A stretch of DNA of 32,000 bases from IMG/VR virus record IMGVR_UViG_3300022719_000283, positions 366,590 to 398,589 of that record. The stretch is one strand, 5' to 3'. The DNA comes from a virus (lineage: Duplodnaviria > Heunggongvirae > Uroviricota > Caudoviricetes). The notes under the pieces were generated by a model. The model was not told where the DNA came from, made no database searches, and worked only from the letters and a program-made list of their open reading frames with translations. The translations under genes and the position numbers were made by a program. How positions within the stretch are numbered: the first letter of the stretch is position 1; each line of letters opens with the position of its first letter. Of this stretch, positions 1 through 32,000 are shown piece after piece.

Positions 1-1
1 G

Positions 2-220
2 CTCTACGGAATCCTGACGCAGGTTCTTCACCTGTGCTTTCATCTGCCGGACAAGTGGATGAAGCTGCCGTTTTTGCGAAGTCGTCTTTTCCAGGCCATG
101 AAGCTCCACCACACCATTCACCACGATCTACGGATGATGACGAAGTGGAACTTCAACCTCGGATTCCCGATCTGCGATGCTTTGTTTGGCACGTTGATCT
201 GGGAGCGCGAAACAAAGTAG
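2..220 (+). CDS. C-terminal fragment of a fatty-acid hydroxylase / sterol-desaturase superfamily protein (5' end outside the window)
   Basis: The frame is open from the window edge to TAG at 218-220. It is absent from the ORF track because no start lies in the window. The translation ...AMKLHHTIHHDLRMMTKWNFNLGFPICDALFGTLIWERETK carries an HxxHH histidine box and the NF(G)...D.LFGT tail typical of this superfamily. Confidence 0.55.
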   Translation, partial: LYGILTQVLHLCFHLPDKWMKLPFLRSRLFQAMKLHHTIHHDLRMMTKWNFNLGFPICDALFGTLIWERETK

Positions 221-229
221 CGCGTAGTT

Positions 230-314
230 TGGTGCCCCGGGAGGGATTTGAACCCCCACGCCTTTCGGCAACCGATCTTGAGGCGGTCGTGTCTACCAGT
301 TCCACCACCGAGGC
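230..314 (-). tRNA. tRNA-Leu(CAA), class II, CCA encoded
   Basis: Minus strand reads GCCTCGG-TG-GTGGAACTGGTAGACAC-G-ACCGC-CTCAAGA-TCGGT-(long variable arm)-GGGGG-TTCAAAT-CCCTC-CCGGGGC-A-CCA. The acceptor has 7 bp. The anticodon loop CUCAAGA gives CAA. There is one C:U mismatch at 31:39. Confidence 0.88.
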
Positions 315-324
315 ATAATCTGAC

Positions 325-407
325 TGGTGCCCTGGAGGGGAGTTGAACCCCTACGCCGAAGCAGCCGGGCTTAAACCGGCCGTGTCTACCAGTTCCACCA
401 CCAGGGC
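325..407 (-). tRNA. tRNA-Leu(UAA), class II, CCA encoded
   Basis: Minus strand reads GCCCTGG-TG-GTGGAACTGGTAGACAC-G-GCCGG-TTTAAGC-CCGGC-(variable arm)-AGGGG-TTCAACT-CCCCT-CCAGGGC-A-CCA. All stems are complementary. Confidence 0.9.
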
Positions 408-484
408 ATACGTGCGCACGAGAGCGTCTTCGCTCCTAGCGTAAGGAGCGGCGCAATCGGCTGTCGTATGCCCGGTAGAGTGTC

Positions 485-673
485 ATGGCGATGCCTATTT
501 ATACCTACCGGTGCTGGGAATGCAAGGCAGAGATCGAAGAAATCCAGAAATTCGACGATCCGGCCCCTGAGACATGCCCGAAGTGTCAGTGCCGAAGGAC
601 CCTGGAAAAGACCTTCGGGGTCTCGAATTTCCAGCTCAAAGGCAGTGGGTGGGCGAAGGATGGATACGGGTGA
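485..673 (+). CDS. FmdB-family zinc-ribbon protein
   Basis: The 62-aa ORF begins (MA)MPIYTYRCWEC...ETCPKCQ. The MPIYxYxC start and the paired CxxC motifs are typical of the FmdB/CxxC_CxxC_SSSS family. Confidence 0.8.
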   Translation: MAMPIYTYRCWECKAEIEEIQKFDDPAPETCPKCQCRRTLEKTFGVSNFQLKGSGWAKDGYG

Positions 674-725
674 ACGATGCCCTGATTGCCCTTTAGGGTT
701 CCCTAGGTAGGGCCCCCGGCCACAG

Positions 726-890
726 ATGGAATACTGGTACCAGGACTGGCTACTTAGGCGCGTAGACGAGCTCAAGCTCCACCCACGCGTCGCAAAGCTG
801 CGAGCCCGAACAGCCGAAGAGGAGTGGCTCTTGCTCGAAAAAATGGTGCTTGAGGAAATCGAGCGGCGGTGTTCCGAGGTCGATCAATAG
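726..890 (+). CDS. Small hypothetical protein (54 aa)
   Basis: ATG at 726 to TAG at 888-890 translates as MEYWYQDWLLRRVDELKLHPRVAKLRARTAEEEWLLLEKMVLEEIERRCSEVDQ. It is below the ORF-track size cutoff, looks helical and protein-like, and fills an otherwise empty gap. Confidence 0.3.
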   Translation: MEYWYQDWLLRRVDELKLHPRVAKLRARTAEEEWLLLEKMVLEEIERRCSEVDQ

Positions 891-891
891 G

Positions 892-1305
892 TTACTTCTG
901 GGCCTTGGCGCGAAAAGGACCCATCGCCTCGAACCACCGTGCAAGCCAGTCGAGGACCTCGTGGGGATAGTCAAACGTGCGTGCCTCATGTGGGTTTTCC
1001 TCGTCTTCGAGATCAAGGAACACACGACACAAGTACGCACCATGGTTACACCTCCAGCGCACCTCGAGTTTTTGCTGCCCGCGAGTGGCAGTCCAGGTCT
1101 CCCCTTCGTACCCGTTGGCCAGCTCTTGCTCTGTGGGCACCGTCAGGTCAGGTAACCCGGGGTCCGAAGAAGTCCACCCTTCGGGAAGGGCAACTCGGAT
1201 TCGGGGCGCTTTCCGTCCCTGTTTCTGGCATTGACGACAACACGCTTTTTCGTCAAATTGATCCACCGGTTTGGTCACTCGACAGCATCGGCAAAACTGA
1301 GTCAT
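892..1305 (-). CDS. Hypothetical protein with an N-terminal CxxC...KP..F...CxxC zinc-ribbon motif
   Basis: 137-aa ORF starting MTQFCRCCRVTKPVDQFDEKACCRQC. The same N-terminal motif occurs in the ORF at 7934-8251. Confidence 0.6.
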   Translation of the reverse strand: MTQFCRCCRVTKPVDQFDEKACCRQCQKQGRKAPRIRVALPEGWTSSDPGLPDLTVPTEQELANGYEGETWTATRGQQKLEVRWRCNHGAYLCRVFLDLEDEENPHEARTFDYPHEVLDWLARWFEAMGPFRAKAQK

Positions 1306-1355
1306 GCACGATCCTACCGAAACGGTAATACGGCTATCACAGGACCTTCACCGAG

Positions 1356-2732
1356 ATGTCTTCCCACACCAAAAAGCCCGAGCTCTGGCTCAAGTTTCTA
1401 GAACAGAAGTTCGGGGCGGAGGGAGGGCGGACTAAAGTTCCGAACACGAACACCGAATCTCGTGACAAGTACCCCAAGGTCACGGTTTTCACTCTTCTGC
1501 GCACCGACAGCCGATTCCGGCGCCAAGTCCTTCAGGAATATCGGCGATGGCGACAAGCCCTCAAAGAACAGGCGGCCAAGGGCACTCGTCGAACACCTAT
1601 CCGGATCAAGAGCAAGATCGAGGTGCCCAAGGGAGCACACGCCATCCACAAGTTGATGAAGGATGCCGGCCACGAGCTCTATCTCGTAGGAGGCTCCGTG
1701 CGAGACCATGTGCTCGGCAAGAAGCCCAAGGACTTCGATCTTGCTACGGAGGCATCTCCCGAACAGATCATCGACATCTTGTCGAAAGACAAGCGATTCA
1801 AAGACAAGCTGGACCTCACGGGTGAGCAATTCGGTGTGGTCCGAGTGCGCGATCCGGAAGGCGAAGAATACGAGATCGCCACTTTCCGTGAGGACATCGG
1901 GGAAGGACGTCGCCCGGACGAAGTGAAGTTCACGACCATCGACGAGGATGTGGCTCGCCGGGACTTGACCATCAACGCTCTGTTCTACGACCTGGATACG
2001 AATGAGATCGTCGACTACGTGGGAGGTATTAAAGACGCCAAGGAGGGCGTTATCCGAACTGTGGGGCGCCCCAAGGATCGCTTTCGTGAGGACAAACTTC
2101 GAGTGCTCCGAGTGCTTCGTTTTGCGGGACGCCTAGGCGCTGAGATCGATGACGAGACCTCGAAGGCGATCAAGGATGATCCTGACCTGCATGAAGTGTC
2201 CTCCGAACGCATCCACGATGAGTTCGTTCGAGGCATTACATCGGCGAAAGACCCGAAGCACTACCTCAAAATGATGGATGACCTCAACTTGTTTGAGCAG
2301 GTGTTCCCCGGCCTCAAAGTGGGCAAGACCTACCTGGACACACCGGACCCAGTTCTCCAGATGACCAGTATCCTTCGGGACAACAAACCCGAAGACATCG
2401 AACGAGTCATGCGCGAGATGACGTACACGAAGAATGAGATCCAGAAGGTCTTGTTCTTGCTAAAGATGCGGGATCTCGAGCCGGAAACCGCGTACGGTCT
2501 CAAGAGGGTTTTCAACAAACTGAAGCTGAACCCCTCCGATCTCATGGCCGCAGCGAAAGCTCTGGGGACTCCTTCCATCGACAAAGTCAAAGCCTTCGCC
2601 AACTTTGCCGAGGCACCCCCCGCGTTGACGGGCAAAGAGCTCCTGGAGCGCGGAATGAAGAAGGGCCCAGAGATGGGTCGGGCCATCGCCAAAGCCGAGC
2701 AAGAAGCCTACGAAGCCCTTCTGGCGGACTAG
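1356..2732 (+). CDS. cca: CCA-adding enzyme / tRNA nucleotidyltransferase (class II, PolyA_pol head domain) with an N-terminal extension of about 85-95 aa
   Basis: Motifs present: LYLVGGSVRDHVLGKKPKDFDLAT (GGxVRD...DxD), RRDLTINALFYD and EDKLRVLRVLRFAGRL. The GGSVRD motif starts only at about residue 112, so the N-terminus is extended. No C-terminal HD motif was seen. Confidence 0.9.
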   Translation: MSSHTKKPELWLKFLEQKFGAEGGRTKVPNTNTESRDKYPKVTVFTLLRTDSRFRRQVLQEYRRWRQALKEQAAKGTRRTPIRIKSKIEVPKGAHAIHKLMKDAGHELYLVGGSVRDHVLGKKPKDFDLATEASPEQIIDILSKDKRFKDKLDLTGEQFGVVRVRDPEGEEYEIATFREDIGEGRRPDEVKFTTIDEDVARRDLTINALFYDLDTNEIVDYVGGIKDAKEGVIRTVGRPKDRFREDKLRVLRVLRFAGRLGAEIDDETSKAIKDDPDLHEVSSERIHDEFVRGITSAKDPKHYLKMMDDLNLFEQVFPGLKVGKTYLDTPDPVLQMTSILRDNKPEDIERVMREMTYTKNEIQKVLFLLKMRDLEPETAYGLKRVFNKLKLNPSDLMAAAKALGTPSIDKVKAFANFAEAPPALTGKELLERGMKKGPEMGRAIAKAEQEAYEALLAD

Positions 2733-2733
2733 G

Positions 2734-3999
2734 TTACCAACGAACACCTACAGCTCGAGAGGCGATAAGGATACCGTTTTCCTTCGCCCATTTCTGCACC
2801 CATGTCATCTCGGCCGGGGTCGGCAAACGGTTCCAATCTCCTCGAATTTGGCGCACCGTCTTCGTGGAGTTGTGCAGCTCGATGGTGAGGGTCTTTTCCT
2901 TGTCGACCGCGTAGGACCAGATCGAAAGAGACCGTCGCCCAATGTTCCAGGCGTAGCTGGTGACGCAGTGCCGCAAGGCTTTGCCTTCCTCGTGAAGCCT
3001 CTTGTAGGTGAGAATCTCTGTGATCGTGTGATTCTCCGAGCGCTTTTTCCCCGTCCGAGGGTCCTTGATCTGGCGGTTGTGGAACCAGTCATCCACTCCG
3101 CACGGCTTGAACTTTTCCGGAGGCGGGTTGCGGTAGCTACTTTGTAGGGCCCTACGATTTGCCTGTTGCTCGGCCGCGAGATTTCGGTGCCACGCTTCCA
3201 TGTCTCGCATCAGCGAAACCACCGTGCGCCCCTTGATTGCCCACTCGTTGTTCAAACGACGACAATTGTCGATGTAGTCGATCAAGGGACCCACTTGAAC
3301 CGGATCCAGCATTCCCTGGGCTGAGAACCACTGGATCACTTTGGCCCGGAAACTTTCGGTGCGCTGGCCCCCAAGAAGATCCCCCCATTCGGTCGCACAC
3401 AGGGTTTCTGCCAGAGGACGGTCGCCTCCGTAGCTCTGCACTTGTGTCCATCGAACGGCGTGCACGATCGTCTTGACCTTCTTCTGTTGCATGAAGGCGT
3501 GGCATTGTTTCTTGGTGAAGGCGGCCGAAAAGCGCCCTGCCTTCACTAGCTTGTGCATGCCGAGTCCCTGCGCCAGGTCCACGAAGTTATCTACCATGTG
3601 AAGATTGCCAAGATCTCCCCGCACCTCCTGCCCGTCCCAAAAATCCCCTGTGCCGCGAAACCAAACCTCGAACCAGAAGGCGGGCATCGGGTATTGGCAA
3701 ATCAGATGACGGACGAGACTCCGCAGGATCGTGCCTACCGCCTTTCCTTTGGGTTTCCAGTTTTTGAGATCCCGAACCCACCTATGCTGATAGCGCAGCA
3801 AACGGTGCAACACCACCCAAGCCTGGGGATGTTCCGCGATCTTCCGGCACTTTCGATCCAATGATCTGAAGGGTGTCACCACGAAGACGCTGCCAAACCG
3901 TCGATCGGATACCTTGGCTCTCCGAAACGCCTCCTGAATTCTGGCTTCGCGCTCTTCCTCTTCTGCTCGGCGCGCAGCCAATGTCCAACCCTTAGCCAT
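2734..3999 (-). CDS. PcfJ-like domain protein
   Basis: 421-aa ORF. The C-terminal region ...LHEEGKALRHCVTSYAWNIGRRSLSIWSY...LTIELHN...VRQIRGDWNR matches the EG..m.HCV.sY... signature of PcfJ-like proteins. Confidence 0.65.
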   Translation of the reverse strand: MAKGWTLAARRAEEEEREARIQEAFRRAKVSDRRFGSVFVVTPFRSLDRKCRKIAEHPQAWVVLHRLLRYQHRWVRDLKNWKPKGKAVGTILRSLVRHLICQYPMPAFWFEVWFRGTGDFWDGQEVRGDLGNLHMVDNFVDLAQGLGMHKLVKAGRFSAAFTKKQCHAFMQQKKVKTIVHAVRWTQVQSYGGDRPLAETLCATEWGDLLGGQRTESFRAKVIQWFSAQGMLDPVQVGPLIDYIDNCRRLNNEWAIKGRTVVSLMRDMEAWHRNLAAEQQANRRALQSSYRNPPPEKFKPCGVDDWFHNRQIKDPRTGKKRSENHTITEILTYKRLHEEGKALRHCVTSYAWNIGRRSLSIWSYAVDKEKTLTIELHNSTKTVRQIRGDWNRLPTPAEMTWVQKWAKENGILIASRAVGVRW

Positions 4000-4228
4000 T
4001 TCTACCTCGTCTTCTTCTCAAGTGGCCATAGATGATGTCATCAGCTCGATGATCTGTCCAACCTTCGTCGCACAGGGTGCACTGCAAAACCGGGAACACG
4101 AGCTCAGCAGTATCGACGAGTTCCTTGTTGACGTAATACTCGACCTCGTGGGGACCCATGTCAATTTTGACCTGTCGGGCTCCACAGTTTACGCATTCCT
4201 CGATGCTTCTCACGTTTGCCATCAACAA
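3992..4228 (-). CDS. Small zinc-ribbon protein (YgiT/MqsA-N-terminal-like CxxC...CxxC)
   Basis: 78-aa ORF with CVNCG ... CTLCDEGW. It overlaps the PcfJ-like start by 8 nt, which suggests translational coupling. Confidence 0.55.
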   Translation of the reverse strand: MLMANVRSIEECVNCGARQVKIDMGPHEVEYYVNKELVDTAELVFPVLQCTLCDEGWTDHRADDIIYGHLRRRRGRNG

Positions 4229-4245
4229 AACTACCCGGAGCGCCG

Positions 4246-4800
4246 TCAGTCCTTGGGTAGGGAGGGCTTGTCGGACCCAGAAGCCAGATGATGCATACGA
4301 GACAGGAAATCATCCGGCTCAGAAGAGCGTATACGATTGTCCTGAAACTTGTTTTCGGGATCTTCCTGTTCCTCGCGGGTCAGCCACGCCATCCGGTAGC
4401 TGTCCGGGAAGATGTCGGGCCCCAGGTAGAACAGGATGCCGGTGTCGGAGCCGTCCACCTGAAACTTCACCTGCTTGAGCTTGGCGATGTGTTTCACGAC
4501 GGACCACGCACACTTGGAACCGTCTTCGAGCACGAGGACGGGGTTACGAGAGGTTCCTACCGGGAGCTCCAATTCCCAGGAGGTCCAACCACGATCCGGA
4601 GGACGATAGACAATACCTCCTTTCTCTGTGACCTGAGCCAGGTCGAGCTCGATGAGAACGGGGTCGATGTCCATCGTGTGCAACCAGAGCTCACGCGTAC
4701 CAGGCCAGACTGCCTTGGCAATCTCCCGCGCATGTCCCCGATTTTCGAGCTTGAGTAGGTTCGTGAAAAACTCTCGGAAAAGGTCTTTGGGTTCCATCAT
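4246..4800 (-). CDS. Hypothetical protein
   Basis: 184-aa ORF. It is coupled to the upstream gene by a 4-nt overlap. No motif was recognised. Confidence 0.6.
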   Translation of the reverse strand: MMEPKDLFREFFTNLLKLENRGHAREIAKAVWPGTRELWLHTMDIDPVLIELDLAQVTEKGGIVYRPPDRGWTSWELELPVGTSRNPVLVLEDGSKCAWSVVKHIAKLKQVKFQVDGSDTGILFYLGPDIFPDSYRMAWLTREEQEDPENKFQDNRIRSSEPDDFLSRMHHLASGSDKPSLPKD

Positions 4801-5339
4801 GCGTCCTTTTTCGGGCCATCCCTCAGTATCTGGATGGCGGGTTCGATGTGCTCGTCGAGTAGTCCTCTCTCCCGGGATGTCCGGACTAAGTGAGGAGCCA
4901 GGTAAACGAAACTGTCAGGGCCCATGTCGTCCAGGATCACGAACTGGTTTTCGACCTCGAGCTCTGGGTTCTCGAGGATCCAGGTGTGGATCTGATGGCC
5001 CCGGACCACGTACTGGCCGAGACAGATACCACGACCTCGTACCTGAGACGCCGTAGGAGTTCGTCCGATCACTTTTCCTTGGAGCCCTCTTTTGTCCAGG
5101 ATCCGCTGCATGTCGTTAGAGGTGCAGTGATAGCGCCACGAAGAAGAGATCACGACTTGGGCTTCGGTAGCTTCCAAGATTTTGTTGAGTCGGTCGACAG
5201 CAACCGGGTCCACCATGTGGCACCACCAGTCGTCGCTACCCTCCTTCGGGAAACCGAGATCGTCCTCTTTTCGTAGCAAGTCGAAGAATACCGTGCTGTT
5301 TAGAACCCCGTCCATGTCCAAGAAGAGAATGCGGGTCAT
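4797..5339 (-). CDS. HAD-superfamily phosphatase-like protein
   Basis: N-terminal MTRILFLDMDGVLNS gives HAD motif I (DxDGV). VVISSSWR is motif-II-like. The size and layout resemble stand-alone HAD domains and polynucleotide 3'-phosphatase-like domains. Confidence 0.65.
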   Translation of the reverse strand: MTRILFLDMDGVLNSTVFFDLLRKEDDLGFPKEGSDDWWCHMVDPVAVDRLNKILEATEAQVVISSSWRYHCTSNDMQRILDKRGLQGKVIGRTPTASQVRGRGICLGQYVVRGHQIHTWILENPELEVENQFVILDDMGPDSFVYLAPHLVRTSRERGLLDEHIEPAIQILRDGPKKDA

Positions 5340-5590
5340 GGCAGAAACTCCCGAAAGGCGTTTAGCCCAAGGACTGCCACCTTATATTCTTCCCGTTCCC
5401 AATCTTTGCAGGATCCCGATCGGTGGATGCTCAGTCGACTGGTCTCCTCGCTGTGCTTGAGGTGCGAGTACGTGTGGACGTTGCAGTACCCCCATCCGTC
5501 TTTCGACAGATCGGAGTTGAGGCACGTTTCACACGAAGGGTGAATCGTATAGTCGATCGTCCGCAGCACTTTGAGTTTGTTCGCGTCCAT
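5336..5590 (-). CDS. Hypothetical Cys/His-rich protein
   Basis: The track ORF is 5336-5644. I prefer the start at MDANKLKV (ATG at 5588-5590), which forms a TGATG overlap with the stop of the upstream gene. Confidence 0.5.
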   Translation of the reverse strand: MDANKLKVLRTIDYTIHPSCETCLNSDLSKDGWGYCNVHTYSHLKHSEETSRLSIHRSGSCKDWEREEYKVAVLGLNAFREFLP

Positions 5591-5823
5591 CACTTCTTCT
5601 CGTATTTTTGGATCTTCTTGGCCATCTCCCACCACAAGGGCCATCGTCCAAACTGCGCTCGAAACTCTGAGGCCAACTCGGTGTAGTCGTGACGCACGGA
5701 GCCGTTATCCGGGCACGGCGAGATCTTGTGGGACGCATCGGTCAGATGTGTCAAGACTGCCTCATCGCGCTTGTGTTGCACTCGAGTGCGGAGGTCCCAT
5801 TCTTGCTGATCCATGGCTCCCAT
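5590..5823 (-). CDS. Hypothetical protein
   Basis: The track ORF 5590-5832 begins at TTG. An in-frame ATG at 5821-5823 (MGAMDQQEWD...) lies just after the terminator hairpin. Confidence 0.5.
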   Translation of the reverse strand: MGAMDQQEWDLRTRVQHKRDEAVLTHLTDASHKISPCPDNGSVRHDYTELASEFRAQFGRWPLWWEMAKKIQKYEKK

Positions 5824-5830
5824 TTTACGC

Positions 5831-5862
5831 AAAAACCGGGACCCTCGAAGAAGGGTCCCGGT
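5831..5862 (-). terminator. Rho-independent terminator (second of a tandem pair after tuf)
   Basis: On the minus strand, ACCGGGACCCU-UCUUCG-AGGGUCCCGGU forms a perfect 11-bp stem and is followed by UUUUUG. Confidence 0.6.
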
Positions 5863-5879
5863 AAAACAGCATCTTCATG

Positions 5880-5912
5880 AAAAAGCCCGGTGGGTTCAGG
5901 ATCCCACCGGGC
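5880..5912 (-). terminator. Rho-independent terminator immediately after the EF-Tu stop (possibly bidirectional)
   Basis: On the minus strand, GCCCGGUGGG-AUCCUGAA-CCCACCGGGC forms a 10-bp GC-rich stem and is followed by UUUUUC. On the plus strand the same stem is followed by CAGGUUUUU. Confidence 0.75.
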
Positions 5913-5919
5913 CAGGTTT

Positions 5920-7077
5920 TTAGGCGCTCACCTCCAGGACTACGCCTGCTCCGACCGTTTTTCCGCCTTCGCGGATGGCGAAGCGCATGCCGGGCTCACA
6001 GGCCACGGGCTTCTGGAGATTGAAGGTGATCTCCGCACGGTCACCGGGGTTCACTGATCCCACGTCTCCGACATCGACCACGGCGGTTACGTCGGCGGCG
6101 CCGAAGAAGAACTGGGGCTGGTACCCGGTCCCGAAACCGGTGTGACGACCTCCCTCCTTCTCGGAGAGGGTGAAAATCTCCGCCTTACCGACCTTGTGAG
6201 GCTTGATGGAGTCCGGCTTGATCGCCACCTGACCCCGCTGCACTGCATCACGCTCCACACCGCGCAGGAGAAGCCCGACATTGAGGCCCGCTTTGGCCGC
6301 CGGGATGTCCTTGTGGAACGCCTGGATGCCTGTCACGACCGCCCTGATGGGCTTGTTGTCCGTGCGACCGATGACCTCGACTTCGGTGCCTACGGGGATG
6401 CTTCCGCGCTCCACGCGACCGGTGACGACAGTCCCACGACCCGCGATGGTGCACACACCTTCGATGGGCATCAGGAAATCCCCTGACTCGTCACGCTCCG
6501 GGACCTTGAGGTGGCTGTCCATGGAGGATAGAAGCTCCTTGATGGGCTCGAGGTCATCTCCCTCGAGAGCTTTGAGCGCAGATCCCTTGATGATGGGTGT
6601 GTCCTTGAAACCCTGGGACTCAAGCATCTCGGTGACTTCCATCTCGACGAGCTCGAGCATCTCCGGATCGGCGATGTCCACCTTGTTGATGAACACGACC
6701 ATCTGGCCCACGTTTACCTGACGAGCAAGCAAGATGTGCTCACGCGTCTGGTGCTGGGGGCCCTGGCTTCCATCCACCAGAAGGATCGCCCCGTCCATCT
6801 GGCTCGCACCCGTGATCATGTTTTTGATGTAGTCCGCGTGACCCGGGCAATCGATGTGCGCGTAGTGACGGGTCTCGGACTCGTACTCGACGTGAGAAGC
6901 GGAGATCGTGATGCCACGCTCCTTCTCTTCCTTCGCATTGTCGATCTCCTCGAATGCCTTGGCGTTGCCCCCATGGAGCTCCGCGCAGATCTTCGTGATC
7001 GCGGCTGTGAGGGTGGTCTTCCCATGGTCGACGTGACCGATGGTTCCGACATTGAGGTGCTGCTTTTGCTCGTACAT
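5920..7077 (-). CDS. tuf: Elongation factor Tu (divergent, 385 aa)
   Basis: Starts [23 protein letters not shown] (P-loop). Also has [25 protein letters not shown] and the [16 protein letters not shown]-terminus. The track ORF (5920-7293) runs on through two tRNA genes. The true ATG is at 7075-7077. Confidence 0.93.
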
Positions 7078-7132
7078 TGGATTGTTGCGTCTTCTTTCTC
7101 CCCGTCTTTCCGGGGTGTCATCCTGAAGTCTT

Positions 7133-7217
7133 TGGTTGGTGGGGTCGGAATCGAACCGACCGTGCGTAATACGCTGCGGATTTACAGTCCGCTTCGCCAC
7201 CTTGGCTGTTCCCACCA
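7133..7217 (-). tRNA. tRNA-Tyr(GUA), bacterial class II type, CCA encoded
   Basis: Anticodon arm GCGGA-CTGTAAA-TCCGC, long variable arm, T arm GTCGG-TTCGATT-CCGAC, then CCCACCA-A-CCA. The 85-nt length matches bacterial tRNA-Tyr. The exact 5' end (U1 versus G1) and the D-arm register are uncertain by hand. Confidence 0.8.
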
Positions 7218-7237
7218 ATGTCACCGGGCACGTCCGA

Positions 7238-7308
7238 TCCGGTCGGAGGGATTCGAACCCCCGGGGGGCATGGATTTCATGCCGTCTGACCACTCAGACC
7301 TCGACCGG
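7238..7308 (-). tRNA. tRNA-like gene with a 5-nt anticodon loop (identity undetermined, no CCA encoded)
   Basis: CCGGTCG-AG-GTCT-GAGTGGTC-AGAC-G-GCATG-AAATC-CATGC-CCCCC-GGGGG-TTCGAAT-CCCTC-CGACCGG-A. The acceptor is 7/7 and the D and T arms are canonical. The total is 71 nt, two short, and both missing nucleotides are in the anticodon loop. The alternative fold GGCAT-GAAATCC-ATGCC lacks both U33 and nucleotide 26. Confidence 0.6.
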
Positions 7309-7502
7309 GAACGATCAGGGCTCGCTCCGTGGGCTTAGATGTGGCTCAGAGGTTTAGTCCACCTGAGCGTCCAGCCAACCCACGGAGCTGCAAATAAGCT
7401 CGATACGTCGCGTACATCTGCTTGGCTCCTTCCATGGTTGGGGTTCTCAGGTAATCCCGCCTCAAGCGGGTTTGTCAAGTGTAGTCGAGCTTGATGCAAA
7501 CG

Positions 7503-7946
7503 TCAAGAGAGAAAGTCCGAAAATTTGCTGTCCTTCGTGAAGACGGGCCAGCCTCCTTGAACCCCTTCTTCTGGGGTCTGATCCGTCCAGGTCCGGTGGG
7601 CTTCAGCAACCCATTCACCCACGTAGCTTCCGATGAAGTATTTCACGTCGTCCGGAATTTCAACCACGGCTACTCCAGTGTGCTCCTCACTGACCATGCC
7701 CTCTGATCCGAGTTCGTCGAAGACCTGAAGCAAGGTGGGGTCGTGACGAGGGAGGGTGCTAAGGAGCGAGTATCCCGAATCTTCGCGGTGTTGGGTCTTT
7801 TTCTCATCCCCGTAGGCATAATGGTTCGGCTCATCCACAAGCGGCATGTGCTCCGTGGAGGCCCAGTCGGCTCCGAGCTCTCGGGCACGCAGAATCGCTT
7901 TACGAGAAAGCCAAAGAACGCAGTCATGTGAGATCAGGACTCGCAT
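7503..7946 (-). CDS. Hypothetical protein (weak paralog of 22751-23152)
   Basis: 147-aa ORF with MRVLISHDCVLWLSRKAILRARELGADW..., PRHDPTLLQVFDELG... and VAVVEIPDDVKYFIGSYVGEWV. By eye the pattern is shared with the ORF at 22751. Confidence 0.6.
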   Translation of the reverse strand: MRVLISHDCVLWLSRKAILRARELGADWASTEHMPLVDEPNHYAYGDEKKTQHREDSGYSLLSTLPRHDPTLLQVFDELGSEGMVSEEHTGVAVVEIPDDVKYFIGSYVGEWVAEAHRTWTDQTPEEGVQGGWPVFTKDSKFSDFLS

Positions 7947-8251
7947 CGCTTTGCTCTTTTCCTGGCCAGGATCTTTTCTCGATTCTTCCGGTAGTACTCT
8001 CGAGATCGGGCTTTCATCTTCTCACGATATTCCGGGTCACGTTCGTATCGGATGGATTTGTCGAGGCGTTCCCGGCTCCGGATCGTTTCCCGGTTGGCTT
8101 CGGTGTACTTTCGCGCCCGCTCTCTCTCCGAAGCCCGGTGACAAGTTATACAGGTCTTCATGGTGTAGTAGTAACGCCCTTTGCGTCGGTGTGGAAACGC
8201 CTCAACCGGCTTACTTTCCTCGCAGACTTTACAGGTGCGGAGATCCTCCAT
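7934..8251 (-). CDS. Zinc-ribbon protein with a basic, repeat-rich helical tail
   Basis: 105-aa ORF. It has CKVCEESKPVEAF...CITC followed by repeated ...Y..NRE.I/REKI.. segments, a layout common at the N-termini of phage HNH/DNA-binding proteins. Confidence 0.6.
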   Translation of the reverse strand: MEDLRTCKVCEESKPVEAFPHRRKGRYYYTMKTCITCHRASERERARKYTEANRETIRSRERLDKSIRYERDPEYREKMKARSREYYRKNREKILARKRAKRCES

Positions 8252-8257
8252 CCCCCT

Positions 8258-8803
8258 TTATACCCGTGTGGCCATGAGGGACTTGTCGAACATCCTTCGG
8301 TAAGTGAGAGACACTCTAGCCCCCATCTTTCTTGATCCTTTGGGGATCCTGTGTTCGTATGCCTCCTGAAATCCAGGAGGCATAACAAACAAGGAACCCG
8401 GCTCGAGCAATTTCCTGTTGTTCTCGGGGACAACCCCTCTATCCCCGATTTTCCTCCACCAAATTTCCCTGGCCTCACCAAAAGACACAACGGAGATCGG
8501 GTCTGAGCTCGCGGTATCCGGCGAATCGTCGGAGTGCCAGCCAAGCGCATTCTGTTCGCCCTCGTACCTATTGAGAAAACAGACGTTCGGATTGCCCGGC
8601 ATCTTGGCCATGATGTCAGCGACCCAAGCCAACATGGGGGTTGAGTAGTAAGTCCGAACCCCCCGACCAGAGCCGTAGACGTAGGCTCTGGGGTCGGCCG
8701 ACATGAAGCACTCACGTCTGGCGTTGATCCGGTCTTCCCACGTCACGGATTCGAGAGCGCCTTCGGGGAGCCCCACGAAGGCGGGTATGTATGCGGGTTC
8801 CAT
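8258..8803 (-). CDS. alkB: 2OG-Fe(II) dioxygenase, AlkB-like
   Basis: GWHSDDSPD (HxD), ...YEHRIPK... (second His) and ARVSLTYRR (RxSxTxR). The ATG at 8801-8803 is preceded by GGAGAAG. The track ORF starts at a GTG at 8824. Confidence 0.8.
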   Translation of the reverse strand: MEPAYIPAFVGLPEGALESVTWEDRINARRECFMSADPRAYVYGSGRGVRTYYSTPMLAWVADIMAKMPGNPNVCFLNRYEGEQNALGWHSDDSPDTASSDPISVVSFGEAREIWWRKIGDRGVVPENNRKLLEPGSLFVMPPGFQEAYEHRIPKGSRKMGARVSLTYRRMFDKSLMATRV

Positions 8804-8834
8804 GGAACTTCTCCAAAAGCTCACATCTGCTTAG

Positions 8835-8918
8835 TGCTCAAGAGGGGAGTCGAACCCCTAAGATGTTTCCATCACCCGGACCTGAGCCGAGCGCGTCTGC
8901 CAATTCCGCCACTTGAGC
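8835..8918 (-). tRNA. tRNA-Leu(CAG), class II, CCA not encoded
   Basis: GCTCAAG-TG-GCGGAATTGGCAGACGC-G-CTCGG-CTCAGGT-CCGGG-(variable arm)-AGGGG-TTCGACT-CCCCT-CTTGAGC-A, followed by CUA. Confidence 0.88.
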
Positions 8919-9055
8919 AAGAGCTCCCAGGAGCTACCTGGGAGATTCAAGAGTAAGAGAGGTTTTCCACCCCCACCGCCCTAAGCGGCGTCTGACCTTC
9001 CAGGGAGCGTCCTCCCCAGCTTTCGCGATGCCTCGCAGTAGTCAGTTCTTTCTCT

Positions 9056-9142
9056 TGGTACCGATGAGAGGGGTCGAACCTCCAAGGGATTACTCCCACA
9101 GGATCCTTAATCCTGCGCGTCTACCAGTTCCGCCACATCGGC
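9056..9142 (-). tRNA. tRNA-Leu(AAG), class II, CCA encoded
   Basis: GCCGATG-TG-GCGGAACTGGTAGACGC-G-CAGGA-TTAAGGA-TCCTG-(variable arm)-GGAGG-TTCGACC-CCTCT-CATCGGT-A-CCA. The 7-nt loop UUAAGGA puts A at position 34. Confidence 0.8.
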
Positions 9143-9295
9143 AAGTCTAAGAGCGAGAGAGTTGAAGAGATGGTGTTGCTACGCGCTCTATCCAACTGAG
9201 CTACTCCCCGTCATTGTCGGGGAGGCAGGGCTCGAACCTGCGACCTCGGGTACCGAAAACCGATGCTTGTGATCTCATCGTAGTTCTCGCTCTTA
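9143..9295 (-). ncRNA. Permuted tRNA-like module P1 (T arm and 3' acceptor strand upstream of 5' acceptor strand and D arm, with a terminal helix)
   Basis: Minus-strand order is as follows. It opens with U-AAGAGCGAGA (9294-9285), A, and CUACG (9283-9279). Two small hairpins and AGGUC follow. Next is the T arm GCAGG-UUCGAGC-CCUGC (9241-9225), then CUCCCCG-A (9224-9217) and the linker CAAUGA. The second half is CGGGGAG (9210-9204), UA, and GCUC-AGUUGGAUA-GAGC. It closes with G, CGUAG (9183-9179), 20 nt, and UCUCGCUCUU-A (9158-9148). The acceptor strands are 7/7 complementary. The RNA ends form an 11-bp helix and abut the flanking tRNAs. Confidence 0.6.
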
Positions 9296-9372
9296 TGGTC
9301 GAGGCGAGAGGATTTGAACCTCCGACCCCCGATCCCCCAGATCGGTGCGCTGCCAGACTGCGCTACGCCTCG
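9296..9372 (-). tRNA. tRNA-Pro(GGG), CCA encoded
   Basis: CGAGGCG-TA-GCGC-AGTCTGGCA-GCGC-A-CCGAT-CTGGGGG-ATCGG-GGGTC-GGAGG-TTCAAAT-CCTCT-CGCCTCG-A-CCA. Confidence 0.9.
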
Positions 9373-9548
9373 AGATTTTTCTTGGCTGCCTTTCGAGCTG
9401 CCTTCTCTCGTTGTTTCTCTTTCCGTCGTCGGTTTCTGAGGGTGGGGTTGATCTTTTCAGCCTGCTCACAGCGAGTTCGCTGTTCTTCGAGAAACTGATC
9501 GACCTCCTCGGTATGGGTGCCCTCGCGGGCCCACTCAACGATCCGGAT
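9363..9548 (-). CDS. Possible small basic protein with no canonical start codon (tentative)
   Basis: An open frame ends at TAG 9365-9363, inside the 5' end of tRNA-Pro(GGG). It translates as ...IRIVEWAREGTHTEEVDQFLEEQRTRCEQAEKINPTLRNRRRKEKQREKAARKAAKKNLEA. AAGGAGG (9562-9556) lies 7 nt upstream of ATC (9548), but no ATG, GTG or TTG is in frame. The track's overlapping ORF (9293-9571) is Ser/Arg/Pro-rich and reads through the tRNA. Confidence 0.3.
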   Translation of the reverse strand: MRIVEWAREGTHTEEVDQFLEEQRTRCEQAEKINPTLRNRRRKEKQREKAARKAAKKNLEA

Positions 9549-9600
9549 AAAGCCGCCTCCTTGTTGTCCATGTGATGATGTCTGCCATCGTTCTGTTCCT

Positions 9601-9677
9601 TGGTCGGGGCGAGAGGATTCGAACCTCCGGCCTTACGGTCCCGAACCGTACGCTCTGCCAGGCTGAGCTACGCCCCG
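9601..9677 (-). tRNA. tRNA-Pro(CGG), CCA encoded
   Basis: CGGGGCG-TA-GCTC-AGCCTGGCA-GAGC-G-TACGG-TTCGGGA-CCGTA-AGGCC-GGAGG-TTCGAAT-CCTCT-CGCCCCG-A-CCA. Confidence 0.9.
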
Positions 9678-9711
9678 ATGTACTTGTCGTGAAAAAGTTA
9701 CTGTTCAAATG

Positions 9712-9783
9712 CGTTCCCGACAGGATTCGAACCTGTGACCTTTGGTTTCGGAGACCAATGCTCTTCCGCTGAGCTACGAGAAC
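9712..9783 (-). tRNA. tRNA-Arg(CCG), CCA not encoded
   Basis: GTTCTCG-TA-GCTC-AGCGGAA-GAGC-A-TTGGT-CTCCGAA-ACCAA-AGGTC-ACAGG-TTCGAAT-CCTGT-CGGGAAC-G, followed by CAU. Confidence 0.85.
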
Positions 9784-9874
9784 AACTGCTGCACCCCCTC
9801 CGGTGGGAACCGCCCCCACAACCTCCGAGGACTGCTCGGTGTTCTTCTCGTTGAACTACGGAGGATGTGCAGCA

Positions 9875-9950
9875 TGGCACCCGAGGAGGGATTCGAACCC
9901 CCGACCCTTGGTTCCGTAGACCAATGCTCTGTCCGCTGAGCTACCCGGGC
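9875..9950 (-). tRNA. tRNA-Arg(ACG), CCA encoded
   Basis: GCCCGGG-TA-GCTC-AGCGGACA-GAGC-A-TTGGT-CTACGGA-ACCAA-GGGTC-GGGGG-TTCGAAT-CCCTC-CTCGGGT-G-CCA. It shares D and anticodon stems with the neighbouring Arg(CCG). Confidence 0.85.
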
Positions 9951-9994
9951 ATGTTGTATTTCGTGAAATGTTGCTGAAGGCAGATTTCTCCTGT

Positions 9995-10071
9995 TGGTCG
10001 GAGGCGTGGGAATCGAACCCACCTGATGTCCTGCTCCCAAAGCAGGCGGCTCGCCTTGAGCCCGGCCTCCG
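9995..10071 (-). tRNA. tRNA-Pro(UGG), CCA encoded
   Basis: CGGAGGC-CG-GGCT-CAAGGCG-AGCC-G-CCTGC-TTTGGGA-GCAGG-ACATCAG-GTGGG-TTCGATT-CCCAC-GCCTCCG-A-CCA. It has C8 instead of U8 and an apparent 7-nt variable loop. Confidence 0.8.
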
Positions 10072-10348
10072 GAATGTCCTGGGGCTTAAACGACCGAGGG
10101 CGATGCCCTCTGGTACCGCCCTCGCCCGATGTCCTGGTATGTGGTCCGTTTATGGACGTAGGACACCGGGCTGCCGCGGTAGACGAGGCAGGTACGGACG
10201 CAGGGGGAGCCGTCGCAGGTCACTTGGGGTGACCGCGTCGAGGCTGAGGCTGCGTGCGTTGAAGACAGTGTCCATGAGAAACTCTCTGTGTTTGGGTGTA
10301 GGCGAGTACGGACGGGAAGTCAAGAGGGTTTCTTCATTTTTTCCTCGA

Positions 10349-10579
10349 CTACCTCAAAACGATCTTGCCCTCGGTAAAGAGGGCAAACGCCCCCTTCTCC
10401 TGATCGTCCAAGGGGCCAATATCCATGGCCCGGATCTCGAGGAACTCATGCTCCTTCGGGAAGTCCCGCACGAACTCTCCGGCTCTCCGAAGTGACGAGA
10501 AGTCGCGTGTCTTGACCGAGTAGCGTCCCTCGACGGTCACCGAGTACTTCACTTTGTACCGTCGAACCGCCACACCCAC
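10349..10579 (-). CDS. Hypothetical protein
   Basis: 76-aa ORF with no competing frame and no recognised motif. Confidence 0.5.
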   Translation of the reverse strand: MGVAVRRYKVKYSVTVEGRYSVKTRDFSSLRRAGEFVRDFPKEHEFLEIRAMDIGPLDDQEKGAFALFTEGKIVLR

Positions 10580-10605
10580 GTATCCCTATAGGCGAAGTAG
10601 GCCGC

Positions 10606-10746
10606 CTACTTCCAGGCGCCATGCACGACTTGGATTACGTTGCCGTCTCGAAAGAGGACCTCGACAGTGACCTCCACGAACTCGATCTTCGTAGGGTGGG
10701 AAGGTCGAGTAAGAAGATGCGCCCGCGCAATCTCGTGCAGGCGCAT
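10606..10746 (-). CDS. Small hypothetical protein (46 aa)
   Basis: The in-frame ATG at 10744-10746 (MRLHEIARAHLL...) avoids overlap with the upstream gene. The longer track version (to 10896) overlaps CDS 10773-11123. Confidence 0.3.
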   Translation of the reverse strand: MRLHEIARAHLLTRPSHPTKIEFVEVTVEVLFRDGNVIQVVHGAWK

Positions 10747-10772
10747 CTTCCCCCTATCAGTGAGGCGCCCCG

Positions 10773-11123
10773 TCACTCCGCCTCGGAGCTGTGTTGGCGA
10801 CCGAGCTCGACCCCTAGCCTGAACGCTTCCTCGGGCGTGGGGGCGCCGTTTTCTTTGATCGATCCGAAGACCGGGTGTTTGCACTTGAAGAGGCACTCGA
10901 CTCGTTCACGAGTTTCAGGGGTGTAGTACCCAGCGAAGTACCCGAGGTTGGAGCGCAGGTTGGATTCGACCTTCTCCCGCGAGAGCTCGGGATCGAGCTT
11001 CATCCCGTGCTCCACAATGATCTGGAAGTAGGCGTCCGCGTCCTCCTGCGTAGTGATCCCCATCGCAGGTCCGTAGACTTCTCGGATCGTGGCGTTGTTG
11101 GAAAAGGACTTGGGATAGCCCAT
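10773..11123 (-). CDS. Hypothetical protein
   Basis: The start MGYPKSFSNN (ATG at 11121-11123) lies 2 nt after the stop of the upstream phosphatase gene. The translation is globular-looking (...YFAGYYTPETRERVECLFKCKHPVFG...). Confidence 0.6.
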   Translation of the reverse strand: MGYPKSFSNNATIREVYGPAMGITTQEDADAYFQIIVEHGMKLDPELSREKVESNLRSNLGYFAGYYTPETRERVECLFKCKHPVFGSIKENGAPTPEEAFRLGVELGRQHSSEAE

Positions 11124-11125
11124 GT

Positions 11126-11869
11126 CTACTCCTCGGTCTCCGGGTTCGGCTTGTGTTTGTAGCCTGGCGGATTGTCGAACCCTTTGAAGATGTAGCCCTT
11201 GTCCTCGCCGTTCTCGAGAAGACGGATGGAGCAGTTCTTCGGGTTCGATTCCTTTTCGAGCCATTCAGGAGCCATATGTAGCCATGCCATCGTGAAACAC
11301 CGGTTAGTAGTGCCGTGACCCACGACGACGATGTTTTCAATCTCGTGCTTTTCCTCGTCACGTTTGAAGGTGCCGAAGGCTTGGTGCATGCGACGAGCCA
11401 CATCGATCCTTGACTCTCCCATCGGGAGCTTGGCCCAAACCTTCCCTTCGAACTGTTTGCACTTCTCGTAGTGCTCCGTCTCTGCTGGGTACAGGTTGCG
11501 GCGCTCCTCGTCGGAGAGACCGTCGAAGATACCGAACTGCTGCTCGTGCAGGAGGAAGTGCTCCTTGCGGTCGAAGAACCAGCTCTGGCCGTCCGCCGGA
11601 TGTCCCGGCCGCGAGATCCGGCAAGCCTCCTCGACTCCATCGGCGGTCTGACGCGTACGCCGGTAGGGGCTGTGCCACAGGCGAATTTTCGTGGGCTGCG
11701 GAGAGCTGCCGAGGTGCTCGCGGAAGTAGTTGGCCAGGAACTCTCCGGCCCTCTTCGCCTGCTCCTTGCCCTCCTCCGTGAGCTCGATGGCGTGATCCGC
11801 AACCCGGCGGTTCTCCGACCAGTCAGCGTTGGCGCGGCTCATCCCATGTCGAACTAGAAAGATCCTCAT
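11126..11869 (-). CDS. Histidine phosphatase (phosphoglycerate-mutase-like) family protein
   Basis: MRIFLVRHGMSRAN gives the RHG catalytic motif and ...VVVGHGTTNR the second His. The ATG at 11867-11869 is preceded by GGAGAAG. The track ORF is extended to 11986. Confidence 0.8.
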   Translation of the reverse strand: MRIFLVRHGMSRANADWSENRRVADHAIELTEEGKEQAKRAGEFLANYFREHLGSSPQPTKIRLWHSPYRRTRQTADGVEEACRISRPGHPADGQSWFFDRKEHFLLHEQQFGIFDGLSDEERRNLYPAETEHYEKCKQFEGKVWAKLPMGESRIDVARRMHQAFGTFKRDEEKHEIENIVVVGHGTTNRCFTMAWLHMAPEWLEKESNPKNCSIRLLENGEDKGYIFKGFDNPPGYKHKPNPETEE

Positions 11870-11933
11870 TGTTCTTCTCCTGTGTTTGTCCGTTCTCACC
11901 AGTTTTACTCCTATCTCGAGTACAATTGTTGAA

Positions 11934-12551
11934 ATGCGACGCTGGACCCCTGTAGCCCTCGTGGCGTTGCTGGCCTGCGCCACCACGCTTGATCCTGTTC
12001 CTGCGGATCCCCCGACCTGCCCAGATTTGGAGCCGGCTCCCGTCGACTACGACCGGAAACTCTACAAGCACTGGACTGACGCCGACGGGGATTGCCAGGA
12101 CGCGCGCCAAGAGGTCTTGATCCGGGACTCCCAGGTCCCTGTAACATTCGACGGGGAACGCCAATGCCGGGTCGCTACAGGCCAATGGACCGACCCTTAC
12201 AGCGGAGACGTCGCCACAGATCCCTCCCTGGTGGACGTGGACCACGTCGTGGCCCTTCGCGACGCCCACGACTCAGGAGGCCATCTGTGGGCCCCTAAGC
12301 GTCGTGAGAGCTTTGCCAATAGCTTGGAGGGCCTGGTGGCCTCGGGACGCTCCACGAACCGTTCCAAGGGCTCCAGGGGGCCTGACGAGTGGCTGCCGCC
12401 CCTGACGTCCTACCGGTGCCAGTACATCGAAAATTGGCTGGCTGTGAAGAGCTCCTGGGAGCTCGAGCTGGCCGAAGACGAAAGTGCGCGGATCACATAC
12501 ATGCAGAAGATCTGTGCCGCCGGCCAGGTCCCGGTGCTCCCCCAGGGTTAA
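11934..12551 (+). CDS. Secreted or lipoprotein HNH/His-Me-finger nuclease (DUF1524 / GmrSD C-terminal-like)
   Basis: MRRWTPVALVALLAC is a signal peptide with an LLAC lipobox-like cysteine. Nuclease motifs are ...DVDHVVALRDAHDSGG..., ...STNRSKGSRGPDEWLPP and YRCQYIENWLAVK. Confidence 0.75.
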   Translation: MRRWTPVALVALLACATTLDPVPADPPTCPDLEPAPVDYDRKLYKHWTDADGDCQDARQEVLIRDSQVPVTFDGERQCRVATGQWTDPYSGDVATDPSLVDVDHVVALRDAHDSGGHLWAPKRRESFANSLEGLVASGRSTNRSKGSRGPDEWLPPLTSYRCQYIENWLAVKSSWELELAEDESARITYMQKICAAGQVPVLPQG

Positions 12552-12735
12552 CCGGGCCCGCGGTTCATCTTCCGCCCAGAGCTTTCTTTGTCCTGGCGTT
12601 TTTCGATTGCTTCTTCAGCGGCCTGGACGAGCGAATACGCGATGTGCCGGAGTTCATGCTTGGCCCCTGGCGGATTGACGCGTCCACAAGCCGGTCGTAG
12701 AGCTCTTTGGTGATAGGGCGACGTTCGCCGCTCAT
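12548..12735 (-). pseudogene. Truncated, frame-disrupted paralog of CDS 13832-14101
   Basis: The N-terminus MSGERRPITKELYDRLVDAS (frame A, ATG at 12735) resembles MGENKKRSGAWEEIERLQDPDS. The C-terminus NPPGAKHELRHIAYSLVQAAEEAIEKR (frame B, stop at 12548) resembles FPPKGAKHELKHIVYSLVEAADKAISKR. The two parts are in different frames and the middle of about 35 aa is missing. Confidence 0.55.
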
Positions 12736-12779
12736 AGTTCGGCCGTGCGTTCTGAGGCTCGATGAGAGCATGGTCGTCC

Positions 12780-13172
12780 TCACTCCACATTGCAGCCCGC
12801 ATCGCCCATCTCGTTGGGCTCGATGCCTAGGCATAGCTCTCCCTCGCCCAGATCTCCTTGACGAAGCCGTTCGGCTTTGCAGAATTCGGACAGCTTGCTG
12901 GCGAACGCAGCCTCGTCACCTTCGACACATGTCAGTAGCCCGCCGCCGCTCCAATTCGAGAACATCTTGCTCAGGAAGGCCCTCCATTCCCTGGCCACTT
13001 CATTGGTTTCCTCCATGGAGCCCCGACGCACCGCGATCAAGCGCACCTCCAAGAGACGCAGAACCTGCAATTCAACGCAGGGAAGCGCGCCCCAAAGGGC
13101 TGGACGCTCGACCATCGTGTCAAGCGTTGAATCCAGGTAGGCAACGATGAGCTGCGTGTCGTGGCGGGCCAT
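12780..13172 (-). CDS. Hypothetical protein
   Basis: 130-aa ORF with no recognised motif. Confidence 0.55.
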   Translation of the reverse strand: MARHDTQLIVAYLDSTLDTMVERPALWGALPCVELQVLRLLEVRLIAVRRGSMEETNEVAREWRAFLSKMFSNWSGGGLLTCVEGDEAAFASKLSEFCKAERLRQGDLGEGELCLGIEPNEMGDAGCNVE

Positions 13173-13480
13173 CGGCTAGATCATACTCGACCAGGCTGAA
13201 GAAGGTGTCCCTGTTTCGCGAAAATGTCTCGTCGCGCCACGCGATGCAAGAACACGCTGAACGGCGTGACTCGTCAAAAAATCAGCGGAACCAGCACCCA
13301 TGGTCCTGGCTCTAGAACAGGGTTTCACGTATGGCACGAAGCGTCAAGACGAGACCCCGTGATAGGGTAGGCCCACGGACGCGGGTTGCTCCCGCACTCC
13401 CCTCGCCACCCTTGGCTTGATCACCAGGGAAACCCAAGGCAGCATCTCAGCTAGCTGGGCGAGGGGAGCGTCGGCCGTGT

Positions 13481-13741
13481 TCACCAGGGGACACGGCGCA
13501 ACAGGTCAGCCAGCCAGAGGCGCCACGACCGACGCTGCTCGAAGTCGGGACAGGCGCCCTCCCTGTTCTTCTTGCCGCACGTCGTCCCTTTGTGACACCG
13601 TTGCCCTGAGAAGTAGTCGAGGGCTCCCCACTCGTTCGGGTGGTCACACTGCTCGCGCGCTACGTCTACCCAGCGGCACTTCACGCAGAAGGTGGGTTCT
13701 GCGGGGGTGACGAAGGGGAGCCTTCGGTACGGTCCGCTCAT
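13481..13741 (-). CDS. Hypothetical Cys-rich protein
   Basis: 86-aa ORF with FCVKC...C.H...C.KGTTCG...C. Confidence 0.5.
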   Translation of the reverse strand: MSGPYRRLPFVTPAEPTFCVKCRWVDVAREQCDHPNEWGALDYFSGQRCHKGTTCGKKNREGACPDFEQRRSWRLWLADLLRRVPW

Positions 13742-13831
13742 CCGTCGTACCCTTCCTTCAAGGAAGAATCGCAGCCTGAGCAGTACGTCCAGGGTCGTCC
13801 GTGGTCGGTGAACTCCAGCAAAACTAATGGG

Positions 13832-20196: not shown

Positions 20197-21435
20197 TCAC
20201 GCGAAGTGGCCTCGGATGGTGTTGAGGGCCGCTTTGAGACCACCCTCGGTCTTGGGGAAAGTTTCCGTGGAGTGCCCCTTCCCGTAAATCCAGAGCTCTG
20301 TCTCGATGGTATCTCCGGCTACGGTGCCCCACTTGAGCGCGGCCGTCTTGCGAGGGCCCGGATCTTCCTGGTCGTTGTCTTCGTCGTATTTGAAGGTCTC
20401 CTGCGGATGTCGAGACGCGATACGGGGACGGAAGAACCAGAAGTTCTTCTCCCCTTCCTCACGGTCTTTGCCGGAAGATCCAATCCAGCCGAGCCCCTTG
20501 AGCTCGAGATCGGGATCCTTCTCGAGTAGCTCTTTGAGCAATGCCCAGGTGAGGTCCGTATCGCGCCATCGTCGGAAGTCTTCGTCCTGTTTCTTCTTGT
20601 ACTCCTGGCGGCGCCGATCTTGCTCCTGGCGGTAGTCGGATTTCCAGGTGTCCAGCACCACCAAGACGTCTCCACGACGTTCGAGCGTGAGTTTCAGATC
20701 TACCTCCCGATCCCAGTTGGATTCATCGTCGTACGTTTCTCCGATCTCGTTCAACTGCTCCATCGAGATATCATCCTCCCTTTGGCCCGTTGGCTTGAAG
20801 ATCGAAGCCGACTCGTAGACCGTGATGGTTCCGTCCTCATTGAAAGTAGGGTCTTTCTCATCGGCATAGAGGGCTGTTTGGGTCGCCTCGGAAAGATGGT
20901 CCTTGTGTTTCTCGTACTCCTCGACCGAGGTGATGACGGGGATCTCGGGCCAGCCTTTGCTGGGGTCCCTGAAATCGTAAAACCGGAACTCATACGGGGC
21001 AGCCCAGTGGCATCCGTCGACCAGGAGCGTCTGGCCGTCGGGGCTCAGAAAAGCGCGGGCCCAGCAAAACCCCAAGCCATCATAGTGGTACTCCTGGGGC
21101 TCGTGCTCGATCCCGGCATCGAGATCCACGATGGTCTGGCTCATGTACGAACGCCCGGTGATCAGGTACTCATGGTCATCCTTGGTGACGAACGAGTGAT
21201 GAAATATCGAGTAGTTGCGCACGATGTCGCAGACCATCTCGTCATCGGAGACCCGGTAAACAGTTCCGCGGGAGTAGTTCCAGCATCCTTCCTTGGTCGC
21301 GTACCAACGGATAAGCAGCCGGTAGCGACCTGAAGGAGACAGCTTCTCTTCGGTTTTCGATTTCTGGTTCTCCGGGCAGATGAACTTTTCGGTTTCGCGC
21401 CGGTTTTTCAGATTCTTCTGTGTGGTGTCTTTCAT
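20197..21435 (-). CDS. Hypothetical protein (412 aa)
   Basis: The start MKDTTQKNLK (ATG at 21433-21435) is preferred because the track extension overlaps a tRNA-like gene. The central and C-terminal regions are charged. No motif was recognised. Confidence 0.7.
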   Translation of the reverse strand: MKDTTQKNLKNRRETEKFICPENQKSKTEEKLSPSGRYRLLIRWYATKEGCWNYSRGTVYRVSDDEMVCDIVRNYSIFHHSFVTKDDHEYLITGRSYMSQTIVDLDAGIEHEPQEYHYDGLGFCWARAFLSPDGQTLLVDGCHWAAPYEFRFYDFRDPSKGWPEIPVITSVEEYEKHKDHLSEATQTALYADEKDPTFNEDGTITVYESASIFKPTGQREDDISMEQLNEIGETYDDESNWDREVDLKLTLERRGDVLVVLDTWKSDYRQEQDRRRQEYKKKQDEDFRRWRDTDLTWALLKELLEKDPDLELKGLGWIGSSGKDREEGEKNFWFFRPRIASRHPQETFKYDEDNDQEDPGPRKTAALKWGTVAGDTIETELWIYGKGHSTETFPKTEGGLKAALNTIRGHFA

Positions 21436-21449
21436 GGTTTGTTCTCTCT

Positions 21450-21524
21450 TGGCGCCCTCGGCAGGATTCGAACCGCACGACCTTCTCCCGTGAAGGAAAT
21501 GCTCTACCACTGAGCTACGAGGGC
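21450..21524 (-). tRNA. tRNA-like gene, Val(CAC)-like, with weak anticodon and T stems (possible pseudo-tRNA)
   Basis: GCCCTCG-TA-GCTC-AGTGGTA-GAGC-A-TTTCC-TTCACGG-GAGAA-GGTCG?-TGCGG-TTCGAAT-CCTGC-CGAGGGC-G-CCA. The acceptor is 7/7 and the D arm is fine. The T stem pairs only 2-4 positions and the anticodon stem has a C:A mismatch. A competing hairpin is CCTTC-ACGGGA-GAAGG. Confidence 0.5.
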
Positions 21525-21554
21525 GGAATATCGCCTAGAAGGCGACAGGGTGGA

Positions 21555-21821
21555 TCAAGCTGCGACCTCCTCGACTTCATACCGTTTGGCAACTCGCTCG
21601 GCGGTCTCACGGCAGTAGTCGGCATCGGGGAGGTGGTGACGACCACGGACCCACGCACGCAGGATGCACAGCTCCGTCGCCTGTCGCTTGAGAGAGATCA
21701 GCTCCAACTGAAGATTACCCATCGAGCGAGTCCAGGTGGATCGGAGCTCTTTCTTGACCGCACGTATGCGGTCCTCGAGTTCACGCCGATCTTGCTTGAG
21801 TTTGGGAAGGTTGATGTTCAT
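21555..21821 (-). CDS. Hypothetical protein
   Basis: The start MNINLPKLKQ (ATG at 21819-21821) follows the stop of the upstream gene. The N-terminus is coiled-coil-like. Confidence 0.55.
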   Translation of the reverse strand: MNINLPKLKQDRRELEDRIRAVKKELRSTWTRSMGNLQLELISLKRQATELCILRAWVRGRHHLPDADYCRETAERVAKRYEVEEVAA

Positions 21822-21831
21822 GTTTGTCCTT

Positions 21832-22260
21832 TCATTTGAGCAGCGGCAAGCTGCTGGTGACTTTCTTGACGAGCTTCCGATCAGCCACGGGACAGATCCC
21901 AAGGGCCATCAGGGCTCCGTTGTATGGAGGGTCGGGTTCCCGAACCGCCACATGAGGAATTGCGAAACGCTGCAACTTCTCCTCCAGGAACTTGAGGTGC
22001 TCCTCGCTCCTGGCGGCCAAAGCTACGGCGAACGTGCCGGTCGGGACGCCCTTCTCCGGAGTGCTCTCCCCTGCCGCATGGATCGTTTGGGCCACCGCGC
22101 ACCCAATCGGAAGATCCGCCCTCACGATGACATAGTGCGTCAGCGGATGGCAGGCCCTACGGGTTTCGAACCCGCTGCCCTCGAGACGCTTACCCTCGAG
22201 ACCCCTCCTCTGGGGAAGGCCCATGATGTTGTCGAGGAACCTTCGCAGGGTGGTGGCCAC
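21832..22260 (-). CDS. Peptidyl-tRNA hydrolase, PTH2 (archaeal/eukaryotic-type) family
   Basis: HYVIVRADLPIGCAVAQTIHAAG aligns by eye with the VxVRxDL..G...AQ..HAA core of PTH2. FAVALAARSEEHLKFLEEKL..., ...VREPD... and ALMALGICPV...LVKKVTSSLPLLK match the C-terminal half. The start may instead be M13 at 22224. Confidence 0.7.
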   Translation of the reverse strand: MATTLRRFLDNIMGLPQRRGLEGKRLEGSGFETRRACHPLTHYVIVRADLPIGCAVAQTIHAAGESTPEKGVPTGTFAVALAARSEEHLKFLEEKLQRFAIPHVAVREPDPPYNGALMALGICPVADRKLVKKVTSSLPLLK

Positions 22261-22462
22261 CGTGCTCCAGGTTCCTCCTGGGGTGCTGTGCCCCTCTCTC
22301 CGGGTGGGGCATCCAAGGCTGTCAAGCTCGTGCTTGCATGCCCACGAAGCTAATGCCCCTCCGAGGACCCGTCAAGCTTTTTTCCGCTGTTTCTGATTTG
22401 CGGGCTTTGCGCGGCGTAAAACAGGCCCCGAAGACATGTACGGGAAAGGAGGAAGCATTGTG

Positions 22463-22741
22463 ATGATTTTCAAGGTCTACCACGACAAGAATCCGACTTT
22501 TGGCATGGGGGAACCACCCGAGTTCAACCGACAGAACTTCGAGCTCGTAGCCGAGGTCGAGTGTGATCCACAAAACTACGGTGACGTGTTCCGTCTGACC
22601 AATCACATCGACACACCTTGGTGGGAGAACTCCGAGGTCAAGTGCATCAAGCAATCCCGGTCAACTTCGGTCGGTGACGTCATCGTCAGTGAAGACGGCA
22701 TCCGACGCCGATGCGAGCCATCCGGATGGTCGGAGTTCTAG
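22463..22741 (+). CDS. Hypothetical protein
   Basis: AAGGAGG (22446-22452) precedes GTG at 22460 and ATG at 22463 (MIFKVYHDKNPTFG...). The track ORF starts at 22436. Confidence 0.6.
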   Translation: MIFKVYHDKNPTFGMGEPPEFNRQNFELVAEVECDPQNYGDVFRLTNHIDTPWWENSEVKCIKQSRSTSVGDVIVSEDGIRRRCEPSGWSEF

Positions 22742-22750
22742 GAGAACATC

Positions 22751-23152
22751 ATGGAATGGAAAGTCCCCATCGTCATCCACGATGAGTTCGGTGGTTTCGG
22801 CCTGACTCCAGAAATGGTGCGACGTCTCAAGGGTCGAGGCTGCGAGTGGGTGAACAAATGCGGCCACGACCACAACAAGACCCGATACTGGCTCCCCTCC
22901 CAAGATGGAATGGATGACGAGGCTGAGAACCTCCGCATGGACAAAGACCTGATCGCGGTCGTCCGTGAGTTGACCGAGGAGTACGAAAAGATCGTCGATC
23001 GTGAGAGCGGCGAAATCCTGTCCTGGCGAGAGAAGACCAATCTCCGACAGGAGATGCTCGCTAACCTCAAGATTGTCCAGGTTCGAATCGTCATCGAGAT
23101 CGAAGATTTCGACGGCAGGGAGTCCGTCTCCGTCACTGGTGGCACCTGGTAG
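22751..23152 (+). CDS. Hypothetical protein (weak paralog of 7503-7946)
   Basis: 133-aa ORF with ...PIVIHDEFGGFGLTPEMVRRLKGRGCEW..., DKDLIAVVRELTEE... and IVIEIEDFDGRESVSV. Confidence 0.6.
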   Translation: MEWKVPIVIHDEFGGFGLTPEMVRRLKGRGCEWVNKCGHDHNKTRYWLPSQDGMDDEAENLRMDKDLIAVVRELTEEYEKIVDRESGEILSWREKTNLRQEMLANLKIVQVRIVIEIEDFDGRESVSVTGGTW

Positions 23153-23181
23153 ATCTCCACTGTACGTTGCAACCTGAGACA

Positions 23182-23232
23182 CCCGAGCTCACAGGTGAAC
23201 CCGAACTTCGCGGGTTCACCTGTGAGCTCGGG
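23182..23232 (+). terminator. Perfect 22-bp inverted repeat (candidate terminator or protein-binding palindrome)
   Basis: CCCGAGCTCACAGGTGAACCCG, a 7-nt loop, then CGGGTTCACCTGTGAGCTCGGG. It starts 30 nt after the stop of CDS 22751-23152. An AATTTT tract begins 9 nt downstream. Confidence 0.5.
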
Positions 23233-23313
23233 GCGTCGCTAATTTTCCTGTGCTTCACTAGTAGTGTGAGCCGTGGTGGCTACAGCAAGAAACGAGACGA
23301 GTTGACCTCGGCC

Positions 23314-23640
23314 ATGATGCGTTTTCCCAAAGGGAAGGTGCCAGGCCAAAGTTCAAGCCCGGAAACCTCTGCTCAACACTCGCGCGTGTTTTCATCCGGT
23401 GCCTATTTCATCAGCCGTCTCACTGGTAACGTGATCGCAACCCTCCTGGTCGCGATGTTGATTTTCTTGGCTTACGTGATCTCAACGTTTGTCACACGCG
23501 AACACCAGATCAAGCACTACAAGAAAGAACAGAAACAACTGCGCCGGGAAATGGACGAGCTCAAGGACAAAAACCTCCTGTTCGAGAGGCGCATGGTGGA
23601 GCTCGAAACCGAGCTGGAGAACATGGAGGAGGGCAGATGA
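23314..23640 (+). CDS. Small membrane-anchored coiled-coil protein
   Basis: I prefer the start at MMRFPKGK because the track ORF begins inside the 22-bp hairpin. It has a hydrophobic segment VIATLLVAMLIFLAYVISTFV followed by a charged heptad-like tail. An ATGA overlap couples it to the next gene. Confidence 0.5.
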   Translation: MMRFPKGKVPGQSSSPETSAQHSRVFSSGAYFISRLTGNVIATLLVAMLIFLAYVISTFVTREHQIKHYKKEQKQLRREMDELKDKNLLFERRMVELETELENMEEGR

Positions 23641-24461
23641 GACTCGACTGGCTAACGGATCCACATCTCGATCATCTCCGAGACGAGGAGATGCTCCTGG
23701 CGTTCGTGAAGAAACTACATAGCCGTCCATCCGACGGATTGCTGATCACGGGAGACATCGCGGAAGGACCCACCATCTACGAGTTCCTGGGACTCGTCTC
23801 TGGGGCCTACCAACGTCCGGTGTATTTCGTTCTCGGCAATCACGACTTCTTCGGTGGGTTCATGAGCGATGCGCACCAAGAGGTACGAACAGTCTGCCGC
23901 GCTGTGCCCCAGGGAATCCTGAACTGGATGACTGATCGTGACTTCATCATGCTCGACGAAACAACCGCACTCGTCGGGCATGACGGGTTCTACGATGGGC
24001 AGGCGGGTCAAGCAGGTCTCACCTTTTCGTTGCCCGACTTCTTTTTGCCAGGCGGAAACAGGGACCTCATCCAAGCGTTGGAACTCGGATCTCGCCATCT
24101 TTTCCGATTGCTTGAACGGCTTGGTCGGGAGTCTGCCGCCTTTCTTCGAACCCAGATCCAGGGCGCCATTCGCTACGGAGCTCGGCGCGTTCTCGTCATC
24201 ACGCACGTACCCCCCTTTCGCCAGGCGAGTTATTTTCGCGGTCGTCCTTCCGAACCCCACGCGGTTCCCTTCTACGTAAACCAAATTTTAGGGGAGGAGC
24301 TCCTTGAGCTTGCGGGGAAATTCCCGAACGTGAAGATCGAAGTCTACGCTGGACACACTCACTGTGAGCGGGTGTATGAAGCCGCCGACAATCTGGTGGT
24401 GCATGTAGGGCGGGCTCGCTACGAGCGACTCCCCACCTTTCAGCAACCGATTGTGATCTAG
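23637..24461 (+). CDS. Metallophosphoesterase (calcineurin-like) family protein
   Basis: All five motifs are present: LTDPHLDH (DxH), ITGDIAEG (GDxxE), LGNHDF (GNHD), VITHVPP and AGHTHC (GHxH). Confidence 0.85.
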   Translation: MRLDWLTDPHLDHLRDEEMLLAFVKKLHSRPSDGLLITGDIAEGPTIYEFLGLVSGAYQRPVYFVLGNHDFFGGFMSDAHQEVRTVCRAVPQGILNWMTDRDFIMLDETTALVGHDGFYDGQAGQAGLTFSLPDFFLPGGNRDLIQALELGSRHLFRLLERLGRESAAFLRTQIQGAIRYGARRVLVITHVPPFRQASYFRGRPSEPHAVPFYVNQILGEELLELAGKFPNVKIEVYAGHTHCERVYEAADNLVVHVGRARYERLPTFQQPIVI

Positions 24462-24841
24462 TCGTCGCTGGACGTGTTTTTTCCCTGATCTGCCTCGAGA
24501 AGCTCCCACTCACCGGTGGGCTTCTTTTTCCACACGCCGGTGTCTACGTCTTCGATGTATTCCGGGCTTGGGTCGGGTTTGTCGAGCGCCTCTTGGATTT
24601 CAGCAGGATCAAGATCCAAGGTGGATGCCTCGGGATCAACTTCGTTGTCCCGCTCCTCTGGGCGGTAACCGGCTTTGATTTTCAGCCCTTCGCTCCGCGC
24701 GATGCGGTCCACGACGAAAAGATCGAGTTGGAACCGTTCTGCCAATTCGTTAAGTGTGGCCCGCTGCTCGAGAGGGGCCCAGGAACGCAACTCTTTGAGG
24801 AGCTCGTTGATCTTGGCCTGGGTCACGAAAAAGTTCGGCAT
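24458..24841 (-). CDS. Hypothetical acidic protein
   Basis: The ATG at 24839-24841 (MPNFFVTQAK...) is preferred. It is convergent with the metallophosphoesterase gene, with a 4-nt overlap of stops. Confidence 0.5.
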   Translation of the reverse strand: MPNFFVTQAKINELLKELRSWAPLEQRATLNELAERFQLDLFVVDRIARSEGLKIKAGYRPEERDNEVDPEASTLDLDPAEIQEALDKPDPSPEYIEDVDTGVWKKKPTGEWELLEADQGKNTSSDD

Positions 24842-24960
24842 GGCTTCACCCTGCAACCAGGGTGGATCATGCAACCTTTAGTGACGAGTTCTCTTTGTAA
24901 CCCTACGCTTTTCGCAGGGTCGCCCTCGGCTTTCCAAAATTGTTCGAGCCGTGCGCAGAA

Positions 24961-25551
24961 TTAGCCTGTGCGGTCTCTTGGCGCCAGCATGGCCCTGTTC
25001 TTCCAGAACAAGACACTTTCTCGCAACGCGCTTTCGAACTCCTCGGGACTCATCCCGGTAGCGGTACCCCCATCGAGCTGAAAATGGTTGGCGATCAGCG
25101 TCATGGGCGCGATCGGCATCTCTTCTTTGGTGGGACGGCCATTCACACTGATCACATCCCAGTCCTTGCCCGTGCAGTCCTCATCGCCTTCCTGGAGCGT
25201 CTCTCGGCTGTAGAGGACGACATCCACGGCGGCGCAGGGCATCTTGCTCTTATCCTCTGAGACGGCCCTGAGCGTCTTCCTGGGCTCTTCTCCGGGACGC
25301 CGGGCCTTGTACTCCCCAGCGAGCTTATCGCCCTCCTCGAGCTCCACAACGCCGCAGAAGAAACCCTCTGCCGGCACCGGGACCAGGCACACACCATCTC
25401 GGTATCCGGGCTTGGCTTTGTGGAAGTGCTCGGCCACGAGCTCTTGGACCCGACTCCATTCGCCCTCGAAGTGGGTGAACTCGGATTCGGGCGTCTGCCG
25501 GGTGACGAAGGGGTTGATGCCGAAGGTGGGGTTCTGGTTGCTGTTGGTCAT
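24961..25551 (-). CDS. Conserved hypothetical protein (possibly DUF3228-like)
   Basis: The start MTNSNQNPTFG (ATG at 25549-25551) is preferred. ...AKPGYRDGVCLVPVP..., ARRPGEEPRK..., VDVVLYSRETL... and DWDVISVNGRP... look like a conserved globular family. The family name is from memory only. Confidence 0.55.
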   Translation of the reverse strand: MTNSNQNPTFGINPFVTRQTPESEFTHFEGEWSRVQELVAEHFHKAKPGYRDGVCLVPVPAEGFFCGVVELEEGDKLAGEYKARRPGEEPRKTLRAVSEDKSKMPCAAVDVVLYSRETLQEGDEDCTGKDWDVISVNGRPTKEEMPIAPMTLIANHFQLDGGTATGMSPEEFESALRESVLFWKNRAMLAPRDRTG

Positions 25552-25898
25552 GTGTTTTGTCCTTGTGTCTGTGTGGACGGAATCCGGACCCGAGATCTGA
25601 CATCCCTTCCCCGAAACCATGGATGACATGCTTGAGCCTCCCGTTTTACAGGAAAAGGTGCCGGTCGCGTGGGTTTGGGACCAAAAACCCACCGCCGGCT
25701 CTCCGTGTGTTTCATGAAGGGTCAGCAGGCAAACCATCGAAAACCTGGATCAGTAGTCCCTCAAGACTGATCTCCCTGTTCCGGGCTCTCCCCGGACACC
25801 ATGCACGGAGCACTCTCCGAAGAGAGCTACACCCATTGTACACCTTGTTGCGCTCGAGGCTCGGATGACGTTGACTCTCCTATACGAACCTCTCTGTC

Positions 25899-26438
25899 AT
25901 GGTCATTGTTGTCCTGGATGGGCTCCTCGGAGATCGCAAAAAGCACCTGGACGTCACGGAGCTCGTTAACCGGGCCATGAGGGAGCTCCCGGACTGCCAT
26001 GGGGTCACGATCATCGAAGAACGTGGAGGATCGGGCATCCTGAAATTCAACAAGATCTACCGCAAGCTGGTGAAGCACGCAAAACAGAACAAGGTGCTTT
26101 TGCTGGTAGGCAAGAGCTACGGCGCCCACTGGTGCGTGCGTCTTTTGTGGAGGCTCGCCAAGCGAGAGTATTTGTTCAAGTTCCACGCTGTCGGCATGGT
26201 CACGGTAGATCCTTCCTATGTTCTGCACCCGATGCAGCGCAAGATGAAATCGATCCCTCAAATCGACTTCGCCCAGAATTTTCATCAGTACGGACCGCGT
26301 TCGGGTTACCGCCTCGGACCGCCCGCCAAGAACGTGGCCATCCCAGGGACCCACACGACGCTCGAGAAGGATCCTCGTGTTTTCCGAGCGATCGTCAATC
26401 TTCTCCTGTGGGGGCACGTGAAACGACGTCGGCGTTGA
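25899..26438 (+). CDS. Alpha/beta-hydrolase-like protein (GxSxG)
   Basis: 179-aa ORF. LLLVGKSYGAHW contains a G-x-S-x-G nucleophile-elbow motif. I preferred it over the antisense shadow ORF at 25827-26417. Confidence 0.55.
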   Translation: MVIVVLDGLLGDRKKHLDVTELVNRAMRELPDCHGVTIIEERGGSGILKFNKIYRKLVKHAKQNKVLLLVGKSYGAHWCVRLLWRLAKREYLFKFHAVGMVTVDPSYVLHPMQRKMKSIPQIDFAQNFHQYGPRSGYRLGPPAKNVAIPGTHTTLEKDPRVFRAIVNLLLWGHVKRRRR

Positions 26439-26682
26439 TCACTTCGACCTCATAGGGCTCCCATCGGTGAAAGCCCCCGGATTCCGCGTTCGTCGCCGTG
26501 CTGTAGAAAGCTGGAGTTTCGGTGACTCTACGAGCTTGCACGTACGGGCCCAAGATCCCACGGATGTCCCATCGAACCCCATCCACGTCTTCGTAGATCC
26601 CGAGGCCGCGACCACGGGGATCAACGGGAAAACGAAGCGTACCAGCAAGGGGACACGGAGTGGTCCAAGTTGCGTAAAACAT
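26395..26682 (-). CDS. Hypothetical protein
   Basis: 95-aa ORF. It is convergent with 25899-26438 and overlaps its 3' end by 44 nt. Confidence 0.45.
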   Translation of the reverse strand: MFYATWTTPCPLAGTLRFPVDPRGRGLGIYEDVDGVRWDIRGILGPYVQARRVTETPAFYSTATNAESGGFHRWEPYEVEVINADVVSRAPTGED

Positions 26683-26807
26683 CAGGGGTTATACGCCACT
26701 ACTTTCCTAGGCGACGGATCATGCGACCCATCTTTTCGGAATAGGCGGCCCAGTGCAGATCCGTCCAGACGTCCAGGAGAAAACTGCCCCCGAGAACTAC
26801 GACTCCA

Positions 26808-27170
26808 ATGATCCCGATTTCGCTCATCATGGCGCCCACGTTTTACGTGCCGGAGCGCCCTCGAGCTAGCGAAATCGAGCAACACTTCGGTGACGAGCTC
26901 AAAGCAGCCTCACGACCTAGCGTAGAATGCATGATGGCCAATGAAGCACGGACCCCTGGAGAACGGTGGGAGCAAGGGATTCCTCACGACCCCCGTTCGG
27001 TCTCTCTTTTCAAGAGCATCATGAAGCTCGATTGGGATCTCAACAGTGACTACTTCGGATGGAAGGTTGGTGGTGACGGGGACAACGGAGAGGTACTGAT
27101 GTACCTGCTCGACGAGCACTTCCAGCGTGAGGACGAGGCTACGAGTCCGACTTCACAAGATCATTCGTGA
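26808..27170 (+). CDS. Hypothetical protein
   Basis: 120-aa ORF with an alternative start at 26829 (MAPTFYV). No motif was recognised. Confidence 0.5.
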   Translation: MIPISLIMAPTFYVPERPRASEIEQHFGDELKAASRPSVECMMANEARTPGERWEQGIPHDPRSVSLFKSIMKLDWDLNSDYFGWKVGGDGDNGEVLMYLLDEHFQREDEATSPTSQDHS

Positions 27171-27400
27171 CCTTGGAGTTTTCGTCGAGCGCTAGGGTCT
27201 TCTTCCTGGCGTTCGGACCACACGAACCCTCGAGCCATCTTTTCACACTCCGCGACCGACCCTCGTCCCATCCCAACGAGCTGATCGTCTTTCTTGCGTT
27301 TCGTATCGTAGAGATCGTAGCGGCCTGTTACTTCGCGCAAGACGAGCCAACGACCATCGTCTGATTTCCATTGTCCTGATCCAGCAGCCTTGAACTTCAT
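27161..27400 (-). CDS. Small hypothetical protein
   Basis: The start MKFKAAGSGQWK (ATG at 27398-27400) forms a TGATG overlap with the stop of the upstream gene. Confidence 0.5.
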   Translation of the reverse strand: MKFKAAGSGQWKSDDGRWLVLREVTGRYDLYDTKRKKDDQLVGMGRGSVAECEKMARGFVWSERQEEDPSARRKLQGHE

Positions 27401-27684
27401 CAACGAGCACCTCCAGGCCATCCACATGTGGGGCACGGCATCATCTCTTTGTGAGTGAACTCGTGCCCTTCCGAGCACAAGTATCGCACAGGGAGGAGCA
27501 TAGGCTCATGAGTGTGGATGCGCCCGTGCTCGTCGTGAAACGTCCGAACGCTTCGCTTCGCTTCGTCGGGATGCTTCCCAACTTCGGAAGCAATCTGAAG
27601 CTTTTTACACTCCGGACATACCACCGACATTTTGGGGAACCGCATTCCCCTAGCATGACGCACGGATACCGCCCTCACCACCAA
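27400..27684 (-). CDS. Zinc-ribbon protein
   Basis: CPEC...(H-rich)...CPTC. Possible internal starts are MRFPK and MSVVCPEC. Confidence 0.5.
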   Translation of the reverse strand: MVVRAVSVRHARGMRFPKMSVVCPECKKLQIASEVGKHPDEAKRSVRTFHDEHGRIHTHEPMLLPVRYLCSEGHEFTHKEMMPCPTCGWPGGAR

Positions 27685-27832
27685 AATACCTCGAAAGACC
27701 TGCCTCCACGCGAAGATCGGAGGGAACGGGCCCAGTGATTAGTCCTGATCTGCCCCTATGAGCTCGAGATCCACTCTCGACTTGGAGATTTGCCGCGCCC
27801 GCTTGAGAGTCGATCAGATGTGGCAGTCCAGC

Positions 27833-28045
27833 TCACCGAATCCCTCCTTCGAGCTTGTGGCTTTTTCTTTGTTTCCACTCCTGGGCAAAGACCTCGAGCT
27901 CACGTCGGATGGCGTCGTCGCTGTAGCCCTTCGCAGCGAAGTGGTACGCCAGGCATCGCCGGATTCCGAACGCCGTGAGCACGTTGCTGATCACAAGACC
28001 AGCCACGAAGCACAAAGCACCCGTGAGGAAATACCAGAGCATCAC
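27833..28045 (-). CDS. Small single-pass membrane protein
   Basis: 70 aa with the N-terminal hydrophobic helix MMLWYFLTGALCFVAGLVISNVLTAF. A 4-nt overlap couples it to the upstream gene. Confidence 0.55.
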   Translation of the reverse strand: MMLWYFLTGALCFVAGLVISNVLTAFGIRRCLAYHFAAKGYSDDAIRRELEVFAQEWKQRKSHKLEGGIR

Positions 28046-28539
28046 TCTTCCTCGGGATGCTCGATCTTTTCAGCTTCTTCGGGGTCAAAGTCGTCGAGGA
28101 TGCCTTCGAAGAGAAGTTTCCCATGTCCCTCCACGGTGAGCAGGAGTTTACCTTCCCACCTCCCAGGGGCATCCTTCGGTTGTCTGGGACACGTGATGGT
28201 GTAGAGATATTCCTCCCAGGTATCTCGGGTGCCCACCGGCATCAGGTAGAGGCCACCAGGAGTGTTGACTGGCTTGGGGATGGTTTTGAAGTGGGGGTCA
28301 AGACCCCAGGACCCTTTCTGCTTGAGGAAGGCGATGAGCTGGACGGCCATGTCGCCGGCCCCGTTAATCTCGTCGTCCCCGCTGTAGCCGTTGACGACGA
28401 CTTTCCCCTGGAAACACTCCAGGATATCGGCTCCCATCCCGGTGGGATATCCATCAGATTGGCGGTAGAGCACACCGAACTCGGATTCTTCGTCCTTTCG
28501 CTCGGCGTTCTTGAAAATGACTAGTGATCGCGTTCCCAT
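28042..28539 (-). CDS. Hypothetical protein
   Basis: 165-aa ORF (MGTRSLVIFKNAE...LYRQSDGYPTGMGADILECF...). It is globular-looking with an acidic tail. Confidence 0.65.
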   Translation of the reverse strand: MGTRSLVIFKNAERKDEESEFGVLYRQSDGYPTGMGADILECFQGKVVVNGYSGDDEINGAGDMAVQLIAFLKQKGSWGLDPHFKTIPKPVNTPGGLYLMPVGTRDTWEEYLYTITCPRQPKDAPGRWEGKLLLTVEGHGKLLFEGILDDFDPEEAEKIEHPEEE

Positions 28540-28591
28540 CTTGGTTGTCCTTTCTTGATAGAGGACACCATGTCCTCTGGGCTCGTCGGCA

Positions 28592-28870
28592 TCAGCCGAT
28601 CCTTTCCATCGTGACGCGCCACCGAGACGTGAGCGGGATTTGCCTGGCGATGTAGGGCTTCGTGGTGAGGATCGCAGTCATGCCGGAGTCGTCACCTACA
28701 CGGGTGCATGCGCGGCCCTTCATCGTAAGGGACGCCGCACTCACCCCCTTGGTAAACATCTCCTCGACCGAGAGCTCGAACTCGAGCTTGTCGAGCTCCT
28801 CTTCCACTGGAAGTTCCTCCGGAAGGAGTTTTTCGAGAGCATCTTCCACCGTTTGATCAGGGTCCGTCAT
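28592..28870 (-). CDS. Hypothetical protein
   Basis: The start MTDPDQTVED (ATG at 28868-28870) follows the stop of the upstream gene. The track extension overlaps that gene. Confidence 0.5.
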   Translation of the reverse strand: MTDPDQTVEDALEKLLPEELPVEEELDKLEFELSVEEMFTKGVSAASLTMKGRACTRVGDDSGMTAILTTKPYIARQIPLTSRWRVTMERIG

Positions 28871-28880
28871 GTCCCTTGTT

Positions 28881-29288
28881 CTACGCATATTTACGAACTG
28901 GCCACACGTAGGGGAGATCGGATCTCTCCTCCCACCCGTACTGGCCGTAGAAAACAGGGTTTTTACGAAGCAGATTGGACCGGTGCGAGGCATGGAACGC
29001 TTGATCCCCTAGCCAGGGCGGCATCCGCACACGACCTCCCGACCGCGTGAGCTCCATGCTGTTCACATAACCCCGAGCTACCCACTCCCGAATGATGGCG
29101 TTTCGGTACAAACGAAGGGCCCCTTCGTAGCCCCTCCACATGAGTACGGCCGGATGGCGTCTCCATCCGCCTCCGTTTTGAAGCGCCTTCAAGATCTGGT
29201 TGCACTCGACCCGTTGTTTTCCGAGACGGGCCCGGTCAAGGATCAACGCCGTTTCTTCGAAGTCTGGATATGGCAAGAACGTCTGCAC
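28881..29288 (-). CDS. Conserved hypothetical protein (MQTFLPYPDF... family, function unknown)
   Basis: 135-aa ORF with MQTFLPYPDFEETALILDRARLGKQRVECNQIL... and HPAVLMWRGYEGAL.... I recall this N-terminal pattern from bacterial and phage hypothetical proteins but cannot name the family with confidence. Confidence 0.6.
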   Translation of the reverse strand: MQTFLPYPDFEETALILDRARLGKQRVECNQILKALQNGGGWRRHPAVLMWRGYEGALRLYRNAIIREWVARGYVNSMELTRSGGRVRMPPWLGDQAFHASHRSNLLRKNPVFYGQYGWEERSDLPYVWPVRKYA

Positions 29289-29297
29289 TTGGAGCTC

Positions 29298-29513
29298 CTA
29301 GGAGTCGGCCTCTTTCTCCAGGGCTGCGCGGAGGGCCTGCTCCAACCCATAGTCACTCAGTCGTCCTGCTTCCCATTCTTTGAGCACGTCGGCCACAGCG
29401 GCTCGCAAGTGATCCCTCTTCCTGGTGAGGATGGCAACACGCCCTTCGTAGACAGCAAGCAGGCCACGCAAAGACTCTATTTCGCGTTCCTCCCATGTTC
29501 TCTCACTCGCCAT
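29298..29513 (-). CDS. Small helical hypothetical protein
   Basis: 71-aa ORF that overlaps the upstream gene by 11 nt. Confidence 0.5.
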   Translation of the reverse strand: MASERTWEEREIESLRGLLAVYEGRVAILTRKRDHLRAAVADVLKEWEAGRLSDYGLEQALRAALEKEADS

Positions 29514-30090
29514 CGTCGCTCTCCTCCAGCAACGCGGCCAGACGCGTGCAAGCCCTCAGCGCAAGCCCGACGCAGTGGGCGGGGCGCTGTCCGATGTTCC
29601 CCACCCATTCTAGAGCGGAGTAGCCTCCGGCCTCCATCGCAGCCTCCATGAGTTCCTCGCACCCGCGCCGCCCGTCGTAGTCTACGCAGCATTCGAGCGC
29701 CGCCCGCAGCGGCTGGGTGCATGAGCCCTCGGGGTTTTCCTTCTCCTCGTACGCGAGCATCTCTCGCAGGTCTGCGCGTGCGTCCTCGACCGACCATCGC
29801 GTCACTCGATCACTGCCCCCCGACCCGATCGCGGCTTTTTCCTGCGCGTACGCATCGGCCTCGCTCTTACCCGCCATCCATTGCAAGCATGCCACGGGAT
29901 CGGAAGGACCGTAGGCGAAGATCACGGGCTCAAAGTCGCCTGAGACGCGCAGCATGCCGTCGGCCGCGGTAATCCGTACCCAAAAAGTTGAGCTCCAACC
30001 GTCGGCACACTTGCGCATCATGAGCCAGGAGCGGAAGCCATCAGCACTCACCTCCGCCTTGATCTCGTGCTTCGAAAACTCACCCGTCAT
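29503..30090 (-). CDS. Hypothetical protein
   Basis: 195-aa ORF with no recognised motif. Confidence 0.6.
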   Translation of the reverse strand: MTGEFSKHEIKAEVSADGFRSWLMMRKCADGWSSTFWVRITAADGMLRVSGDFEPVIFAYGPSDPVACLQWMAGKSEADAYAQEKAAIGSGGSDRVTRWSVEDARADLREMLAYEEKENPEGSCTQPLRAALECCVDYDGRRGCEELMEAAMEAGGYSALEWVGNIGQRPAHCVGLALRACTRLAALLEESDDGE

Positions 30091-30176
30091 CGCTCGCCCC
30101 TCCCACCGTCTGCTGCCCCAACGGCCAGAAAGTCACGAGGTCGTCTTCGCTCTTGCGCCACCACGCGCGGAGCTTG

Positions 30177-30491
30177 TCACGAGGTCGCATCGATGTCAGC
30201 CTTCCCCCAAGGTTCTGGAGTTTCGTCCCACGTTCGAGCATGAAGCGTGATGGTATTGGATGCTTCAGGCCGCACGGAGATCGACTCCCTCGGAGTCGAG
30301 ATAGACCGCACCCGAAGCCCCCCTTCCATGGCGTAGACCTCCCACACCGCTCCGGTCTCATCCGTGAGCCACACCTTCTCCCGGTCAGCTTCGATCTTGG
30401 TGTTGGGAAAGTGGTTGTAGTAGTCGGTGTCGATCTTCATGTGTCGGCCTCCCTGTCTCTTATACCCGATCTGGGTTTTCGTGAAAATCAT
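30177..30491 (-). CDS. Hypothetical protein
   Basis: 104-aa ORF with an alternative start MKIDTDYY at 30440. It is divergent from the plus-strand gene at 30510. Confidence 0.5.
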   Translation of the reverse strand: MIFTKTQIGYKRQGGRHMKIDTDYYNHFPNTKIEADREKVWLTDETGAVWEVYAMEGGLRVRSISTPRESISVRPEASNTITLHARTWDETPEPWGKADIDATS

Positions 30492-30509
30492 GGGAGTAGA
30501 ACCCTTGAC

Positions 30510-31058
30510 ATGGGAGTCTCAGCAAGCGCATCCGTTTTCATCGGTTTCATCGTGGACCACTCCGACTTTTGGTCCGAAACCACCCAGACCAGCAAACAGC
30601 CCGAGTGCCCCAAAGGACACCCCGGGGTCGACGGAAAATTCTGCCAGGACTGTGGGGGCAAGATCGCCATCCAGAAACGGACCGTGAACCTCCCTACGTC
30701 TCGTTTCAAGGCGTTCGTGGACGAATACAACAAGACCGCCACGTACAAGCTCAGCTATGAAGAGGTCTGGGATCCGAATCTTCAGCATCCTGACGAACAG
30801 TGCGACACATCACCGTTCGGGGGCCTCGAGCTTGAGTGCGTGGACGCCAAGGACCACTCCGAGAACGATAACCAGAGCTTGGCCTTCGGGGAAACGATCT
30901 TGTCGGTTCACAACATCTGTGGTGGTTCCATCGATGGCATCAACGCCATCACTTTGGACGAAATCAAGGCCAAGATGATCGAAGTCGAGAAACTCCGAAA
31001 CGTCCTCGGGATCGACCGTCCGGTCCAGGTTTTCTTGACTAGCTATTGCTCCTATTGA
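30510..31058 (+). CDS. Hypothetical protein with a CxxxH...CxxC zinc-ribbon-like element
   Basis: The ATG at 30510 (MGVSASASVF...) is preferred. The upstream part of the track ORF (from 30153) is antisense to minus-strand genes. The element reads CPKGHPGVDGKFCQDCGG. Confidence 0.6.
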   Translation: MGVSASASVFIGFIVDHSDFWSETTQTSKQPECPKGHPGVDGKFCQDCGGKIAIQKRTVNLPTSRFKAFVDEYNKTATYKLSYEEVWDPNLQHPDEQCDTSPFGGLELECVDAKDHSENDNQSLAFGETILSVHNICGGSIDGINAITLDEIKAKMIEVEKLRNVLGIDRPVQVFLTSYCSY

Positions 31059-31072
31059 CCGCCCCATCTTGG

Positions 31073-31270
31073 ATGCGTCGGAAGAAAGCAGTCGAGCTTT
31101 GCCAGGAACGGGGTTTCGTCCCTGGTGATGTTCTTGTGTCCGACGCCTGGAGGAAGCCCAGGAAAATCGTGGCCATCCAACAGGATTCCGTGCTCTACCG
31201 CAGCGGTGAATTTCTCGATTCGCTACACACCATGCCCGACGATGTAAGGAAGGTCGACGATGTCGAATGA
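31073..31270 (+). CDS. Small hypothetical protein
   Basis: The ATG at 31073 (MRRKKAVELCQ...) is preferred. The TTG start in the track (31046) overlaps the preceding gene. Confidence 0.45.
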   Translation: MRRKKAVELCQERGFVPGDVLVSDAWRKPRKIVAIQQDSVLYRSGEFLDSLHTMPDDVRKVDDVE

Positions 31271-31418
31271 AGAAAACAACACTGCCAACGTGACCGTCGA
31301 ATCAGACGGCATGAAAGTCTCCATCTCCATCAGCGGACCCAACGCCGTGGAAGAGTGCGAACGCCTCCTTGACAAAGTGTTGGAGTGGCTGGATGACGAC
31401 GAAGACGACGACAGCTAG
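31260..31418 (+). CDS. Small acidic hypothetical protein (52 aa)
   Basis: ATG at 31260 to TAG at 31416-31418 translates as MSNEENNTANVTVESDGMKVSISISGPNAVEECERLLDKVLEWLDDDEDDDS. It is below the ORF-track cutoff and overlaps the upstream gene by 11 nt. Confidence 0.4.
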   Translation: MSNEENNTANVTVESDGMKVSISISGPNAVEECERLLDKVLEWLDDDEDDDS

Positions 31419-31675
31419 GTTAGAGGCCCTCCACAGACGGAGCATGCCCCTCCAAAAGCTTCGAGCTCGAGATGCACGCCGCATCGAGAGCAGGTGCCGT
31501 ATCGCTTGGGTGGCAGCGGCTCAGGCAATGAGAGCTTCATGTTTTTCATCACCTCTTCGACCGTCGGCTTAGGCTCTGGTTCCGGCTCGGGTTTCTTCCA
31601 GTAGGGAGTAGAGAACGTGTACGTAATCGTCGTTGCCGTTCCTGCTGTACTGCTGTTCGTGAAATATCTGATCAT
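31415..31675 (-). CDS. Hypothetical protein with a C-terminal CxxC...CxxC zinc ribbon
   Basis: The start MIRYFTNSST (ATG at 31673-31675) is preferred. It has a PEPEPEPKP linker and CSRCG...CSVCG. Confidence 0.5.
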   Translation of the reverse strand: MIRYFTNSSTAGTATTITYTFSTPYWKKPEPEPEPKPTVEEVMKNMKLSLPEPLPPKRYGTCSRCGVHLELEAFGGACSVCGGPLT

Positions 31676-31719
31676 GAGATCGTTTGTTGTTGTGGTGGTC
31701 CAGATGGGCCCTTCCGAGA

Positions 31720-31998
31720 TCACAAGACCGTTCCTTTGAGAGCATCGTAGAGTTTCGCGGGACACACGTTTGACCCTTCGAGTTTCACCGGGAAGTCTCG
31801 GTGGGGATTGCCGCCCCATTTGTCAGGGCGCTGAACCTCCAAAGGCTCCGTGTCCGGCAGCATGTAGTAGCTGTGGCAGAGACGGCACAGGTAGCCCTGA
31901 AATCCCTGGAGATCCCCCGTATCGTCGAAAAAGTAGGGGCGGTAGGGCGTCCCGTCCTCCAACAAGGTGGGTTCGTGGCAGAGCTTCGGGTTGTCCAT
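31720..31998 (-). CDS. Hypothetical protein
   Basis: 92-aa ORF starting 2 nt from the window edge. It contains CRLCH and other Cys/His residues. Confidence 0.5.
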   Translation of the reverse strand: MDNPKLCHEPTLLEDGTPYRPYFFDDTGDLQGFQGYLCRLCHSYYMLPDTEPLEVQRPDKWGGNPHRDFPVKLEGSNVCPAKLYDALKGTVL

Positions 31999-32000
31999 CT

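What the first reader, a model, noticed from the sequence alone, without database searches (positions are those of the whole stretch)
1356..22260. Translation and tRNA-maintenance gene set in a virus-like context
Within about 21 kb of otherwise anonymous small ORFs, the window encodes:
- a CCA-adding enzyme
- EF-Tu
- a PTH2-type peptidyl-tRNA hydrolase
- AlkB, a dioxygenase known to demethylate RNA and tRNA as well as DNA
- a HAD phosphatase resembling polynucleotide 3'-phosphatase domains
- a histidine phosphatase
- at least 16 tRNA or tRNA-like genes

Each protein family is well known on its own. Their co-occurrence with permuted and aberrant tRNA-like RNAs suggests a coordinated module. Such a module could supply, repair, recycle or mimic tRNAs during infection. 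This is inference from gene content only.
Basis: inference. Interest (0 to 1): 0.7.

Follow-up and report, generated by a model that had tools for sequence, protein, structure and literature searches.

The report
Huge-phage-like tRNA and translation island
This stretch is a real cluster of tRNA genes, tRNA look-alikes, an EF-Tu gene and tRNA-care enzymes on a roughly 619-kb virus-like genome probably tied to marine or soil myxobacteria; such clusters are already described in huge phages, so it is a good new example rather than a new kind of system.

Summary
All six proteins are at the stated coordinates, and the window has 13 ARAGORN tRNAs plus at least four tRNA-like RNAs.

- **Weaker calls:** the "CCA enzyme" cannot be separated from poly(A) polymerase by sequence. 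The in-window PTH2 is a divergent subfamily.
- **Context:** it is not a housekeeping chromosome. The exact CCA and PTH2-like proteins are on record on a 618,736-bp JGI contig. A 201-kb scaffold is collinear with the window over about 39 kb. Relatives of 190-497 kb are filed in IMG/VR, where EF-Tu sits inside arrays of 20-43 tRNAs.
- **Missing evidence:** no capsid, terminase or tail gene was seen in about 80 kb inspected, so "phage" is likely but not proven.
- **EF-Tu:** it forms its own unit: promoter-like site, degenerate tRNA, tRNA-Tyr, tuf, strong terminator. It belongs to a divergent clade (54-59% identity to ordinary EF-Tu) shared with Nannocystaceae paralogues.
- **tRNA mimics:** two circularly permuted, acceptor-capped tRNA-like RNAs are real. 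One shows covariation.
- **Conservation:** the full gene set is kept only in the closest relative, so this is a loose island, not a fixed cassette.

Huge-phage tRNA, EF-Tu, CCA and PTH2 repertoires are already published. Verdict: a new member of a known kind, of moderate interest.

The parts
230..407 (-). tRNA-Leu(CAA) 230-314 and tRNA-Leu(TAA) 325-407, both with encoded CCA
   Evidence: ARAGORN; Rfam 46.8 and 52.2 bits; sequences. The same pair lies beside the CCA gene in L002 and L006.
1356..2732 (+). Class II nucleotidyltransferase (CCA-adding / poly(A) polymerase family), 458 aa, with a basic N-terminal extension of about 100 aa
   Evidence: Pfam PolyA_pol 121 bits plus PolyA_pol_RNAbd; phrog_2244. 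Motifs GGSVRD..DFD, RRDLTINA and EDKLR read. NCBIfam cannot tell CCA from PcnB. The exact protein is on record on a 618,736-bp contig.
2734..5644 (-). Run of genes with overlapping stops and starts: orf102 (5336-5644), HAD_SAK_2 phosphatase (4797-5339), orf184 (4246-4800), orf78 (3992-4228), PcfJ-like (2734-3999)
   Evidence: Pfam HAD_SAK_2 101 bits and PcfJ 47 bits. HAD motif DMDGV read. 4- and 8-nt overlaps from the coordinates. The order is conserved in L002.
5835..5913 (-). Two intrinsic-terminator-like hairpins just after the EF-Tu stop codon
   Evidence: stems of 11 and 12 bp followed by T-runs.
5920..7077 (-). EF-Tu, 385 aa, of a divergent clade
   Evidence: Pfam; TIGR00485 534 bits against 522. 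G1-G5 motifs read. 54-59% identity to ordinary bacterial EF-Tu; 70-81% to Nannocystaceae paralogues. Tree.
7133..7506 (-). Leader of the tuf unit: promoter-like TTGACG-17-TACACT (7479-7506), long hairpin (7309-7410), degenerate tRNA (7238-7308), tRNA-Tyr(GUA) (7133-7217)
   Evidence: (hairpin z = -4.9). One search shows a 4-nt deletion in the anticodon loop relative to the L002 copy. tRNA-Tyr also sits directly upstream of tuf in L002, L004, L006 and Enhygromyxa salina.
8258..8824 (-). AlkB-type Fe(II)/2-oxoglutarate dioxygenase
   Evidence: Pfam 2OG-FeII_Oxy_2 62 bits; phrog_21963 153 bits; ALKBH3/ALKBH2 E about 3e-10. HSD..H..RxSxTxR read.
8834..10323 (-). tRNA array behind promoter-like TTGACT-17-TACACC (10296-10323). 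In transcription order: Pro(UGG), Arg(ACG), cloverleaf-like RNA 9784-9874, Arg(CCG), Pro(CGG), Pro(GGG), permuted Y-RNA-like tRNA mimic 9143-9295, Leu(AAG), structured spacer 8919-9055, Leu(CAG)
   Evidence: Arg(CCG) and Leu(CAG) lack an encoded CCA.
9143..9295 (-). Circularly permuted tRNA-like RNA #1: 11-bp terminal stem, T-arm, acceptor stem capped by a 7-nt loop, D-arm
   Evidence: Rfam YrlA 37 bits, below the gathering score of 69, core only. Conserved in L002 and L006. 11 of 36 pairs change on both sides, 0/500 shuffles.
11126..11869 (-). Histidine phosphatase (branch 1), RHG and GHG motifs
   Evidence: Pfam 93 bits; motifs read. No specific NCBIfam family reaches its cut-off. Conserved beside GmrSD_C in L002 and L006.
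17345..17470 (-). Circularly permuted tRNA-like RNA #2: T-arm, TCCCCGC-T-CCA, loop, GCGGGGG, Leu-type D-arm, anticodon-like arm with a 6-nt loop, closing stem GGAUC/GAUCC
   Evidence: Sequence. The minimum-energy fold is the permuted cloverleaf. Found by the scan. No homologous copy was available for covariation.
20111..21524 (-). Unusual tRNA with anticodon loop GUAAGCA / AAG (20111-20189), a gene of unknown function (20197-21447) and a degenerate tRNA (21450-21524)
   Evidence: In L117 the two tRNAs are adjacent and the second is an intact tRNA-Glu(UUC). The protein models as a beta-rich, propeller-like fold, pLDDT 93.5, with no informative PDB match.
21832..22232 (-). Divergent PTH2-like gene (core from about 22134) with a tRNA-like element (22146-22232, encoded CCA, 9-nt loop GGUAAGCGU) abutting or overlapping its 5' end
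   Evidence: Pfam 25.2 bits. Profile against PDB Pth2, E = 6e-5. Family alignment. tRNA-like element conserved in L117, with acceptor changes that keep pairing.

Best explanation
The window is part of a tRNA and translation island, more than 30 kb long, on a very large virus-like genome. The contig on record is 618,736 bp. It is most likely an uncultivated huge phage whose host, or main gene-exchange partner, is a Nannocystaceae myxobacterium.

**What the sequence shows**
- **tRNA supply:** the element carries its own decoding set as operons behind similar TTGAC-N17-TACAC promoter-like sites. In the window these are whole isoacceptor families for Leu, Pro and four-box Arg, plus Tyr. Three tRNA-Glu genes lie just outside.
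- **EF-Tu:** one operon couples tRNA-Tyr to a functional-looking EF-Tu, as the cellular tufB operon does.
- **Enzymes acting on tRNA ends and bases:** a CCA-family nucleotidyltransferase, which three CCA-less tRNA genes would need and which could rebuild damaged 3' ends. There is also a HAD_SAK_2 phosphatase, a histidine phosphatase, an ALKBH2/3-like AlkB, and PTH2-type hydrolases (one divergent copy in the window, one canonical copy 6 kb to the left).
- **tRNA mimics:** two circularly permuted, acceptor-capped tRNA-like RNAs are transcribed within or beside the arrays.

**What is inferred**
- During infection the element keeps translation running when host tRNAs are depleted, cleaved or ill-matched to its lower-GC codon usage.
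- It would do this by flooding the cell with its own tRNAs and supplying extra EF-Tu to carry them.
- It would also heal and re-tail damaged tRNA ends, remove alkyl lesions, and free tRNAs trapped as peptidyl-tRNA.

This is a loose island of several units, not one fixed cassette.
For: **Gene identities:**

**Context**
- The exact CCA and PTH2-like proteins are on record on a 618,736-bp JGI contig.
- The 201,556-bp scaffold is collinear with the window from DUF3228 to CCA.
- IMG/VR contigs of 190-497 kb carry EF-Tu at 57-71% identity inside arrays of up to 43 tRNAs per 21 kb. L006 and L004 also share PcfJ, GmrSD_C, His_Phos, small ORFs and the tRNA order.
- DUF7873 is found in 75 phage records. 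phrog_10079 hits at 342 bits lie next door on the relative.
- A T4 endonuclease V-like glycosylase is in the window.
- The best phage hits of the CCA gene are 634-642-kb uncultured phages.
- GC is 57% against 67-71% in Nannocystaceae loci.

**Host link**
- EF-Tu is 70-81% identical to Enhygromyxa, Nannocystis and Paraliomyxa proteins, and the window nests among them.
- The PTH2-like protein is 60-61% identical to proteins of Nannocystaceae ST9 and Enhygromyxa sp..

**Operon structure:**

**Codon use:** CTT, CCT, CGT and CGA are used 4-9 times more than in the host proxies and are read by the encoded tRNAs.

**CCA-less tRNA genes:**

**Left extension:** a canonical PTH2 (102 bits), an ASCH-domain protein, PARP and three tRNA-Glu.

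**Literature:** the same functional logic is published for huge and jumbo phages (PMC7162821; PMC7824862).
Against: - No capsid, portal, terminase or tail gene was seen. Inspected: the 32-kb window, 8.6 kb to its left, 39 kb of the collinear scaffold and the IMG/VR flanks.
- The window sequence itself is not in IMG/VR.
- No RNA ligase, polynucleotide kinase or Rsr/Ro was found, so a complete repair pathway is not present here.
- CCA, HAD_SAK_2 and AlkB are not linked to EF-Tu in the other viral loci. AlkB is swapped for a radical-SAM gene in the nearest relative.
- tRNA-Leu(UAA) is encoded although TTA is essentially unused in the window's genes. Codon matching alone therefore does not explain the set.
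- Substrates of AlkB and of both phosphatases are unknown.
- The in-window PTH2-like family lacks the Lys of the Pth2 GK motif and the DAGxT motif.
- Two of the 'tRNA-like' elements look like decaying tRNA genes.
Confidence: 0.7

Rival explanations
1. The element is not a virus. It would be a giant plasmid, another extrachromosomal element or a very large genomic island of a Nannocystaceae-like bacterium. The tRNA and translation genes would then be accessory copies serving the cell, for example as a stress-time tRNA array like those of cyanobacteria and mycobacteria.
For: - No structural or packaging gene was found in about 80 kb.
- The window is not in IMG/VR.
- A PcfJ-like protein is typical of conjugative plasmids.
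- Relatives carry very cell-like items: RNase P RNA, tmRNA, an aminoacyl-tRNA synthetase and malate synthase.
- Close EF-Tu and PTH2-like homologues sit in real Nannocystaceae chromosomes.
Against: - Syntenic relatives are filed as viral genomes in IMG/VR.
- Phage-restricted families are present: DUF7873, phrog_10079, and a T4 endonuclease V-like enzyme.
- No conjugation genes other than PcfJ-like, and PcfJ-like proteins also form PHROG families.
- GC is 10-14 points below the putative host.
- Dense short ORFs, mostly without a family, fit a phage better.
Confidence: 0.17
2. The genes are independent cargo that merely share the non-structural region of a huge phage.
- AlkB would repair or demethylate DNA.
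- The HAD, histidine and metallo-phosphatases would act on nucleotides or defence signals.
- EF-Tu would serve a non-translational role, such as a decoy for an EF-Tu-targeting defence or an assembly or replication cofactor.
- Only the tRNAs, the CCA enzyme and PTH2 would concern tRNA.
For: - The set is not conserved as a unit.
- Several separate transcription units exist, with a helicase, a GmrSD_C nuclease and a glycosylase interspersed.
- Iyer et al. read phage AlkB as acting on DNA methyl marks (PMC7824862).
- No specific family is assigned to either phosphatase.
- EF-Tu has known non-translational roles with phages: T4 head assembly and Q-beta replicase (cited in PMC13157829).
Against: - EF-Tu lies within a tRNA operon here, and inside tRNA arrays in more than 15 independent viral contigs. 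That argues for a role tied to tRNA.
- All GTPase motifs are kept and the EF-Tu equivalog score is passed.
- The HAD belongs to the family defined on RNA-repair proteins.
- The nearest solved AlkB relatives include ALKBH3, which acts on single-stranded nucleic acid and tRNA (plus established knowledge).
- The PTH2-like gene is welded to a tRNA-like element in many genomes.
Confidence: 0.3
3. This is an ordinary bacterial chromosome segment and these are its housekeeping genes.
For: EF-Tu passes the NCBIfam EF-Tu equivalog. tRNA-Tyr directly upstream of tuf recalls the tufB operon.
Against: - No ribosomal-protein, fusA, secE or nusG neighbours.
- EF-Tu is only 54-59% identical to ordinary EF-Tu of every phylum sampled.
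- About three quarters of the ORFs have no family.
- Isoacceptor-complete arrays with permuted mimics are present.
- Relatives are viral-classified.
- PTH2 rather than the bacterial Pth1.
Confidence: 0.03

Closest known systems
Translation-gene repertoires of huge phages (Al-Shayeb et al. 2020, Nature; PMC7162821)
   Same: Genomes over 200 kb with tens of tRNAs, a CCA-adding enzyme, elongation factors including Tu, and tmRNA. The proposed role is sustaining or redirecting translation.
   Different: - Here EF-Tu is built into a tRNA operon and belongs to a clade shared with Nannocystaceae paralogues.
- The lineage has a GC of 57-65% and is unrelated, apart from the CCA gene, to the curated 634-kb phage tested.
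- No virion genes have been seen yet.
Jumbo-phage RNA repair and tRNA provisioning systems (Iyer, Anantharaman, Krishnan, Burroughs, Aravind 2021; PMC7824862)
   Same: tRNAs plus a CCA-adding enzyme plus archaeo-eukaryotic-type PTH2, sporadic AlkB, end-healing phosphoesterases, and in a few phages a TROVE protein with a tRNA-like partner.
   Different: - No RNA ligase, polynucleotide kinase, RlaP or TROVE gene was found here.
- EF-Tu is not discussed in that survey (0 occurrences).
- The phosphatase here is of the HAD_SAK_2 type.
Bacterial tufB-type operon (tRNA genes co-transcribed with tuf; established knowledge)
   Same: Promoter, tRNAs including tRNA-Tyr, tuf, terminator. Enhygromyxa salina has the same tRNA-Tyr-tuf pair.
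   Different: - No secE, nusG or ribosomal genes downstream.
- The EF-Tu is a divergent paralogue type.
- It lies on a virus-like element.
YrlA / bacterial Y RNAs bound by Rsr (Chen et al. 2014; PMC4201824)
   Same: An RNA whose ends pair in a long stem and whose body is a tRNA-like T-arm, closed acceptor stem and D-arm. The 7-bp acceptor followed by NCCA in the relatives recalls M. smegmatis YrlA, which is cut by RNase P and receives CCA.
   Different: - Rfam score of 37 against a gathering score of 69, with only the tRNA-like core aligning.
- No rsr gene nearby.
- It sits inside a tRNA array, where flanking tRNA processing would release it.
Phage T4 Pnkp/Rnl tRNA repair (established knowledge)
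   Same: A HAD-type phosphatase that could heal RNA 3' ends after anticodon-nuclease attack.
   Different: The kinase and ligase partners are absent from the window. HAD_SAK_2 is a separate family, and no solved relative was detectable by sequence.
Xanthomonas jumbo phage XacN1, with 56 tRNA genes for all 20 amino acids (PMC5852040)
   Same: A near-complete tRNA set concentrated in one genome region (abstract).
   Different: No detectable DNA similarity to any of the 50,697 deposited phage records other than a 49-base tRNA-Pro match. The EF-Tu, permuted mimics and RNase P RNA found in this lineage are not mentioned in that paper's abstract, which is all that was read.

Membership tests
Elongation factor Tu | Three-domain architecture and a score above the curated equivalog cut-off | tested here: met
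   GTP_EFTU, D2 and D3. TIGR00485 534.2 bits against a cut-off of 522.4; PRK00049 550 against 449.
Elongation factor Tu | Intact GTPase motifs G1-G5 ([25 protein letters not shown]) | tested here: met
   Read directly in the translation.
Elongation factor Tu | Housekeeping context (str or tufB operon with ribosomal, secE or nusG genes) and about 70% or more identity to other bacterial EF-Tu | tested here: not met
   Neighbours are tRNAs and anonymous ORFs. 54-59% identity to EF-Tu of many phyla. It forms a separate clade with huge-contig and Nannocystaceae paralogue sequences.
CCA-adding tRNA nucleotidyltransferase (class II) | Pol-beta head domain with GGxVRD..DxD, RRD and EDxxR motifs, plus the RNA-binding body | tested here: met
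   Pfam; motifs read.
CCA-adding tRNA nucleotidyltransferase (class II) | Distinction from poly(A) polymerase or A-adding enzymes | tested here: inconclusive
   NCBIfam scores: CCA 199.1 (cut-off 290) against PcnB 196.2 (cut-off 305). PHROG names it a tRNA nucleotidyltransferase. An activity assay is needed.
Peptidyl-tRNA hydrolase PTH2 | Family-level sequence and fold match over the whole domain | tested here: met
   Pfam 25.2 bits against 23. A profile of 15 homologues matches Pth2 structures 1rzw and 2zv3 at E = 6e-5 to 8e-5 over the full length.
Peptidyl-tRNA hydrolase PTH2 | Conserved active-site motifs (GK..AQ..HA Lys; DAGxT) and the equivalog score | tested here: not met
   The Lys is replaced and DAGxT reads EPD..P in the whole subfamily. 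NCBIfam 23.9 bits against a cut-off of 126. A canonical PTH2 that does pass (92.5 against 82) lies 6 kb left of the window.
AlkB dioxygenase | 2OG-Fe(II) fold with HxD...H and RxxxxxR | tested here: met
AlkB dioxygenase | RNA or tRNA, rather than DNA, as substrate | not testable with these tools
   The nearest solved relatives are ALKBH3 and ALKBH2. Substrate cannot be read from sequence.
HAD_SAK_2 (HAD phosphatase of RNA-repair proteins) | Pfam model above cut-off and the DxDG(V/T) nucleophile motif | tested here: met
   101.5 bits against 27.5. DMDGV, SSSW and LDD read.
HAD_SAK_2 (HAD phosphatase of RNA-repair proteins) | Association with RNA ligase or kinase partners | tested here: not met
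   No ligase or kinase domain in any scanned ORF of the window or its neighbours.
Histidine phosphatase, branch 1 | RHG catalytic motif plus the second His, and the Pfam score | tested here: met
   93 bits. RHG and GHG read. No specific subfamily reaches its cut-off.
YrlA / Y RNA | Rfam gathering score | tested here: not met
   37 bits against 69; model positions 23-86 only.
YrlA / Y RNA | tRNA-like domain with a closed acceptor stem, carried on a stem formed by the RNA's two ends | tested here: met
   (11 pairs change on both sides; slid controls give 0-2).
YrlA / Y RNA | Encoded next to rsr (Ro60/TROVE) | tested here: not met
   No TROVE hit among the scanned ORFs or in the precomputed Pfam lists for about 80 kb.
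Tailed huge phage (Caudoviricetes) | Major capsid, portal, large terminase and tail genes | tested here: inconclusive
   None was found in the regions reachable. More than 85% of the 618-kb contig could not be fetched.
Tailed huge phage (Caudoviricetes) | Relatives classified as viral, and phage-restricted gene families | tested here: met
   IMG/VR contigs L004, L006, L027 and others. DUF7873, phrog_10079, Pyr_excise.

The most novel reading that the evidence does not exclude
A widespread but undescribed lineage of 200-620-kb virus-like genomes would carry an almost self-contained tRNA system.

- **Contents:** full tRNA sets, their own clade of EF-Tu embedded in the arrays, and in some members RNase P RNA and tmRNA.
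- **New RNA family:** circularly permuted, acceptor-capped tRNA-like RNAs released by tRNA processing.
- **Possible roles of these mimics:** decoys or sponges for host tRNA-targeting nucleases; scaffolds for repair enzymes; or two-piece tRNAs after an RNase P cut.
- **EF-Tu origin:** the divergent EF-Tu paralogues of Nannocystaceae would have come from such elements. In Nannocystis pusilla the paralogue lies beside rtcR-rtcB-rtcA.
Probability: 0.3. Interest if true: 0.72.

Novelty: new member of a known kind. Interest (0 to 1): 0.45.

Why it matters
- **A clean example:** it shows how far large virus-like genomes go towards owning the decoding machinery. EF-Tu is wired into a tRNA operon, whole isoacceptor families are encoded, and tRNA end-care enzymes and two PTH2 types are present.
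- **A new host link:** it ties such an element to Nannocystaceae myxobacteria. I know of no huge phage described for this family, but I did not search the literature on that point.
- **Testable leads:**
  - Whether phage-clade EF-Tu is tuned to phage tRNAs.
  - Whether the permuted tRNA mimics protect against anticodon nucleases.
  - Whether RNase P RNA is truly virus-encoded in relatives. My literature searches found no paper reporting that.

Tried and rejected
- **Source contig:** an exact 41-mer of the window is not in IMG/VR. A protein scan of JGI metagenome contigs with ORF 28042-28539 found nothing. The 618-kb contig is listed for the exact proteins but could not be fetched.
- **Walking along an IMG/VR contig:** exact-match search yields only about 5 kb per scan, so I dropped it.
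- **Virion genes:** Pfam and PHROG scans of the largest ORFs in L002, L004, L006, L010, L013, L025 and L117 found none.
- **Curated 634-kb phage LR745206:** it shares only the CCA gene with the window and has 29% GC. It is not a relative.
- **Gene 20197-21447, flanked by odd tRNAs:** 907 homologues, a confident model (pLDDT 93.5) and a propeller-like fold, but PDB matches have TM of only 0.2-0.3. No tRNA link could be shown. In L117 the two tRNAs are adjacent and a shorter homologue lies elsewhere.
- **Solved-structure searches:** uninformative for orf184, the HAD protein and the histidine phosphatase.
- **T-loop-like site at 11242-11252(+):** no tRNA-like fold; treated as chance.
- **Generic promoter scan:** not above chance, 2 found against 3.1 expected. 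Only the shared TTGAC-N17-TACAC pair stands out, 2 against 0.14.
- **Genome scan with EF-Tu:** swamped by ordinary tuf genes because one pattern is universal. It was useful only for showing 54-59% identity.

Full report

Yes.
- **CCA-family enzyme.** Pfam finds a PolyA_pol-head nucleotidyltransferase with its RNA-binding domain at 1356-2732(+).
- **EF-Tu.** A three-domain EF-Tu lies in the ORF 5920-7293(-). Its start is the ATG at 7077, downstream of two tRNA genes that the long ORF overlaps.
- **Other enzymes.** HAD_SAK_2 phosphatase at 4797-5339(-), an AlkB-type dioxygenase at 8258-8824(-), a branch-1 histidine phosphatase at 11126-11986(-) (true start probably 11869), and a weak PTH2 match at 21832-22260(-).
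- **Independent support.** PHROGs agree for the nucleotidyltransferase, EF-Tu and AlkB.
- **Catalytic motifs, read in the translations.**
  - Nucleotidyltransferase: GGSVRD..DFD, RRDLTINA, EDKLR.
  - HAD: DMDGV.
  - Histidine phosphatase: RHG and GHG.
  - AlkB: HSD..H..RxSxTxR.
  - EF-Tu: all five GTPase motifs.
- **tRNAs.** ARAGORN finds 13, all on the minus strand. Rfam confirms 10 at its gathering score. The T-loop motif GGTTCRANNCC occurs 17 times against 0.9 expected.

**2. Which calls are weaker than the finding implies?**

- **CCA or poly(A) polymerase.** NCBIfam gives 199 bits for the CCA enzyme and 196 for PcnB, both below cut-off. 'CCA-adding' is therefore the likely reading, not a proven one.
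- **PTH2-like protein.**
  - It scores just above the Pfam cut-off. A profile of 15 homologues matches archaeal Pth2 structures end to end at E = 6e-5.
  - The whole subfamily has lost the Lys of the GK motif and the DAGxT motif. It also fails the NCBIfam equivalog, 24 bits against 126.
  - A canonical PTH2 lies about 6 kb left of the window, next to an ASCH-domain protein, a PARP-domain protein and three tRNA-Glu genes. It scores 102 bits in Pfam and passes TIGR00283.
  - The island therefore extends beyond the window.
- **Other ORFs in the range.** They are not all anonymous: PcfJ-like, GmrSD_C, a PcrA/UvrD-type helicase and DUF7873 are there. To the right lie a metallophosphoesterase, DUF3228 and a T4 endonuclease V-like glycosylase.

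**3. The tRNA-like RNAs**

- **Permuted element #1, 9143-9295(-).**
  - It lies between tRNA-Pro(GGG) and tRNA-Leu(AAG). It reads as T-arm, acceptor 3' strand, a 7-nt loop, acceptor 5' strand and D-arm, all carried on an 11-bp stem formed by its two ends.
  - Rfam's YrlA model matches its tRNA-like core at 37 bits, below the gathering score of 69.
  - The element sits at the same array position in two relatives.
  - On that alignment 11 of 36 pairs change on both sides. Pairing is 94%, no shuffle out of 500 reaches this, and slid controls give 0-2.
- **Permuted element #2, 17345-17470(-).** It folds by minimum free energy into a permuted cloverleaf with an encoded CCA before the capping loop.
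- **Element #3, 22146-22232(-).**
  - It has an acceptor stem, a T-arm, an encoded CCA and a 9-nt loop, GGUAAGCGU. It abuts or overlaps the annotated 5' end of the PTH2-like gene.
  - Its T-arm is what gene callers translate as 'SGFETRRA' in many homologues.
  - Against the 201-kb relative, its acceptor changes keep pairing.
- **Other structured stretches.** 9784-9874(-) is cloverleaf-like (z = -4.2), and the spacers at 7309-7410 and 8919-9055 are strongly structured.
- **Decayed copies.** The 'aberrant' tRNAs at 7238-7308 and 21450-21524 have damaged anticodon loops. Their counterparts are intact in the relative.
- **CCA ends.** Most tRNAs encode CCA. Leu(CAG), Arg(CCG) and the 7238 element do not.

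**4. What is the context?**

- **No close deposited phage.** There is no near-identical DNA among 50,697 phage records.
- **Source contig.** The exact nucleotidyltransferase and PTH2-like proteins are on record on a JGI contig of 618,736 bp. That contig could not be fetched. Short Logan and JGI contigs carry the same sequence.
- **Collinear relative.** A 201,556-bp metagenome scaffold is collinear with the window over about 39 kb. Its gene order is DUF3228, metallophosphoesterase, PTH2-like, DUF7873, helicase, GmrSD_C, His_Phos, tRNA array, EF-Tu, HAD_SAK_2, PcfJ, CCA. EF-Tu is 92% identical and CCA 83%.
- **IMG/VR relatives.**
  - IMG/VR holds 26 contigs with related EF-Tu, many of them 190-497 kb.
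  - L006 and L004/L027 share further genes and the tRNA order with the window.
  - In these contigs EF-Tu sits inside arrays of up to 42-43 tRNAs per 21 kb.
- **Phage families.** DUF7873 occurs in 75 deposited phages. Two phrog_10079 genes flank the syntenic region. The nucleotidyltransferase's best phage matches are 634-642-kb uncultured phages.
- **GC.** The window has 57% GC, against 67-71% in Nannocystaceae loci.
- **Conclusion on context.** All of this rules out an ordinary chromosome. It does not prove a virion: no capsid, portal, terminase or tail gene turned up in roughly 80 kb inspected. A non-viral giant element stays possible.

**5. EF-Tu and the host link**

- **Divergence.** The protein passes the EF-Tu equivalog. 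It is only 54-59% identical to the EF-Tu of bacteria from many phyla.
- **Closest named relatives.** These are from Enhygromyxa salina (81%), Nannocystaceae MAGs, Paraliomyxa and Nannocystis pusilla (73%).
- **These look like paralogues.** In E. salina and N. pusilla the genes stand alone, away from ribosomal genes. The E. salina copy has tRNA-Tyr directly upstream, as in the window. The N. pusilla copy lies near rtcR-rtcB-rtcA.
- **Tree.** A neighbour-joining tree puts the window and the 201-kb relative inside this Nannocystaceae group. That group lies inside a larger clade of EF-Tu from the huge viral contigs, apart from ordinary EF-Tu. The tree is distance-based and midpoint-rooted, so the direction of transfer is open.
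- **PTH2-like family.** It also has its nearest named relatives in Nannocystaceae, at 60-61%. The nucleotidyltransferase does not.
- **Inference.** The host, or the main exchange partner, is a Nannocystaceae myxobacterium.

**6. How it probably works**

*Shown*
- Two promoter-like sites share the form TTGAC-N17-TACAC, 2 found against 0.14 expected.
- One heads the Pro/Arg/Leu array.
- The other heads a unit of hairpin, degenerate tRNA, tRNA-Tyr and EF-Tu. That unit ends in two strong terminators. It has the layout of a tufB-type operon.
- The HAD gene lies in a run of genes with overlapping stops and starts that ends with PcfJ-like.
- The window's genes use CTT, CCT, CGT and CGA four to nine times more than the host proxies, and the encoded tRNAs read them.
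- TTA is unused, yet tRNA-Leu(UAA) is present. The relatives carry near-complete tRNA sets.

*Inferred*
- The element replaces, rather than only tops up, the host tRNA pool.
- It adds EF-Tu in step with tRNA output.
- It completes or rebuilds 3' ends with the nucleotidyltransferase.
- It clears end phosphates with the HAD and histidine phosphatases.
- It removes alkyl lesions with an ALKBH2/3-like enzyme.
- It releases tRNA from stalled peptidyl-tRNA with PTH2.

This logic is already published for jumbo and huge phages (PMC7824862; PMC7162821).

*What the window lacks*
- An RNA ligase, a kinase and Rsr are all missing.
- The set is not a conserved cassette.
  - CCA and HAD_SAK_2 accompany EF-Tu only in the closest relative.
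  - AlkB is replaced by a radical-SAM gene there.
  - PTH2-like and AlkB appear near EF-Tu only sporadically elsewhere.

**7. Comparison with what is known, and novelty**

- Tens of tRNAs, a CCA-adding enzyme, PTH2, sporadic AlkB and elongation factors including Tu are all reported for huge or jumbo phages.
- The finding is therefore a new member of a known kind.
- Features not found in the papers I searched:
  - EF-Tu wired into tRNA operons as a recurring trait of one group of huge contigs.
  - The link to Nannocystaceae.
  - Circularly permuted, acceptor-capped tRNA-like RNAs recurring in these arrays. They occur in the window twice and in L002, L004/L027, L006, L007, L011, L012, L013, L021 and L025. 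No convincing case appeared in 80 bacterial tuf loci.
  - Full-length RNase P RNA on two relatives. My searches found no paper reporting that.
- These features raise the ceiling of interest. They rest on contigs whose viral nature I could not verify myself.

**8. Verdict**

- The best explanation is a tRNA and translation island of a huge phage-like element, at confidence about 0.7.
- Interest is 0.45.

Noticed in passing
L002 6886-7229 (+); L011 5552-5904 (+): Full-length bacterial class A RNase P RNA (241 and 263 bits) lies inside the tRNA arrays of the 201-kb syntenic scaffold and of a 252-kb IMG/VR contig. The window has none. My literature searches found no paper reporting phage-encoded RNase P RNA.
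   Followed up: partly
L011 18222-18576; L021 6329-6559: A tmRNA (tag ANDNSTALPALLAA) and a group I intron occur in the EF-Tu/tRNA arrays of two IMG/VR contigs.
   Followed up: no
window 9143-9295(-), 17345-17470(-); L004/L027 ~18245; L011 ~2657 and ~4854; L013 ~5003 and ~7454; L012 ~4939; L025 ~6940; L007 ~6220; L021 ~8712: Acceptor-capped, circularly permuted tRNA-like RNAs recur in the arrays of the EF-Tu-bearing viral contigs. The L011 and L013 copies share flanking motifs: GGACUACAUC on the 5' side and GUCUUUGC..CUUGU.G.CGCU on the 3' side. No convincing case was seen in 80 bacterial tuf loci.
   Followed up: partly
window 20111-20189(-), 22146-22232(-); L117 10789-10867; L005 16811-16888: tRNAs or tRNA-likes with enlarged anticodon loops containing GUAAGC. 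In L005, ARAGORN calls a four-base anticodon UAAG. The loop is identical between the window and the 201-kb relative. Possible roles are quadruplet decoding or a nuclease decoy; neither was tested.
   Followed up: partly
L114 1-8645 (DNA immediately left of window position 1): The island continues to the left. It holds three tRNA-Glu genes, a canonical PTH2 (102 bits), an ASCH/DUF3850 protein, a 549-aa PARP-domain protein, an M23 peptidase, a PilZ protein and a fatty-acid hydroxylase.
   Followed up: partly
L111 7001-13444 (Nannocystis pusilla); L003 9821-11155 (Enhygromyxa salina): The divergent EF-Tu paralogue of Nannocystaceae stands alone. In N. pusilla it is one gene away from rtcR-rtcB-rtcA. 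In E. salina tRNA-Tyr lies directly upstream.
   Followed up: partly
window 28881-29288(-), 23637-24461(+), 24961-25737(-): A T4 endonuclease V-like pyrimidine-dimer glycosylase (82 bits), a calcineurin-like metallophosphoesterase and a DUF3228 protein. The last two are conserved next to the PTH2-like gene in the 201-kb relative.
   Followed up: no
L002 7674-9104: A 476-aa radical-SAM protein occupies the slot that AlkB holds in the window, between the tRNA array and the EF-Tu unit.
   Followed up: no
L004 5454-6881: An IS605 OrfB/TnpB-like gene (Cas12f1-like TNB domain) sits just upstream of the tRNA array in the 372-kb IMG/VR contig.
   Followed up: no
window 20197-21447(-): A member of a large unnamed protein family: 907 representatives at E <= 1e-3, with a conserved N-terminal region of about 170 residues. 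The model is confident (pLDDT 93.5), beta-rich and propeller-like. In the window the gene splits a tRNA pair that is adjacent in the relative.
   Followed up: yes
window 9601-9649: The 5' part of tRNA-Pro(CGG) is 92% identical to the tRNA-Pro attachment site of Paracoccus phage vB_PyeM_Pyei1. This was the only near-DNA hit among deposited phages, and it probably reflects tRNA conservation only.
   Followed up: no
L010 12288-14972 and 18947-20494: A class I aminoacyl-tRNA synthetase (Ile/Leu/Val type) and a malate synthase lie within 10 kb of EF-Tu on a 332-kb IMG/VR contig with 41% GC. This contig may be cellular or a very gene-rich phage.
   Followed up: no

Follow-up and report, generated by a model that had tools for sequence, protein, structure and literature searches.

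Elongation factor Tu (EF-Tu) is among the most conserved and most abundant of bacterial proteins, and a gene for it in the genome of an uncultivated phage raises the question of whether it is a stray piece of host DNA, a borrowed housekeeping factor or something of a different kind. The gene concerned lies on the minus strand of a 32,000-nucleotide stretch of DNA (hereafter the window) that is part of an IMG/VR virus record of 618,736 bp (~619 kb), which has 54 tRNAs and a CheckV completeness of 92%. The span 5831-7217 comprises a tRNA-Tyr gene, the EF-Tu coding sequence and two terminators, with further elements upstream (Table 1). EF-Tu in huge phages is already known. Like the window's source, the phages of >200 kb described by Al-Shayeb et al. 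(2020; PMC7162821) carry tRNAs, tRNA-repair and translation genes including EF-Tu, and that paper proposes a role in maintaining translation efficiency or elongation in infection; the EF-Tu genes are apparently listed there without phylogeny or residue analysis, to which the present study adds a subfamily and its altered pocket.

Table 1. Elements of the tRNA-Tyr/EF-Tu unit in the window, in order of transcription.
Feature	Position	Strand	Basis
Promoter-like site TTGACG-17-TACACT upstream of the unit	7478..7506	-	Weak: 1 site against 0.9 expected by chance
Small conserved ORF MYATYRAYLQLRGLAGRSGGLNL with Shine-Dalgarno, inside a structured leader	7346..7417	-	Peptide conservation, RNA fold
tRNA-like gene, degenerate homologue of a short tRNA-Tyr(GTA)	7238..7308	-	ARAGORN: Ile(aat)
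tRNA-Tyr(GTA) with unusual D arm, directly upstream of EF-Tu	7133..7217	-	ARAGORN
Conserved 55-nt leader with small hairpin (7115-7100, GAAAGA loop) and purine-rich ribosome-binding stretch	7078..7132	-	
EF-Tu gene, short-N-terminus variant subfamily, 385 aa	5920..7077	-	Pfam/TIGR00485, alignment, tree, dN/dS, AF2 model
Intrinsic terminator 1: 11-bp stem with 9 GC pairs, TTTTT	5884..5913	-	Hairpin and T-run; conserved in L151
Intrinsic terminator 2: 12-bp stem, TTTTT	5835..5862	-	Hairpin and T-run after stop codon

The gene is intact. An earlier note on this DNA had described a complete but divergent EF-Tu with a shortened N-terminus, and all three points are borne out. The domains PF00009 (GTP_EFTU), PF03144 and PF03143 (the latter two being domains 2 and 3) score above threshold, TIGR00485 is reached by a narrow margin (534.2 bits, cut-off 522.4), and identity to solved EF-Tu structures is 54-60% over the full length. 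Identity to any bacterial copy found is at most 82%, far from the near-identity to a bacterial tuf that the note had named as grounds for rejecting its reading, and a syntenic phage relative is 92% identical. The N-terminus lacks about 9 residues of ordinary EF-Tu, a trait of the whole clade to which the protein belongs. Motifs G1-G5, the catalytic His84 and the Mg2+ ligands T25 and T61 are identical in the window protein and conserved at 97% or more across 167 members of its subfamily. The P-loop, the DCPGH84, NKxD and SAL motifs, H66, E215, T228, N273 and T382 are also retained, and the residues that contact the tRNA body, its 5′ end or EF-Ts (K89, N90, R288, R318, H319, Q329, T338, E378, G379, H84, H118 and, in helix D, E144, L148 and E152) are all unchanged. 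A dN/dS of 0.066 against the related phage contig L151 and of 0.148 against L152 shows that the gene is under purifying selection. The AF2 model (pLDDT 85.1) has a TM score of 0.92 to both 1exm and 1ttt, which are closed GTP-form and ternary-complex EF-Tu, and thereby predicts a closed GTP-form fold that would be able to hold aminoacyl-tRNA.

It might be argued that such a gene is host DNA, present through contamination, chimeric assembly or the mis-calling of a bacterial element. The nearest named relatives of the window EF-Tu are bacterial, and the Pfam models for terminase (PF17289, PF03237), HK97 capsid (PF05065) and sheath (PF04984) found no match in the genome. EF-Tu matches in GenBank phage records are all <60% identical to the window protein and resemble carried-over host sequence, several of the records being bacterial contigs; none of these records was of a cultivated phage with the variant EF-Tu. 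When 25 kb of the window was compared with phages by megablast, the sole hit was 49 nt at a tRNA-Pro attachment site. However, apart from the distance to the best bacterial copy, the order of tRNA arrays, EF-Tu, HAD, PcfJ and CCA enzyme is repeated on independent contigs of 142-203 kb, and the GC3 of the gene (0.78) is inside the phage range and below that of the bacterial copies (0.88-0.98), whose flanks have only tRNA-Tyr and tuf in common with the window. Searches of the whole virus record for 16S rRNA and EF-Ts found neither, while comparison of 20 long ORFs of the genome with PHROGs gave a portal-protein match (2e-32), a head-protease domain (1.5e-9) and a tail fibre (4e-9). The contamination or chimera reading is largely refuted and host DNA of any such kind is extremely improbable; the gene is no host contaminant, and it is not a housekeeping tuf that has drifted.

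The window protein instead belongs to a distinct subfamily, falling inside a clade that is split from ordinary EF-Tu with 100/100 support in the careful tree and 100 in a tree of 88 rows. Its terminal branch amounts to a mere 0.07 changes per column, which does not fit the long viral branch that had been put forward as one outcome of a phylogeny. In the tree the phage copies are nested among bacterial copies, while the deepest branches of the subfamily are phage-borne. Every huge-phage contig examined has the variant gene within tRNA arrays, and synteny is kept in three independent contigs. In Nannocystaceae and scattered other bacteria, the variant is an additional, stand-alone copy beside two normal tuf genes, and the keeping of such a third copy argues for a special role and not mere added capacity. 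The subfamily is mobile, circulating between huge phages and bacteria.

Comparison of the 167 subfamily members with 88 ordinary EF-Tu sequences revealed a set of fixed changes at sites which are near-invariant in ordinary EF-Tu, namely V104L, D109Q, M112Q, D216G, F218C/H, E259Q, D266P, D272L, F304G, F323G, R333G and T334A. The window protein has L104, Q109, Q112, G216, C218, Q259 and G333 together with the short N-terminus, with which Arg7 has been lost. Arg7, Asp216, Phe218, Glu259 and Arg333 are each conserved in 98-100% of the 88 ordinary sequences, and Asp216 (T. thermophilus D228) has been described as strictly conserved in bacterial EF-Tu (PMC1904265). Both the aminoacyl/A76 pocket (D216G, F218C, E259Q, D272L) and the junction of the three domains (R333G, T334A) are remodelled. 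R333G was dropped as a marker of the subfamily, as ordinary Opitutales EF-Tu also has it. A scan for R333G yielded further variant copies.

With housekeeping EF-Tu (tufA/tufB; TIGR00485) the variant shares the three-domain fold, the GTPase motifs, the EF-Ts and tRNA-body contacts and the closed GTP-like model, but it forms a separate clade, stands outside the str/tufB operon and is mobile between phages and bacteria. Its closest chromosomal counterpart is the third tuf of Nannocystaceae (for example of Enhygromyxa salina, Nannocystis and Paraliomyxa), whose annotation reads just "elongation factor Tu" and which is 64-82% identical, has the same signature and is likewise preceded by a tRNA-Tyr and leader hairpin. 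This third tuf is chromosomal and sits among unrelated genes, with the higher GC3 given above, whereas the phage copy belongs to a tRNA array and has tandem terminators downstream. The one EF-Tu-like subfamily that the survey of Atkinson (2015) recognised as clearly distinct is actEF-Tu, and the window subfamily was therefore not recognised there. No description of a third tuf in myxobacteria or of the window subfamily was found in the open-access literature, and the subfamily has apparently gone unnoticed before. The phage copies here form one distinct subfamily in common with bacterial extra copies and with a remodelled pocket. Huge phages are therefore not simply borrowing the housekeeping factor of the host; they have a dedicated lineage in common with their hosts, swapped as a module of tRNA plus factor. 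For the uncultivated 619-kb phage this also offers a clue to the host, which is probably one of the Nannocystaceae, that is, a marine myxobacterium.

The origin of the module is best seen from the elements around the gene. As had been noted, tRNA-Tyr(GTA) ends exactly 55 nt before the ATG and tandem hairpins with T-runs follow EF-Tu; L151 and L152 have both hairpins at the corresponding position, with different sequences in the stems. The earlier note took this for synteny with a bacterial tRNA-tuf operon and suggested capture of a host operon fragment. The ordinary operon, as found upstream of the housekeeping tuf in Nannocystaceae, has the full tRNA order Thr-Tyr-Gly-Thr-tuf and not Tyr-tuf, whereas in the window just tRNA-Tyr and the degenerate tRNA-Tyr-like gene precede EF-Tu and the tufB-type four-tRNA order is lacking. 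Because the same module of tRNA-Tyr, hairpin-bearing leader and tuf also occurs in Nannocystaceae chromosomes, where tRNA-Tyr precedes the variant in 9 of 30 loci, the linkage is inherited and not due to chance. The window tRNA-Tyr is 85-88% identical to those preceding the variant tuf in Enhygromyxa salina (L029) and in genome G040 (L112), compared with just 58-61% for the housekeeping tRNA-Tyr of Nannocystaceae and 63% for that of phage L151. The leader motif CAGGxTGAC...CGGAAAGACGGG...GACGCAACAxTCCAATG is common to phages (window, L151, L004) and the bacterial loci L114, L131 and L134, its 3′ half is present in L029 and L112, and its hairpin stem has compensatory changes. Capture of a host fragment therefore survives in part: the shared module and the nesting of phage copies within bacterial copies are consistent with it, but the housekeeping tRNA-tuf operon is not the source, which is instead the stand-alone third tuf, a member of a separate subfamily. 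Outside the Nannocystaceae branch no tRNA-Tyr linkage was seen, so the subfamily as a whole does not share it. The flanks of the bacterial copies share no phage genes beyond tRNA-Tyr and tuf, so these copies do not lie in recognisable prophages of the window's kind. A kinase found beside bacterial copies in 5 of 22 flanks was taken as chance, myxobacteria being very rich in such kinases.

Upstream of the tRNA-Tyr gene, the tRNA-like gene has the acceptor, D and T arms of the 75-nt tRNA-Tyr(GTA) of L151 (9761-9836) and L152 (8340-8414), while its anticodon loop is altered in the window relative to these related phages. The peptide of the small leader ORF is conserved in L151, L152 and L153 as M[FN]ATYRxYSWLRG..., with Tyr codons 5 and 8 retained, and the leader RNA at this ORF folds at -51.4 kcal/mol (z = -3.25) with alternative pairings. 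The position of the promoter-like site fits the start of the unit, although the call itself is no better than chance.

As a member of this distinct mobile subfamily, the variant is probably an active EF-Tu that is driven by GTP and serves phage translation. It would be the last gene of a short unit, made up of the leader ORF, two tRNA-Tyr-type genes, the leader hairpin and EF-Tu, with which it is most likely co-transcribed up to the two terminators. During infection of the probable Nannocystaceae host, the protein would bind aminoacyl-tRNAs, including those of the phage's own 54 tRNAs, hand them to host ribosomes and presumably be recycled by host EF-Ts, giving extra elongation capacity or a substitute for capacity that the infected cell may lose. 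As the pocket and junction are remodelled, its aminoacyl preference and its sensitivity to agents acting at these sites should differ from those of the host factor. A non-translational role, as structural cofactor or decoy in a replication or assembly complex or in soaking up host sensors that use EF-Tu, has precedents: Qbeta replicase contains EF-Tu as a subunit, the T4 capsid protein is bound by EF-Tu, and Avs7 incorporates it via domains II-III. The residues for GTP hydrolysis, nucleotide exchange and tRNA binding are nevertheless all under purifying selection and the gene is always among tRNA genes, and such a role is very unlikely.

Should the variant be a working elongation factor, its cargo may still be restricted. 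Dedicated factors are known in SelB and in the serine-specific mitochondrial EF-Tu2, and it is possible, if somewhat unlikely, that the variant is a specialised carrier tuned to one class of aminoacyl-tRNA, for example the linked tRNA-Tyr or bulky or negatively charged (possibly non-standard) aminoacyl groups. D216G, E259Q and D272L neutralise three acidic residues around the aminoacyl/A76 site and F218 is replaced by Cys or His; with Arg7 lost as well as Asp216, the cargo could be narrower than, or different from, that of general elongation. The engineered factors EF-Sep (D217G, F219Y) and EF-pY for phosphotyrosine (E216V, D217G, F219G) alter the same two positions, with Asp216 becoming Gly and Phe218 a smaller or different residue (PMC6386890). 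The tRNA-Tyr ahead of the variant, in phages as in the Nannocystaceae loci, has diverged from the housekeeping tRNA-Tyr, and retention of the variant alongside two normal tuf genes fits a specialised task too. Yet the T-stem and 5′-end contacts are of the general EF-Tu type, and the pocket changes are also present in Variovorax and Filomicrobium, where no tRNA is adjacent, and in basal phages, where the adjacent tRNAs are others. E215, a residue shown to reject Asp-tRNAAsn, is kept, and the neighbourhoods read revealed no obvious dedicated synthetase or modifying enzyme. EF-Sep and EF-pY are, moreover, laboratory constructs in which E215, H66, T228 or N273 is also changed, whereas the natural variant retains all four, and no data here imply a non-standard amino acid for it.

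It is distinctly doubtful that this is a natural EF-Tu with a re-specified pocket, travelling with private tRNA genes and delivering an aminoacyl-tRNA that ordinary EF-Tu handles poorly. The candidate cargo would have an aminoacyl group that is bulky, acidic or modified. In the branch formed by Nannocystaceae and phages, the private tRNA genes would be the divergent tRNA-Tyr species that follow a leader ORF with Tyr codons. If true, the protein would be a natural counterpart of EF-Sep and EF-pY and a phage-borne route to altered decoding. Whichever cargo it carries, this second, mobile EF-Tu subfamily has kept the engine while residues of the pocket regarded as strictly conserved have changed, and it therefore offers a ready-made natural experiment in EF-Tu specificity as well as a candidate part for genetic-code engineering.

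The suggestion that the phage copy is a spare insensitive to attack, with translation continuing when ordinary EF-Tu is blocked, cleaved, modified or hijacked by a defence system, interbacterial toxin or antibiotic, is unlikely. It broadens the earlier note's idea of a resistance device. Lit and type IV Thoeris both cleave EF-Tu, Avs7 co-opts it and toxins hijack it. The changes in the variant fall in domain 2, the binding region of GE2270A, and at the junction of the three domains, to which pulvomycin binds. R333C and T334A are pulvomycin-resistance changes, and residues 215-230, 256-264 and 273-277 make up the GE2270A site. On the other hand, the RGITI and C-terminal (Thr382) target sites, which the earlier note had thought conserved, are indeed both unchanged in the alignment; at the sites of Lit (RGITI, G59-I60), Doc (T382) and type IV Thoeris (R44 and R58) the sole change is R44K. 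R333G is shared with the ordinary Opitutales EF-Tu mentioned above, no producer cluster or toxin is consistently adjacent, and antibiotic resistance as such would be of little gain to a phage. If the variant did prove insensitive to toxins, defences or antibiotics directed at EF-Tu, it would represent a new principle of counter-defence. Streptomyces EF-Tu3 (actEF-Tu), which is stress-expressed and antibiotic-resistant, provides a precedent for a resistant extra copy (PMC4342817), being also a divergent additional gene with changes at antibiotic-binding sites, but its lineage appears to differ from the window subfamily. In the 88-row tree, which had no verified EF-Tu3 sequence, an odd Micromonosporaceae copy (L211) that may be an actEF-Tu clustered with ordinary Actinomycetota EF-Tu, at a great distance from the window protein.

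Within a predicted open frame on the minus strand (5920-7293), comparison with all relatives places the true start of the EF-Tu gene at the ATG at 7077. Its product possesses all three EF-Tu domains, matches solved EF-Tu structures over its full length (E ~1e-145) and narrowly passes the NCBIfam EF-Tu equivalog cut-off (534 bits against 522). For residue comparison, 255 EF-Tu sequences were aligned together with E. coli EF-Tu, whose numbering agrees with the published E215, D216, H66, N273 and T382. The protein has kept the P-loop, T61, D80-C-P-G-H84, H118, NKxD and SAL motifs, helix D residues E144, L148 and E152, as well as K89, N90, R288, H66, E215, T228 and N273. Also kept are R318, H319, Q329, T338, E378 and G379, the T-stem contacts of domain 3. 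With 28 subfamily members as input, AlphaFold2 gave a model (mean pLDDT 85, pTM 0.79) with a TM of 0.92 to closed GTP-form EF-Tu and the Phe-tRNA ternary complex, and of 0.55 to open GDP forms. Pairwise dN/dS, a check proposed in the earlier note, is 0.066 and 0.148 against two syntenic phage relatives. No signs of inactivation were seen in the motif residues, the model or dN/dS, and the description in that note of a complete EF-Tu with all GTPase motifs holds on careful alignment.

The protein belongs to an EF-Tu subfamily with a short N-terminus. A maximum-likelihood tree of 76 sequences sets this variant apart from ordinary bacterial EF-Tu (100/100 support, a branch length of 0.27 on each side), and the split is recovered in an 88-row tree with more taxa, the subfamily sampling being biased toward relatives of the query. 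Among the matches listed from a search of 5.8 billion proteins (at least 120 relatives, identity 92% down to ~66%), all are annotated as plain EF-Tu or unnamed, and they are short, mostly ~380-400 aa. The actEF-Tu of actinomycetes was the only clearly distinct EF-Tu-like subfamily in a 2015 survey of translational GTPases (PMC4342817); one probable member of it falls apart from the window protein in the 88-row tree. No description of the present subfamily, or of a third tuf in myxobacteria, was found in the open-access literature.

Signature sites were taken as those with a conservation of 90% or more among 88 ordinary sequences that are replaced in 167 variant sequences. Among other changes, the variant has lost an N-terminal segment including Arg7, has Gly164 deleted and carries V104L, D109Q and M112Q. 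Next come D216G (79%), F218C/H (88%), E259Q (99%) and M260A, followed by D266P, D272L, F304G and F323G, and then R333G (100%), T334A, G339A and E348G. The amino-acid pocket is lined by D216 and the adjacent E215, both described as strictly conserved in bacterial EF-Tu by Roy et al. (PMC1904265). R333G alone was rejected as a subfamily marker, as a pattern scan found it in ordinary Opitutales EF-Tu. There (L190, L216 and ~70 other Opitutales/Puniceicoccaceae loci) it occurs together with P53G, both at otherwise near-invariant positions, and is convergent with the variant at position 333. A second group of virus-contig EF-Tu genes (L020, L021, L022 and L024, on IMG/VR contigs of 36-66 kb) has 47-52% identity to the window protein and branches next to ordinary EF-Tu as a separate clade with a support of 100.

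EF-Tu genes are among those already reported from huge phages (Al-Shayeb et al., PMC7162821). The variant is carried by IMG/VR contigs of 62-497 kb with a G+C of 39% to 65%, in nearly every case inside dense tRNA arrays (up to 30 tRNAs in 13 kb). The window is part of one 618,736-bp IMG/VR virus record (CheckV completeness 92%, G+C 58.3%) with 54 tRNA genes in isoacceptor blocks and a single EF-Tu gene; neither a 16S rRNA gene nor EF-Ts was found in it. Four Pfam models (terminase, HK97 capsid, sheath) gave no match in this genome, while PHROGs matches comprise a portal protein (264111-265988, E = 2e-32), a head-maturation-protease domain, a tail fibre and RtcB, and the record was accepted as that of a huge tailed phage. 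EF-Tu lies in a tRNA and translation-maintenance island, next to genes for a CCA-adding enzyme, a PcfJ-like protein, an AlkB-type oxygenase and a HAD domain of the kind found in RNA-repair proteins.

Bacteria also carry the variant. One copy, 64-82% identical to the window protein, is present in 34 of 61 sampled genomes of the family holding a Nannocystaceae MAG, where the two ordinary tuf genes, ~17 kb apart, are 55-60% identical to the window protein. The bacterial copy stands alone amid unrelated genes, ~300 kb from the ordinary pair in three complete genomes. Further extra copies occur in Variovorax and Filomicrobium (each with two ordinary copies), Albitalea, Hellea, Thiodiazotropha, Polyangiaceae, Kofleriaceae and Archangium. 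Mis-binned phage may account for a few MAG contigs that bear tRNA arrays (L266, L297).

Features of the proposed tRNA-Tyr/EF-Tu unit in the window
Feature	Position	Strand	Remarks
Candidate promoter	7506-7478	minus	match no better than chance; would start the unit
Small ORF	7346-7435	minus	with a Shine-Dalgarno sequence (MYATYRAYLQLRGLAGRSGGLNL); upstream of the tRNA-Tyr genes
tRNA-like gene	7238-7308	minus	ARAGORN call tRNA-Ile(aat), 5-nt anticodon loop
tRNA-Tyr(GTA)	7133-7217	minus	ARAGORN; 55 nt upstream of EF-Tu gene
Leader hairpin	7100-7115	minus	5 bp, GAAAGA loop
EF-Tu gene	5920-7077	minus	385 aa, C-terminus ...VLEVSA
Hairpin with T-run 1	5913-5884	minus	11 pairs, directly after EF-Tu stop codon
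Hairpin with T-run 2	5862-5835	minus	12 pairs, second downstream of EF-Tu stop codon

The EF-Tu gene, the tRNA-Tyr and the two terminator hairpins of the earlier note were all recovered, with the strand corrected to minus. The proposed unit would run from a possible promoter through the conserved small ORF, two tRNA-Tyr-type genes, leader hairpin and EF-Tu to the two terminators, and is probably co-transcribed. T-run hairpins also occur at the equivalent place in the phage relatives L151 (two long stems) and L152 (a short 5-pair and a 13-pair stem); the stem sequences differ among the three, and therefore the structure itself is what is conserved. The 55-nt EF-Tu leader is conserved in the phages and several bacterial copies, its GAAAGA hairpin being common to phages (including L004) and Nannocystaceae chromosomes (L114, L131, L134) with compensatory stem changes. 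This hairpin may act as a processing site or in the control of translation.

The peptide encoded by the small ORF (M[FN]ATYRxYSWLRG...) is conserved in L151 and L152/L153, and so are two of its Tyr codons. Its RNA is strongly structured (z = -3.25), and the segment GGCTCCGTGGG can pair with the Shine-Dalgarno or with the downstream CCCACGGAGC; a U-run terminator is absent from this leader RNA. This region may serve the tRNA-Tyr/EF-Tu unit as a Tyr-sensing leader. The tRNA-like gene is a homolog, with a degenerated anticodon loop, of a short tRNA-Tyr(GTA) (~75 nt, no long variable arm) in L151, L152 and L004. Such a class-I-shaped tRNA-Tyr is unusual for bacteria and phages. In the tRNA-Tyr at 7133-7217, positions 1 and 72 are U1-A72, and the D arm is atypical and very short (ACAGCCAAGGTGGCGAAG).

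Unlike the Nannocystaceae housekeeping operon, in which the order matches that of E. coli (tRNA Thr-Tyr-Gly-Thr-tuf-Trp), the variant tuf has a single tRNA-Tyr directly upstream. This arrangement was found in the window, the phage relatives L151 and L004, loci L002/L025, one Enhygromyxa MAG and 9 of the 30 chromosomal loci of Nannocystaceae, these 9 coming from across the clade; in L152 one gene is inserted between. Beyond the tRNA-Tyr/leader/tuf module, phage and bacterial flanks have nothing in common. The window tRNA-Tyr is 85-88% identical to those preceding variant tuf in Enhygromyxa salina (L029, 7821-7903) and genome G040 (L112, 1334-1416), against 63% to that of the close relative L151 and 58-61% to the Nannocystaceae housekeeping tRNA-Tyr. 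Because this match is to two Enhygromyxa-type genomes and not to the closest phage relative, it suggests that the tRNA-Tyr alone was recently exchanged.

Phage and bacterial rows interleave throughout the subfamily trees. A single clade of all phage copies (AU p = 9e-44) and one of all Nannocystaceae chromosomal copies (p = 0.003) were rejected, p-values weakened by both groups having been named after the tree was seen. The window lineage comprises eight sequences, two with confirmed synteny to the window, and with five bacterial copies forms a 100/97 clade nested among other Nannocystaceae copies. The phylogeny proposed as a check groups it with bacterial copies that belong to the subfamily and not to ordinary EF-Tu. 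GC3 of the phage gene is 0.78 (0.67 +/- 0.06 for the long ORFs of the phage) and 0.88-0.98 for bacterial variant copies; every copy matches in codon composition the genome in which it resides, and no transfer of variant tuf is recent. Rooted on ordinary EF-Tu, a choice that governs which way the deepest transfers ran, the tree has as first branches mostly phage contigs, plus two Myxococcota MAG copies (L032, L221). On the simplest reading the subfamily would be old in huge phages and would have entered Nannocystaceae together with tRNA-Tyr, followed by more than one passage between these bacteria and their phages. The ancestor of this phage most likely acquired the module from such a host, which points to a Nannocystaceae host, perhaps Enhygromyxa-like. 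Capture of a host operon fragment, as first suggested, would stand as to a host origin; the housekeeping operon, with its different order, is not the source.

The best-supported reading from these sequence comparisons is a working elongation factor that helps translation along together with the tRNAs encoded by the phage, and the proposal of Al-Shayeb et al. (PMC7162821) for huge phages agrees with this. The protein has what it would need to bind GTP and elongator tRNAs of any kind by their body, to set off GTP hydrolysis at the ribosome and to be recycled by host EF-Ts. What differs from ordinary EF-Tu is the aminoacyl/A76 site, with three acidic residues neutralised and Phe218 replaced by Cys, and the three-domain junction, so that a change in specificity may be envisaged. 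Its retention in bacteria alongside two normal tuf genes favours some special role. It may be a factor tuned to particular aminoacyl-tRNAs, two of its changed pocket positions being those altered in EF-Tu engineered to accept phosphoserine and phosphotyrosine (PMC6386890). Alternatively it may escape agents aimed at ordinary EF-Tu, the changes falling in domain 2 and the junction, where GE2270A and pulvomycin respectively bind. However, the Lit (RGITI), Doc (T382) and type IV Thoeris (R58) sites are unchanged, which speaks against the earlier suggestion of a resistance device against EF-Tu-targeting systems.

Elsewhere in the phage genome (G000:C1, 539711-541213) lies a gene for a Ser/Thr protein kinase 38-45% identical to kinases less than 10 kb from variant tuf in five Nannocystaceae genomes, a resemblance that is probably chance because myxobacteria have so many kinases. 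Just downstream of variant tuf in two bacterial genomes (L126, 1266-1434; L127, 1358-1431), one being Paraliomyxa miuraensis, lie tRNA-Pro genes resembling part of the phage Pro/Arg/Leu tRNA array.

Follow-up and report, generated by a model that had tools for sequence, protein, structure and literature searches.

An anticodon-deleted copy of a conserved second tRNA-Tyr gene at the head of a phage tRNA-Tyr-tuf unit

What is a tRNA-shaped gene with an anticodon loop of only five nucleotides doing at the head of a tRNA-Tyr-tuf unit, and how did it come by that loop? The gene lies in a stretch of 32,000 nucleotides (hereafter the window, G000:C1:366590-398589) of a single 618,736-bp virus-record contig with an estimated completeness of 92%. 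An earlier, sequence-only reading had placed the gene at the head of the unit, an order that we confirmed, and had proposed either a decaying captured tRNA or a deliberate non-decoding RNA in a bacterial setting. The setting has to be revised, as the replicon is a huge phage. ARAGORN predicts 54 tRNA genes that cover all 20 amino acids, Ile(GAU) included, the phage has its own CCA-adding enzyme, and an HAD domain of RNA-repair proteins and an AlkB-like oxygenase are encoded near the gene.

The window gene (7238-7308, minus strand) reads CCGGUCG AG GUCUGAGUGGUCAGAC G GCAUG AAAUC CAUGC C CCCC GGGGG UUCGAAU CCCUC CGACCGG A. It is 71 nt long, has A as discriminator and is followed by UCG, so that CCA is not encoded, in agreement with the sequence-only reading. 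It can form four perfect helices, including a 7-bp acceptor stem and a 5-bp T stem, and has G18/G19 in the D loop and the canonical T loop UUCGAAU. The MFE fold (-37 kcal/mol, z = -3.7; none of 200 shuffles folded as well) is a cloverleaf with the 5-nt anticodon loop AAAUC, as had been described before. A 6-bp D stem with a GUGG loop (GUCUGA-GUGG-UCAGAC) is possible, and the core nucleotides U8, A14 and A21 are missing, with A8 and G9 at positions 8-9. ARAGORN called the gene tRNA-Ile(AAU) by assuming the 7-nt loop GAAAUCC and dropping nucleotide 26, which is the alternative fold without U33 and nucleotide 26 that had also been considered earlier. A canonical elongator loop (7 nt, U33 and a 3-nt anticodon) is absent, and the GAAAUCC reading has A33. 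Annotation tools would thus mislabel the gene as tRNA-Ile(AAU). General RNA models gave no assignment: RF00005 (Rfam tRNA) found nothing in the gene at its gathering threshold (29 bits), the best match in the Rfam tRNA clan was tRNA-Sec (16.1 bits, E = 1.9), and among the curated models of tRNA mimics mascRNA (RF01684) scored 16.1 bits against a threshold of 42.5 bits (E = 1.6) and YrlA (RF02553) had zero matches at E <= 10.

The locus has clear counterparts, which were recovered via EF-Tu homologues, with four further contigs contributed by a metagenome pattern scan. EF-Tu homologues with 80-92% identity sit on metagenomic contigs with a conserved gene order, in which a homologue of the window ORF 7503-7946 is found upstream and the genes for PcfJ, HAD_SAK_2 and the CCA enzyme are found downstream. 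At the place of the window gene, the syntenic loci L037, L038, L043, L046, L048, L051, L060 and L003 carry a 74-75-nt tRNA(GUA) upstream of a class II tRNA-Tyr and tuf, a family for which we coined the name Tyr-2. The order in these loci is promoter, Shine-Dalgarno sequence and small ORF, long hairpin, the 74-75-nt tRNA, class II tRNA-Tyr(GUA) and then tuf. The anticodon is GUA in each of the nine intact orthologues of class-I shape and also in two class-II versions, and the 'Thr position' suggested by the sequence-only reading is thereby contradicted.

Tyr-2 is characterized by C1-G72, A73, two linker nucleotides (not U8), the absence of an encoded CCA, a 6-bp D stem with a GUGG loop, a C26:G44 pair on top of a 6-bp anticodon stem, the 7-nt anticodon loop CUGUAAC, a variable region of 4 nt and a canonical T arm. 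The loop is CCGUAAC in L038, and the distant L003 has UUGUAAA with a stem of only 5 bp. The general tRNA model of Rfam gives these genes 30-36 bits or leaves them below threshold. In an alignment of eight sequences, 97% of the cells were paired and 12 of the 25 pairs showed compensatory change; none of 500 shuffles matched this fold, and in slid controls pairing dropped to 34-54%. On the basis of this covariation and these controls, Tyr-2 is a real, selected and non-canonical tRNA.

The window gene is an orthologue of this family. A covariance model built from seven orthologues, with the window copy left out, aligned to the window copy over all 75 model positions with 76.3 bits (E about 4e-18), whereas the runner-up tRNA in the 618-kb genome reached 37 bits, and because of this difference the gene is not a chance set of hairpins. 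It also has the position of the family, between the leader ORF with its hairpin and class II tRNA-Tyr-tuf. A second, intact Tyr-2 was not found when the model was run over the whole genome. Two weak matches on the minus strand, at window 22150-22223 (23.8 bits) and at G000:C1:27384-27458 (27.6 bits), neither of them called as a tRNA by ARAGORN, may be further tRNA-like elements.

In both the MAFFT and the covariance-model alignments, AAAUC stands in place of G-CUGUAAC-C in the orthologues. Nucleotides 32-35 (C32, U33, G34 and U35) are deleted, visible as a gap of four columns, and the window copy has in addition a G to A change at the loop-proximal stem pair and a C38 to U change. The former breaks the sixth pair, so that the family's CUGUAAC on a 6-bp anticodon stem is not present. 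The gene had been described as exactly 2 nt short with both nucleotides missing from the loop. The loop is indeed 5 nt long, but relative to the orthologues 4 nt are missing, corresponding to one stem pair and two loop nucleotides. As can be reasoned from the alignment, at least two substitutions are required wherever a contiguous 4-nt deletion is placed. The earlier conclusion that usual decoding is impossible stands, since U33 and the first two anticodon bases are gone.

In the EF-Tu tree the window is the sister of L037 (support 94/97) within a clade of GUA-bearing loci, and by this nesting the 5-nt loop is derived on the terminal branch of the window itself. The loop was absent from the nine class-I-shaped and two class-II orthologues. 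A 7-nt loop in close relatives was the very observation that the sequence-only reading had named as speaking against its proposal, and the orthologues do carry 7-nt GUA loops. We found no donor for the new loop. The best global alignment with the tRNAs of the genome and of 26 related loci scored 21.5 versus 71 for the gene with itself, which eliminates a recent paralogue as the source, and a hairpin that could have served as donor in gene conversion was not found in the genome. One hairpin near window 8365 does have an AAAUC pentaloop, but it lies within the AlkB-like gene and is a coincidence of coding sequence. When viral contigs were scanned for exact matches, the 17-nt anticodon arm returned only chance matches in coding DNA and the 24-nt half comprising T arm and acceptor returned none, and single queries with the flanking small proteins found nothing among the viral contigs.

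The gene is part of an apparent transcription unit that runs from a sigma-70-like promoter to two terminators after tuf (Table 1). The promoter pattern TTGAC(G/C/A)-N17-TA.A.. was also found in L037, L038, L043 and L053. The leader ORF has 20-23 codons, 2-3 of them Tyr codons, across the loci, and its peptide, MxxTYRxYxWLRGSCGLIEG in the relatives, is preserved there through synonymous codon changes. The hairpin has an outer stem of 10 pairs, GCUCCGYGGG/CCYRCGGAGC, in which one pair covaries from U-A to C-G in four of 11 loci. Rfam gave no family match for leader or hairpin, with one hit at chance level only. The leader was found in 11-12 loci, some of them in bacterial Nannocystaceae records and some without Tyr-2, and it possibly serves the tRNA-Tyr-EF-Tu unit as a Tyr-sensing leader or attenuator. 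The ordinary tRNA-Tyr starts 20 nt downstream of the window gene and is followed after 55 nt by the EF-Tu gene. It scores below the Rfam tRNA threshold. L046, L048, L060 and L053 of Enhygromyxa salina share its reduced D arm (AA-CAGCCAAGGUGGCGA); as judged from this conservation, the reduced arm is a functional variant and not a lesion.

Table 1. Features of the locus and of the surrounding window (window coordinates unless a locus is given).
Feature	Coordinates	Strand	Basis
Phage CCA-adding enzyme	1356..2732	+	Pfam PolyA_pol head and RNA-binding domains
Two intrinsic-terminator-like hairpins closing the unit after tuf	5835..5913	-	Sequence
Phage EF-Tu, 385 aa	5920..7077	-	Pfam GTP_EFTU, D2 and D3 domains
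Ordinary class II tRNA-Tyr(GUA), U1-A72, A73, encoded CCA, reduced D arm	7133..7217	-	ARAGORN
Anticodon-deleted orthologue of the phage Tyr-2 tRNA(GUA) family	7238..7308	-	Sequence, fold, orthologues, covariation, family model
5-nt loop AAAUC	7273..7277	-	MAFFT alignments and covariance-model alignment
Long hairpin, 5' strand (GCUCCGUGGG) inside the leader ORF	7324..7389	-	Outer stem kept in 11 loci
Conserved leader ORF (MYATYRAYLQLRG..., three Tyr codons) with strong Shine-Dalgarno AAGGAG	7346..7417	-	Conserved across relatives
Conserved leader	window 7324-7431; L037:2634-2745; L038:2626-2739; L043:2636-2745	- (window)	11-12 loci
Conserved leader, further loci	L046:840-951; L053:2614-2732; L069:1133-1235		11-12 loci
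Sigma-70-like promoter TTGACG-17-TACACT, head of the unit	7478..7506	-	Sequence; pattern also in relatives

The unit of leader, tRNA-Tyr and tuf was also found in two bacterial records, Enhygromyxa salina (GCA_000737335.3, JMCC02000010.1; L053) and a Nannocystaceae MAG (L069), with EF-Tu proteins that are 78-81% identical to the phage EF-Tu. A scan of genome contigs with EF-Tu returned mostly ordinary bacterial EF-Tu at 54-62% identity and one close locus, L069. As the unit is common to these records, the Nannocystaceae are likely either the host group or the source of the unit.

Judged from its distribution, Tyr-2 is a dispensable gene, because it is absent, reduced or disrupted in several relatives. 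It is lacking in L058/59, which retain leader, tRNA-Tyr and tuf, and L040-42 have neither of the tRNA genes upstream of tuf. The Enhygromyxa salina assembly retains only a 36-nt hairpin of acceptor plus D arm (L053:2781-2816), and in the Nannocystaceae MAG it is disrupted, with the acceptor strands 134 nt apart (L069:1257-1390). In two of the loci without the tRNA genes, an IS605-type OrfB/TnpB (Cas12f-like) gene is found just upstream of EF-Tu (L041:281-1480 and L042:281-1480).

The window copy resembles a pseudogene in that it descends from a functional tRNA and carries a disabling lesion that is absent from its relatives. Relaxed constraint elsewhere in the gene, as expected of a pseudogene, was not observed: 24 of 24 pairs form, and in the 54 columns outside the anticodon arm the window copy shows no state of its own. 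As there is no unique change outside the loop, the loss is recent unless constraint on the body has persisted. At four-fold-degenerate sites of tuf, the window differs from L037, its closest relative, by 0.71 substitutions per site and from the others by at least 0.9, and the divergence of the EF-Tu protein from that of L037 lies mostly on the window branch (0.087 versus 0.015). The flanks on both sides of the gene cannot be aligned with any relative. Positions that are invariant among the orthologues were changed in two of the five retained loop-region positions and in none of the 25 body positions (Fisher p = 0.023), and for the largest neutral distance that the body permits (0.12) the probability of two loop changes is about 0.10. 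These figures give a modest hint, suggestive only, that the body stayed under selection after the deletion, in which case a pseudogene reading needs a recent deletion or one complex event in the loop; the three loop changes could be such a single event. The tRNA region is mosaic relative to tuf, with an ordinary tRNA-Tyr in the window of the L046/L048/L053 type and not of the L037 type, and for this reason the branch lengths of tuf may not apply to the tRNA genes.

We lean towards the explanation that the window gene is a recently disabled allele of a dispensable gene and at most a passive processing spacer; we do not see in it the product of selection for a role outside decoding. Tyr-2 is a conserved, structurally unusual second tRNA-Tyr(GUA) that lies, in related huge phages, between the leader ORF with its hairpin and the ordinary tRNA-Tyr with EF-Tu. 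A 4-nt deletion in the window's own lineage removed positions 32-35, among them U33 and anticodon bases one and two, and two further point changes produced the loop AAAUC, leaving an RNA without an anticodon that cannot decode. The genome already has the ordinary tRNA-Tyr beside the disabled copy. From its place inside a unit of promoter, leader, tRNA-Tyr, tuf and terminator, the gene is probably still transcribed, together with tRNA-Tyr and tuf. RNase P and CCA-adding enzymes recognise the half of a tRNA that consists of acceptor and T arm, and by these rules the intact half of the window RNA would be cut by RNase P and 3' nucleases and would receive CCA from the phage CCA-adding enzyme. A bacterial-type TyrRS would presumably not charge it without G34 and U35.

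The main competitor is a retained, functional tRNA-like RNA without a decoding role, which we regard as possible but distinctly less probable. Such an RNA could act as a processing ('punctuation') module, in which the cloverleaf separates the leader from tRNA-Tyr-tuf, or as a decoy, in which the top half titrates binders of acceptor and T arm, for instance a host nuclease or toxin, the CCA enzyme or EF-Tu. In line with this, the body is unchanged although the 9-nt loop region has been hit by mutation at least three times and both flanks have diverged beyond alignment; the anticodon stem is perfect, with the window-specific pairs G26:C44 and G27:C43; and even the degraded bacterial versions (L053 and L069) have kept both acceptor strands in a form that can pair. 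However, the state is derived in one lineage only, the constraint statistics are weak (p between 0.02 and 0.1), and some relatives without Tyr-2 keep leader, tRNA-Tyr and tuf, so that a punctuation role is not essential. The 'deliberate' non-decoding RNA of the sequence-only reading, which finds no positive support and whose 5-nt loop occurs in no other lineage, therefore survives as a minority reading by way of the weak constraint on the body. Its other proposal, a decaying captured tRNA, holds as far as the decay is concerned, which the evidence favours, and fails for a bacterial Thr-position origin, which the GUA orthologues contradict.

The remaining explanations are much weaker. That a bacterial gene in the tRNA-Thr position is decaying here in an operon like thrU-tyrU-tufB seems hardly credible: the linkage of tRNA-Tyr and tuf is known to be ancient in bacteria and the leader-Tyr-tuf unit occurs in Nannocystaceae records, but the replicon is a virus record and none of the orthologues, all GUA, has a Thr anticodon. 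Equally improbable is an unusual mode of decoding, either as a tRNA-Ile(AAU) with the loop GAAAUCC or as a short-loop frameshifting tRNA. ARAGORN does call Ile(AAU), and tRNA-like genes with 6-nt and 9-nt loops exist elsewhere in the window. The 7-nt reading, however, has A33 in place of U33 and no nucleotide 26, needs melting of a G-C pair that is kept in the MFE fold, is found in no orthologue and does not fit the Tyr(GUA) ancestry of the gene, and the phage already has Ile(GAU). Moreover, bacteria do not normally decode with an Ile tRNA that has an unmodified A34. It is also very unlikely that a sequencing or assembly error hides a normal loop. Although all evidence consists of assembled sequence, an independent Logan assembly (SRR23862439, a 24-kb contig) is identical over 4,158 bp, loop included, which makes an assembler artefact unlikely, and the lesion is not a simple indel, as it combines a 4-nt deletion with at least two substitutions and involves no long homopolymer.

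The locus can be compared with several known systems. In E. coli, tRNA genes including that of tRNA-Tyr are co-transcribed with an EF-Tu gene in thrU-tyrU-glyT-thrT-tufB and released by RNase P and RNase E. The window unit likewise couples a tRNA-Tyr gene with an EF-Tu gene, but it is phage-borne, opens with a small leader ORF and a hairpin, and contains two Tyr-type genes and no Thr or Gly gene. The RNAs mascRNA and YrlA, which tRNA enzymes process, combine a tRNA-shaped top half with an 'anticodon' arm that does not decode. The window gene shares this combination of top half and arm, although it descends from a bona fide tRNA(GUA) gene and has no significant match in Rfam. The nearest known kind for the window copy itself is the tRNA pseudogene or fragment, as set apart from canonical tRNA genes in prokaryotes (PMC9897764): it is tRNA-derived, has a disabling lesion and is still called a tRNA, here Ile(AAU) by ARAGORN. 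In contrast to such fragments, it is neither truncated nor an integration scar, has precisely lost 4 nt of the anticodon loop, keeps four helices and the T loop and sits within an operon; a lesion this clean is unusual.

The Tyr-2 family comes closest to two known kinds, tRNAs whose anticodon stem has 6 bp and phage tRNA-Tyr genes that act against a defence by degradation of tRNA-Tyr. A 6-bp anticodon stem and a compact core are known from tRNA-Pyl, tRNA-Sec and mitochondrial tRNA-Ser(UCN) (reviewed in PMC7609411). Tyr-2 shares the 6-bp anticodon stem and resembles these tRNAs also in its 6-bp D stem with a 4-nt loop and its 4-nt variable region, but differs from them in having GUA, G18/G19, a canonical T loop, two linker nucleotides between acceptor and D arm and the 7/5 arrangement of acceptor and T stems; in the window copy, the anticodon stem has only 5 bp plus the G26:C44 pair. 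A tRNA-Tyr of T5-family phages rescues them from the tRNA-Tyr-degrading defence Retron-Eco7 PtuAB (PMC11555353), and changes in the anticodon loop allow phage tRNAs to escape anticodon nucleases (PMC10264068, PMC11464382). Like the rescuing tRNA-Tyr, Tyr-2 is an extra, sequence-divergent tRNA-Tyr(GUA) beside an ordinary one, and by this analogy it has the appearance expected of a back-up against tRNA-Tyr depletion. The window copy, having no anticodon, cannot rescue decoding.

The window gene alone matters little, and it is best seen as a natural 'anticodon-knockout' of Tyr-2. Its value is that it leads to a conserved, non-canonical, class-I-shaped tRNA-Tyr paralogue in huge phages, embedded in a unit of promoter, leader ORF, hairpin, tRNA-Tyr and EF-Tu that Nannocystaceae records share and that links the phage clade to a likely host group. 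The unit is a testable system for how phages secure tyrosine decoding, and a timely one now that both tRNA-Tyr-degrading defences and phage tRNA-Tyr countermeasures are known (PMC11555353). A comprehensive reading would see in it an anti-defence module for tyrosine decoding in huge phages that probably infect Nannocystaceae. The translated, Tyr-codon-rich leader and its hairpin would sense a shortage of tRNA-Tyr and control an operon that supplies the ordinary tRNA-Tyr, the restructured back-up Tyr-2 and a phage EF-Tu, and in the window the back-up would have been converted into an anticodon-less RNA that is still selected, either to aid processing as a module or to act as a decoy for binders of acceptor and T arm. 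Taken as a whole, we consider this reading rather unlikely.

Some further observations concern the tRNA machinery of these phages. RNase P RNA was not found in the window genome, whereas in L037 (EF-Tu 92%; a 201-kb ENA contig) a class-A RNase P RNA of bacterial type (L037:1-229, 130 bits, cut by the end of the locus) lies about 2.5 kb upstream of the Tyr-2 gene. A phage TyrRS able to charge a tRNA with C1-G72 was sought, and the only class-Ib synthetase in the genome proved to be a TrpRS (TIGR00233, 269 bits; G000:C1:345009-345851, minus strand, locus L052), which is encoded directly beside the genes for tRNA-Trp and tRNA-Cys. In a distant huge phage (L001, = L024; EF-Tu 71%), a 77-nt class-I-shaped tRNA with the anticodon UAG (leucine) sits just upstream of tRNA-Tyr-tuf (L001:2799-2875); for this phage group it is the second example of a class-II identity combined with a class-I body. 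Finally, the window contains two other tRNA-shaped genes with anticodon loops of unusual length, one at 20111-20189 (minus strand) with the 9-nt loop CGUAAGCAU on a 4-bp stem and one at 21450-21524 (minus strand) with the 6-nt loop UUCACG; both encode CCA and both score above the Rfam tRNA threshold, at about 51 bits.

Follow-up and report, generated by a model that had tools for sequence, protein, structure and literature searches.

A probable YrlA-type tRNA-like RNA fitted between two tRNA genes of a large uncultivated phage

In the genome of an uncultivated large phage, a 153-nt spacer between two tRNA genes (positions 9295-9143, minus strand), here called P1, encodes what is probably (at roughly 0.7) a member of the YrlA family of RNAs, which would be released by processing of its neighbors, bound by a Ro60-type partner and directed to a tRNA-recognising effector. 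The YrlA RNAs correspond in bacteria to the Y RNAs that are bound by the Ro60 autoantigen. The family itself is already known; what is new in P1 is its placement flush within a tRNA array and a neighborhood in which no Ro60 gene was found. The finding demonstrates neither a new class of gene nor a permuted decoding tRNA in phage. All positions given below refer to the window, that is, the whole 32,000-nt stretch of DNA that was analysed (from IMG/VR record IMGVR_UViG_3300022719_000283). Within it, the gap separating tRNA-Pro(GGG) from tRNA-Leu(AAG) is filled by T and D arms, an acceptor stem of 7 bp and a terminal helix of 11 bp, which together with their surroundings are arranged as follows, in the order of transcription.

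9296..9372, minus strand: tRNA-Pro(GGG) with encoded CCA, the upstream neighbor (ARAGORN; Rfam tRNA, 59.7 bits)
9285..9295, minus strand: 5' strand of the terminal 11-bp helix H1, UAAGAGCGAGA, RNA positions 1-11 (sequence)
9272..9284, minus strand: 5' strand of the internal loop, ACUACGAU, then the 5' strand of helix H2, GAGAU, RNA positions 12-24
9249..9261, minus strand: V hairpin GGU-UUUCGGU-ACC, the YrlA 'V' stem-loop, RNA positions 35-47
9242..9248, minus strand: C48-G49, then the variable loop AGGUC with the equivalents of G46 and C48 (alignment)
9225..9241, minus strand: T arm GCAGG-UUCGAGC-CCUGC, 5 bp (sequence)
9204..9224, minus strand: closed acceptor stem (AS), CUCCCCG, 7-nt loop ACAAUGA, CGGGGAG (7/7 complementary)
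9182..9203, minus strand: U8-A9, D arm GCUC-AGUUGGAUA-GAGC, G26 and C-G (invariant alignment columns)
9164..9171, minus strand: 3' strand of H2, AUCUCUUC, its core AUCUC pairing with GAGAU
9148..9158, minus strand: 3' strand of H1, UCUCGCUCUUA (sequence)
9143..9147, minus strand: 3' tail GACUU, which is also the 5' leader of tRNA-Leu (sequence)
9056..9142, minus strand: tRNA-Leu(AAG), the downstream neighbor (ARAGORN; Rfam tRNA, 49.2 bits)

The initial annotation of this stretch had described a T arm, matching acceptor strands and a D arm in permuted order, and on each of these points the sequence agrees. The helix that it drew between the extreme 5' and 3' ends is likewise present and starts, as it said, at the first base 3' of the CCA of tRNA-Pro, but it stops 5 nt before G1 of tRNA-Leu and not 6. 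The D-arm segment (9182..9203) and the UA that follows it make up a signature, GAGCGCGUA, and two base pairs, of C48-G49 with C113-G114, are what is left of an anticodon stem. P1 also carries the nucleotides that form the elbow of a tRNA, namely U8, A14, G15/C48, G18G19 and G46, together with U54-A58 and C56 in its T loop (UUCGA), and these fall in invariant columns of the alignment.

Both thermodynamic and comparative evidence indicate that these elements fold together. Positions 9143-9295 have a minimum free energy of -55.3 kcal/mol (z = -3.2), and just 1 of 200 shuffled sequences was as stable. In an alignment of eight homologs, compensatory changes were found at 20 of the 35 predicted pairs, and pairing held in 95% of cells, as against 43-51% in slid controls; none of 500 shuffles matched the observed values of pairing and covariation. 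The terminal helix H1 (11 bp in the window) shows compensatory change in 7 of its 10 predicted pairs. H2, with six predicted pairs, is 91.5% paired and has three such changes, lineage L136 having GGGGAU/AUCCCC as a compensatory version of GAGAU/AUCUC. Pairing is complete (100%) in the T arm, acceptor stem and D arm of the P1 family, and all three show covariation, which in the acceptor stem extends to five of the seven pairs in the family and to all seven across a set of 36 YrlA-like modules. The three pairs of the V hairpin covary in the P1 family, and across the 36 modules this hairpin is 92.6% paired and the tRNA-like core 97.5%, while the two CG/CG pairs (C48-G49/C113-G114) are unchanged in 35 of them. 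Complete complementarity of the acceptor strands (7/7) occurred in just 6 of 134 T-arm/D-arm junctions in viral contigs, its chance being about 0.1% per junction when G-U pairs are permitted. On this comparative sequence evidence, the structure of P1 is established as H1, H2, the V hairpin, the T arm, a 7-bp closed acceptor stem and the D arm.

Circularly permuted tRNA genes exist in Cyanidioschyzon merolae, other algae and some archaea; they yield decoding tRNAs by way of a circular intermediate and keep the anticodon arm. As an alternative, the initial annotation had proposed that P1 is a permuted or split tRNA of this kind, whose ends would be ligated or kept in contact and which would become a decoding molecule once its acceptor loop was opened. 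P1 does share with such genes a 3' cloverleaf half that lies upstream of the 5' half and acceptor strands that are linked by a short loop, with the same succession from the T arm through 3' acceptor, spacer and 5' acceptor to the D arm; its 7-bp acceptor stem and A73, the CCA encoded in some lineages, and the RNA ligase and Tpt1 genes of its relatives also speak for this proposal. However, both the anticodon arm and the conserved junction loop are missing. After G26 there is the 2-bp CG/CG remnant in place of a 5-bp anticodon stem and 7-nt loop, and the joined ends would form a long irregular helix with an unconserved loop of 2-7 nt, which has no conserved 7-nt loop sequence. The anticodon stem that had been suggested, CUACG/CGUAG, is complementary in the window sequence alone: across the homologs it is 55% paired with no compensatory change, and it clashes with GAGAU/AUCUC, a helix that is conserved. 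The hairpin credited with displaying UCG proves to be a 3-bp stem with a 7-nt loop, in which the supposed anticodon varies (UCG, ACG, UGG, UCC, AAG) and whose 3-bp stem is common to the Ro60-linked YrlAs. Nor does the proline-like identity survive comparison, the 1:72 pair being C-G in three and G-C in five of the eight aligned sequences, with no conserved amino-acid identity elements. Between tRNA-Pro and tRNA-Leu, neither ARAGORN nor the Rfam tRNA model called any tRNA. With no anticodon arm, a proposed stem that does not covary and identity details that are not conserved, we consider a decoding tRNA extremely unlikely. A two-piece (permuted) tmRNA, which resembles P1 in that its 5' acceptor strand comes after the T arm and 3' acceptor strand, was likewise tried and rejected: the Rfam models tmRNA_permuted and cyano_tmRNA gave just 11-12 bits, ARAGORN reported no tmRNA, the third acceptor pair is G3-C70 instead of G3:U70, and there are no pseudoknots and no tag reading frame.

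The first hypothesis of the initial annotation, a tRNA mimic of the YrlA type, was by comparison supported. The published YrlA architecture consists of a stem formed by the 5' and 3' ends, an internal loop, a V hairpin, a T arm, a closed acceptor stem and a D arm (PMC4201824; bioRxiv 10.1101/312249); YrlAs have been likened to circularly permuted tRNAs with closed acceptor stems (bioRxiv 10.1101/312249), and their features, linkage to Ro60 and phage examples have been described (PMC4201824). When P1 is set beside the reference members of the family (RF02553), which are S. Typhimurium YrlA (PDB 6CU1), M. smegmatis YrlA and the YrlA of Bxz1/ET08-type mycobacteriophages, the order is the same throughout: 5'/3' stem, internal loop, V hairpin, AGGUY, T arm, closed acceptor stem, UA, D arm and GCG. 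It thus has the permuted tRNA-like domain (T, closed AS, UA, D) with identical invariant elbow nucleotides, the V stem-loop upstream of the T arm, and paired 5' and 3' ends whose role in Ro60 binding is putative. A CUAC (a YUAY) at RNA positions 13-16 is not kept in every relative. P1 differs from the reference YrlAs in the extra helix H2 (GAGAU/AUCUC) that separates the terminal stem from the tRNA-like core, in having both ends abutting tRNA genes, and in the approximate form of its GNCGAA motif. It differs also in its surroundings, since the family is defined by a Ro60 ortholog (TROVE) within about 4 kb on the same strand, and within that distance of P1 no Ro60-like gene was found.

Homology searches point in the same direction. 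The Rfam YrlA model matched the window at 9180-9249 with 37 bits (E 1.3e-6), YrlA being the sole non-tRNA Rfam family with E < 0.1 in it, and matched a relative, L141, over the full model (1-114) with 48.2 bits (E 1.3e-8); both scores lie below the gathering score of 69 bits. Two other phage YrlAs that were tested alongside score lower than L141: L176, with a TROVE gene at a distance of 65 nt, reached 31.7 bits, and L151, the locus of which spans 1.3 kb and is too small to reveal a partner gene, 39.1 bits. The YrlA of phage ScottMcG was not reported by the Rfam model at E <= 1e-4. We also built a covariance model, R2, solely from 42 modules that have a TROVE or DUF2828 gene on their own strand at a distance of up to 3.5 kb. 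This model gave P1 85.5 bits (E 4e-26) and its relatives 76.6-89.1 bits, scores that are to be read with a bias toward P1-like sequences, the training modules having been gathered with a pattern from P1's own D-arm signature. With R2, the YrlA upstream of the Ro gene of ScottMcG, a Bxz1-type phage with a published-type mycobacteriophage YrlA, scored 63.9 bits and tRNA-tRNA junctions reached at most 51 bits. At the level of sequence, the reading of P1 as a YrlA-type tRNA mimic is therefore supported by the Rfam and R2 matches and by the shared architecture.

The motif GNCGAA(N0-1)G has no exact match in the P1 family: the 5' strand of H1 contains an inexact AGCGAG in the window, as in L136 and L220, and the corresponding region reads UCCGAAG in L194 and L216, UACGAAUG in L140 and ACCAAAA in L142. 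An exact match was present in just 1 of 29 other distinct viral modules, which are mostly linked to Ro60, so that the motif has little power as a test; that count leaves out L169, a further distinct module that belongs to the P1 family. Among the modules in general, a split is suggested between a 'GGUUAC-type', TROVE-linked in 17 of 20 cases, and a 'CAGCAA-type', which includes P1 and whose linkage is mixed or none; as the regular expressions that define the two types were fitted post hoc, no weight is placed on this split.

Homologs of P1 were found in nine lineages of metagenomic and viral contigs, each lying between tRNA-Pro(ggg) and a tRNA-Leu. The upstream tRNA-Pro(GGG) is present in eight of the nine, the contig of L142 ending short of that position. 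The flush placement is kept in all nine; the core lies 27-31 nt from the tRNA on the upstream side and 31-37 nt on the downstream side, and the 3' tails of the homologs measure 2-6 nt and are U-rich in most. This regularity bears on the proposal that P1 is a functionless, decaying remnant of adjacent tRNA genes, that is, a 3' half and a 5' half, possibly of a tandem duplicate. Two acceptor strands on either side of a short spacer, preceded by a T arm and followed by a D arm, are indeed the layout of a tRNA-tRNA junction, and our models give such junctions scores of up to about 51-54 bits; moreover, the origin published for YrlA itself is a dimeric tRNA transcript, as cited in bioRxiv 10.1101/312249. 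But every helix is kept by compensatory changes in nine lineages whose neighboring AlkB proteins are only about 65-88% identical, H1, H2 and V have no equivalent in a tRNA-tRNA junction, length and placement are constant, and P1 shows sequence-level homology to the Ro60-linked YrlAs of bacteria. As an account of the present state of P1 the remnant is refuted, and we give it almost no weight; it may still describe an ancient origin.

The same flush position might instead reflect an element that acts purely in cis, as a spacer or in the processing of the polycistronic tRNA transcript, aiding for example RNase P or RNase E and leaving no stable product, and other spacers of the array are also structured (e.g., 8919-9055, z = -3.4). 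A spacer nonetheless needs far less than a complete tRNA elbow in which the tertiary-contact nucleotides are invariant, together with homology to a family of trans-acting RNAs, and close relatives do without P1 at the same site, which makes this explanation very unlikely. The element is missing from the syntenic site in L191, the closest relative by AlkB identity (89%), and in L215, and it must therefore be dispensable or mobile. It was not present in the viral relatives L121-L123, which were found through AlkB (33-52% identity). A P1-specific pattern gave no match in 185,579 species genomes and so no clue to a prophage or host. The first two DNA patterns used against IMG/VR returned mainly ordinary tRNA-tRNA junctions, and blastn of the core against cultured phages yielded just tRNA junctions or unannotated T arms.

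If P1 is the YrlA-family RNA that we propose, its formation could be envisaged as follows. P1 would be transcribed within the Pro/Arg/Leu tRNA array, in the interior of which neither a sigma-70-like promoter nor a strong terminator was found. Its 5' end would be defined by 3' maturation of tRNA-Pro(GGG) and its 3' end by RNase P cleavage of tRNA-Leu(AAG), freeing an RNA of about 150 nt; as both of its ends abut tRNA genes, maturation would rest wholly on tRNA processing, and such a release through the flanking tRNAs is plausible. In the freed RNA the ends would be joined in the 11-bp H1, followed by the internal loop and then H2. H1 is a candidate Ro60-binding stem, and this part of the molecule would bind a ring protein of the Ro60 type, whose gene would lie in another part of the phage genome or in the host, while the tRNA-like part would recruit or occupy an effector that recognises tRNA, as in the Ro60-Y RNA-PNPase complexes. 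Traits that mark YrlAs include binding by Ro60/Rsr, modification by TruB and DusA and, where the acceptor stem has 7 bp, RNase P cleavage. The YrlA of M. smegmatis, which like P1 has a 7-bp acceptor stem, is cleaved by RNase P and receives an added CCA, that stem being the feature which makes it a substrate for both reactions (PMC4201824). By analogy, the acceptor loop of P1 is probably opened by RNase P and then given a CCA end, because its acceptor stem is of 7 bp and its loop starts with a discriminator A followed by C. The loop starts with A-C in eight of the nine lineages and with A/U-C in all, reading ACCA in L194, L216 and L196, and the phage itself encodes a CCA-adding enzyme (nucleotidyltransferase) at 1356-2732.

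No gene for the protein partner was found in the regions covered. Among the ORFs of the window, which extends 9 kb downstream and 22.7 kb upstream of P1, no TROVE, vWA_Ro60 or DUF2828/DUF7788 domain was detected with Pfam, PHROGs or hhalign. A 414-aa ORF (20197-21441) was considered as a hidden Ro60 and rejected (hhalign probability 0.1%, no PHROG). A tblastn search with nine Ro60-like queries gave no match in the nine P1-family loci, and no Ro60-like gene was found in the flanks of L136, L216, L220, L169, L196, L194, L140 and L142. RtcB, which the initial annotation had named together with Ro60/Rsr as a gene to look for, was likewise not found in the 32-kb window or the relatives' flanks. Of the modules that share P1's signature, 26 of the 31 bacterial ones and about 19 of the 27 other viral ones are accompanied by a Ro60-like gene on their own strand, no more than about 3.2 kb away.

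Such a neighborhood would suit a mimic that acts independently of Ro60: a nicked, CCA-tailed and anticodon-less look-alike, processed by RNase P and CCA addition, which titrates or guides tRNA-recognising proteins. Its targets could be host toxins or defence enzymes that attack the acceptor ends or elbows of tRNAs, or else proteins of the phage itself, such as its CCA-adding enzyme, EF-Tu or enzymes of repair. The A/U-C at the start of the acceptor loop throughout the family, with ACCA in three lineages, is consistent with it, as is the abundance of tRNA-handling genes: the ORFs of the window include a CCA-adding enzyme, EF-Tu, an AlkB-like protein and HAD_SAK_2 (and also a histidine phosphatase), and relatives of the phage encode RNA ligase, Tpt1 and PTH2. 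The array-embedded modules L156, L162, L166, L168 and L185 are, like P1, without a nearby Ro60-like gene. Yet the array-embedded L164, L153 and L158 do have TROVE genes 0.9-1.4 kb away; at most about a quarter of the phage genome was seen (its likely size being 80-140 kb or more), and a Ro60 gene may lie farther off. In addition, the 5'/3' stem and internal loop, the layout of Ro60 binding, are conserved and covary, and a pure decoy of acceptor ends or elbows would have no need of them. We hold this Ro60-independent action to be rather unlikely, and prefer a YrlA-family RNA with a Ro60-type partner.

Similarly doubtful is the idea of an 'orphan' YrlA-type lineage that inhabits phage tRNA arrays, free of Ro60 and matured wholly by the tRNA-processing machinery, with RNase P cutting at the downstream tRNA as well as in the acceptor loop and the phage's CCA-adding enzyme acting afterwards. 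Were it true, maturation would yield a tRNA look-alike of two pieces, CCA-tailed and anticodon-less, that acts on tRNA-binding factors; it might, for example, be a decoy for host defences directed against the acceptor ends or elbows of tRNAs, or work together with EF-Tu, CCA or repair proteins of the phage. Such RNAs would then be living intermediates in an origin of Y RNAs from dimeric tRNA transcripts. The P1 subfamily is marked by a fixed position in the array, a 7-bp acceptor stem with a loop of the (A)C(CA) type and a neighborhood in which no Ro60 gene was found. These features make it possible to test whether YrlA-type RNAs act without Ro60 or with Ro60 supplied in trans, and also the derivation of YrlA from dimeric tRNA transcripts proposed by Sim and Wolin (as cited in bioRxiv 10.1101/312249). 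Since phage YrlAs are missed both by the Rfam YrlA threshold and by gene callers, the spacers of phage tRNA arrays should not be taken as empty.

Small RNAs that invite comparison with P1 are known from other phages. The Thermus phage phiLo is described as having two Y-RNA-like RNAs, Yrl1 and Yrl2, along with phiRo60, the Yrls being recognised by a stem-bulge-stem structure and a CGAA motif (PMC12135203). P1 resembles these phage Ro60/Y-RNA-like systems in being phage-encoded and in having a 5'-3' stem and an internal loop with a CGAA-like sequence; in those systems, however, the Ro60 gene follows closely after the RNA, whereas for P1 the partner gene was not found. A 'Ro-like RNA binding protein' is named in 356 cultured phage records. 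Species 1 and 2 of T4 (rnaC and rnaD; NC_000866) are also annotated as small stable RNAs that abut a tRNA within a phage tRNA cluster, but as candidate relatives of P1 they were rejected: they gave no module match with the model R1, and rnaC merely ends in an ordinary T arm and acceptor strand. Among viral contigs, on the other hand, many YrlA-like examples lie in or beside tRNA arrays.

The initial annotation's reading of the minus strand from 9295 to 9143, an element that we call P1, was borne out in the order of its parts. Neither ARAGORN nor Rfam places a tRNA between tRNA-Pro(ggg) and tRNA-Leu(aag), and P1 comprises the following parts.

P1 and its neighbors, 5' to 3' on the minus strand, with behavior among homologs
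9296-9372, tRNA-Pro(ggg), called by ARAGORN and Rfam
9295-9143, minus strand, P1, made up as follows:
terminal helix (H1), 5' strand, at the 5' start: UAAGAGCGAGA; 10-12 bp, covaries
segment before the V hairpin: ACUACGAUGAGAUCACAAGCAUC
V hairpin: GGU-UUUCGGU-ACC, then CG, then AGGUC; 3 bp, 7-nt loop, covaries
T arm: GCAGG-UUCGAGC-CCUGC; 5 bp, covaries
closed acceptor stem: 3' strand CUCCCCG, loop ACAAUGA, 5' strand CGGGGAG; 7 bp, covaries
UA, then D arm: GCUC-AGUUGGAUA-GAGC, then G; 4 bp, invariant
segment before the H1 3' strand: CGUAGCAACACCAUCUCUUCAACUC
H1 3' strand, then GACUU, at the 3' end: UCUCGCUCUUA
second helix (H2): GAGAU/AUCUC; 6 pairs predicted, covaries
9056-9142, tRNA-Leu(aag), called by ARAGORN and Rfam

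The 11-bp terminal helix does start at base 1 after the tRNA-Pro CCA, as had been proposed, but it stops 5 nt, not 6, before G1 of tRNA-Leu. P1 folds at -55.3 kcal/mol (z = -3.2) and is more stable than its shuffled versions; the D arm is not drawn in the minimum-free-energy fold.

No close deposited phage genome was found for the window. The neighboring AlkB-like gene (8258-8803, minus strand) has graded homologs. On the contigs that carry them the element recurs, on one and the same flank of that gene, and in each case it sits between a tRNA-Pro(ggg) and a tRNA-Leu. These relatives are L136 (identical in L137 and L138), L140 (identical in L141), L142, L194 (identical in L195, near-identical in L216 and L217), L196, L220 and L169, which comes from a 141-kb IMG/VR contig. 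In every lineage, 27-31 nt separate the tRNA-like core from the upstream tRNA, and 31-37 nt separate it from the downstream one. The acceptor stem has been rewritten yet remains paired: CUCCCCG/CGGGGAG in the window, CCCCCUG/CAGGGGG in L136, CCGGCGC/GCGCCGG in L140, CUGGUCC/GGGCCAG in L142 and CUCCCGC/GCGGGGG in L220. Over eight sequences RNAalifold finds compensatory changes in 20 of 35 predicted pairs, and 95% of the cells are paired, versus 43-51% when the partners are slid; none of 500 shuffles matches the observed values. The structure is thus conserved and covarying, with a complete tRNA elbow, and its position in the array is fixed; that it represents a dead pair of tRNAs is unlikely. 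P1 abuts tRNAs at both ends, but it is also unlikely to be a mere processing spacer.

Two syntenic sites lack the element, and a model search of both loci revealed no copy elsewhere. In L191, which by AlkB identity (89%) is the closest relative, a small ORF that by eye looks HTH/endonuclease-like fills the Pro(ggg)-Leu(aag) spacer (2645-3330), which suggests replacement of a P1-like RNA by a mobile gene; in L215 there is instead an ordinary tRNA-Leu-like gene.

A permuted or split tRNA gene had also been entertained. Three details that would bear on such a role in decoding are not upheld by the homologs. The CUACG/CGUAG "anticodon stem" is peculiar to the window sequence (55% paired over homologs, with 0 compensatory changes), and as a nested structure it and the conserved H2 are mutually exclusive. 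The supposed UCG-displaying hairpin is the V hairpin, whose "anticodon" positions read UCG, ACG, ACG, ACG, UGG, UCC and AAG in seven distinct family sequences (L216 repeats the ACG of L194); the same 3-bp stem and 7-nt loop occur in YrlAs adjoining Ro60 genes. Finally, of the eight aligned sequences three have C-G and five have G-C at 1:72, and hence the supposed Pro-like identity is not conserved. We regard a decoding role as unlikely.

The other proposal, a tRNA mimic of the YrlA (Y RNA-like A) type, is backed both by Rfam and by a covariance model of our own. In a sensitive Rfam scan of the region the sole non-tRNA match with E < 0.1 was YrlA (RF02553; 37 bits, E 1.3e-6), spanning model positions 23-86, which correspond to the tRNA-like module; tmRNA and sX4 reached only 11-12 bits (E 0.4-4.3). 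The family member in L141, a short locus, matches the full model (1-114) at 48.2 bits, E 1.3e-8. Every phage YrlA tested scores below the Rfam gathering score of 69, and so the sub-threshold score of P1 is hardly informative: L176, whose TROVE gene is 65 nt distant, has 31.7 bits, L151, a short locus with no partner visible, has 39.1, and the YrlA of the Bxz1-type mycobacteriophage ScottMcG, about 190 nt upstream of its Ro gene, is not reported at E <= 1e-4.

A DNA pattern derived from the conserved core (GGTTCGANNCC, gap, TAGCTCA, gap, AGAGCGCGTA) is matched by 48 viral loci, at least 36 of which have a closed acceptor stem; among the viral modules tested, seven have TROVE/vWA_Ro60 as the next downstream ORF and three have DUF2828/DUF7788. 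In bacterial species genomes 31 loci match, and since 26 of them have a Ro60-like gene 63-3182 nt away on the same strand, the signature marks the classical pair of YrlA and Rsr, the bacterial Ro60 ortholog (Chen et al. 2014, PMC4201824). The leave-family-out model R2 was trained on 42 modules, each with a Ro60-like gene no more than 3.5 kb away on its own strand, and on no P1-family sequence. R2 scores P1 at 85.5 bits (E 4e-26), as against 76.6-89.1 for the relatives, 63.9 for the ScottMcG YrlA and at most 51 for ordinary tRNA-tRNA junctions, with the caveat that the pattern used to collect the training modules has the D-arm signature in common with P1. P1 is homologous to YrlA, and we put the probability that it is a family member and a tRNA-mimic RNA at roughly 0.8-0.85.

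The class itself is already known, phages included, as is its permuted-tRNA look: most YrlAs have been likened to circularly permuted tRNAs with closed acceptor stems (bioRxiv 10.1101/312249), and a model of their origin from dimeric tRNA transcripts is cited in that preprint. What is new is a well-supported subfamily with a fixed position in the tRNA array, tRNA-defined ends and no linked Ro60-like gene; our full-text literature search found no description of YrlA-type RNAs lying flush within phage tRNA arrays without Rsr. Two loci have tandem YrlA-like modules (L151, 817-883 and 971-1041; L253, 3520-3609 and 3843-3930), which recalls the YrlA/YrlB pairs known from Salmonella and M. smegmatis.

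A search for Ro60/Rsr, envisaged in the initial annotation, yielded no such gene in the window's 32 kb, covered with PHROGs, hhalign and Pfam on 30 ORFs, or in the available flanks of the relatives (gene tables, tblastn). P1 therefore lacks the feature that Chen et al. took as their criterion, a Ro60 gene "within 4 kb, same strand" (PMC4201824). Array embedding recurs among viral modules, some with a TROVE gene 0.9-1.4 kb away (L153, L158, L164) and others with no Ro60-like gene in the available stretch (L156, L162, L166, L168, L185), and therefore does not in itself rule out Ro60. As each genome is seen only in part, a distant Ro60-like gene or a host Rsr could serve P1; we give slightly under even odds to a Ro60 partner of some kind, and a Ro60-independent role seems rather improbable. 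The C-terminal half of DUF2828/DUF7788 resembles that of Ro60, the end of TROVE plus vWA (hhalign 97%, E 6.5e-11), and YrlA-type modules adjoin such genes in phages and bacteria (L155, L160, L167, L174, L181, L233, L242); these proteins could form another, second family of Ro60-like partners of Y-like RNAs. Two of the arrays with an embedded YrlA-like module also hold Rfam cow-rumen RNAs: cow-rumen-3 in L168 (7261-7401, 108 bits) and cow-rumen-4 in L185 (2912-2981, 55.8 bits).

Throughout the P1 family the acceptor stem has 7 bp, and the loop, which is similar to the 3' trailer of a tRNA, begins A-C, except for U-C in L140. In L194, L216 and L196 the loop is ACCAUUUAU, made up of a discriminator, CCA and a brief A/U spacer. 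ACCAU loops occur in many Rhodobacteraceae YrlAs, so the ACCA type is not unique to this family. Stem and loop match the arrangement in M. smegmatis YrlA, the sole case studied experimentally, with a 7-bp stem, RNase P cleavage and CCA added in vivo (PMC4201824). No promoter-like site or strong terminator was found within the array, and P1 would presumably be co-transcribed with it. Processing of the tRNA-Pro 3' end and RNase P cleavage of tRNA-Leu would then release P1, RNase P could open the acceptor loop, and CCA might be completed, possibly by the phage nucleotidyltransferase (1356-2732). A Ro60-type protein could bind the stem formed by H1, the internal loop and H2, and the tRNA-like domain might engage a tRNA-recognising effector.

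The window comes from a large uncultivated phage of about 57% G+C and holds 13 tRNA genes, with tRNA/RNA maintenance genes clustered around the arrays.

Maintenance genes around the arrays, and EF-Tu
1356-2732, plus strand, CCA-adding enzyme
4797-5339, minus strand, HAD_SAK_2 ("Swiss Army Knife" RNA-repair HAD domain)
5920-7293, minus strand, EF-Tu, all three domains (GTP_EFTU E 4.5e-60)
8258-8803, minus strand, AlkB-like 2OG-Fe(II) oxygenase (dioxygenase)
11126-11986, minus strand, histidine phosphatase
23637-24461, plus strand, metallophosphoesterase

Besides EF-Tu, the tRNA/RNA-related genes include GmrSD_C and UvrD. The EF-Tu gene, conserved in L216, L217 and L220, probably has its true start downstream of tRNA-Tyr (7133-7217). 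Relatives add an RNA ligase (PF09414) and Tpt1 (PF01885), both in L215, and PTH2 (L142). By the DUF7873 protein the closest cultured phages infect Arthrobacter and Gordonia (about 47% identity).

Two further permuted tRNA-like modules lie on the minus strand.
17380-17464, minus strand, P2, called a tRNA by no tool: T arm GGAGG-UUCGAAU-CCUUC, acceptor strand UCCCCGC, U-CCA-CUUUAU, acceptor strand GCGGGGG, UG, a class-II-like D arm, then hairpin ACGGC-UAUGAAG-GCCGU
about 17160-17285, minus strand, P3: T arm CGCGG-UUAGAAU-CCGUG, GGGGUAC-A-CCA, a structured insert of ~57 nt, GUACCCC-UG, a D-like arm

P2 is without the YrlA GAGCGCGUA signature (22.9 bits with R1, another covariance model) and Rfam gives no match for it at E <= 1; in its L216 homolog (about 2300-2400) the acceptor stem is preserved by the compensatory swap UCCCGCC/GGCGGGG. 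P3 has its only homolog among the loci examined in L216 (2508-2606; none in IMG/VR), where GGCCCUC/GAGGGCC changes 5 of 7 acceptor pairs on both sides. CUCAAGCUCAAG direct repeats flank P2 and P3.

A spacer of 137 nt (8919-9055, minus strand) parts tRNA-Leu(aag) from tRNA-Leu(cag) and has a multi-hairpin fold closed by a terminal helix (-61.5 kcal/mol, z = -3.4). The relatives do not share it; at this place they have 9-26 nt of spacer or a tRNA-Leu(gag). Between tRNA-Arg(acg) and tRNA-Arg(ccg) (9833-9874, minus strand), about 25 nt after the former, a D-arm-like GUAGUUCAACGAGAAGAAC, detected only as a 33.5-bit R1 junction match, may be a degenerate tRNA remnant. ARAGORN calls a tRNA-??? with a 2-nt "anticodon" (ca) at 21450-21524, minus strand (Rfam tRNA 51.4 bits), and others with 4-nt anticodons in L216 (285-364, tcaa) and L220 (5902-6002, tctc); these could be frameshift/suppressor-type tRNAs, or miscalls.
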